Source of the DNA: a virus
Taxonomy: Duplodnaviria; Caudoviricetes
Strand: one strand, 5' to 3'
DNA length: 28,468 nucleotides
IMG/VR virus record: IMGVR_UViG_3300020362_000095
Location: 1 to 28,468 of that record
The notes beneath the pieces were generated by a model. It searched no databases. It was not told the DNA's origin and saw nothing but the letters and a program-made list of their open reading frames with translations. Shown in pieces: positions 1 to 28,468 of this stretch. Each line of letters opens with the position of its first letter. Positions within the stretch are counted from its first letter, which is position 1. Made by a program: the position numbers and the translations under genes.

Positions 1-374
1 CCACCACCAGAACCTGTTGGCGGTCTTACAGTAGGAGGATTAAATTTACCTGATCCTTGACCCTTTACATTTCTTTGTTGAACACCTCTTACAACAGAAC
101 GTGCTTTATCAGCTACTTTTTTAACACTTCTTTTGACTCCGGGAACTTTGGAAATAAGCCTTGCAGCCTTCTTTCTTATAAAACCAGCAGGTGTCATTCC
201 CACAACTTTACTTATATCTTCTGCAAAATTTCTTTTTGGTATTTTTTTACCGGTAGGTTTTACCAATCCACTAATTTTCTCTTTCGCTTGTGATAAAAAG
301 TCACTACCTGTTTTCACAGATTTTCCATCTTTCATTTTTTTTACTTTCATTTCTTTACGTAAAGTTTTGTTCAT
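1..374 (-). CDS. Lys-rich hypothetical virion-associated protein (partial, runs off the window edge; absent from ORF track)
   Basis: ATG at 374-372 preceded by GGAGG; open frame MNKTLRKEMKVKKMKDGKSVK...FNPPTVRPPTGSGG to position 1; co-oriented with the late operon. Confidence 0.75.
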   Translation of the reverse strand, partial: MNKTLRKEMKVKKMKDGKSVKTGSDFLSQAKEKISGLVKPTGKKIPKRNFAEDISKVVGMTPAGFIRKKAARLISKVPGVKRSVKKVADKARSVVRGVQQRNVKGQGSGKFNPPTVRPPTGSGG

Positions 375-378
375 TTTA

Positions 379-1062
379 TTAACCTCCATAAAAAGTGTTG
401 TAAGGAACAAACCTAGCAGAAGAACTATCTGAGTCCTCTCCTGCCGCTAGTTCAAATTGAAATTCATATTCTTGTTTTAATGGTGCTACTCTATTAGCCA
501 CTTCTGGTCTTTTCATTGCAATATAATACGCAAGACCTGATACTAAACATGGCACAAATCTTGGAGGAATAAATGTTGTTGTTGCACCTTCTATTCCTGA
601 TGCCATGCCTGCTATACCAACTATCCTAAAAAAAGATAACGTATATGTATCAGCACTATCTGGCACTGGCCACAAGGTTACTGTTACAGAGTTAGCTAAT
701 CTTTGTACAAATATTTGAGTAGGTTTTCCTTGTGTATTCTTAGATGATTGTTGAGCATATGTTGAAACACTAACTCTTGTTAAGTTTGTATCTACCTGAC
801 TTGTGCCAGTTCCTGTTCTTATTTGATGTTCTAATAAATCAACAGTATCTGTTGGCATAGTATAGGTTGCTGTTCCTGATGATAGTGATAAAGTTCCCGC
901 TGTAATTGTCCACAAATTCAGACCTCTGTTTTGCCATTCCATAGTTAATAAATTAAAACTACGTCTAGCATTTCTTAAGTCATTGCCTGTCCTTAACTCT
1001 AGCCCTGCTCTTGAGTATGCTTCCTCAAATAAATCAGGTATGTCTGGTACTACTACTGGCAT
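379..1062 (-). CDS. Head-tail adaptor / tail tubular protein A-like structural protein
   Basis: 227 aa; motifs EEAYSRAG...ARRSFNLLTMEWQNRGLNLW, LWPVPD, GLAYYIA typical of podovirus adaptors; downstream of capsid genes; GGAG RBS. Confidence 0.6.
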   Translation of the reverse strand: MPVVVPDIPDLFEEAYSRAGLELRTGNDLRNARRSFNLLTMEWQNRGLNLWTITAGTLSLSSGTATYTMPTDTVDLLEHQIRTGTGTSQVDTNLTRVSVSTYAQQSSKNTQGKPTQIFVQRLANSVTVTLWPVPDSADTYTLSFFRIVGIAGMASGIEGATTTFIPPRFVPCLVSGLAYYIAMKRPEVANRVAPLKQEYEFQFELAAGEDSDSSSARFVPYNTFYGG

Positions 1063-1082
1063 ATTTTAATTTCTCCATAACA

Positions 1083-1343
1083 TCACGAGAACTTTCTAAA
1101 TCTCGCCGTTTTTTTTGCAATCTTTTTGGGCTGTTTAGCCACTTGTTTTCCTTTTCTATTTGCTTTGCGCTTTTTAGCCGTAGTGGCGGCGTATTCAGCG
1201 GGCGAAAGAGCCTTAATTGCCGCGGAAGGTAAATAACGCTCGCCTGTAGCTTTTGGCCCCTGTGTACTAGGTTTACCACTTTTGGTTCGCCACTTCTGCT
1301 TACCCCACGCTTTTAAGCTCCTTTGTGTCTTTTTTAATGCCAT
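1083..1343 (-). CDS. Small basic protein resembling the C-terminal half of DUF5872 proteins
   Basis: SLKAWGKQKWRTKSG...ERYLP...KKRKANRKGKQVAKQP motif recognised from memory. Confidence 0.55.
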   Translation of the reverse strand: MALKKTQRSLKAWGKQKWRTKSGKPSTQGPKATGERYLPSAAIKALSPAEYAATTAKKRKANRKGKQVAKQPKKIAKKTARFRKFS

Positions 1344-1378
1344 TACTAACTATACCAATAAATATCTTTTTACACTAG

Positions 1379-1663
1379 TCATCTTTTCCTTTGCCTGCGT
1401 AACGCTTCTTTTGCTCTTTTTGCAATCGCCGCTTGTTCTGTTTTACCAGAAACTTTAGCCCTTTGCTCCATAACAGTAAGGATTTGAATTTTTCTAGCAA
1501 AAGGCTTATTAACATTCTTAACTTTTCTAGCTGTTGCACGAGCATCAGCAACAGTTGCATACTTAATCCTAACAGTATCTTTTGGATTTTCGTCAGTGTA
1601 GAGTCTTCTTCCAGAACCTTTAGGCTTTTTGCCTGTGCCAACCTTTGGATCTTTTTTTGCCAT
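1379..1663 (-). CDS. Small basic conserved phage protein (LYTDENPKDT motif)
   Basis: 94 aa, K/R-rich, directly abuts the upstream gene stop. Confidence 0.65.
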   Translation of the reverse strand: MAKKDPKVGTGKKPKGSGRRLYTDENPKDTVRIKYATVADARATARKVKNVNKPFARKIQILTVMEQRAKVSGKTEQAAIAKRAKEALRRQRKR

Positions 1664-1984
1664 TTATTTACCATTTCTATTCATTATAGCTGATGCCCCC
1701 ATGTAAGCAGCAACAATACCACCACCAGTGATGTAAAAAAGATTACTAATATCGGAAAGTGCTTTAACTCTCTCGAGATCGACCAAGAACATTGCAACAG
1801 TAAAAGAAGCCATTGCAACCAAACTAGCTGTCGCCATACGTCTTTGCGCCCTCTGCTTTCGTAAGTCATGTTCTAGCTTTTTAATTTCAGCCATATGTTC
1901 AAACTCTTCATCACTCACCACTCCATCGTTATCGATATCATATTGTGCATATTTTGAAGATTTTTGTAGTGTTTTTCTTTTCAT
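1664..1984 (-). CDS. Membrane protein with EF-hand-like loop and two TM helices (holin-like)
   Basis: DIDNDGVVSDEE fits the Dx[DN]xDG..E loop; two C-terminal hydrophobic segments; ATGA overlap with upstream gene. Confidence 0.55.
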   Translation of the reverse strand: MKRKTLQKSSKYAQYDIDNDGVVSDEEFEHMAEIKKLEHDLRKQRAQRRMATASLVAMASFTVAMFLVDLERVKALSDISNLFYITGGGIVAAYMGASAIMNRNGK

Positions 1985-2466
1985 CTTCTATTCTCTTTAT
2001 ACATCCACGCTAATAATATTATAAAACCTACAACAGTACAAAAGAGTATAAACCAGCCAATATACTCCCATATTTTTCTAATTAATTCCTGTCTTTCATA
2101 TATTTCTTTTTGTCTTTTCTTTCTTATCTCCGCTTCCATTTGCAAAATTTCATTCCATGAATTAGCCCCGTAGTGAAAATTTATAAATGATTTTAACTCT
2201 TGTCTTTGAGCTTCAAGTTTCTTTTTTGCAGTAAAGGCCTCTATGGCACTAGCCTCTATTTCTTTCCCTTTAAATAACTTCATTAATGGCGAGGCTTTTT
2301 TAGCAGACTTCTCCGTATTCTCAACATCTGACACAGCACCCATCCAGCGGGAGAGATCTTTCCCCATAGACTCAATTTCACGACCTGCTGCAAATCCGCG
2401 TTTGATTGCGTTGAAGGCCGTATTAGCGGCCGTTATGGCTATGCCGATTGAGGCGGGATCTAACAT
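1981..2466 (-). CDS. Conserved phage membrane protein (coiled coil plus C-terminal TM)
   Basis: 161 aa; C-terminal hydrophobic helix YIGWFILFCTVVGFIILLAWMY; translationally coupled. Confidence 0.65.
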   Translation of the reverse strand: MLDPASIGIAITAANTAFNAIKRGFAAGREIESMGKDLSRWMGAVSDVENTEKSAKKASPLMKLFKGKEIEASAIEAFTAKKKLEAQRQELKSFINFHYGANSWNEILQMEAEIRKKRQKEIYERQELIRKIWEYIGWFILFCTVVGFIILLAWMYKENRR

Positions 2467-2921
2467 TACCCTCTATACCCTCCACCTGCTGCTTTGTAGG
2501 CTTTAGCCATCATCTGAGCTTTTCTAGCGCTCCATTGACCCGGTGCGCCACCTTTGCCTCCAGCTTTTATTCTATTAAATATTCTTTTTCTTAATCCGGG
2601 TTTTGTATAGTTACCAGCTTCATTGACCCTGCTTTTAGATTTTTTCTTTTTTACCCTTCCACCTTTTTTTAATTCTAATGCATCAAGTGTTTTTGCTTGA
2701 CCTGCATGTGCTTTACTTGCTTTCTTAAGCATAGAAGATACTTTTTTCACTTTTGATTTTAATCTACCACCATTTTTCATCCCATTAGATCCGCTATTAG
2801 ATGATCCGTTACCACTGCCATCATCTATGTTTTTTGCATTTCTTAGAGTTGCCAAATCTCCTGCATCTGATCCAGATAGCATAAATCCACCTGATTTTAA
2901 TCTTATGGGTTTTTTCATCAT
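2466..2921 (-). CDS. Basic protein whose C-terminus resembles the N-terminal half of DUF5872
   Basis: NYTKPGLRKRIFNRIKAGGKGGAPGQWSARKAQMMAKAYKAAGGGY motif; repeated (L/M)KxGG motifs; AGGAG RBS. Confidence 0.6.
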   Translation of the reverse strand: MMKKPIRLKSGGFMLSGSDAGDLATLRNAKNIDDGSGNGSSNSGSNGMKNGGRLKSKVKKVSSMLKKASKAHAGQAKTLDALELKKGGRVKKKKSKSRVNEAGNYTKPGLRKRIFNRIKAGGKGGAPGQWSARKAQMMAKAYKAAGGGYRG

Positions 2922-3172
2922 GATCTCCTGTTTACTTTCTTTGCAGTCTTTGTTCTTGCATAAGATCTGTTACTTGATCTTTTTGCCACACCTAAATTTT
3001 TCTTCTTGTTATCTTTTGGATTGCCATTTTTATGTGTAACATCTTTTTTATCACCTTTTACAACTTTACCAGCTTTTAACATTTTGGCTCTAGCTGTATT
3101 TCTAGAAGCTCTTTTTTTCTTTTGATCTAACTTGCTGTGATAATTTTTGTATTCTTTTTTGTAGTTTCGCAT
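2918..3172 (-). CDS. Small basic HNH-like protein (possibly catalytically degenerate)
   Basis: DVTHKNGNPKDN...NL...SSNRS resembles the DVHHxDGNxxNN HNH signature, with Thr in place of the first His. Confidence 0.55.
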   Translation of the reverse strand: MRNYKKEYKNYHSKLDQKKKRASRNTARAKMLKAGKVVKGDKKDVTHKNGNPKDNKKKNLGVAKRSSNRSYARTKTAKKVNRRS

Positions 3173-3267
3173 TCTTCTTCTACCTTACAAACAGGGCAAA
3201 CATAATTTGATTTTTCATTTGCTCTATTTAAGTTCATATAAACTTTGCATCTAAAACATAACTTCAT
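3127..3267 (-). CDS. 46-aa C4 zinc-ribbon microprotein (below ORF-track cutoff)
   Basis: MKLCFRCKVYMNLNRANEKSNYVCPVCKVEEECETTKKNTKIITAS*; two CxxC pairs; ATGA overlap with the stop of 3264-3632. Confidence 0.55.
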   Translation of the reverse strand: MKLCFRCKVYMNLNRANEKSNYVCPVCKVEEECETTKKNTKIITAS

Positions 3268-3632
3268 ACAGCTCTAGTCTTACCTTTAATTGCACATCCA
3301 TCTATAGATCTTTTTCTTTTTACCGGTCCACCTGCAAACATTCTTGCGCTTGTCATAGGTGTCATTCTATTCGATCCACGCATTTCCATATCTCTTTTTT
3401 TAGCACTTGCTCTTCTGTCTTGAGCAAACTGACCTAAAGGACTAAGAGGCCCCATTGTTTTACCTATTGAAGCCAAAGCTCCAGATATCGGGCCTTTACC
3501 TTTCATGATGCTATATGCAGGTGAAAATGTTTCTAATAATTTTCCTATTTTTTTCTTTTGAACAGGTTTCTTTTTCATACGATTACCTTTCATTTGTTGC
3601 TTCATTGTGGCTCTGCTAATCAACACTTCCAC
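3264..3632 (-). CDS. Small basic virion-associated protein (GGxV...DGCAxKGKT type)
   Basis: C-terminal MFAGGPVKRKRSIDGCAIKGKTRAV; true start may be TTG at 3623. Confidence 0.65.
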   Translation of the reverse strand: MEVLISRATMKQQMKGNRMKKKPVQKKKIGKLLETFSPAYSIMKGKGPISGALASIGKTMGPLSPLGQFAQDRRASAKKRDMEMRGSNRMTPMTSARMFAGGPVKRKRSIDGCAIKGKTRAV

Positions 3633-3916
3633 CTTCGTCTTGATTGTCTTAAACGACTATTTGGATTTTTAGCTGCTTTTGGGAATTTTTTCATTTGACC
3701 TGCGCTTCTTGCACAATATTGTTTTCTTCTTTTTGCAGCTTTACTTCCCGGCTTAACTTTACCAGTTACAGCAGTTTTAAGTTTAGACCCGGGATTTTCT
3801 CTACGATATTTAGCCACACCTTTGGCGGTCATTCCTGCACCTGCTTTTGTAGGGCGTTTATGACCACCTTTAATAGTGTATCCTTTCATAGAGCCTCTTT
3901 TTTTTGTTTCGGCCAT
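3620..3916 (-). CDS. Small basic conserved phage protein (DUF6321-like)
   Basis: GMTAKGVAKYRRENPGSKLK...RRKQYCARS...NSRLRQSRRRWKC; family label from memory. Confidence 0.6.
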   Translation of the reverse strand: MAETKKRGSMKGYTIKGGHKRPTKAGAGMTAKGVAKYRRENPGSKLKTAVTGKVKPGSKAAKRRKQYCARSAGQMKKFPKAAKNPNSRLRQSRRRWKC

Positions 3917-4200
3917 TATGATAAGAAAATTGTTAGTTTATTTCCAGAACCAGTAAATCCATGAATATAAGCACCATTCTCTGCTAAGATTCCTTGATCT
4001 GGTATGTTTAATGTATGTAAGCCTGTAGGAAAACTCTGAACCAATAAATTAGCGCCACCATTACCATCTTTGATGGTCAGGACTCCTGCTGCATTTCCAA
4101 ATATTACAACTTGTCTTATTCTTGTTCTATCCGGACCTACTACAGCCGCACTATCACCTTGGTTAAAGTTAAAGGCTTTGACATCTGAACGACCTGCCAT
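3916..4200 (-). CDS. Small beta-rich virion protein
   Basis: 94 aa, strong AGGAGG RBS, in the structural cluster. Confidence 0.65.
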   Translation of the reverse strand: MAGRSDVKAFNFNQGDSAAVVGPDRTRIRQVVIFGNAAGVLTIKDGNGGANLLVQSFPTGLHTLNIPDQGILAENGAYIHGFTGSGNKLTIFLS

Positions 4201-4212
4201 TAAAACCTCCTA

Positions 4213-4695
4213 TTAAGCTGTTGGTGAGTCTGAGGATATTCCAAAAAACTTTAATGCTATAACACCACCAGCACCTGCTGTTCCTGAAATTACAAGCTCT
4301 ACTTCATCTGCTGTTTCTGTAGCCGCTGTAGTTGCTCCGCCTGACATTCCTAAAACACCGTTACATGGGAAAAATCCCTTAAACCCTGTAGAATTTATAG
4401 CAACAGATATGCCGTCTACAAACCCATCAGTATCATCATCTGTGCCAATATCAACAAGATTGACATTATTTGCTGCTGCTGAAGTTACTGTTATAGCCAC
4501 ACCCATTGGAATAAAATTAGAAGGTATTCCAATAGAAGATTCTTTGTGAGAAGTTCCTGAAGAAGCAACAGTAATGCTTGTGGAATATGTGGACATGGTC
4601 ATTTCGTTTGTAAGACCACCTGTTGTAGAATTTTTAATTATTGTTTTAAATCCGTTTTCAGAACGAATAGGACCTGAAAAAGTTGAATTAGCCAT
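4213..4695 (-). CDS. Putative capsid decoration / minor virion protein
   Basis: 160 aa, G/S/T-rich, N-terminal MANSTFSGPIRS; AAGGAG RBS; directly after the MCP. Confidence 0.6.
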   Translation of the reverse strand: MANSTFSGPIRSENGFKTIIKNSTTGGLTNEMTMSTYSTSITVASSGTSHKESSIGIPSNFIPMGVAITVTSAAANNVNLVDIGTDDDTDGFVDGISVAINSTGFKGFFPCNGVLGMSGGATTAATETADEVELVISGTAGAGGVIALKFFGISSDSPTA

Positions 4696-4760
4696 TTTTA
4701 TCTCCTTGTCTTGGCAAATGTCGAAGTTAATTCTTCGTCAAGGTAATTATAGTATATATG

Positions 4761-4785
4761 AAAAAGGGCGGTTTGTAACCGCCCT
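4761..4785 (-). terminator. Rho-independent terminator after the major capsid gene
   Basis: AGGGCGGTT-tgt-AACCGCCCT perfect stem with an A5 run (U tail on minus) 13 nt past the MCP stop. Confidence 0.85.
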
Positions 4786-4797
4786 CAGTCAATTTAT

Positions 4798-5703
4798 TTA
4801 GGCTCCCGGTGAACCAAACATTCCGAGAGGATCTGATACACCAAATGAATATCTCTCACGGGCTTTGTATCTGACATTACCTGTGTTGAAATCTCCATCC
4901 ATTGATGTTGACATTGGTGTTCTTACAAACATCTTCATTCCATTAGGGACATCAGTTGTTAAGAAAAATGCATCAGTATCTGTTAAATAGTGATTAACAG
5001 AAAAACCCTCTGGTATTGAACCATTGGTTCTGATTGCATTTGTATCATTATCTGATGTTCCAACTCTTAGATCTGATTGCAAGATCCTTGTTGCAACAAA
5101 CATCAAAGCTGGTGGAACAATAAGTTTTCTTGGTCTTGCTGCAATTAACAATCCTCTTTCATCAACGAAAGCTGCAATGTCAATTACTGCTTGCTCAAGA
5201 GAAGTCTCGTTCAAGTCAGCGTTTGTTGTTAGTCTGTTTTTATTGCTACCTCCAGCCACTGTTGGGTGAGCTGTGTTAAACAATGTTACACCATCTCCAC
5301 TTTGAAATGTATCAAAGCCTGTGTTAAGCAATGAAGCAGCTTTTGTCTGCTTTGTGTAAGCCATTGCTCTTGCTAGTGCTTTTGTATAACGAGCTGACAA
5401 TGAATCATAAAGATTATCTTCCATTGCCTCTTCTGTTATTGAAAAGCCCATAGCCACAGTTTCGTGGTTGTATCTTGAAGTAAATGACTCTTGTGCAGTG
5501 TCATATGAAATTGCTGCACCTTCCTGCTTTACAGGAGCTGCACCAAAACCAGATAACTTCACTTCTTCTTCAAAGCTACGCTCTGAGTTTTCTACTTCAT
5601 AAATTTCAGTATGCTCGTCTTCATACTTTTCATATTCCAAGCCAAACAGTGCGTTTAAACCCGGTAACAACTCTTTAAGGAGTTGCGCTCTTGATATAGC
5701 CAT
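4798..5703 (-). CDS. Major capsid protein (HK97 fold, Mu gpT-like family)
   Basis: 301 aa; MAISRAQLLKELLPGL, GDGVTLFNTAHP, PRKLIVPPAL, YKARERYSFGVSDP motifs; AAGGAG RBS; followed by a terminator. Confidence 0.9.
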   Translation of the reverse strand: MAISRAQLLKELLPGLNALFGLEYEKYEDEHTEIYEVENSERSFEEEVKLSGFGAAPVKQEGAAISYDTAQESFTSRYNHETVAMGFSITEEAMEDNLYDSLSARYTKALARAMAYTKQTKAASLLNTGFDTFQSGDGVTLFNTAHPTVAGGSNKNRLTTNADLNETSLEQAVIDIAAFVDERGLLIAARPRKLIVPPALMFVATRILQSDLRVGTSDNDTNAIRTNGSIPEGFSVNHYLTDTDAFFLTTDVPNGMKMFVRTPMSTSMDGDFNTGNVRYKARERYSFGVSDPLGMFGSPGA

Positions 5704-5718
5704 ATTTCAATCTCCTTA

Positions 5719-6321
5719 TTAAGCTGCTGATGGTGCGTTACCAGACACGACACCAATACCAAGTTGATGACCTGTATTGAACTTACATAGCATAATTGGA
5801 AAAGCGGTTCCTTTTTCATCACCATCAAAACCGCCTTTGAAATCTACAATTCTGATTGGTAAAGAAGCTGTATTAGCCGCTGTACTAATATCTAGTGAAA
5901 CTCTAGAAATGCCTAAAGCTGCACTTGATGTTCCTTGTACTAATGCTGCGTTTGCCGCAATATCATCATCATTAACAGTGCCGTCTGCCTGAATTTCAAA
6001 CAATACGTTTGGATCATCACATACATAAGCCATGCCTTCTGTGTGTGCTGCGCCTGACCACTGTTGACTAAAAGTTAATTGTTTAGTGCTGACATCAATA
6101 AATCTGCACCCTAAAAAAATACCTATTGGAGTAGCGGAAGATGTTCCTGCATCTTTTTCAATAGTTGTTGTAGAACCAGCATCTACTAGCTTTACAACAT
6201 CACCGAAACATATTCTTGTTGAATATGATGAAAGTACAGGATACTGACGAAACGAACCATTGTATGTTCCGCCTAAGTTACCTACCGGTCTTAATCCAAA
6301 AGGAGCTGCTGTTGCTGACAT
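5719..6321 (-). CDS. Capsid stabilisation/decoration protein
   Basis: 200 aa, APFGLRPV start, GDVV, DDPNVLFEIQ motifs; immediately upstream of the MCP. Confidence 0.6.
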   Translation of the reverse strand: MSATAAPFGLRPVGNLGGTYNGSFRQYPVLSSYSTRICFGDVVKLVDAGSTTTIEKDAGTSSATPIGIFLGCRFIDVSTKQLTFSQQWSGAAHTEGMAYVCDDPNVLFEIQADGTVNDDDIAANAALVQGTSSAALGISRVSLDISTAANTASLPIRIVDFKGGFDGDEKGTAFPIMLCKFNTGHQLGIGVVSGNAPSAA

Positions 6322-6348
6322 AATTGTCTCCTTAAAATTAAAATTACG

Positions 6349-6783
6349 TTACGAAGTGCGTGTGCTTTTCTCCGGTCTGAGAACTGGCATACGGGGATCG
6401 GATTCCTTTAGAAAACTATTGTCCACAGCCTGCATTTGTGATTTTGCCTGATCGTGTTGATAGTCTCTTCTGGCCTCCATGTTTTCTTTGGAGTTCTTGC
6501 AAAGTAACAATCCTCCAACCTCTACATTACCTTTGAATTTAGAATCAACGTCAGAGATAATCTTTAACTCAGGATGATCTTCTAACTTTACTGGCTCCCA
6601 ACCTTCACGAAATTTAGATGAAACATTAGTCATGTCCGCCTGACCCAGTGATGCAGTTCGTATCCAACGATACTCAACTCCTTCTTGTGGTGCTGGATCT
6701 GGTAAAGCAGATGGTCTTTTCCATGTTACTTTACGTTCTGTATTTTCTCTTGTTTCAAGAGTGCGTGAATCTCGATTAACCAT
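6349..6783 (-). CDS. Conserved head-module hypothetical protein
   Basis: 144 aa; YRWIR, REGWEPV, VGGLLLCK; between scaffold and decoration genes. Confidence 0.7.
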   Translation of the reverse strand: MVNRDSRTLETRENTERKVTWKRPSALPDPAPQEGVEYRWIRTASLGQADMTNVSSKFREGWEPVKLEDHPELKIISDVDSKFKGNVEVGGLLLCKNSKENMEARRDYQHDQAKSQMQAVDNSFLKESDPRMPVLRPEKSTRTS

Positions 6784-7786
6784 TATATGATTCCTTCAAT
6801 AATTGTTGCGCATATTGTTCAGGGGTAAGCCCAAGTCGCTTTGCGAGAGCAATCTGGGTAGAGGTCAATTGCACTTTGCGTGGTTTTTTTGCACTTCGGT
6901 TTACCGGGGCAACCACGTTACCAGCAGGGCGCTGAGGTGCTTCTACCTCTTCTGTCTCAGCACTTTGCTTGTCTTCATTATCTTTATTAAAGTAATCTGG
7001 AAATGCTTTTCTCAAATTACTATCTACTCTTTGATAATACTCTTCTGGATCTAGCAAAGGATTTATTCCTGCCTTTACTAACTTAGCATGCACTCCATGT
7101 GCATATCCAGTCATCTCTTCATAGCCATCCTTGTTGAACCAATCGCTATTTTTGTCCAACCACTCTTTATCTTTTCCTGTAGGCTCTTTAACTTTTTTTT
7201 GTGCAGAGGCCTGCTGAGGAGGAGTGGCAGGCTCATCTGCTCTTACCTGTGGCTTATAATTATCTACTCTAAACTTCTCATTTTGAACTTGGCCTAACTT
7301 TTCCTGTGCATCTACTATTTTATCAGGATCACCAGATTCATATGCTTCTTTGTATTCTTGTCTTGCCTTGGCTAACTGAGCATCAATTCTTCCTTTAGCC
7401 TGCTCTACAAGAACGGACTCTCCATCGTCTAGAGTTTTTCTTAACTTTTTGTTTTCTTCAACTAATCTTTGAGCATGAGCTACGGCTTCATCGCTTGTTC
7501 TTTTGGCTTCTTCTTTCTGCCTTCTCTCTTCATGATACTCGTATTTTAGTTGCTTAATTCTTTTTTGAACATCGCCTTTATAACTGTTGATTTCATCATC
7601 ATCAGGTATATCCGGTTGTGTTCCTTCAGTTCTTTTTGGTCTATTTCTATCTTCTAGAGGTGTGTCATCTACAACCTCAACTTCTACTTCTTCTTTATTT
7701 AAACTTATAGGCTGTTCTTTAGTTTGCTCTATAGTTTCATCTACTTGAATTTCTGATTCAATTTTTTCAGCTGTATTATCACTCAT
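6776..7786 (-). CDS. Capsid scaffolding protein
   Basis: Acidic N-terminus, long coiled coil, C-terminal LTxxQxxLAKRLGLTPEQYA helix; lies between portal and MCP. Confidence 0.75.
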   Translation of the reverse strand: MSDNTAEKIESEIQVDETIEQTKEQPISLNKEEVEVEVVDDTPLEDRNRPKRTEGTQPDIPDDDEINSYKGDVQKRIKQLKYEYHEERRQKEEAKRTSDEAVAHAQRLVEENKKLRKTLDDGESVLVEQAKGRIDAQLAKARQEYKEAYESGDPDKIVDAQEKLGQVQNEKFRVDNYKPQVRADEPATPPQQASAQKKVKEPTGKDKEWLDKNSDWFNKDGYEEMTGYAHGVHAKLVKAGINPLLDPEEYYQRVDSNLRKAFPDYFNKDNEDKQSAETEEVEAPQRPAGNVVAPVNRSAKKPRKVQLTSTQIALAKRLGLTPEQYAQQLLKESYNG

Positions 7787-8154
7787 AGTCTTGTAAATCC
7801 TCTAGGGTCATCGACAACTGCTTCCACAGTGTCATCATTAATTAAACGAAATTCTTCACTTTCAACTTTGAACCTTGTTCCAGAGTAAGATCTAAATATT
7901 ACAAAATCACCCTTTTTGCAATAAGGCCCGTTAGGAAACTTTTGATCATCTTTATATGCGTCTTCTCCCATCTCAATGACAAGACCAACGATTGATGCAG
8001 TTTGTTCTAATTTAGTCGTATTGTCTGGCATGTATACGCCTGACTTCGTTTTTTCTTCAACCTTTGGGATAGCTATTAACAGCTTATAACCTTTCGGCTC
8101 AGGAAGTTTTAATTTTAAATCTTCCTCATAATTTACTTTTTGTGCAGAGTACAT
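7783..8154 (-). CDS. groES: GroES/Cpn10 co-chaperonin
   Basis: PKGYKLLI...EEKTKSGVYMP (mobile loop)...KGDFVIF..YSGT...RLINDDTVEAVV. Confidence 0.9.
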   Translation of the reverse strand: MYSAQKVNYEEDLKLKLPEPKGYKLLIAIPKVEEKTKSGVYMPDNTTKLEQTASIVGLVIEMGEDAYKDDQKFPNGPYCKKGDFVIFRSYSGTRFKVESEEFRLINDDTVEAVVDDPRGFTRL

Positions 8155-8260
8155 CCCTGTTCCTTTTTGCAGTGATTGAGGTTCACAGTTACCTTTGCAG
8201 GCTTAAGCACCTGATTGTCGTTATTATAAATATACACAAGTCTTGACACTTTTGGAAGAC

Positions 8261-8455
8261 CTAATCTTCAATAAATCTTTTTTCTGTTTCTTGTAAAAAT
8301 TCTCTAGCTATGGATAAGCCTTCTATTTTTCCCACAAGTCTTTGATATTCTTCAAAATTTTTTGGCCTGCCAGAGGAAAGATGATCTGTCGTTGCATCCA
8401 TTTCTTCTTGAATTTTTTTTATAACAGGTGTGTAAACTGTCTCATTTCTGCTCAT
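8261..8455 (-). CDS. Small conserved protein after the portal
   Basis: 64 aa; FEEYQRLVGKIEGL helix; overlaps the portal stop. Confidence 0.7.
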   Translation of the reverse strand: MSRNETVYTPVIKKIQEEMDATTDHLSSGRPKNFEEYQRLVGKIEGLSIAREFLQETEKRFIED

Positions 8456-10871
8456 TTTGTAATTGTTCTGCTGCCTGCATAACTATCTTTGCTTCTTCTT
8501 TTTGATCTTTAGAAGCATCTGTCGCTAACTTTGCAGCAATTCTAACACCCTCTCTTTGATTTTCTGATTCTATTCTTTCTTCTTGAACCTTTTGATTCAT
8601 CGCTGCCTTTTGAGCCTCAAGCTCTAGTTTTGCTAAATCCATTTGTTTTTTATGTTCAAGTTCTTTTTCTTTGATAGCTAGTTCTCTTTGCTGTATCTGC
8701 GTTAAAGGATCTTCTTGTAGTTTTTGATTTTCTTGTTGTTGCATTTCTGCTGTGTTTTGTTGCAATAACTTTTCTGCTGCCTCTGAAGCTAATCTTGAAA
8801 GCTCTTCTTCTGCATCTTCTGGTAAAGGCTTTTCTTCATTAGGCATAGCCACACCAAGATTTTTTTCTATTTCTTTTCTGTATTGGAAAGCAACGTGTTC
8901 TGTAATATGCGCTGATAATGCAGCTTGTATTGCTCCTGCAAATGGTGACTGTCCCACAATCTCTTTTAACTTTGGATCATTAGCGGCGGCTAGGTGAACC
9001 TTAATGTGTGCTTCATGATCTTGGTATTTAAATGCTTTTACAGGCTCTTGTTTTAATATTGCCATATTTTCAGTTACAGGATCTGCCGGTTTTATGTCGT
9101 CAGGTAATTTAATAATATCTTTAGCATCCTGTATACCTAAAACTTCTAACATTTGTCTATGTAATTTACCCATGTCATATAGCTGCGGTGCTTGTTGAGC
9201 TAGTTGTAAAGCAGCTTGATACTGCATTACTCTCTGTGACATTGTTGCTGCGTTAGGATCTGACACAGGTATTACATCAACTCTGTCATCAAAGTCTTTT
9301 GTCCTGTCAAAATCACCTTCTATTTCATAAGCATAAGTTCCATCCATATAATCACGAATGACATTAGATAATAATCTTAGCTCATTTTTAAGGGCAGCAT
9401 GTAATCTAGCCTGAACTCCAGACATAACTTTCATTGAACGCTCCATGAGAGCCAGTGTTGTTCCTACTGGCGCTTGCGCGTTGATGTCTCCAACTTGTAT
9501 ATCCGCAACGGAGCCAATCCTTCTCCCCTCGTCAACAATGTTTCCGAGTAATTGGTACAAGACCGAACTTGGTTCCTTGTAAGGAATGAAAGTAATAGCG
9601 TCACGAATTGCACCACCCGGTACGTCAACGTCACGGAACTCACCCGGCATGAGAGGCGAATCATCCCCTTTGATGCGTAAACCCCTAGCTTTAAGACCAG
9701 CCGGTAAATTAGATAAAGTACCAGCATCGATAAGTTGACGAAGAATACTTGTAGCGCTTTTAGCCAACCCACCAATGAGGTGAATGAGGCCTGTACCATA
9801 GAAACCAAGGCCCGGAAGATATCTGTAATGTACGAAGTATTGCCTTTTCTTTTTCTTTTTATCATCTTCATAATAGTTCCTCCTGATAGATAATATGGTT
9901 CTTGATGATTTATCTATCGTGATAACGTATGGTCTGGCTATGCCATCTTCTTCATCAAATGGTTCTGGCATCTCCATATCTACATGCATTTCTAAAAGAG
10001 TATGTCTGTCGTCATCTTCTATTGTCGCTGATTCACCATCAAGCTCATCATATTTTTCTTGTATATCTGACATATCTGGCTCAGGGTCAGGTAATTCTAT
10101 ATCTCTGTAAAATCCATTATCTTGTAGCTTGGCTATGTCATTTGATGATTTTTTCATGACATGGGTGTATCTCTCACATGTCATAAGATCAGAAGCGCCA
10201 TAAGAAACAACAAAATCTTCTGCCGGTACAAACATTGCACATGGCCTTTCCATGATCGGATCATAATAAACCTTTTTGAAAGCAGAACCAGCTAAAGGCA
10301 ACTTAAATAACATCTGCTCTGTTTCATCTCTGTATTCTGTCATCTTTTCAGTAAGAAGATAATTCATTTCATTTTCTACACGAGAAGCCTGCTCTGTTTT
10401 TTCAACAGACATTTTTCCTAGTATTTTAGTTCTTACTGGTCCGGATGCAGGGAATATCTCTCCCATAGCTTGTGCCTGAAACCTTACAATTGACTCTGTT
10501 AATATAGGATGAAACACGCCAGATGAACCTGCCCAAGGCTGCTGTCTTTCTTCTATCTTCATTCCAAGAAGATCTAATCCTTTGACATAACTCTTTGCCC
10601 ATTCACTTCTTGACTGTCTGTCAGAATTAAAACTTGATATTAACTCACCAGCCATTTCTCTTAGATCTTGCTCTTCAATTTGCTCCGCTAAATTTGAATC
10701 AAATCCACCACTTAATATTTCTTCTACCTGTTCGCCTGTAAAATCAATGATCATCCCGCCATCTTCTGTTTCAACAGATACTGAATCAGGGTTTTCAACT
10801 TCTATACTTATCTCAGGCTCTGCACTTTCTTTGAAAGTCTGCATGGGTGTCATTGTTTTTTCTACAGCCAT
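8442..10871 (-). CDS. Portal protein (P22 gp1-like)
   Basis: 809 aa after terL; GSAFKKVYYD, FYGTGL, LIDAGTLSN, C-terminal Q/E-rich coiled coil; AGGAG RBS. Confidence 0.9.
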   Translation of the reverse strand: MAVEKTMTPMQTFKESAEPEISIEVENPDSVSVETEDGGMIIDFTGEQVEEILSGGFDSNLAEQIEEQDLREMAGELISSFNSDRQSRSEWAKSYVKGLDLLGMKIEERQQPWAGSSGVFHPILTESIVRFQAQAMGEIFPASGPVRTKILGKMSVEKTEQASRVENEMNYLLTEKMTEYRDETEQMLFKLPLAGSAFKKVYYDPIMERPCAMFVPAEDFVVSYGASDLMTCERYTHVMKKSSNDIAKLQDNGFYRDIELPDPEPDMSDIQEKYDELDGESATIEDDDRHTLLEMHVDMEMPEPFDEEDGIARPYVITIDKSSRTILSIRRNYYEDDKKKKKRQYFVHYRYLPGLGFYGTGLIHLIGGLAKSATSILRQLIDAGTLSNLPAGLKARGLRIKGDDSPLMPGEFRDVDVPGGAIRDAITFIPYKEPSSVLYQLLGNIVDEGRRIGSVADIQVGDINAQAPVGTTLALMERSMKVMSGVQARLHAALKNELRLLSNVIRDYMDGTYAYEIEGDFDRTKDFDDRVDVIPVSDPNAATMSQRVMQYQAALQLAQQAPQLYDMGKLHRQMLEVLGIQDAKDIIKLPDDIKPADPVTENMAILKQEPVKAFKYQDHEAHIKVHLAAANDPKLKEIVGQSPFAGAIQAALSAHITEHVAFQYRKEIEKNLGVAMPNEEKPLPEDAEEELSRLASEAAEKLLQQNTAEMQQQENQKLQEDPLTQIQQRELAIKEKELEHKKQMDLAKLELEAQKAAMNQKVQEERIESENQREGVRIAAKLATDASKDQKEEAKIVMQAAEQLQNEQK

Positions 10872-10880
10872 TAGATACTC

Positions 10881-11087
10881 CTATTTAATTCTTTCCAAAA
10901 TTCTATCTATTTTTTCTTCTAATCTGTTTATTGCAACTGTTACATCATCTCGTTTTGCATAATCTTCTCTTGTTTTATTTAACAATATATCAATCCTTTT
11001 AACTTCTCTTGACTGTGTTCCAAGAAACCATCCTCCACCAAGAACAATTATTCCTATCAATCCATCTATTATATGCGTCATTTCCAT
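10881..11087 (-). CDS. Small membrane/coiled-coil protein
   Basis: N-terminal TM helix, C-terminal INRLEEKIDRILE coiled coil. Confidence 0.65.
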   Translation of the reverse strand: MEMTHIIDGLIGIIVLGGGWFLGTQSREVKRIDILLNKTREDYAKRDDVTVAINRLEEKIDRILERIK

Positions 11088-12608
11088 TTAATAATACTCT
11101 ACAGGCCTTCTATATTTTGGTTCATCATCCCAGTCATCCATAGTTGTTCTTATCCAGCCACCTTGTCTAAACCTTAACAGTGCCTGTGTGGTTGAGTCAA
11201 CTAGGTCATCATGATCTCCTGATGGAAATGATGCACATTCTTCTATAACTTCATCTGCCCAACGTGTAGGTGGACACCACACAACGCCACTTGCAAACAG
11301 ATCCGTGACACTGTTAACTCTTGCTATCTTATCCTGTCCACGGCTCGGTGTAAACTCAGTAACTGGTATTCCCATAGCTCTTAATTCAAAAATTAAGGGT
11401 GATCCTGCCGCTTTAGCCTCAATAATCATCTGATCTGGCTCAAATTCCCAGTATTTTTCGTAAGCTGCACGTTTTAAATCAGGAAATTCTAGTTTTTCTT
11501 TGTATGCATCAAGTAAAATGAGATTTGGCCTCTCATTTCCTTCATCATCAGGGTGATGAAAGATTCCCCAAGTGGTACAGGCGCTATAATCTGCTCTTTG
11601 TGTCTTTAAAAATGCTGTATCCCAAGACTGAATGATGGAATCACAAGGCGGAAGGTCGTCTTTTTCCCATTCTTGCCACCATTCACGCTTAATTAACGCT
11701 CCTTCTTCGGATGTGGGGTCTTGTTGATACTGTGCGTTCCACTTTGAAACGGGTAATTCAGCTCTTAATGCGTCTAATTCTTCCCTTTTCCAAAATTCAG
11801 GCCATAAAGTCTTGTTTGAAGGCAGTATTGCAGGCAGTTGTATCACTTCCCACTCGTTAGAACCCTCTCTTTCGATAGATTTATTAATAATTTGACCTGT
11901 TAAATCTCTTTTGGACCATCTTGTCATCACTAAGATGATAGCACCACCGGGCTGGAGTCTCTGTCTTGGTCCAGATGTGTACCATTCATAAACTTTGTCA
12001 TAAACTTCCGGGTTATAATCACCCATTGTGGCCTCCTGCTCGGAGTGGGGGTCATCGATAATTAAAATATCAGCACCCTTACCCGTTACCGCACCACCTA
12101 CACCTATCGCAAAGTAGTCACCACGTTTATTTGTATTCCATCTACCTGCCGCTTTAGAATCAGCAGACAGTTCTATGCCCGGAAATACTTCTTGGAAGTC
12201 TGTGTTCTGTATTAGGTTACGAACTTTTCTACCAAACCCAACAGAAAGCTCTGCTGTGTGAGCTGTTTGAATAACTTTCTTTTCTGGATATTTACCTAAA
12301 AACCATGCGGGGAAAAGATAGCTTGCAAATTCTGACTTGGTATGACGGGGTGGCATGTTGATTATCAATCTTTTTAAATCACCCCGGGCCACCTTTTCAA
12401 ATGCCTCTGCCATAATCTCATGATGTCTTCCATGAATAAAAGAAGGCCACATTAATTTTACAAACGGAAGAAAATTTTCTCTTGCTGTTTCTTTTTCTTT
12501 TACAGATTCATATTCTTCGATTAGGGCAAGTATCTCTTTTTGCTGTTCCGGCGGAAGACCACTTATCTTTTCAAGATTCCCTTTTAATAGATGACTAAGA
12601 TCATTCAT
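11088..12608 (-). CDS. terL: Terminase large subunit
   Basis: Walker A MPPRHTKS, Walker B ILIIDDP, MTRW, nuclease QSWDTA and HDDLVDS; start placed at ATG 12608 overlapping the upstream stop. Confidence 0.95.
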   Translation of the reverse strand: MNDLSHLLKGNLEKISGLPPEQQKEILALIEEYESVKEKETARENFLPFVKLMWPSFIHGRHHEIMAEAFEKVARGDLKRLIINMPPRHTKSEFASYLFPAWFLGKYPEKKVIQTAHTAELSVGFGRKVRNLIQNTDFQEVFPGIELSADSKAAGRWNTNKRGDYFAIGVGGAVTGKGADILIIDDPHSEQEATMGDYNPEVYDKVYEWYTSGPRQRLQPGGAIILVMTRWSKRDLTGQIINKSIEREGSNEWEVIQLPAILPSNKTLWPEFWKREELDALRAELPVSKWNAQYQQDPTSEEGALIKREWWQEWEKDDLPPCDSIIQSWDTAFLKTQRADYSACTTWGIFHHPDDEGNERPNLILLDAYKEKLEFPDLKRAAYEKYWEFEPDQMIIEAKAAGSPLIFELRAMGIPVTEFTPSRGQDKIARVNSVTDLFASGVVWCPPTRWADEVIEECASFPSGDHDDLVDSTTQALLRFRQGGWIRTTMDDWDDEPKYRRPVEYY

Positions 12609-12828
12609 AAATATCTCTATTGATAGGAGGCCGGTTCTCAATAATGTTTCTTGCCAACTCTATCATCCATAAACTCTCCTCGTCTTCAACTGAAGAAGAC
12701 ACATATAGCATTCTATCACCGTTCTCATCCGTAGACCAGCCAATTATGATAGCTTCATCTAATTCACGTTCTTCTAGATTTTCAGGAGGGTTTCTGTAAT
12801 CGTCTAAAGATACTACATTGTCTGACAA
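12601..12828 (-). CDS. Acidic hypothetical protein upstream of terL
   Basis: TTG start with AAAGGA RBS; NVVSLDDYR motif; coupled to terL. Confidence 0.65.
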   Translation of the reverse strand: MSDNVVSLDDYRNPPENLEERELDEAIIIGWSTDENGDRMLYVSSSVEDEESLWMIELARNIIENRPPINRDIYE

Positions 12829-12842
12829 ATAATGTTCCTTTG

Positions 12843-12925
12843 CAATATATATAAATATAATATTTATATACTTCTTTAGTATCTATATAAACTTCTTTAG
12901 AATATTTATATATATTATAATTTAT
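12843..12925. repeat. Extremely AT-rich tract with a direct repeat ACTTCTTTAG x2
   Basis: TA-rich; ACTTCTTTAG at 12870-12879 and 12891-12900. Confidence 0.5.
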
Positions 12926-13035
12926 TATACTGGCTTTTTTATTTTTGACAATATAAAAAAAGTAAATTTGTTAAAATTTTGTATTTGAGTGTGCAGAATA
13001 ACGTGCGGCTGTGTGTAGCCACGGCTGTGTCACAT

Positions 13036-13057
13036 GGGTGGGTGTGGGTAGGTGGGG
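13036..13057 (+). other. Canonical G-quadruplex motif
   Basis: GGG-T-GGG-TGT-GGG-TAGGT-GGGG inside an AT-rich intergenic region. Confidence 0.6.
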
Positions 13058-13166
13058 TCAAGCCTAGTACAAAAAAATTTTAGACCGGACACAATCAAAA
13101 AAAATTATAATCGAAAATAGAAATAATAAATGTATCGTGACTAGCTGTAAAACTTCACGTAACTTT

Positions 13167-13712
13167 TTATTTATTAATTATTGTGTTTAGCTTTGTTAAT
13201 AATTCACTTTCAATTTCTGTCGATGTTCTATCTCTTTTATCTTGTATGTTTATATTAGTTTCAAATATTCCTAAATTCTTACCTAACATCTCCAATGCTT
13301 TTAATCTAACGTGATCAGTTATATTTGTATCGTCTGCCATCTGTTCAATCTTCTTTAATATTGTTTCAATTTTACTTTCAGACAGTTTGACTTCATTCAT
13401 GCGATGTAGACGCTGTTTTTGCTCTAATAAATGATTTATAAATATCCCAATGTTATCCTTAGATCTTAATCTACTAGCTAACATTCTTAGAGTGTTTGGC
13501 TTAATATCTTTACTTACATTATAGTTGTTACGATATGCATCTATTAAACTCATGCCTTTTTGACCATTACGCCCTACAACGTCATGACAAAAACCACGCA
13601 TTTTTTCCGTCAAATCTGATCCCATAACTTTATTATTTTTAGTCTTGTTTTTTACTCTACTATCGTTATTTGAAACGAGAGTTAATTTTGTTTTGTTTTT
13701 TTTATCTGACAT
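13167..13712 (-). CDS. terS: Terminase small subunit
   Basis: LTEKMRGFC..V, AYRNNY, ASRL and RLKALEMLGKNLGIF motifs typical of TerS; GAGG RBS; upstream of terL. Confidence 0.8.
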   Translation of the reverse strand: MSDKKNKTKLTLVSNNDSRVKNKTKNNKVMGSDLTEKMRGFCHDVVGRNGQKGMSLIDAYRNNYNVSKDIKPNTLRMLASRLRSKDNIGIFINHLLEQKQRLHRMNEVKLSESKIETILKKIEQMADDTNITDHVRLKALEMLGKNLGIFETNINIQDKRDRTSTEIESELLTKLNTIINK

Positions 13713-13877
13713 TTTTATACCTCTTAAAACTTTACGTAAACTTTTGGTCTGATGTTCTAACGACCTGCGACATTTAACTTATAGTAACATTTAATAATCT
13801 ATTCGTGTAGGTCATGAAGATAATTAAATTAATTTCAGAAAAAATCAAACCTCATTCGTAATAATTTATAACAACTA

Positions 13878-14165
13878 ATGGAGATCAAATTGCATAACAT
13901 AAAATTAAACGACAAAGTAAAGACCAATCAAATTACATCAAGACCATTAAAAGAAAATGAAATTGTCAGATATATGAAATTACCGGATGGTCAAAAAATA
14001 GGTCTTAATAAAAATGGACATTCTAATGTTAATATTCGTGAATGGGATATTGATGCAAATTGGATTGTTAAAAAAATAACTGAAAAAAGAATTGGATTAG
14101 TTCACAAAAATAATCCTCATGGCAAACCTAATTTATATCTTGCCCCTCATTTTATTAAAAAGTGA
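13878..14165 (+). CDS. Hypothetical early protein
   Basis: 95-aa ORF divergent from terS; weak RBS. Confidence 0.5.
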   Translation: MEIKLHNIKLNDKVKTNQITSRPLKENEIVRYMKLPDGQKIGLNKNGHSNVNIREWDIDANWIVKKITEKRIGLVHKNNPHGKPNLYLAPHFIKK

Positions 14166-14307
14166 TGGGCAAATATTGCATAAATAATGGAATGGCATTT
14201 AATGGCGTTTTAAGCGTCATACAGCCACGAAACGATATTCATGTATGTTATTACATATTTCTTTATTTCAGCGTTTTTGTTAGTGACATTGACTTTGGTA
14301 AGGTTAG

Positions 14308-14347
14308 GTAAAATAAAGTAAAATAATGTTAAATAAAGTAAATTATA
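14308..14347 (+). repeat. Four tandem 10-bp units (GTAAAATAAA-like), phased A-tracts upstream of a promoter
   Basis: GTAAAATAAA / GTAAAATAAT / GTTAAATAAA / GTAAATTATA. Confidence 0.7.
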
Positions 14348-14350
14348 TAC

Positions 14351-14379
14351 TTGTTATTTAGAATGAAAATTATTATATA
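14351..14379 (+). promoter_or_regulatory. Sigma70-type early promoter
   Basis: TTGTTA-17 nt-TATATA; predicted start ~14386 coincides with the 5' end of the long stem. Confidence 0.6.
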
Positions 14380-14386
14380 TAGAGAG

Positions 14387-14564
14387 ACAGCCTCTGTACG
14401 GCAAAACTGAACTGATTAGTGAAACATGGTATCAGTAGGAGTTGGGATGCTCCTCGAATTTTGGCAAGGATACAAAAGACACTCACAGCCCCCACAATGA
14501 AGATCGATGAGATTGCTCTATGGGCTAGGTAGGAACTACTAATGTTTTGCCCTATAGAGGCTGT
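14387..14564 (+). ncRNA. Putative ~180-nt multibranched structured RNA
   Basis: 21-bp closing stem 14387-14407/14544-14564 enclosing five hairpins; no credible ORF inside. Confidence 0.65.
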
Positions 14565-14597
14565 TACAATTCAATCAAAATAAAATGGAGAACTATT

Positions 14598-14786
14598 ATG
14601 GAAAAAAGAACTTGGCAAATATCTTGGTTCATTGGTCATGGCAAAACTAAATCAGTTTTGGAAACAGTAGATCCATCTGACTATGTTGATAAATACATGG
14701 AGAGGGAGACACTAAGGGATGAGGCTTATACAAAGTATAAATTACATCCGGAAAAAATGGTCATGATCAAAGAATATAAGCAATAG
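14598..14786 (+). CDS. Small early hypothetical protein (62 aa)
   Basis: GGAG RBS at 14587 and ATG 14598 (start corrected from 14547). Confidence 0.7.
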   Translation: MEKRTWQISWFIGHGKTKSVLETVDPSDYVDKYMERETLRDEAYTKYKLHPEKMVMIKEYKQ

Positions 14787-14794
14787 GAGAGACT

Positions 14795-14938
14795 ATGAAA
14801 AAATATACTTTCAAAGTAACGATCGAGGGAATGAATGGATACCTCACATATACAGTTAAGGCGAACTCAAAAGATGAGGCTGTCCAAAAAGTATACGATG
14901 ATGCTGAGAAATTGCCCACAATCGTTTATGATATCTAA
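14795..14938 (+). CDS. 47-aa early microprotein (below ORF-track cutoff)
   Basis: AGGAG RBS; MKKYTFKVTIEGMNGYLTYTVKANSKDEAVQKVYDDAEKLPTIVYDI*. Confidence 0.75.
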   Translation: MKKYTFKVTIEGMNGYLTYTVKANSKDEAVQKVYDDAEKLPTIVYDI

Positions 14939-15020
14939 TGCACTAATTAGAGCAGTAGTTATTACTGCTCTTGCTAGTTCATTGGGAACTACTGCAACAT
15001 TAAAAACCAAGGAGGTACTA

Positions 15021-15653
15021 ATGCAGAAAAACAAAACTTTGATATCAGATGATATCGTTAAACAAATCGCTGAACAAGAGCAACAGCATAATGTTTTAAA
15101 GGGATCTAATAAGCAAAACTCTTCTGAGATGAGTGCGATTAGATTAGATCAATATGCTACAGCGATGATCCCAATTAATCAGATCGCAAGAACTGATACC
15201 GGCAATATTTCAGAGGATGCAACCAATGAATTATTGACCACATTCCAAGTTCGATGCGACATGACAAAAGGTCAAGCTGATCTTTTTAAACGTAATTGTG
15301 TCTTGTTTACTAACAAGCATGACTTACCAAAAAGTAATTTGACCAAGACTTACATCATGGATCTATTTAAAAAGTTGGATATCAAATCTCAAGCAAGTTT
15401 GATTAATCACAACAAGGGCGATGATGTTAAGTCTCCATTGGATACAATCATTGATAAGTTGGTAGGTTTAACAACCAAGACCGGAAAGCAAAGGGATGGT
15501 CTGATCATGACAAAAAAAGAGTTAGAAGACTTTGAGATCAGATTAAAAAATAGATTTGAAATTGCTGATAAAGGTCGCAATGCTGTTAAAGATGCAGAGA
15601 CAGAGCAAAAAGTTATTGATGATGTAACTGATGCTTTACTTGATGCATCGTAA
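15021..15653 (+). CDS. Early hypothetical protein (210 aa, helical)
   Basis: AAGGAGGT RBS then ATG 15021; the upstream extension in the ORF track overlaps another gene and a hairpin. Confidence 0.8.
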   Translation: MQKNKTLISDDIVKQIAEQEQQHNVLKGSNKQNSSEMSAIRLDQYATAMIPINQIARTDTGNISEDATNELLTTFQVRCDMTKGQADLFKRNCVLFTNKHDLPKSNLTKTYIMDLFKKLDIKSQASLINHNKGDDVKSPLDTIIDKLVGLTTKTGKQRDGLIMTKKELEDFEIRLKNRFEIADKGRNAVKDAETEQKVIDDVTDALLDAS

Positions 15654-15750
15654 TCGAATGTACAACTTTGCACAGATCTTAATGGTCTGTGCATGATTGT
15701 CCATCCGGACAGCCATGAAAATGGTTTAATCAAAAATAAGGAGTATTGAT

Positions 15751-16827
15751 ATGCGAATATCAGAAGTAAAAAATGTAATGCAAAGTGTAATAATCCAAAA
15801 CTACGAGAATATAAAAAAGGGAGCAAGTAAAGACAGATTGATCGCTTTGTATATTCAAGGTGGTGTTGGTCAAGGCAAGACCTCAGCAGTTAGATCTATG
15901 ACTACAGATCAGCTTATCCTCGATGCTGTCCAAAGAATATTTGGTGTTAAAGTTGATAAGTTAGGTTTTAATAACTTAGGTTTAGCAATGTTTGATCCGG
16001 CAGAATTAGCCGGTTGGTGTGTGCCTAATGCAGATCAACAAAGCATGACTAGGCTTAGACCGGAGTTCTTGCCAAAAGATGGCTTTGGAATTTTATTTGT
16101 TGACGAGGTGGCTCAAGCTACTTTGATGCACCATAATATTTTTGGTCAGCTTGTAGATGAAAGAAGATTAGGTAATCATTACTTAGGCGATGGTTGGATA
16201 ATCATATCGGCAGGCAATAGGCTCAAGGATAAAGCCGGAAGTAACAAGCTTCCATCACAGCTTAGAGATAGATTTACATATTTAGATCTAGAAATAGATC
16301 TTGACGATCTATTAAAATACTATGCTGAAAATAATGTAGATCCAAGGATTAGCAGTTGGCTTAAATTTGACGATCAGTATTTATATGAGTTTGACGTAAA
16401 TGCTGACAGCAACTGTACACCTAGATCAGTTGAAAGAGCATCAACCTTAATGAATTTAGGCTTGGACAGCTTATCTCTTAGAGGTGTATTGAGTGGTCAA
16501 ATTGGAGAAACAGCATCCGGATCTCTTATCGCTCACATGAAATTGTATGATAAGCTACCGGACTTTGACAGCTTAGTTAAAGATCCAAGTAATACAGCAA
16601 TACCGGAAGACAGAGGAGTGCTGTATGCTCTTTGTGGATCATTGGCAAGTAAGATGACTATGGAGAATTGTTCTCCAATTCTCACTTATATGCAGAGAAT
16701 ACCGGAGCAAGAGTATATGGCTTTCATGCTTAAAGATGCAGTAATGAGAAATAAAACCTTAGTGACTAGTCCGGCAATGAAAGCTGTCTTGGGATCTCAA
16801 GGTAAGTTAAAAGACTTGTTACTTTAA
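15751..16827 (+). CDS. MoxR-type AAA+ ATPase
   Basis: Walker A GGVGQGKT, Walker B ILFVDE, sensor-1 SAGN, Arg finger LRDRF, sensor-2 TPRS; AAGGAG RBS. Confidence 0.9.
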   Translation: MRISEVKNVMQSVIIQNYENIKKGASKDRLIALYIQGGVGQGKTSAVRSMTTDQLILDAVQRIFGVKVDKLGFNNLGLAMFDPAELAGWCVPNADQQSMTRLRPEFLPKDGFGILFVDEVAQATLMHHNIFGQLVDERRLGNHYLGDGWIIISAGNRLKDKAGSNKLPSQLRDRFTYLDLEIDLDDLLKYYAENNVDPRISSWLKFDDQYLYEFDVNADSNCTPRSVERASTLMNLGLDSLSLRGVLSGQIGETASGSLIAHMKLYDKLPDFDSLVKDPSNTAIPEDRGVLYALCGSLASKMTMENCSPILTYMQRIPEQEYMAFMLKDAVMRNKTLVTSPAMKAVLGSQGKLKDLLL

Positions 16828-16898
16828 TCAACTTGGTATGTGGTATCCTGTAATGGGATACCACGACAAAACTTTACGTAATTTTTTAGGAGTTATTA

Positions 16899-18116
16899 AT
16901 GCAAGATTTAAAATTAGAAGATAAGTTCTCAAAGATAAGAATACAATTACTTTGGGATAGAGATGATAAAGGTCATGCCTTTTGGGGCATCATGTTAGCT
17001 AAAATGAAAATTATTGAGAATAATAAATTTGATACTTGTGCAACTGATGGCAGAGACATTTTTTATAATCGTCAATATTGTGAAAGCCTATCATTCGAGC
17101 ATTTAAAAGGTGTTATTGTTCACGAGGTTAAGCATAGGGCATTGATGCATCATGTAAGGCAACAGCATAGAGACACGACAGCATGGAATGTAGCTTGTGA
17201 TTTATCTGAAAATCCTATTATCATTGATGCCGGTTTACAGTTGCCGGATGGTGTATTGCTTGATCCAAAGTTTAAGGGATGGAGTGCAGAGAAAATTTAT
17301 AATGTGATTTATCCTCAAATCCAACAGCACATGAAGAAAATGCAAATGTCTGCAAGTGGTGCAAGTGACGATGGACAAAATGGTCAAGGCGAGCAACCAA
17401 GTTGGTTACAGCCTCAATCATGGGGCAATATCGTTGATAATGTCTGCGACAAATTGTCTCCATCTGAGTTAAAAGAAGAAGAGGCTAGTGTTAGGGAAGA
17501 TATTTTCCAAGCAGTACGTCAAGCTAAGGATCGAGGCACAGTTCCGGCAGAGATCAAAAAAATGATTGATAGAATGAAGAGGGCAGAAATAGATTGGGAA
17601 GATGTAATTCAACGTCATGTCCAAGGCGATGTTCCTCATAATTTTACCTATCGTAAGATCCACAGAAAATTTTATTATAATAATAATATCATTGCTCCAA
17701 CTATTGATTATGTTGGCTGTGGTCATGTAGTTGTTGGTGTCGATAGTTCCGGATCTGTCACAGATAAAGAACTACAATTATTTTTAGGTGGTCTTAATGC
17801 TTTGTCATTAGAACTTAAACCTAAATCTGTAACGATCATAACTTGCGACAGCAAAATTCAAAATGTCTATAAGTTTGAGCAAGGCGAAGAGATCACTAAA
17901 ATTTCTGCTGATGGCAGAGGTGGAACGTGTGTCATGCCGGTGTTCAATTACATTGAAGAACATGACTTAGATGTAGACAGCTTTATCTATTTTACTGATA
18001 TGGGAGTGCATGACTTTCCGGAAGAAGAAATGCCATATCCGGTTCTTTGGGTCAGCACAGATCTTGACAGCGATAAAGCACCAATTGGTCAAACTACATA
18101 TCTAAAGGTTGCTTAG
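16899..18116 (+). CDS. HExxH metallopeptidase fused to a VWA domain (DUF2201-type)
   Basis: ATDG, HEVKH, WNVACD; MIDAS DSSGS, GRGGT, FTD; adjacent to the AAA+ ATPase. Confidence 0.88.
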   Translation: MQDLKLEDKFSKIRIQLLWDRDDKGHAFWGIMLAKMKIIENNKFDTCATDGRDIFYNRQYCESLSFEHLKGVIVHEVKHRALMHHVRQQHRDTTAWNVACDLSENPIIIDAGLQLPDGVLLDPKFKGWSAEKIYNVIYPQIQQHMKKMQMSASGASDDGQNGQGEQPSWLQPQSWGNIVDNVCDKLSPSELKEEEASVREDIFQAVRQAKDRGTVPAEIKKMIDRMKRAEIDWEDVIQRHVQGDVPHNFTYRKIHRKFYYNNNIIAPTIDYVGCGHVVVGVDSSGSVTDKELQLFLGGLNALSLELKPKSVTIITCDSKIQNVYKFEQGEEITKISADGRGGTCVMPVFNYIEEHDLDVDSFIYFTDMGVHDFPEEEMPYPVLWVSTDLDSDKAPIGQTTYLKVA

Positions 18117-18140
18117 TGCCACTTTTGGAGAATTTCGAGG

Positions 18141-18197
18141 CTCTAGGATGGTCACACAGAGGCGAAACGATATCCCCATGTGTGATTATACCTAGAG
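18141..18197 (+). other. Long hairpin whose loop motif CGAAACGATAT is shared with 14218-14247
   Basis: CTCTAGG/CCTAGAG plus ATGGTCACACA/TGTGTGATTAT stems. Confidence 0.65.
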
Positions 18198-18207
18198 ATT
18201 TTCGTAT

Positions 18208-18260
18208 GCTGATATAGGAATGTGTGTTCCTACTGATGATCTCGAAAGAGTGAAATCAGC
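18208..18260 (+). ncRNA. Type III hammerhead ribozyme
   Basis: Stem III GCTGAT/ATCAGC, cleavage triplet AUA (after 18214), stem I TAGGAA/TTCCTA with loop TGTGTG, core CTGATGA, stem II CTC-GAAA-GAG, core GAAA; U-U at positions 10.1/11.1 is non-consensus. Confidence 0.85.
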
Positions 18261-18290
18261 TAACTAATATCATTATTTATGGAGTAACTA

Positions 18291-19307
18291 ATGCAATATG
18301 ATATAGAAAAAAATAATTGGGCAAAGATATCCCATTCCAAAGTTTTACAAGAACAATATATTTTAAGGAGTTATTTAAACTTTCTTAATCATGGATGTAA
18401 AAGTTTTGGATTTAATCAAAATCAATTAGTCCAATTAAAAAAGAGTAGTGCCACTTATTTAGCTACAAGTGGTTCAGCTAATCCATTAACTGACGATGAG
18501 AAAAATTTCATCGAGATGTTTTCAAGAGGAACTAATCATTATCATAATCATGGATTAGAAAGTATCTCAAGCTGTGCTGAGGCTGTCAGACAAATTAGAA
18601 GAAAGCAAAAACATAAAAGTTCTATTTATTCTAATAAGGTTGATGGTCAAAAAGTTTTTAGAAAAGAACGTGAATACACTCATGGATTTTTTAATGGGCA
18701 ATCAGTTCATAAAAAGTTTGAGACATTATCTCAATGCTTTGCACAGAAATGGTGGAGAGATAAGCAATCAAGAACCAATATTATTATTAAGGTTGATGCA
18801 CTCTCACAGAAAATTTCTTACGAGAAAGCTGAAAGAGGCAGAGCCGGTAATTGGAACTATAACAGCGATGAAAGAAATACATTAATTTTAACTCCATCGT
18901 GGTTTAAAAATGTATTCATGAAAGGCTTGGCAACCACAATATATAAAAGCAAAACAGCATTTATTGCTAAAGCTAATCCTATTGAGGTATCAGAAAAGAT
19001 TAAGTCTCAAAATTTAAATGCTTATGTCGTTGACGTTGTTACTTGTTACGATGGCATTATTGACGTTGAGCATGATCTTTACTGCTTGGCTTATGAAAGC
19101 AAACCATCAGAACAGCTTAGTGTTCACGATGATTTTGGTGGTAACGTGCCATTGCCTCAAGGAGAGGCTCATAAGATGGGTCTGACCAATAATGTTATCT
19201 ACACTCCGGCAGAGACAATTAATTCTGTGTCTTCTAATTTTCGTAGGGCAGAAAATGTCATGAGTGGCAGAGTTCAAAAAAATATACTTGATGCTATGGG
19301 AGTTTAA
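18291..19307 (+). CDS. Early hypothetical protein (338 aa)
   Basis: GGAG RBS; long ORF with no recognisable motif; starts 30 nt after the hammerhead. Confidence 0.8.
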   Translation: MQYDIEKNNWAKISHSKVLQEQYILRSYLNFLNHGCKSFGFNQNQLVQLKKSSATYLATSGSANPLTDDEKNFIEMFSRGTNHYHNHGLESISSCAEAVRQIRRKQKHKSSIYSNKVDGQKVFRKEREYTHGFFNGQSVHKKFETLSQCFAQKWWRDKQSRTNIIIKVDALSQKISYEKAERGRAGNWNYNSDERNTLILTPSWFKNVFMKGLATTIYKSKTAFIAKANPIEVSEKIKSQNLNAYVVDVVTCYDGIIDVEHDLYCLAYESKPSEQLSVHDDFGGNVPLPQGEAHKMGLTNNVIYTPAETINSVSSNFRRAENVMSGRVQKNILDAMGV

Positions 19308-19308
19308 A

Positions 19309-19536
19309 ATGGATTATATTTACGATAGAAAATTATTCTTAAATACAGCTAGATGTTATAATATGATGAATGAATATTGGACAGTTTACAAAGCTGTAAA
19401 AAAAGAATTTGGGGATGACGATGAAAAGTTATTCACGAATAAAATAAGAGAAAGATTTTATCCTATGGTAAAAGAAAAAGTTTTGATGGCAAAGAAAAGA
19501 GCTATCAAAAAGAATTGGGGGAAAGATCACTCCTAA
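19309..19536 (+). CDS. Small hypothetical protein (75 aa)
   Basis: GGGAG RBS then ATG 19309 just after the upstream stop. Confidence 0.7.
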   Translation: MDYIYDRKLFLNTARCYNMMNEYWTVYKAVKKEFGDDDEKLFTNKIRERFYPMVKEKVLMAKKRAIKKNWGKDHS

Positions 19537-19537
19537 A

Positions 19538-19811
19538 TGTGGGCAAAAGTGGATGCCTAATTGTGAGTGAGGTTTTCTTATATTTTATTTCCCTCATTCA
19601 CAGTTTACGTAAATGCTATGTATCCCTAAATGCACATTCCCCCATTATTTATTTTGATGTGCATCATGGGCAAAGCTGTTGATCTTTTTAAAGCAATAGT
19701 CAGCTAATACATGGAAAGCCACACAAAAAAGGCTCTTAGAGCCTCGTGTAGGGGATGGTCAAGCATCCCCTATACAAAACCTACCAAATAGGCTTTATGC
19801 TCTGTGTGGGC
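19538..19811 (+). ncRNA. Cluster of structured non-coding RNA elements
   Basis: Stems 19559-72/19592-605, 19630-37/19657-64, 19674-78/19701-05, 19616-23/19707-14, 19730-35/19739-44, 19746-57/19764-75, 19719-25/19803-09. Confidence 0.6.
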
Positions 19812-19854
19812 ATATTACAGCCATTAATCATAATTAACAACAAAGGGAGACAAT

Positions 19855-20040
19855 ATGTCTAATACAAAAACAAAAATCAAATCGTGGAAAGATATCCCAC
19901 CAAAAAACTTAACTTATGCTAAAGCTATGCTTGAGATCGAGGGCATAGTAAATGCTGAGATAAGCACCTATAACAAGACCAACAAAGAGATGGCTTTATA
20001 TCTGACTAAATGTTGGCATATTATACAGAGAGGATTTTAA
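19855..20040 (+). CDS. Small hypothetical protein
   Basis: AGGGAG RBS; 61 aa. Confidence 0.7.
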   Translation: MSNTKTKIKSWKDIPPKNLTYAKAMLEIEGIVNAEISTYNKTNKEMALYLTKCWHIIQRGF

Positions 20041-20041
20041 A

Positions 20042-20254
20042 ATGCGAAACAATCCGGATGATTTATCCAATCAATTAATCAATGAAATAAAGAAATGGCT
20101 CAAGCATGAGATTAAACATCAACAGCCTATCGTGGATGGAAAAGAAATTCTTACTGATGGAACTGAGGGCATCTGTGAGGGCAGACATGAATGTGCTAAG
20201 AGTTTATTAAATCAAATAAAAAAATGGGAGAAAAAACTTTATGGAAATGATTGA
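20042..20254 (+). CDS. Small hypothetical protein
   Basis: GAGG RBS; GICEGRHECA motif; 70 aa. Confidence 0.7.
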   Translation: MRNNPDDLSNQLINEIKKWLKHEIKHQQPIVDGKEILTDGTEGICEGRHECAKSLLNQIKKWEKKLYGND

Positions 20255-20402
20255 ATTACTTAGCTTGATATATAAATTACGAGATGATATCGAGAGACAA
20301 AAAGGCATCCATTACGATCACATGAGGCAATTAGATAAAATGATTGATATCGTTAAGCCTCTAGCTGATCATGAGAATAAACTACAAGATCCAAATTTAT
20401 AA
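20241..20402 (+). CDS. 53-aa hypothetical protein (below ORF-track cutoff)
   Basis: GGGAG RBS; MEMIELLSLIYKLRDDIERQKG...QDPNL*. Confidence 0.6.
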   Translation: MEMIELLSLIYKLRDDIERQKGIHYDHMRQLDKMIDIVKPLADHENKLQDPNL

Positions 20403-20443
20403 TAAATTTTTGTCTTGTCGTGATGCCCCCTAAAATATCTAGA

Positions 20444-20465
20444 CAAAACTTTACGTAAAGTTTTG
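20444..20465. promoter_or_regulatory. Perfect 22-bp palindrome CAAAACTTTACGTAAAGTTTTG (best copy of a dispersed operator-like motif)
   Basis: Related copies at 353-368, 13149-13168, 13726-13745, 16868-16887, 19604-19613, 26641-26660, 28433-28452. Confidence 0.8.
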
Positions 20466-20501
20466 AAAAAATTAAGGGCAATCGAGGAGTGATTGCCCTT
20501 A
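20466..20501 (-). terminator. Terminator between convergent operons
   Basis: TAAGGGCAATC/GATTGCCCTTA perfect 11-bp stem with an A-run on the left. Confidence 0.75.
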
Positions 20502-20558
20502 TATAGCATGAAAATGAGTTGACACTCATCTAATCTATAGATCCCACCATTTAATTAG

Positions 20559-21053
20559 TCAACTATTTCCCCAAAAATTATAAAACTTTTCTACTTTTTC
20601 AGCTAAAAAGCTGAAATTTTTTTTTATCCAATTCATTTCACGTAACGTGATGTGGTCATCCTCAACTATTTTTTTTAATATTTTGTATGCTGTTTCGTTG
20701 CCGGTCGACTTTATTGCAGAAAAACAATCCAATACTTTTCTTTTTAATATTGCCTTTTTCAAATTCAAAGGTTCGTGTGTAGCTATTTTTATATTATAAT
20801 TTGTTGCTCTCACTCCAACAAATCCAGATCTACAATAATCAGAATAAAACTTATCAATAATTTTGTAATCATCTAGCGATATACTATCATCCATAAGTAA
20901 CGTGTCTAGGCACGTTTGATCAACAATTCTGACCCTTACTCCATCGTCTTTGAACTCTGCTTTAGCAGTATGTTTTCCTGCGTATATAGGTATCTTAGAG
21001 TAATTTTTTTTACTTTTTTTAGAAGCTGATGTCCTTGTACTCTTTTGGCTCAT
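20559..21053 (-). CDS. Hypothetical protein, possible late-gene regulator (DUF6456/antiterminator-like)
   Basis: LDTLLMDDSISLDDY...FYSDY resembles the helical N-domain of alphaproteobacterial phage regulators; follows the helicase; function is speculative. Confidence 0.4.
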   Translation of the reverse strand: MSQKSTRTSASKKSKKNYSKIPIYAGKHTAKAEFKDDGVRVRIVDQTCLDTLLMDDSISLDDYKIIDKFYSDYCRSGFVGVRATNYNIKIATHEPLNLKKAILKRKVLDCFSAIKSTGNETAYKILKKIVEDDHITLREMNWIKKNFSFLAEKVEKFYNFWGNS

Positions 21054-22845
21054 AATAATTGTTAATAGTTTTCTTTGGTTTTAACATATCTTCTGTTTTT
21101 GACAAAGCCTCGTATCTAGATGTTATCTTGTCGTACTCTAATTCTCTTTCTCCAATTTGACCTACCCAAGAAAATCTACATTTCCAAACCATGATTTGAG
21201 TTACATTACTTTTAGTTGGTCTTGGTCTATGAACTGTCAATCCAACATCTGATTTACTAAAAAAAGATGCAGATCCGGCAATGTCATAACCTTTTGGAGG
21301 TGGTGTTGTGCCATCTTCTCGTCTTGTCATTTTATTAGGATGAGCAACAAACCAAATATGTATGCCATGTGCTTGTGCAAAAACTCTTAACTTTGTAAGC
21401 ATATCTGATATCCAATCAGTTTCAGATGTCGTGATATCTTTTGCTATGTAATTGTAAGGATCTATTACACAGCCACGTATACCAAATCTAAATACAGCAG
21501 TTTTTAATCTTTCTAAAATGCTGTCCAACGTGGATAGCGATCCGTCTGCTTGATACAAAAAACAAAAGTTTTCTGAAACAAACTTTTTTCCAATCGCTAA
21601 ATCATGTGTAGAAACTTTTGGTGTCACACCATCAAAAAAAGGTTTGCCAACATATTTGCTAATTAACTTTGCTATATGTATTCGTGGTTCGTTTTCAAAA
21701 GAACAAACTCCAAATTTCCAACCTTTGTCTTTTGCAATGTTGATCATTATTTGATCTACAAACTCAGATTTGCCGGATGATGGATGTCCGGTAACAACTG
21801 TAAGCTGACCCTCAACAACTGTATAAATCTCATCTATGCTCTTGTATCCGGTGCTTAGACCACTACCAATTCCATGCTCGTATATCTCGTCAACTTGTTC
21901 ATAAAAATGATTAGCATCATAAAGACCTGAAACCGGATAAGGGATAGGATTTTTTATTATTTCTTCTAACTTTTCTTTTCCATGTTTTACCAAAACTTCA
22001 TTGGCATCCTTGCAATCTTGTGGATAAACAAGTTTAAAACATTTATCTTTACCAACTCTTCTAGCGATCTCTTCTTCCATAGCTTGACCGGCTTGATCGC
22101 TGTCCATAGCTATTATAATCTTTTTACATTTATCTAGTTTTTCTTTTGAGTTCCAAATAAATTTAAATTTACCATCTTCTTTAGGATCTATTTTGCCATC
22201 CACTACTTTCATGACAGCACCATGTGGTATGGATATGCTGTTATTACAGCCTATTTCCATGAAAGACAAACAATCCATTTCTCCCTCACAAATTATTATT
22301 TCATCCTCTTTTTCTACATTATCAATATTATAAAAGTTTTCTGCCTTGCCATAACTAGCAAACCCTTTATCCGGAAAAGATCGTATCTTGGCAAAATGAT
22401 AAGAACCCTTTGTGTCTTGATATGGAAAAACTAAACAAGAAGCCTCTTTTTTGATTGCACCAATGTAATGATTTATAAATTTTATACCGGCTTTTGTTGC
22501 TGTTTCTTTGGATATTCCTCTGCTTGATAAGTATTGTAAACTACCATTGTTTTCTTCAATCTCGTTTAAATTATTAGTAAATGATTGATTAATGTTTACA
22601 ACTTTTTCACTTTCCACAGATTTTCTCCTCATTTGATTTAAATTTTCATCATTAAATTTTATGCCACCATCTTCTCCACAATGCCAACAATAATACATAA
22701 TTACATCATTGCTAATCTTTAGCGACAATGTTTTCTGATCTTTCTTTTTTCTTGTATGTGAGCAAAATGGGCAGATTGCCTTGTGTTGACCACCACCTAA
22801 TTTTAGGGCAACACTTCTAATTGAGTGCCTCATCTCCATATTCAT
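21019..22845 (-). CDS. T7 gp4/Twinkle-like DNA primase-helicase
   Basis: Zn finger CPFC...CWHC, TOPRIM EGEMD, DSDQAG, KDANE; SF4 Walker A GHPSSGKS, IDPYN, VAHP; AAGGAG RBS. Confidence 0.93.
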   Translation of the reverse strand: MNMEMRHSIRSVALKLGGGQHKAICPFCSHTRKKKDQKTLSLKISNDVIMYYCWHCGEDGGIKFNDENLNQMRRKSVESEKVVNINQSFTNNLNEIEENNGSLQYLSSRGISKETATKAGIKFINHYIGAIKKEASCLVFPYQDTKGSYHFAKIRSFPDKGFASYGKAENFYNIDNVEKEDEIIICEGEMDCLSFMEIGCNNSISIPHGAVMKVVDGKIDPKEDGKFKFIWNSKEKLDKCKKIIIAMDSDQAGQAMEEEIARRVGKDKCFKLVYPQDCKDANEVLVKHGKEKLEEIIKNPIPYPVSGLYDANHFYEQVDEIYEHGIGSGLSTGYKSIDEIYTVVEGQLTVVTGHPSSGKSEFVDQIMINIAKDKGWKFGVCSFENEPRIHIAKLISKYVGKPFFDGVTPKVSTHDLAIGKKFVSENFCFLYQADGSLSTLDSILERLKTAVFRFGIRGCVIDPYNYIAKDITTSETDWISDMLTKLRVFAQAHGIHIWFVAHPNKMTRREDGTTPPPKGYDIAGSASFFSKSDVGLTVHRPRPTKSNVTQIMVWKCRFSWVGQIGERELEYDKITSRYEALSKTEDMLKPKKTINNYYEPKEYKDISF

Positions 22846-23064
22846 CTCCTTGCTATACCTTTCATCATTATTTTAAAATAAAGAAATCGTCAACAAAAAA
22901 ATTTTTTCAAATAAAATTTTCAAATTGCACAAGTATGTAATATAATATAACTACGCATAACGAGGCAGTAATGTTTTTTGTTTCCTTTCTTACATTACTG
23001 CCACCTCCTTTAATATATATAAATATTCTATACAAGTTTATATAACAGTTAATATATATATATA

Positions 23065-23391
23065 TTATATACTGACAATTTTGTTTTGAATAACTCTTCT
23101 CAATCTCTCCCCTAAATATCTAGCAACAACCGGTTTGCTCATTAAAATTTCTTGTATTAGCTTTGACATTTCTTCAGCATTTAATGACCCCAAATCACAT
23201 ACCATGCTAAAATCTTCAGATTTAAGCCACTTACCTACTGAAACTTTCTCTCTAGAGCTTCCCAAATAGCTGTCAGAAATCGCTTGGCACATCACATGTT
23301 TCCAAAGGCGAGATTCTGATGTGAGTTCGTGGTGTGGTTCTATCCAAACCCCAATGAACGTGCTTTTGTTTGACTTGTCTGTCATTAACAT
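23065..23391 (-). CDS. Conserved hypothetical protein (LWxxVxxQAxxD motif)
   Basis: 108 aa; overlaps the RusA-like gene; start uncertain. Confidence 0.6.
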   Translation of the reverse strand: MLMTDKSNKSTFIGVWIEPHHELTSESRLWKHVMCQAISDSYLGSSREKVSVGKWLKSEDFSMVCDLGSLNAEEMSKLIQEILMSKPVVARYLGERLRRVIQNKIVSI

Positions 23392-23665
23392 AGATCTTTC
23401 CTTGCATACAATCTAGAACAACACTCTCATCTAGATCCGGTCTTCTAGATGCATAATATATAATTAACTCTACTTTTACGTCAGTTTCAATAAGATTTTC
23501 TAATTGTGGACATTGTTGTGCAAATACTTTTTCATAATTTCTAGCTTTATCAGATTTAATAACTCCAAATCTTTTTCCAAAATTTACTATTTTTCTTGAA
23601 TTTGCCTTGGATGCAGGCTCTCCATGTATAACAAAATTTATACTTTTATTTATTTCTATTGACAT
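23273..23665 (-). CDS. RusA-like Holliday junction resolvase
   Basis: GEPASKANSR; RRPDLDE...LDCMQGKIYVNDRQV acidic motif. Confidence 0.8.
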   Translation of the reverse strand: MSIEINKSINFVIHGEPASKANSRKIVNFGKRFGVIKSDKARNYEKVFAQQCPQLENLIETDVKVELIIYYASRRPDLDESVVLDCMQGKIYVNDRQVKQKHVHWGLDRTTPRTHIRISPLETCDVPSDF

Positions 23666-23686
23666 TATTTTACCTATACTTATATT
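23659..23686 (+). promoter_or_regulatory. Sigma70 promoter of the recombination operon
   Basis: TTGACA-16 nt-TATATT; overlaps the start codon of the divergent RusA-like gene. Confidence 0.65.
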
Positions 23687-23712
23687 TAAAAATGCATGAA
23701 TAGGAGAATGAC

Positions 23713-24624
23713 ATGAAAATTACCAATAAGTTTGGTATGCCACAACCATTTGTCGATTTTGCCATAAACGACAAATACAGTAAAGGCAAAGCTGATATAT
23801 CTGTAACATCACTAATTGATAGTCCTAGAGTTAGGATTATGAAAGATGTTTATCACGATCAAATAGAAGTCGATGCTGTAGATATGGTTTGGGCATTATT
23901 TGGAACTGCTGTACATTCAGTATTAGAACAATCTAATTCATCTAAAAATATTATAAACGAAGAGAGAATATTTGCAGAATTAAACGGATGGATTTTGTCC
24001 GGTGCTTTAGATAGGCAAGAAATAACTGACAATGTTGCATCAATAATAGATTACAAGGTTACATCAGTTTGGTCAGTAATTTATGGAAAAATAGAATGGG
24101 AAAGACAGCTTAATTGTTATGCTTGGCTCTTTAGACAAAAGAAAGAAAACATTGGTAAGTCAGTTGGCTCTCTAAAAATATGTGCAATTTTAAGAGATTG
24201 GAACAGAAGAGATGCTGAGAAAAAAGAAAATTATCCACAAGCACCAATCGTATTCGTAGACATACCACTTTGGGATGCTGAGATTGCTCATCAATATGTA
24301 TCTGAAAGATTACATTTACATCAAGATGCTCAGATGAGTTATGATTTATTAAAAGATCTTCCTCTTTGTACTGATGAGGAAAGATGGAAAAAAGATGATA
24401 CATGGGCAGTAAAAAAGAAAGGTCAGAAAAGAGCCATTAGAGTTTTGGAAAGTGAGCATGAGGCTGAAAAGTACATTAATTGGCATGATGAAACTGACAC
24501 AGCATATATCAAGAAAACAGATTTAGAAATAGAGTTTCGATGTGGAGAACACACTCGATGTGGCAACTATTGTTCAGTTGCTGATTTTTGCAATCAATAC
24601 AAAGGAGAAAAAGATGGCAGATAA
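23713..24624 (+). CDS. Cas4/RecB-like PD-(D/E)XK exonuclease
   Basis: GTAVH, SGALD, IIDYK, QLNCY, C-terminal RCGNYCSVADFC; AGGAG RBS. Confidence 0.85.
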   Translation: MKITNKFGMPQPFVDFAINDKYSKGKADISVTSLIDSPRVRIMKDVYHDQIEVDAVDMVWALFGTAVHSVLEQSNSSKNIINEERIFAELNGWILSGALDRQEITDNVASIIDYKVTSVWSVIYGKIEWERQLNCYAWLFRQKKENIGKSVGSLKICAILRDWNRRDAEKKENYPQAPIVFVDIPLWDAEIAHQYVSERLHLHQDAQMSYDLLKDLPLCTDEERWKKDDTWAVKKKGQKRAIRVLESEHEAEKYINWHDETDTAYIKKTDLEIEFRCGEHTRCGNYCSVADFCNQYKGEKDGR

Positions 24625-24892
24625 AAAAACAAAAAAGTTAATGGAAACACTTGAAAAAGAAAAAAGAAAAAGGGCAAGAAACAAGAAAGGTCACTTTGTT
24701 GCAGACGATCCTAACACACCACAGAACGAGGCTTATGTTAAGTCTAGTGGCAAAGTAAAGGTTGGACTAAATGCCCATATAAACGAGGCAACTAATAAAG
24801 GAAAGCCTATTCAAAGGTTCTTTTTAGTTAGATGGTATGAGTATTTAGTAAAAAAATATTTAAAATTTGTAGACAAAACATTTGGCATGTAA
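24614..24892 (+). CDS. Small basic protein with RARxxKGxFVADDPNTP motif
   Basis: AAGGAG RBS then ATG 24614. Confidence 0.7.
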   Translation: MADKKTKKLMETLEKEKRKRARNKKGHFVADDPNTPQNEAYVKSSGKVKVGLNAHINEATNKGKPIQRFFLVRWYEYLVKKYLKFVDKTFGM

Positions 24893-24893
24893 C

Positions 24894-25151
24894 ATGAGCG
24901 ATAAAGTAGATTTATGTTACTTGCCAACGAATGGTTTGTGCAAGTTAAATGAGATTTTGGATGACAGTTTCTTTCCATCTAATCAAGAGAATATTATCAA
25001 ACAAGAGTTGATAACATACGAAAAGGTTGATGGTGCGATAAAGAAATCAACATTTGAAAGAAATTACATTGGAACAAGACATCATGATGGTCACACCACA
25101 GAAATCTTTCCAACTAAACTAGCAGAAAAAGAGGTAAAAAATGAAAAGTAA
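24894..25151 (+). CDS. Hypothetical protein
   Basis: Tightly packed ORF in the operon. Confidence 0.6.
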   Translation: MSDKVDLCYLPTNGLCKLNEILDDSFFPSNQENIIKQELITYEKVDGAIKKSTFERNYIGTRHHDGHTTEIFPTKLAEKEVKNEK

Positions 25152-25893
25152 TGCAACGGATAAGGTCGCAAGTGAAATACCGGAAAAGGTCGCTAAGACA
25201 TTAAAAGATATAGGAATGACAACGAAACAAGCCGGATGGGATTGTCATGGAACTTATGTTCTTTTGCATAAGGCATTAGAGAAAGTTGCTGTTTATAATA
25301 AAATAACTTTTAAAGAACCTACAATATTAGAATGTAACTCAGAGAAAAAAGTGGTCAGTTTGTTGGTCACCGGAACTATGGGAGACAAATCAGAATGGTC
25401 TATAGGAGAGGCATCCCCATCAAATAATAGAAACAGCTATCCCTATGCGATGGCTGAAAAGAGAGCCAAAGACAGAGTGATACTAAAACTTGTGGGTCTT
25501 CATGGAGATGTTTATGCAGAAGATGAGGCTGATGCTTTTAAAGAGGCAAGACCTAAAGAAATAAAAGGTGGCACTATGGATAATGGATCTAAAGAAGTTA
25601 CTGAAGAAAAACGAAAGCCACCTAGACAGCCACTTATAGATGTAAAAGATATCGAAAGCGATAAGGTAGAAACTGTGCCTGCCGATCAAGGCATAAATAT
25701 AATTAAAGATGTTTTTAAAACTTTTATGCCAAACGATGACATAGATAAACTCAGACGATTTAAAGATGTTAATAAAGAGGCATTGACACATTTAAAAGAA
25801 TTTGATGAGACAGCCTATCAAGAAGTTAAAGATTTATTTATGGCGAAAGCTGAAGAACTCAAAACTAAAGCAAAAGGAGAAGTAAATGAGTGA
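25141..25893 (+). CDS. Putative single-strand annealing protein (recombinase)
   Basis: GEASP..N..YPYAMAEKRAKDRVILKL...VYAEDEA motif; exonuclease-SSAP-SSB gene order. Confidence 0.6.
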   Translation: MKSNATDKVASEIPEKVAKTLKDIGMTTKQAGWDCHGTYVLLHKALEKVAVYNKITFKEPTILECNSEKKVVSLLVTGTMGDKSEWSIGEASPSNNRNSYPYAMAEKRAKDRVILKLVGLHGDVYAEDEADAFKEARPKEIKGGTMDNGSKEVTEEKRKPPRQPLIDVKDIESDKVETVPADQGINIIKDVFKTFMPNDDIDKLRRFKDVNKEALTHLKEFDETAYQEVKDLFMAKAEELKTKAKGEVNE

Positions 25894-26185
25894 ACAAAAT
25901 AGTTATCCACCAAGTGGAACTTTATTTGCAACCAAGGAAAAAAGAACTGAAAAGTCTCCGGATTATACCGGTCAGTTTGAATTGTCACATGAGGTTATAA
26001 TAGATCTCTATGGTCAAATGAAAGAGGGTGTTGAAAAGCCTATATTTAGTATGGTTGGTTGGAAGAAGTATAGTAACAGAACCGGAGTTTCATTTCTTTC
26101 TGTAAGAGGAAATGTTTATGAGCCAAAGGAATTAAAAGACATACCTAGACCTAAGCCAAAGAGCAAAGAAGATTTTGAAATTTAA
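25886..26185 (+). CDS. ssDNA-binding protein (DUF736-like)
   Basis: GTLF..KEK..EKSPDYTG, acidic/aromatic tail; follows the annealing protein. Confidence 0.6.
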   Translation: MSEQNSYPPSGTLFATKEKRTEKSPDYTGQFELSHEVIIDLYGQMKEGVEKPIFSMVGWKKYSNRTGVSFLSVRGNVYEPKELKDIPRPKPKSKEDFEI

Positions 26186-26200
26186 TTAAGGGAGAAAATA

Positions 26201-26434
26201 ATGGAAGACAACAAACCACAATCAAATGTTCCTAACGTCAGTTTCGAGGCTGTGAAAACTTCAATGATGCAAGACAAGAATGGAACAAATATTAAACTAA
26301 CAATACATCCAAACGATGTTCCGGCTAAATTACACAAAGATTGGGTTGGATCTCGTTACATGGTTGTTATGGTCAAGATAAATGACGATGGCACTCCGGA
26401 TCAAGGAGAGGATGATGTCATCAAACAAGCATAA
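26201..26434 (+). CDS. Conserved hypothetical protein
   Basis: AGGGAG RBS; IHPNDVP...GSRYMVVMV. Confidence 0.7.
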   Translation: MEDNKPQSNVPNVSFEAVKTSMMQDKNGTNIKLTIHPNDVPAKLHKDWVGSRYMVVMVKINDDGTPDQGEDDVIKQA

Positions 26435-26654
26435 TGAAGATGAGGTTATGTCTGAAGAGTATTTAACTCTTCAAGGCTTGGCTAAAATGCTTGCGATAAC
26501 AAAGCCAACTCTTTACAAGATCATAAGAAATGAGGAACTTGGTTTTCCCAAGCCTTTTCCATTGATGAACACACAACAAAGGAAAAAGAACCTTTGGAGC
26601 AAGAAAGAAGTTCGAGAATGGCTTGAGCATCAGAGAGATCAAAAAGTTACGTAA
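26415..26654 (+). CDS. AlpA/excisionase-like winged HTH DNA-binding protein
   Basis: YLTLQGLAKMLAITKPTLYKII...FPKP...WSKKEVREWL. Confidence 0.8.
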   Translation: MSSNKHNEDEVMSEEYLTLQGLAKMLAITKPTLYKIIRNEELGFPKPFPLMNTQQRKKNLWSKKEVREWLEHQRDQKVT

Positions 26655-26658
26655 AGTT

Positions 26659-27105
26659 ATGGCTAGGATAAAATACGAGTCTCAAGATAACCTCAGACAA
26701 GAAAAAAATGTTTTAGGACACATGTCACGATTGTGGGATGTGTCTTATTCTAAATTGCCACTAGATTACAAATTAGATTATGCGATGTATAGAAATGATA
26801 CTTTGGTAGGTTTTGCTGAAGTAAAATGCAGAAAGCCATCAATAAAAGATTTTCCAACTTATATAATATCTTTAGCCAAGATTATGAAAGCAAGAAGACT
26901 AGCATCTGTAACCGGAACTAAATCAGTTTTGATTGTTAGTTGGTCTGATGCAACTGGCTGGATAGATGTGTTCTCAGATTTTATTGTAAAACAAGGTGGC
27001 AGAAAAGATAGAGAAGATTGGCAAGACGAAGAGCCGGTGTGCCACTTTGATATTAATGATTTTAAAATAATTTCACACAATGATTTATCCGGCAGCCAAA
27101 AATAA
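26659..27105 (+). CDS. PD-(D/E)XK family endonuclease
   Basis: LDYAMYR...GFAEVKCR; GGRKDR. Confidence 0.7.
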   Translation: MARIKYESQDNLRQEKNVLGHMSRLWDVSYSKLPLDYKLDYAMYRNDTLVGFAEVKCRKPSIKDFPTYIISLAKIMKARRLASVTGTKSVLIVSWSDATGWIDVFSDFIVKQGGRKDREDWQDEEPVCHFDINDFKIISHNDLSGSQK

Positions 27106-27118
27106 CAAAGAGGTAGAT

Positions 27119-27334
27119 ATGTCACATTTTAAGTTAGCAAAAAAAGAAATTGAGATGTTTGTTTTATCAATGAAAATACATAGAAAAAAAATAGATGAAG
27201 AACATCCTCATTCTGATACCTATGAGTATTTGCATCCGGTATCTAAACAAAGAAGATATCTTGATAGCTTGATAGGTAAAATGGAGAATGAATTAAAAGT
27301 AAGGTCGATGCGACCACATAAAGTAACAGTATAA
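27119..27334 (+). CDS. Hypothetical protein
   Basis: GAGG RBS then ATG 27119. Confidence 0.65.
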   Translation: MSHFKLAKKEIEMFVLSMKIHRKKIDEEHPHSDTYEYLHPVSKQRRYLDSLIGKMENELKVRSMRPHKVTV

Positions 27335-27344
27335 GGAGTGATGT

Positions 27345-27545
27345 ATGTTTAAAGCGATGGCACTAATATGTAGTGCTTGGATAGCAAATGGAGAGGCGAA
27401 GCAAGCATGCTTTACTCACATGTTTGAATGGGAGTTTGAGACAAAAAAAGAATGTCAAATAAAGCTGTTGTATTATCGAGCCAAGGAAGTACCACCATAC
27501 CACAACATAGTTTTAGGGGAATGTATAAAGGTTAATAAACTATGA
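27345..27545 (+). CDS. Small Cys-containing, possibly exported protein
   Basis: AAGGAG RBS; hydrophobic N-terminus, four Cys. Confidence 0.65.
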   Translation: MFKAMALICSAWIANGEAKQACFTHMFEWEFETKKECQIKLLYYRAKEVPPYHNIVLGECIKVNKL

Positions 27546-27937
27546 GGAGACCTAATGAGAGTTGGTCAAGTTTTACTTCTAGACTTTGTAAAATTGTAAA
27601 CGAAAGAGAAAAAGAGAGAAAAGACTTTTTATATAAATTCAATATAGCATTAGAAAAAAGCAGAAAAGCAAAAGTAAAGCTAAATCCTAATGCTAAAACA
27701 AAAGCAAAGAAAAGAAAACTTGTCCAAGAATACAAAGTGATGATGGGTTGTTCTAAATGTGGATACAAAGAAAATCCGGATATTTTGCATTTTCACCACA
27801 TTGACCCAACAACTAAAATAGCTAATATATCAAGAATGGTTGGTAAAAATCACAGCATGGAAAGAATTAAAAATGAAATAGCAAAGTGTAAACTGCTTTG
27901 CATAACGTGTCATCATAAGGAGCATGGAATCAAATGA
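27542..27937 (+). CDS. HNH endonuclease
   Basis: CSKCG...LHFHHID...KCKLLCITCHHKEH. Confidence 0.85.
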   Translation: MRRPNESWSSFTSRLCKIVNEREKERKDFLYKFNIALEKSRKAKVKLNPNAKTKAKKRKLVQEYKVMMGCSKCGYKENPDILHFHHIDPTTKIANISRMVGKNHSMERIKNEIAKCKLLCITCHHKEHGIK

Positions 27938-28191
27938 AACTAGCAGATGGATATGAAAAGGCATTTATTGGAACGACCATAAGTGCTTTTGGAAGAAAAC
28001 AAGTAGCATTATATGACTATGATAAATGTATAATGATACTCATGAATGATAATGATTGGAATGAAGAAGAAGCTATAGAATGGTTTAACTTCAACACAAT
28101 AGGGTCTTGGGTAGGCGAAGATACTCCCATATTTGTTAACGTACATAAACTAGACGTTATAAATGATTTCTTGGAGGATGACGATGAGTGA
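27934..28191 (+). CDS. Conserved acidic phage protein
   Basis: ADGYEKAFIG...EEAIEWFNFNTIGSWVGEDTP; ATGA overlap. Confidence 0.75.
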   Translation: MKLADGYEKAFIGTTISAFGRKQVALYDYDKCIMILMNDNDWNEEEAIEWFNFNTIGSWVGEDTPIFVNVHKLDVINDFLEDDDE

Positions 28192-28429
28192 TAACGTAAA
28201 CAGACCAAGCCACTATAGAAAAGGCAAAGTAGAATGTATTGATGCAATTAAGTCTGCCTTAGCTGAGGGCTACGAGTATTACTTACAAGGAAATATATTA
28301 AAATATGTATGGAGATATAACCACAAGAACCAAATAGAAGATCTTGAAAAAGCACAATGGTATCTCAAAGAATTAATAAAAGTAAAAAAAAGACCACCTA
28401 ACAATTACCTCCCGGGAGGTGGTTCTTAG
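28184..28429 (+). CDS. DUF3310 protein (T7 gp1.7-like nucleotide kinase family)
   Basis: VNRPSHY, ECIDAI, GNILKYVWRY, EDLEKAQWYL. Confidence 0.85.
   Translation: MSDNVNRPSHYRKGKVECIDAIKSALAEGYEYYLQGNILKYVWRYNHKNQIEDLEKAQWYLKELIKVKKRPPNNYLPGGGS
28384..28425 (-). terminator. Probable terminator for a convergent minus-strand transcript
   Basis: GACCACCT/AGGTGGTT stem with a large loop, preceded by an A-run. Confidence 0.45.
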
Positions 28430-28468
28430 ACTAAAACTTTACGTAAACTTTTGCTAACTACTATCATG

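Follow-up and report, generated by a model that had tools for sequence, protein, structure and literature searches.

The window analysed here, the whole 28,468-nucleotide stretch of IMG/VR virus record IMGVR_UViG_3300020362_000095, carries a virion (late) module on the minus strand (1..12980) and, to its right, an early/replication module that also holds the gene for the terminase small subunit, terS (13167..13712, minus strand). The terminase large subunit gene (terL, 11088..12641) and a 75-aa acidic ORF (12601..12828) lie to the left of terS, both on the minus strand, and the majority of early genes are transcribed away from terS. The first large gene of the right-hand block encodes a conserved all-helical protein of 210 aa with no assigned family (15021..15653, plus strand). 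It is followed on the same strand by genes for an ATPase (phrog_1297, 15751..16827), the counterpart of which in phage MinM2 is annotated as MoxR family, for a DUF2201 putative metallopeptidase with a vWA-like protein, assigned by profile match (16899..18116), and for a conserved 338-aa protein, also of no assigned family (18291..19307). Beyond these lie a primase-helicase gene (21019..22845, minus strand) and, by profile match, genes for a RusA resolvase (23273..23665, minus strand), a PD-(D/E)XK exonuclease (23713..24624, plus strand), an HTH_17/AlpA-like DNA-binding protein (26382..26654, plus strand) and a PDDEXK_14 putative endonuclease (26623..27105, plus strand). The gene for a DUF3310 protein (28163..28429, plus strand) is the last of the block.

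Exact counts over the whole window show that the depletion of short restriction-type sites in this right-hand module is real and larger than first described. The approximate counts of the original prediction were borne out: GANTC occurs 31 times (rather than ∼29) up to position 12,600 and only three times thereafter, at exactly the positions claimed (23312, 26677 and 27927), GGCC occurs 22 times plus once at 12,629 and never beyond, GCGC falls from 17 copies on the left to none on the right, and the final copy of GCGG/CCGC is at 13,005. A fit with two change points places a site-purged block of 15,405 bp at 13060..28410, comprising the early/replication module and terS (∼15.4 kb), with 0.39 sites/kb inside and 20.06/kb outside (LLR 179), and the same extent is supported by codon shuffling and gene-by-gene counts. 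The block is purged of GANTC, GGCC, GCGC, CCGC, CCAG, CCTG, CCGA, GAAGG and others. Against the expectation from synonymous-codon shuffles, the block holds 3 copies of CCAG (42.3 expected), 2 of CCGA (37.8), 7 of CCTG (38.5), 3 of GANTC (31.6), and none of CCGC (17.4), GAAGG (16.8) or GGCC (12.7). The words originally named are thus depleted, but the strongest ones (CCAG, CCGA and CCTG) had been missed. The left arm is far closer to expectation (GANTC 31 versus 40, GGCC 22 versus 18, CCTG 109 versus 102 and CCGA 15 versus 26). After Bonferroni correction, 25 of 744 words, which overlap and are not independent, are depleted in the block only, whereas CCGG (50 versus 9.9 expected) and GATC (74 versus 53) escape depletion.

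The step is equally clear gene by gene, with observed/expected ratios of at most 0.49 in all 24 block genes and of 0.79–1.14 in all 12 late genes. Sites are kept in terL (84 versus 75.4 expected) and in the small acidic ORF (4 versus 5.1). As had been predicted, the purge ignores the coding strand, with no sites in terS (5.0 expected) and one in the primase gene (34.9 expected); pooled over three genomes, terS has 2 sites versus 20.7 expected even though it lies on the late strand. Remaining sites number 0.92/kb at the block's far end, ∼5-fold more than near terS (0.18/kb). A further set of words behaves differently: CCWGG and several 6-bp palindromes (CTGCAG, AAGCTT, GAATTC, CAGCTG and others near zero) are avoided genome-wide, so that the late module, which keeps the 4–5-bp words, lacks these just as the block does. 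Words depleted in the late genes only were found in one of eight genomes.

The original prediction was of a single sharp boundary close to the terS–terL gap. A sharp near edge is indeed present, but the pattern is not a one-sided switch, and there is a second edge at the right end of the window. Shortly after terS, a conserved G-tract marks the near edge. It lies within a conserved element (12980..13060) that is a candidate packaging or terminus signal; the tract itself (13036–13058) is the sole canonical motif of four G3 runs in the window. In all eight genomes the near edge tracks this element, which keeps the edge even where extra genes part it from terL, although terS has a few sites in G004–G007. 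Across 19 loci, only 7 sites occur in the 13,300 nt before the element, and sites return no more than 50 nt from its start. A sigma-70-like match (11/12) at 12924..12951 on the minus strand points into terL and is weak, since the total number of such matches equals chance. The far edge is the stop codon of a giant gene on the minus strand, whose stop codon and last bases (28464..28468) were positioned via a 96%-identical locus (L149). This gene encodes a 3,202-aa virion protein that carries LPD38, and it follows the DNA-ejection proteins. The junction has a hairpin and a palindromic box (28432..28453) with more copies at 13148, 13725, 16867, 20444 and ∼26639, and a 14-bp palindrome (28407–28420) holds the first returning sites.

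In complete relatives the purge is likewise a two-edged block, of 15.6–16.2 kb or 26% of the genome. Change-point fits recover the same block in G001, G002 and G003 (LLR 189–208) with words picked on the window, and in all six marine relatives scanned, a word-blind scan singled out the zone between about −16 kb and terL; the same scan of MinM2 and HTVC027P gave no such zone. The set of avoided words varies by lineage. Three loci (L054, L064 and L065) keep GANTC in the block while other words are purged, the cultured SAR11 phage HTVC027P keeps GANTC throughout, and in some lineages GGCC, CCGG or GATC is avoided genome-wide. As an explanation, the proposed link to CcrM is therefore not supported: GANTC is one of many words and is avoided in the block only, which does not match CcrM-type avoidance, GANTC-specific and genome-wide, as in alphaproteobacterial genomes.

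A comparison of 96%-identical strains indicates that new sites are still being removed from the block, with 1 gained versus 29.0 expected, compared with 16 versus 23.3 in late genes of the same strains. It is hard to reconcile this with a mutational or compositional artefact, whether codon bias, lower GC content, methylated cytosines lost to decay or chimerism of the contig. The block does have a slightly lower GC content (0.34 versus 0.38) and most avoided words hold C or G runs, but shuffles that preserve composition still predict 10–40 copies per word, which excludes codon and amino-acid composition as the cause. Moreover, the reversed control words CTNAG, GACC, AGCC and AGTGG are undepleted, and CCGG is 5-fold enriched. 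A chimeric join, which would have undone the original prediction, is excluded at the edge, as contigs from all four runs (three studies) bridge it. An artefact is hence already largely refuted, and we regard it as very improbable. Cutting by a phage nuclease at the avoided words was also rejected, because the word sets are too numerous and differ by lineage.

In our view the DNA probably (at roughly 65%) enters the cell in stages from a fixed end at ∼13.04 kb, as it does in T5, with the block as the part that goes in first. The early/replication block (15.4 kb) is kept free of these words, presumably targets of restriction-modification systems, by selection that is still acting. Entry would start from the predicted end at the G-tract after terS, and the block would meet the restriction enzymes of the host before an early phage product protects the remaining 44 kb. 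In phages such as lambda, P22 and T7 the DNA packaged last is ejected first. Packaging from the element in the direction of terL, as we infer here, would therefore leave the block to be packaged last and ejected first. Headful packaging, by permuting the order of entry, would weaken such a model (PMC12455610). Where the block and the giant virion gene converge, entry may pause or protection may be complete. This protection would probably cover enzymes with 4–5-bp targets and not 6-bp cutters; since the late module, like the block, avoids CCWGG and the 6-bp palindromes, the shielding of late DNA is not complete. The earlier claim that the right arm enters first has indirect support from the position of the edge at the element in all eight genomes and from the gradient of residual sites, which fits entry from the terS side. 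Against the model, the block is exactly one functional module, and position and module are therefore not fully separable.

This coincidence is what would be expected if exposure acted on the module without staged entry, for instance if the early module were exchanged between phages, or existed as a separate replicon in restriction-rich hosts, or if late DNA were shielded by bound protein. The early genes also diverge more between relatives (∼25–80% identity) than terL, portal and capsid (79–97%), and in all four runs the block has the lower contig depth, though depth there is unreliable. However, the late module must survive in those same hosts, selection is seen between strains 96% identical, each lineage has its own word set, and no integrase was matched among the G002 proteins scanned, so that we judge such an origin unlikely. 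We hold about as little probability for entry of the block from its opposite end, with the terminus at the giant-gene junction (∼28.46 kb) and a pause at the G-tract after terS. Both edges are steps, the palindromic box and hairpin are at the far junction, and both arrangements allow a linear map that has the block at one end, but the denser residual sites at the far end, the reading of most early genes away from terS and the conserved cis element adjoining the terminase genes all argue for the terS side.

Ordered entry would still be needed, with a different enemy, if the block-only words were methyltransferase targets and modification-dependent (Type IV) enzymes attacked DNA methylated in the previous host for as long as no early inhibitor had been made, ordinary 6-bp Type II sites being avoided everywhere for want of an inhibitor. 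This would account for the two tiers of avoidance, but many of the block-only words match the sites of classical Type II cutters. Orphan-type words, GANTC among them, could also take part, and GANTC methylation is reported in marine Alphaproteobacteria (PMC8919816). No host, methylome or inhibitor came out of the searches, and the genome-wide avoidance of GGCC, CCGG or GATC in some lineages speaks against it as well; we think there is little chance that it is right.

Searches for the protector yielded candidates by position only, namely the 210-aa protein, the 338-aa protein and the ATPase/DUF2201 pair. That pair is not sufficient, because MinM2 carries it yet has no block. The block and a scan of 69 G002 proteins revealed neither a methyltransferase nor a known anti-restriction family; the G002 scan, against Pfam, left out three ORFs across piece borders and seven others (mostly terL, portal, capsid and GroES). 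PHROGs (42 window proteins), Pfam (29) and NCBIfam (20) gave no informative match for a protector, nor did PADLOC on 20 proteins, with two marginal hits. The predicted folds of the two conserved proteins (pLDDT 79.7 and 72.6) gave no PDB match, and one viral model matched weakly; a protein-cluster atlas returned unnamed clusters or nothing for them. Nothing strongly acidic and Ocr-like was conspicuous close to the entry edge, and a DarB-like methylase-helicase domain was not detected in the giant LPD38 protein.

Assembled contigs end upstream of the element at scattered distances, from 44 nt to several kb, with no pile-up at the element, and contigs of four runs show no position where many molecules begin or end. 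Contig depth is higher on the left arm and not raised over the block, a difference that strain mixing can explain. The ends of G001 and G002 overlap by 77 and 52 bp, and circular assembly gives such overlaps either way. A long-read contig that starts inside terS (G011:C21) was rejected as evidence of a terminus or host, as it joins bacterial DNA in mid-primase. As to the host, 40 capsid-gene loci (GTDB) fall in bins of many unrelated taxa.

In T5 and BF23, the sites that count for restriction are reported to be those of the first-entering segment alone, while an early function protects the remainder (PMC10644984; 10.1101/866236), and how T5-like phages protect later-entering DNA is described as still an open question (PMC10644984). 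The phages studied here offer an independent and much sharper natural case: site density changes 50-fold, each edge is located with a precision of tens to hundreds of bases, and the uncharacterised early genes are few. The two tiers of avoidance imply a selective protection and so leave fewer mechanisms to choose from. The word sets, since they differ by lineage, could be matched to methylomes and so assign hosts to uncultured phages, and the scan also yields predictions of genome ends and of the order of entry that need only the sequence. More tentatively, and with the odds somewhat against the full scheme, marine podophages may use an undescribed form of staged entry. This would combine a G-quadruplex-like packaging end after terS, a first segment of 15–16 kb with the whole replication module, a stop at the giant ejection-protein gene, and an early gene of no known family that disarms host enzymes with 4–5-bp targets, dozens of specificities at once, leaving 6-bp cutters active. 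If true, an anti-restriction mechanism of a new, broad-spectrum kind would be at work, and the methylome of each uncultured host could be read from the words avoided.

The likeness to first-step transfer in T5 lies in one contiguous segment depleted of sites that are kept elsewhere. The T5 segment is 7.9% of the genome and a long terminal repeat of pre-early genes, whereas the block described here is 26%, single-copy, and contains terS as well as the replication genes; the phage itself has ejection proteins of podovirus type. Contig depth, which bears on a ∼10-kb direct terminal repeat like that of T5 but is unreliable here, is not higher over the block. The A1, A2 and dmp families of T5 were not matched among the block proteins scanned (PHROGs, Pfam and NCBIfam). 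T5 tolerates 6-bp sites in its later DNA, but these phages avoid several 6-bp palindromes everywhere. In the marine podophage Murciavirus (Autographiviridae), only a motif in the leading region is reported to cause restriction (PMC12455610). The restriction studied there involves a single Type I motif, and Ocr is present in T7, whereas here dozens of 4–5-bp words are avoided over 15 kb with two sharp edges, and neither a phage RNA polymerase nor an Ocr family was matched in the block or the G002 proteins scanned. The nearest cultured relatives, of the HTVC023P/HTVC027P type, DSL-LC04 and MinM2/Yong1, have TerL proteins 48–56% identical. MinM2 has no block, but its early module is laid out alike, with ATPase, vWA, primase and exonuclease followed by a giant gene in convergent orientation; HTVC027P lacks the block and has a DNA polymerase A, for which there was no match in the block of the window or the G002 proteins scanned; and DSL-LC04 shows no more than a version limited to one word. 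Large polyvalent (LPD38) virion proteins have been proposed to be injected (PMC5512222; 10.64898/2026.04.10.717836). No description of such a block in this phage group was found in the literature covered, which excluded most subscription journals and supplements. The purged block would be a variation on known first-entry restriction avoidance.

The window is a portion of a phage genome whose sequence is present in marine metagenomes. Its left arm carries minus-strand genes for terL, portal, GroES and capsid, and its right arm terS, an ATPase, a DUF2201 peptidase/vWA protein, a primase-helicase, RusA, an exonuclease and small genes. By TerL, the closest cultured phages are the HTVC023P/027P type, DSL-LC04 and MinM2 (48-56% identity). 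The original prediction placed a switch in short-site content near the terS-terL gap, and exact counts bear it out, with GANTC present 31 times before 12,600 and 3 times after, GCGC falling from 17 copies to 0, and the final copies of GGCC and GCGG/CCGC at 12,629 and 13,005. A systematic scan brought up words depleted more strongly still. Against a synonymous-codon shuffle, the right arm holds 3 CCAG (42.3 expected), 2 CCGA (37.8), 7 CCTG (38.5) and 3 GANTC (31.6), with CCGC, GAAGG and GGCC absent (17.4, 16.8 and 12.7 expected).

Left-arm counts of the purged words lie far closer to the codon-shuffle expectation, and reversed control words, CTNAG, GACC, AGCC and AGTGG among them, showed no depletion. 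After Bonferroni correction, 25 of 744 words, which overlap one another, are depleted solely in the block at 13060-28410. GTCC reaches roughly half its expected count in each arm, and GATC is retained in the block. CCGG is five-fold enriched there (50 observed, 9.9 expected), apparently as the sole CCG context allowed; unlike the window, the related genomes G001-G003 avoid it. We take the purged words to be restriction targets, from the pattern of the words and the specificities of HinfI, HaeIII, HhaI, Sau96I, HphI and others rather than from a host genome.

A two-change-point fit using eleven words chosen on the window delimits a block of 15,405 bp with 0.39 sites/kb inside and 20.06 outside, and blocks of 16,151, 15,593 and 15,787 bp in G001, G002 and G003, with LLRs of 179-208 for these four fits. 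The same window-chosen words gave merely 16-21 in the relatives G004-G006 and 6.3 in HTVC027P. A word-blind scan recovered a zone that runs from roughly -16 kb up to terL in all six marine relatives scanned, each with a different word set; nothing exceeded the threshold in MinM2, HTVC027P yielded three scattered words, and the DSL-LC04 signal was mainly a tail-gene island. Because G001 and G002 are circularly complete, the block can be put at 26% of the genome. Observed/expected ratios are ≤0.49 in all 24 block genes (≥75 aa) and 0.79-1.14 in all 12 late genes listed, a step repeated in G001 and G002; as the words were derived from the block, the information lies in the evenness and the step. 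Separately, CCAGA, with 140 copies in the DSL-LC04 genome, is missing across 11.6 kb (L230 14319-25963) beginning at the terL start codon, a gap (0 against 7.8 by codon shuffle) that fails multiple-testing correction and is possibly a one-word version of the block in a culturable system.

The far edge is a convergent junction with a gene of ~3,200 aa that bears LPD38, lies after the DNA-ejection proteins and retains its sites (254 observed against 265 expected, and 279 against 290). The window terminates at the stop codon of this giant gene, as placed by L149, a 96%-identical locus, and the entire block therefore lies within the window. At the near edge lies a conserved element (12980-13060) directly past the terS stop, which keeps adjoining terS where additional genes displace terL by 0.8-2.6 kb. 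Dense sites return past it, and terS itself has a few sites in G004-G007. Across 19 loci, chosen for purge further upstream and including several close kin, 7 sites fall in the 13,300 nt preceding the element and 18, some of them from its G-tract, in its first 950 nt. A chimeric join here is contradicted by contigs from all four examined runs (three studies), two of which come from the same study as the possible source sample, that span 12.9-13.1 kb. At 10 of 33 terL loci, picked out of 80 for presence of upstream DNA, the stretch upstream of terL is almost wholly purged of the window's words; others are partial or have different sets.

The G-tract (13,036-13,058) is the window's sole canonical four-G3-run motif and is conserved after terS group-wide. 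It is the top G4Hunter window in eight of nine group records, one of which is near-identical to the window; in G001 it ranks third, and 26 of 50 distinct tract versions have four G3 runs. Packaging signals forming a G-quadruplex are described for herpesviruses (PMC13595911); a literature search for such a signal in phages found no case. One long-read contig, G011:C21 (L236 1-500), starts within terS ~450 nt ahead of the C-rich element, and runs into bacterial DNA mid-primase; this single case may mark where packaging begins, or else a misassembly.

Other features were noted in and beside the block. A 95-aa ORF region (13811-14182), missing from variant contigs of two studies, forms a variable slot where the block starts. 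An AT-rich inverted repeat of 34 nt (94% complementary) has copies 10 kb apart, upstream of terL (12884-12917) and of the primase (23011-23044). Six copies of a palindromic box of 20-22 bp lie in the block (13148, 13725, 16867, 20444, ~26639 and 28432), chiefly at the ends of genes and at each of the two convergent junctions; boxes of G001, G004 and G007 share its arms with a different core, and it is possibly an operator or roadblock.

The purge is real, conserved and under selection, and this selection is current and polar. Isolated synonymous differences in the block created 1 site in 182 against L149 (29.0 expected) and 1 in 142 against the locus L150 (23.6 expected); in late genes, 171 such differences from the locus L001 created 16 (23.3 expected). 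The far end has 68 residual sites over 74,059 nt and the part near terS 18 over 100,508 nt, in 20 sequences comprising G001 and 19 of 31 non-redundant primase loci chosen by eye as strongly purged; because these are related, the polarity amounts to a trend, short of a formal test. Sites leak into the block across its final 4-5 kb, ahead of the step at the giant gene. Entry of the block first from its other end, the opposite polarity, seems unlikely to us.

Clearing a quarter of the genome pays only if the remainder is spared. Ordered entry is the simplest reading; we put the probability that the block enters first, from the element side, at roughly 0.65. In lambda, P22 and T7, DNA packaged last is ejected first. 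Packaging would begin at the element and proceed toward terL, leaving the block to be packaged last and ejected first; the majority of early genes would in that case point inward from the end that enters, terL's best promoter-like match, a weak one, would come in last, and at the convergent junction with the giant gene either entry would pause or protection would be complete. Among the proteins scanned (block and G002) there was neither a methyltransferase, an integrase or a DNA polymerase nor any known anti-restriction family, and predicted structures of the two conserved early proteins of no assigned function gave no PDB fold match. The scanned proteins of the complete 59.5-kb G002 genome (L085-L087) likewise matched no DNA polymerase or integrase family, and the host replicase is therefore probably used.

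Any protection is apparently selective. CCWGG and lineage-specific 6-bp palindromes (CTGCAG, AAGCTT, GAATTC, CAGCTG and others) are almost absent from block and late part alike, some lineages additionally avoid GGCC, CCGG or GATC in both, and late-only depleted words occur in one of eight genomes; late DNA is thus under some pressure, not the one that purged the block. We give little credence to block-only words being Type IV targets, and exposure at the level of the module is an equally improbable cause of the purge.

The proposed CcrM link does not explain the block; GANTC under-representation in Alphaproteobacteria spans the whole genome (PMC8919816). [quoted passage not shown] Literature thin for subscription journals and without supplements held no account of this block in this group. 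In how sites matter, the block would resemble first-step transfer in T5/BF23, where cutting is limited to sites in the first-injected repeat (PMC10644984; 10.1101/866236), and Murciavirus, where a motif matters solely in the leading region (PMC12455610). It belongs to neither type, because the A1/A2, RNA polymerase and Ocr families had no match among the proteins scanned, its share of the genome is three times larger than in T5, replication genes are part of it, and this phage's later DNA does not tolerate 6-bp sites. The underlying principle is known already, and the form seen here is a new variant of it.

What the first reader, a model, noticed from the sequence alone, without database searches (positions are those of the whole stretch)
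14387..14564. ~180-nt multibranched RNA transcribed first from the early promoter
Seen: ACAGCCTCTGTACGGCAAAAC (14387-407) pairs with GTTTTGCCCTATAGAGGCTGT (14544-64) with one G-U and one mismatch, closing five arms: ACTGAT/ATCAGT (14411/14431), AGGAGT/GCTCCT (14437/14449), TTTTG/CAAAA (14459/14473), AGCCC/GGGCT (14487/14522), GTAG/CTAC (14529/14536). It begins at the predicted transcription start and ends before the first RBS. The G-U pair favours RNA over a DNA cruciform. Inference: an RNase III-excisable decoy or regulatory RNA, or an antitermination leader. I do not recognise the family.
Basis: partly seen in the sequence, partly recalled or inferred. Interest (0 to 1): 0.8.

Follow-up and report, generated by a model that had tools for sequence, protein, structure and literature searches.

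The report
Swappable pseudoknotted phage leader RNA
Right behind a predicted early promoter, a group of marine phages carries a conserved non-coding stretch with compensatory base changes and no Rfam match, which close relatives replace with unrelated sequences, so it is likely a small folded RNA 'gene' made early in infection that would act on a host protein.

Summary
The 178-nt stretch belongs to a family of 174-253 nt elements (38 distinct sequences) in marine podophage-like contigs with the same TerS/early-operon layout. It sits behind a conserved promoter-like motif, upstream of unrelated first genes. Rfam has no match.

Compensatory changes support the closing stem, a nested P2-P3-P4 arm and a GAUGA-capped arm (94% of cells paired). 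A GGG:CCC pseudoknot is possible but invariant, so unproven. The interior alone folds no better than shuffles (z +0.5).

Near-identical phages hold unrelated leaders in this slot. Of 43 other loci, 15 have a type III hammerhead-like motif before the first gene; 0 of 16 family loci do. The scan had noted this swappable slot on other genomes, not this family.

Best guess (0.4): a stable RNA, cut from the early transcript, acting in trans as a decoy for a host protein. Rivals: new ribozyme, antiterminator, processing leader. Expression is not shown.

The parts
14350..14378 (+). Predicted early promoter, CTTGTT-N17-TTATAT; conserved as (C/T)TTG(T/C/A)(A/T/C)-N17-NTATAT-like in homologs
   Evidence: 30 distinct upstream regions; not listed by the E. 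coli-type scan; likeness to alphaproteobacterial sigma-70 promoters is recalled, not from a call
14387..14407 (+). P1 5' strand (closing stem)
   Evidence: 92% of cells paired; 7 pair-keeping double changes on the tree, 3 not
14412..14421 (+). P2a 5' (CTG 14412-14, pairs CAG 14486-88) and P2b 5' (GTG 14419-21, pairs CAC 14480-82)
   Evidence: P2a 100% paired, CG/GC and UA/CG/AU swaps; P2b only 71%, window clade shifted by one column in the alignment
14422..14428 (+). Conserved A-rich internal loop AAACAU, facing AAGA (14476-14479)
   Evidence: conserved in alignments A1 and A2
14429..14473 (+). P3 (GTATC 14429-33 / GATAC 14469-73) enclosing P4 and the site where homologs insert an extra arm
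   Evidence: 97% paired, 5 of 7 pairs changed on both sides; 8 pair-keeping double changes, 2 not
14437..14454 (+).
   Evidence: outer 4 bp 100% paired, AGGA/TCCT here versus CCTA/TAGG in most homologs
14444..14491 (+). Predicted pseudoknot: loop GGG 14444-46 with CCC 14489-91
   Evidence: possible in 35 of 35 but invariant, so no covariation; inferred
14492..14523 (+). P5a (CCA 14492-94/TGG 14521-23), P5b (GA 14499-500/TC 14517-18), P6 (GATC 14502-05/GATT 14511-14) with GAUGA loop
   Evidence: P5a invariant; P5b GA/TC here versus TC/GA; P6 has 12 pair-keeping double changes, 1 not
14528..14540 (+).
14544..14564 (+). P1 3' strand
14565..14597 (+). A/C-rich linker and RBS (GGAG 14587-90), outside the modelled fold
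   Evidence: same kind of linker in homologs
14598..14786 (+). First early ORF (62 aa); differs between genomes
13878..14165 (+). Accessory ORF upstream of the promoter, absent in some relatives
   Evidence: a contig of run X1 skips 13811-14182
13167..13712 (-). Terminase small subunit, divergent anchor of the locus
   Evidence: phrog_51, E 5e-9
18208..18260 (+). Type III hammerhead-like motif further down the same early block; predicted cut after 18214
   Evidence: CUGAUGA/GAAA core, stem I 6 bp, stem III 5 bp, U-U first pair in stem II; activity untested

Best explanation
The stretch is a conserved, interchangeable non-coding cassette behind a predicted early promoter, likely made in bulk as a folded RNA just after infection, likely cut free of the messenger by a host nuclease, and predicted to act in trans by binding and occupying a host protein such as a defence factor. 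SHOWN: family, position, covariation-backed helices, independence from the downstream gene, and exchange for unrelated leaders in near-identical phages. INFERRED: transcription, the pseudoknot, release (RNase III in the 20-23 bp P1, or a cut in the A/U-rich linker), and the decoy role. The target is unknown.
For: (1) The family has a conserved core with many invariant loop bases plus covarying helices, which suits a binding surface.
(2) The first downstream ORF varies widely among the 16 family loci (roughly eight unrelated N-termini by eye). The RBS lies outside the fold on an A/C-rich linker, so the RNA is not tied to one gene.
(3) Near-identical phages swap the leader. L011 and L012 are 95% identical over the first 328 nt, then unrelated through the RNA. 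L036 and L037 are 99% identical over 1-314 and 98% from 503 on, with no match between. L061 and L062 are 96% identical over 1-304.
(4) In 15 of 43 other loci a type III hammerhead-like motif lies just before the first ORF, and in 3 more a type I; there the slot RNA would be cut from the message.
(5) In 4 of 59 loci no leader was found, so the slot looks accessory.
(6) The early block avoids restriction-type words: CCAG 0 in 6.8 kb versus 65 in the 12.6-kb late block, GANTC 0 versus 31. This fits DNA under host-defence pressure.
(7) Single copy in a complete 59.9-kb relative. The 9 pattern hits in GTDB genome contigs all lack the rest of the fold.
Against: There is no direct evidence of expression, release or a binding partner. 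This family has no hammerhead at its own 3' end (0 of 16), so release rests on an untested nuclease cut. The interior is not stable by energy alone (z +0.47), and the comparative fold is 4 kcal/mol above the window's minimum-energy fold (-56.1 versus -60.1, pseudoknot not counted). Sampling is shallow (a few clades; core identity 81%). Many core invariants were fixed by my search patterns. Single-column covariation is noisy: 145 of 6106 column pairs pass a naive test and only 19 are in the model. Many of the other slot leaders fold no better than shuffles (z from +0.7 to -5.6), so not every slot occupant is shown to be structured.
Confidence: 0.4

Rival explanations
1. It is a self-cleaving ribozyme of a new class that does the job a hammerhead does at this position in relatives.
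For: 0 of 16 family loci have a hammerhead-like motif before the first ORF, against 18 of 43 others; L011, in the same clade, has another RNA plus a hammerhead. The compact core has invariant junction bases and a likely pseudoknot. The early regions hold 67 hammerhead-like motifs on the sense strand, 0 on the antisense strand and 2 in shuffles. New ribozyme classes have been found near phage genes (PMC6765202, passages).
Against: No match to any Rfam ribozyme family. The 16 loci are related, so the contrast is few independent events. About 22 other loci with a leader also lack a hammerhead there. In relatives the hammerhead comes in addition to a slot RNA, which suggests the slot itself has another job.
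Confidence: 0.2
2. It is a cis-acting antiterminator (HK022 put-like or lambda nut-like) that modifies host RNA polymerase so that it reads through the early block.
For: It lies immediately after the promoter. The P6 loop GAUGA/GAUAA resembles boxB pentaloops (recalled).
Against: No convincing + strand intrinsic terminator lies between the early genes: the 2 + strand hits fall inside ORFs, at 18494 and 20597. No boxA-like word was seen by eye. Unrelated leaders replace it in near-identical phages, and 4 of 59 loci lack a leader.
Confidence: 0.15
3. It is only a processing or stabilising leader: P1 is an RNase III site like those that punctuate T7 early RNA, or hides the 5' end from nucleases.
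For: The 20-23 bp P1 always accompanies the core (140 of 141 hits; the exception is cut by a contig end). RNase III is reported to cut T7, T3 and lambda RNAs (PMC5371410, passages). P1 accounts for the folding signal.
Against: It does not explain a 115-nt interior kept by compensatory change (P3 8 events, P6 12 events). In 7 of 30 upstream regions P1 starts about 35 nt after the -10-like box.
Confidence: 0.15
4. It is a ligand-sensing riboswitch controlling the first early gene.
For: 5' position, a likely pseudoknot, and an alternative fold of similar energy in the window.
Against: No terminator and no RBS pairing; the downstream genes are unrelated; no Rfam riboswitch hit.
Confidence: 0.05
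5. It acts as DNA (cruciform, injection or packaging signal) or is a miniature inverted-repeat element.
For: Terminal inverted repeat; both strands fold; located near the terminase genes.
Against: G-U 108 versus A-C 13 picks one strand; single copy; fixed position behind a promoter-like motif; interior helices covary.
Confidence: 0.05

Closest known systems
Hammerhead ribozymes flanking genes in phage and prophage transcripts (Perreault et al. 2011, PMC3088659; passages read)
   Same: Same context: the early block is punctuated by hammerhead-like motifs in relatives and at window 18208-18260.
   Different: The element has no hammerhead core and is larger. The passages read do not describe a swappable structured RNA ahead of the first ribozyme.
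RNase III-processed phage early transcripts, T7 R sites (PMC5371410 passages; details recalled)
   Same: Long stem in an early polycistronic transcript, upstream of an RBS.
   Different: Here the stem closes a conserved 115-nt multi-helix core; cleavage is untested.
Orphan phage ncRNA motifs: RAGATH-type motifs (recalled) and the IMG/VR candidates of Fremin et al. 2023 (PMC10690425; passages and part of the supplements)
   Same: Covariation-supported non-coding RNA of unknown function in phage intergenic DNA near ribozymes.
   Different: No Rfam RAGATH hit. Fremin's IMG/VR candidates are 29-151 nt, shorter than this 174-253 nt RNA. A sub-domain could be among them: their alignment files could not be searched.
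HK022 put RNA and lambda/P22 boxB (recalled)
   Same: Promoter-proximal; GNNRA-like pentaloop on a short stem.
   Different: No boxA seen, no known N-like partner, no terminators to bypass, much larger fold.
CsrB/RsmY/RsmZ-type sponges (recalled)
   Same: About 180 nt; the window's minimum-energy fold shows three GGA loops.
   Different: Only one GGA loop (P4) is conserved in the family.

Membership tests
Any Rfam 15 family | Covariance-model score at gathering threshold, or a credible E-value | tested here: not met
   0 hits in the window and in 13 homolog loci. Best over the element E 8.4, a eukaryotic lncRNA model. None over the element in 16 loci at E<=2.
Hammerhead ribozyme | CUGANGA and GAAA core at a three-way junction | tested here: not met
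   No type I or III pattern in the element. CUGAUGA occurs in one clade only because P6 varies.
New self-cleaving ribozyme class | Protein-free site-specific self-cleavage | not testable with these tools
   Needs an in vitro assay.
CsrB/Rsm sponge RNA | Several conserved GGA motifs in hairpin loops | tested here: not met
   Only the P4 UGGGA loop is conserved; the arms carrying the other two GGA are 36% and 47-61% paired.
Riboswitch | Expression platform (terminator or RBS-sequestering helix) and a consistent downstream gene function | tested here: not met
   No terminator; A/C-rich linker before the RBS; unrelated first ORFs.
RNase III substrate | Near-continuous duplex of about two helical turns (recalled) | tested here: inconclusive
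   P1 is 20 bp plus 1 mismatch in the window and 23 modelled pairs in the alignment; cleavage untested.
put/nut antiterminator | Promotes read-through of downstream terminators | not testable with these tools
   Indirect only: no convincing intergenic + strand terminator.
Retron or RT-associated ncRNA | Reverse transcriptase gene in the same genome | tested here: not met
   PF00078 in 0 of 5 related records; 2 of them carry the RNA, one of those complete.
tRNA, tmRNA or tRNA mimic | Cloverleaf detected by ARAGORN | tested here: not met
   0 genes in the window.
6S RNA mimic | Rod with one central bubble | tested here: not met
   The comparative fold is branched; no Rfam 6S hit.
Protein-coding sequence | Conserved reading frame | tested here: not met
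   Length differences are not multiples of three.

The most novel reading that the evidence does not exclude
These marine phages keep a hypervariable RNA-only cargo slot behind their early promoter, in which unrelated folded RNAs are exchanged like anti-defence genes; this pseudoknotted family is one such RNA effector that neutralises a host defence or RNA-binding protein, or is itself a new ribozyme class.
Probability: 0.35. Interest if true: 0.85.

Novelty: new variant of a known kind. Interest (0 to 1): 0.62.

Why it matters
A new RNA fold with covariation support in a marine phage group is directly testable: at 178 nt it can be made in vitro for cleavage, probing and pull-down. If slot RNAs are trans-acting effectors, phages would diversify RNA-only weapons as they diversify small early proteins. 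If this one self-cleaves, it would be a new ribozyme class.

Tried and rejected
- blastn of 14200-15100 against 50,697 phage records: 10 short chance hits.
- Expression: no RNA holder listed. Two RNA runs laid gave 0 contigs. This is no evidence either way.
- GTDB pattern scan: 9 hits, all without the rest of the fold.
- Gut-contig hits at 23-24 bits (12 loci): selected by the pattern, 74 nt long, lacking P2/P3; dropped.
- L122: chance match; dropped.
- L215: dropped because its 3' end is cut. A1 uses 35 of the 38 distinct sequences, A2 uses 20.
- The full-length covariance model was too slow to calibrate; a core model was used. It found no other slot RNA, and nothing credible in the fetched stretches of CRP-7, HTVC027P, DSL-LC04 or MinM2.
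- Antisense or guide target in the window or in G001: nothing beyond 11-15 nt chance matches.
- RNA-partner proteins: no RNA polymerase, RNase III, Ro60, RtcB or CsrA Pfam hit in 64 of 74 G001 ORFs scanned or in 49 window ORFs.
- rRNA mimicry: one search gave no rRNA locus to compare; untested.
- Word-level likenesses to cobalamin, SAM-I, SAM-V, glmS, pistol and group I motifs (all recalled): order or conservation does not fit, and there is no Rfam hit.
- A three-sequence fold of the L011-type leader was poorly overlapped and not used.
- The literature search for the promoter consensus found nothing useful.
- Searches listed no paper on this RNA or slot.

Full report
CONTEXT. The window is a 28.5-kb virus record, 48% complete by CheckV. 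The left arm (- strand) holds packaging and structural genes: TerS 13167-13712, TerL, portal, GroES, major capsid. A + strand block starting at 14598 holds small ORFs, a MoxR-like ATPase and a DUF2201 vWA/metallopeptidase gene. The best named relatives by TerL are 023Pt_psg01, HTVC027P, DSL-LC04, HTVC023P (51-56%) and MinM2 (48%). MinM2 shares the divergent layout. The host is unknown. The promoter-like motif resembles alphaproteobacterial sigma-70 promoters from my recall only.

OBSERVATION. The closing stem and all five arms are present and form the minimum-energy fold (z -4.0). The reverse strand folds equally well (z -4.7). The other half, no covariation, is not met.

FAMILY. Protein-anchored fetches and pattern scans (21, 29, 39, 40) gave 38 distinct full-length sequences of 174-253 nt; 35 were aligned. 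RNAalifold, unprompted, recovered P1, P2a, P3, P5a, P5b and P6: 20 of 37 predicted pairs change on both sides. My model adds P2b, P4 and a pseudoknot, and was drawn from these same sequences. It scores 94.1% cells paired (shuffled 82.0%; slid controls 33-49%), with 24 of 52 pairs changed on both sides. On a tree, pair-keeping versus other double changes were P1 7/3, P2a 3/0, P2b 2/1, P3 8/2, P4 4/0, P5b 2/0 and P6 12/1. For P4 and P5b most of this separates the window clade from the rest, so those events are not independent.

An unbiased scan shows that single columns are noisy: 145 of 6106 column pairs pass and 19 are in the model. However, 4 of the 5 pairs with four pair types are in the model. 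G-U outnumbers A-C 108 to 13, fixing the + strand. The strand CAG-CCC-CCA (14486-14494) can serve three helices in a row: P2a, the pseudoknot with the P4 loop, and P5a. The last two are invariant, so they are plausible but unproven. Bases inside my search patterns and my 5' filter are invariant partly by construction. The 5' motif was nonetheless present in 140 of 141 core hits, the exception being truncated.

DISTRIBUTION. A core covariance model hit the window and 8 of the other 98 sources at 86 bits or more, and nothing else above 15 bits. It found one copy in each of 2 of 5 whole records. GTDB pattern hits were chance. Rfam gave nothing.

THE SLOT. I surveyed 59 non-redundant loci fetched by protein anchors that reach from TerS into the early block (88 before de-duplication). 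Sixteen carry this family. Thirty-nine carry other leaders, in 20 further blastn clusters with z from +0.7 to -5.6. Four have no leader by my rule. Seventeen of these loci gave no Rfam hit. Near-identical phages differ exactly across the slot: L011 versus L012/L014, L036 versus L037, L061 versus L062. L076 versus L077 keep 74% similarity over part of it, so that pair is not a clean swap.

Hammerhead-like motifs number 67 on the sense strand, 0 on the antisense strand and 2 in shuffled sequence (one of the 67 lies inside the window's ATPase gene and is probably chance). One scored E 3e-4 to RF00163, just under the gathering score. Fifteen of the 43 non-family loci have a type III motif just before the first ORF and 3 have a type I; 0 of 16 family loci have either. 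The window has a type III motif at 18208-18260.

MECHANISM. A cis switch fits poorly: the first gene varies, the RBS sits on an A/C-rich linker outside the fold, and there is no terminator. A pure processing stem does not explain the conserved interior. Exchangeability, dispensability and ribozyme release in relatives fit an RNA cargo acting in trans. The block's avoidance of restriction-type words (lead from note e1-9522564, tested here) fits a region shaped by host defence. I therefore favour a released decoy RNA (0.4). The missing hammerhead keeps a new self-cleaving class alive (0.2). Antitermination (0.15), processing leader (0.15), riboswitch (0.05) and DNA element (0.05) follow. Transcription, release and target are all inferred.

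LITERATURE. Passages read: PMC3088659 (hammerheads flanking prophage genes), PMC6765202, PMC5737381, PMC5371410, 10.64898/2026.10.21.760802 (no mention of phage) and PMC10690425. For PMC10690425, 3 of 6 held supplement files were searched for core words without a hit; the two zip archives and one spreadsheet were not searched and three further files are unreadable, so a sub-domain of this RNA may be listed there. Searches were seen as listings only and showed no description of this RNA or slot; most subscription papers are outside the library. RAGATH, put/nut, boxB, Csr and riboswitch consensus details are recalled.

EARLIER NOTES OF THIS SCAN. These report swappable, hammerhead-released leaders on other marine phage genomes. 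I had reached the slot reading, before looking. They agree but are not independent evidence. Sequence look-ups with the window's and L008's element returned no note on this family.

VERDICT. Interest 0.62.

Noticed in passing
window 18208-18260: Type III hammerhead-like motif between the vWA gene and the next ORF; predicted cut after 18214, U-U first pair in stem II.
   Followed up: partly
window 14943-14993; L039, L061, L062, L036 intergenic gaps: A second recurring intergenic motif (GCACWAA - hairpin - CTTG - second hairpin). In this clade it stands where relatives have a type I hammerhead whose stem III carries the same GAGCAGT..ACTGCTC hairpin. It may be an RNase III site or another ribozyme.
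   Followed up: no
window 13700-20500 versus 1-12600: The early block lacks CCAG (0 vs 65), GANTC (0 vs 31), GGCC (0 vs 22) and GCGC (0 vs 17), and nearly lacks CCTG (3 vs 109); CCGG and GATC are kept.
   Followed up: partly
window 13148, 13725, 16867, 20444, 28432: Repeated near-palindrome AAAACTTTACGTAAA(C/G)TTTT near several gene starts, conserved in relatives; possibly an operator or middle-promoter element.
   Followed up: no
window 12884-12917 and 23011-23044: 34-nt, 94% inverted repeat upstream of TerL and of the primase/helicase region; possibly a shared promoter type.
   Followed up: no
window about 12995-13060: Conserved GC-rich stretch between TerS and TerL (GTGTGTAGCCACGGCTGTG...GGGTGGG), also in distant relatives; candidate packaging site or genome end.
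   Followed up: no
L081, L083, L096, L097, L101, L273, L274, L287, L292, L300, L302: Type III hammerhead-like motifs whose stem III 3' strand overlaps the RBS (CAGGAG), some with a UAUGAAGA core variant; cleavage could free the RBS.
   Followed up: no
L011, L033, L036, L037, L081, L089: Unrelated leaders begin with the same 5' word as this family (AG(C/G)CYCAGTTTG(G/C)CA), perhaps a recombination junction or shared 5' signal.
   Followed up: partly
L253 11473-12563 (Synechococcus phage MinM2, record 55472-56562): A cultured relative with the same layout has a 1.1-kb GC-rich unannotated gap at the equivalent position; possible experimental model for the slot.
   Followed up: no
window 14216-14253 and 18151-18188: Two similar 38-nt stretches (74%), one upstream of the promoter and one upstream of the hammerhead-like motif.
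   Followed up: no

Follow-up and report, generated by a model that had tools for sequence, protein, structure and literature searches.

Gene content around the motif

The window, by which we mean the whole stretch of 28,468 nt analysed here, is a tailed-phage contig with terminase, portal, major head protein and primase/helicase genes, and the source labels of its relatives suggest that the phage is likely of marine habitat. On the plus strand, the gene for a 358-aa P-loop ATPase (15751..16827; phrog_1297, Walker A at residue 37) precedes that for a 405-aa protein with DUF2201 metallopeptidase-like and VWA-like domains (16899..18116; HExxH and DxSxS motifs), hereafter the peptidase-VWA protein. 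The PHROG 1314 label for the latter, ‘HNH endonuclease’, is likely wrong, since Pfam and the motifs give metallopeptidase-like and VWA-like domains. Only distant relatives of this protein are found in cultured phage records, the best listed sharing 26-29% identity, and the intergenic DNA around the motif described below has no match among these records. Further downstream on the same strand lies a gene for a 338-aa protein (18291..19307) led by a Shine-Dalgarno (SD) sequence; the protein matches nothing in Pfam, PHROG, NCBIfam, PDB or Atlas and has 14 metagenomic relatives. The strand and spacing of the flanking genes suggest that they are early and co-transcribed, and promoter matches are at chance level (29 versus 30.5 expected). 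A look-up of RNA sequencing runs listed none that covers the locus.

Several other non-coding features were observed in the window. A Mu-gpT-DE RNA match on the minus strand (4693-4743; 46.5 bits versus a gathering score of 49) lies immediately 3′ of the major head gene. A near-palindromic, operator-like AT-rich 21-mer is present in three copies that are 86-95% alike (13726-13746, 16868-16888 and 20445-20465), two of them intergenic and one just 5′ of the terminase small subunit gene. Finally, a 21-nt inverted repeat (90%; 14387-14407 and 14544-14564) surrounds 136 nt of non-coding DNA before the first short genes, and the RNA of this region (14387-14564) is a possible structured leader.

A complete type III hammerhead with a U-U pair in the core

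The intergenic region between the peptidase-VWA gene and the 338-aa gene contains, 98 nt past the stop of the former, a type III hammerhead ribozyme motif of the U10.1-U11.1/A17 subclass (18208..18260, plus strand), identified by its sequence, by shuffling controls and by conservation in a family of related loci. The 5′ strand of stem III (positions 16.6-16.1; 18208..18213) pairs with 18255-18260, in a helix that covaries across the family. The cleavage site predicted from the hammerhead consensus follows A17 of the triplet AUA (18214..18215). Next come the 6-bp stem I (18215..18232; 18215-20 paired with 18227-32) closed by the hexaloop UGUGUG, which fits the UNmYN loop-1 motif; the catalytic core CUGAUGA (C3-A9; 18233..18239); the segment 18240..18251, with U10.1 (18240), a 3-bp stem II (CUC-GAAA-GAG) capped by a GAAA tetraloop of the RNnA loop-2 type, and U11.1 (18251); and G12-A13-A14-A15.1 (GAAA; 18252..18255). 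The conserved core, C3-U4-G5-A6-N7-G8-A9 plus G12-A13-A14, is complete (18233-39 and 18252-54), the A15.1-U16.1 pair is formed by A18255 and U18213 and is unchanged in all 62 filtered family members, and N17 is A18214, that is, not G. Loops close stems I and II, whereas stem III is open, as in other type III hammerheads. Re-reading the sequence thus bears out the sequence-only reading, which had placed all hammerhead elements at these coordinates, had recognized U18240 and U18251 as a U-U at 10.1/11.1 and had proposed a loop I-loop II motif that the loop sequences indeed fit. Its further claims, namely a location downstream of the ATPase/peptidase-VWA genes and ahead of the 338-aa gene and a distance of 76 nt from the predicted cut to the ATG of the latter, agree with the gene calls around the motif. 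The only departure from consensus is the U-U in place of the canonical R10.1-Y11.1 pair. Natural U10.1-U11.1 hammerheads were described in 2011 in a paper that cites earlier mutagenesis as identifying U-U as the best-tolerated mismatch at 10.1-11.1 (PMC3088659); being a published natural variant, it does not disqualify the motif from hammerhead membership.

The motif is unique in the window. When both strands of the 28 kb are searched with a descriptor tolerating a 10.1-11.1 mismatch, this is the single type III site, and descriptors for the type I and type II permutations give no match; in dinucleotide shuffles, any loose match appears in 2 of 1000 and an equally good match in 0 of 1000. Our own covariance model R1, the training set of which includes the window copy, finds no second copy in the window, the next match scoring 10.6 bits. 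When short flanks are included, the minimum free energy structure is the hammerhead (-14.9 kcal/mol, z -2.07), and the probability of stem III is 0.80 with 12-16 flanking bases. For the bare 53-mer, pairing of the core CUGAU with the stem III 3′ strand, an alternative that the sequence-only reading leaves out, gives a rival fold better by 1.3 kcal/mol (-14.4 versus -13.1 for the hammerhead), and such a core-burying fold is possible in 18 of 62 family members. The Rfam hammerhead models, which the sequence-only reading had suggested as a check, fail to recover the motif: RF00008 gives it 18.5 bits versus a gathering score of 48.5, and the whole-window scan returns no hammerhead. None of the 11 family loci scanned reaches the gathering score, four members with a G-C pair at 10.1-11.1 score 42-48 bits and only two of six U-U loci yield any reported match.

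A widespread family with one geometry

The motif is kept in all six loci of the 338-aa gene family for which upstream DNA is available. In three loci at 54-56% protein identity and in one close relative, stem II has changed compensatorily with the U-U kept, and across the syntenic loci the core and loops are retained alongside three compensatory versions of stem II. The sequence-only reading had named core decay or a lack of stem covariation at homologous loci as grounds for refutation; instead, the core is kept and the stems covary. This covariation, together with the core and triplet, supports the type III identity proposed in the sequence-only reading, and we conclude from the sequences that 18208-18260 is a complete, genuine type III hammerhead motif that probably represents an active ribozyme.

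Scanning viral contigs with a pattern that fixed the core, the U-U and loop II and specified no stem returned at least 125 stretches (about 190 estimated), among them 104 distinct contexts, 68 of which form a 3-bp stem II; 65 of these 68 also form stems I and III. Double changes occur at 14 of 15 pairs among 62 members of fixed geometry, a count that is descriptive because this set was pre-filtered for pairing. Alignment A1 also takes in members recovered with no loop I pattern, and positions L1.U1, L1.G2 and L2.A4 do not vary in it. Scans of metagenomes and genomes, in which 10.1, 11.1 and the stems were all left free, covered a portion of the stretches estimated to exist (about 1700 and about 590, respectively); of the distinct matches among these, 108 of 113 from metagenomes and 118 of 125 from genomes form the full type III fold. 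The pair at 10.1-11.1 in the former is G-C in 73, U-U in 26, A-A in 6 and other in 3 cases, and in the latter G-C in 101, U-U in 9, C-A in 4, A-A in 3 and G-U in 1. Among the genome loci listed, 59 of 80 carry Patescibacteria-group titles. The geometry of the family is stereotyped, with a 6-bp stem I and UGUGUR loop and a 3-bp stem II and RAAA loop. Judged by sequence, the family is widespread in phages and Patescibacteria. The U-U members are conserved and covarying and make up about a quarter of the metagenome set (26/108), which argues that U-U marks a stable subclass rather than decay. Collectively, these scans reveal a family that the Rfam thresholds miss, its natural members numbering in the hundreds, sharing a single geometry and falling into three core classes.

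Three other records deserve mention. A 366-base record in the viral collection (L318), with both loop sequences identical to those here, looks from its size like a plant-virus satellite RNA and was set aside. A DUF805b RNA match above the gathering score lies near a hammerhead in L294 (1158-1190), and a weak twister-P1 match (24.5 bits) lies 600 nt from a U-U hammerhead in L081 (582-646).

Upstream hairpin and leader layout

Just 5′ of stem III ends a long imperfect hairpin (18136..18204, plus strand) with a z-score of -6.85 (0 of 200 shuffles), the arms of which are conserved in four syntenic loci and at which terminator prediction makes no call. Its inner part (18151-18188) recurs at 14216-14253 (74% over 38 nt), in an intergenic position before a gene block, and another intergenic region on the plus strand (19725-19815; z -6.3) contains four hairpins in a row and is similar at its start to the hairpin that precedes the ribozyme. 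On the other side, an AU-rich spacer (18261..18290) carries the SD sequence GGAG at 18281-18284.

Part of this layout is shared by the viral U-U members, 47 of 64 of which have an SD-led ATG 60-90 nt past the predicted cut, versus 2 of 42 controls taken at positions shifted by 300 nt. Similarly, folding of the 70 nt that precede the motif reaches z < -3 in 27 of 57 viral U-U members, whereas two sets of 57 control stretches give 4 and 1, and a strong SD and an AU-rich spacer are conserved. The spacing signal is weaker in metagenomes (11/24 U-U and 13/68 G-C) and amounts to 0/9 U-U and 6/98 G-C in genomes; a fixed leader length is a feature of the viral set. The test requires an SD, and Patescibacteria are often devoid of one. 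At the very 5′ end of the predicted 3′ product, stem I would form a blunt hairpin that leaves no base unpaired there, followed by a hairpin that buries the core and that, according to the folding model, would also impede re-ligation.

The genes flanking the motif differ among family members. In members with long flanks, the 35 downstream proteins include 4 peptidase-VWA proteins, 2 ATPases, 5 phrog_249 proteins, 4 representatives of unknown-function families and 20 proteins without a match, and the 33 upstream proteins comprise 6 peptidase-VWA proteins, 5 gamma-glutamyl cyclotransferase-like proteins, 3 others and 19 without a match. By analogy, the viral U-U layout is a natural RiboJ-like arrangement.

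Coupling between the cleavage-site base and the 10.1-11.1 pair

The base at position 17 follows the class of the 10.1-11.1 pair. In matched viral scans, from which contexts failing the fold filter were dropped (18 of 50 distinct G-C and 39 of 103 U-U), A17 is found in 56 of 64 U-U members and C17 in 29 of 32 G-C members. The unbiased scans give the same picture, with A17 in 22/26 U-U versus 13/73 G-C members in metagenomes and in 7/9 versus 10/101 in genomes. None of the 13 members with A-A or C-A (L422, L473, L485, L487, L507, L525, L562 and others) has A17. The DNA surrounding U-U members is lower in GC; the association is nonetheless present in every GC stratum (A17 in 13/16 U-U versus 4/16 G-C, 6/8 versus 3/31, and 10/11 versus 16/127), and one Patescibacteria contig carries adjacent G-C/C17, U-U/A17 and C-A/U17 copies. 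Low genomic GC as the sole cause was therefore rejected. The Patescibacteria contig of L506 and L507 packs at least six hammerheads into about 4.5 kb; G-C, U-U and C-A all occur there at 10.1-11.1, and every class has its own N17 preference.

Common descent is harder to separate from coupling. The link persists after clustering, and by corrected mutual information the column pairs 17-10.1 and 17-11.1 take places 15 and 16 among 820, below only 13 helix pairs and 10.1-11.1 itself, although their values exceed neighbour effects narrowly (0.26 versus 0.22). A tree built on 54 columns, without columns 17, 10.1 and 11.1, implies 43 changes of class. On this tree, independent pairs agree in 9.7 cases versus 0.9 (median p 0.012; 311 rows), and in the unbiased subset in 4.2 versus 0.1, which is not significant (median p 0.125; 211 rows). 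A weak hint of poorer folding comes from the stem III probability, 0.45 in U-U/C17 members (n = 5) versus 0.89 (n = 56). On these alignments, the U-U pair is coupled to A17, only partly separated from ancestry, and a shared ancestry or single origin of U-U/A17 is a possible explanation of the link. U-U is a tolerated core variant that A17 probably compensates or complements. A narrower U-U pair under G12-A9 might shift the general base such that a purine would be favoured at 17; alternatively, with a weaker stem II, C17 could favour a co-transcriptional trap, of the type reported for ELVd, that arises when the triplet and the core CUGAU pair with each other (PMC1636495). The coupling was not found in the open-access papers searched, and subscription papers or supplements may contain it. 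If true, it would be an unreported long-range coupling inside the best-studied ribozyme core.

Proposed transcript processing and alternative explanations

The ribozyme RNA would fold during transcription, with loops I and II docking, and would cut after A18214, splitting a polycistronic phage transcript. The upstream ATPase/peptidase-VWA message would then carry a strong hairpin close to its 3′ end, and the 338-aa gene would acquire a standard 76-nt leader with a 5′-OH and a terminal stem-loop, which would likely stabilise or insulate the downstream message much as RiboJ does. Self-cleavage after A18214 is likely, judging from the motif and its relatives. Fast natural hammerheads use the UNmYN/RNnA docking motif (PMC2632901), AUA is an active natural cleavage triplet (PMC1636495), and clusters of hammerheads located between prophage genes are active both in vitro and in Escherichia coli; in the same study, 4 of 18 consensus hammerheads assayed were inactive (PMC3088659). 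That cleavage serves to stabilise or insulate the 338-aa message is the reading towards which we lean, in keeping with the roughly twofold increase in mRNA reported for RiboJ, a 75-nt part derived from the sTRSV ribozyme (PMC6206723). More tentatively, and somewhat short of an even chance, the family could embody a second, internally compensated core (U-U with A17, as opposed to G-C with C17) that arose repeatedly, with phages using such cores in cassettes of hairpin, ribozyme and ribosome site as natural RiboJ-like insulators with tuned cutting rates.

The features that set the subclass apart could also mean that it is deliberately slow or conditional, partial cutting setting gene ratios or sensing ions or transcription speed. 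Two features expected to lower the rate, U-U and A17, occur together and are strongly coupled; in post-transcriptional cleavage A17 is slower than C17, and of four triplets compared AUA came last (PMC1636495); the core-burying fold available here and in part of the family would fit as well, and slow phage variants have been proposed to be conditional (PMC3088659). During transcription, however, GUA and AUA are faster than GUC and AUC in the ELVd hammerhead (PMC1636495), so A17 may speed cleavage rather than slow it, and the loop-loop motif is intact; we consider this reading unlikely. If the low Rfam score and the competing fold were instead signs of a catalytically dead structure or a chance match, one would have to set aside the invariant catalytic core and docking bases, the freely covarying stems and the absence of equally good matches in shuffled sequences, which makes this reading highly improbable.

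Other explanations accept cleavage and differ in its consequence. A 5′-OH can serve as an entry point for RNase J, which degrades the cleavage product of glmS (RNase J1; PMC3997798), so that processing can also destabilise a message; cleavage at a 5′ leader position, compatible with either sign of effect, might thus uncouple the downstream message or open it to 5′ exonucleases and dampen the 338-aa gene. The predicted 3′ product, however, starts with a hairpin and no unpaired 5′ base, conservation extends to the strong SD and the AU-rich spacer, and RiboJ-type processing increases expression in E. coli (PMC6206723), which together render dampening distinctly unlikely. It is also conceivable, albeit quite improbable, that hairpin, ribozyme and ribosome site travel together as a small cassette, mobile or selfish, moving from one intergenic site to another and aiding gene shuffling; equally improbable is the corollary that cleavage benefits the cassette more than the phage. 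Several contigs do carry more than one copy ahead of unrelated genes, and one family is common to phages and Patescibacteria; yet the site has been kept vertically while the downstream protein diverged to 54-56%, copies within one contig are widely different, the window has a single copy and no mobility gene is nearby. Stabilisation or insulation of the downstream message thus remains our preferred account. With one geometry, a fixed leader and defined core classes, both the processing hypothesis and the N17 coupling are testable with short transcripts.

Relationship to known hammerheads and leader ribozymes

The closest class is that of the sTRSV-like type III hammerheads (RF00008, clan CL00010), with which the window motif shares its topology, CUGAUGA/GAAA core and NUH triplet, as well as the 6-bp stem I, UN3YN hexaloop and GNRA loop II reported for that class (PMC2632901, PMC2553840). 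It differs from it in having U-U rather than G-C at 10.1-11.1, in scoring far under the RF00008 gathering score and in residing in a DNA phage instead of a circular RNA replicon. The U-U mismatch and the position between same-strand phage genes are shared with hammerheads of Perreault et al. (2011), for which the proposed role likewise is cutting of polycistronic RNA (PMC3088659). In that study, U-U is rare and the phage hammerheads form clusters, whereas here U-U is a stable subclass tied to A17 and the window has a single hammerhead. Both the U10.1-U11.1 mismatch and intergenic phage hammerheads were thus already known in 2011, and the window locus by itself is ordinary; what is added here, of modest value, is the leader layout in viral U-U members and the cleavage-site coupling. 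Reviews describe what hammerheads do in phages and bacteria as ‘largely elusive’ (PMC6765202, PMC6155905) and, should our reading be true, the family offers a ready test set for this open question.

Among ribozymes placed in leaders, glmS resembles the window hammerhead in that self-cleavage, predicted in our case, occurs in a bacterial 5′ leader and yields a 5′-OH, but glmS has an unrelated fold, depends on a ligand and is destabilising. The nearer counterpart is the RiboJ insulator, likewise a type III hammerhead with docked loops, which sits some 75 nt ahead of the start codon and creates a constant, hairpin-capped leader (PMC6206723). RiboJ is synthetic, whereas the window hammerhead is natural, with a U-U/A17 core and an intergenic location with an added upstream hairpin, and its insulating effect is a prediction by analogy.
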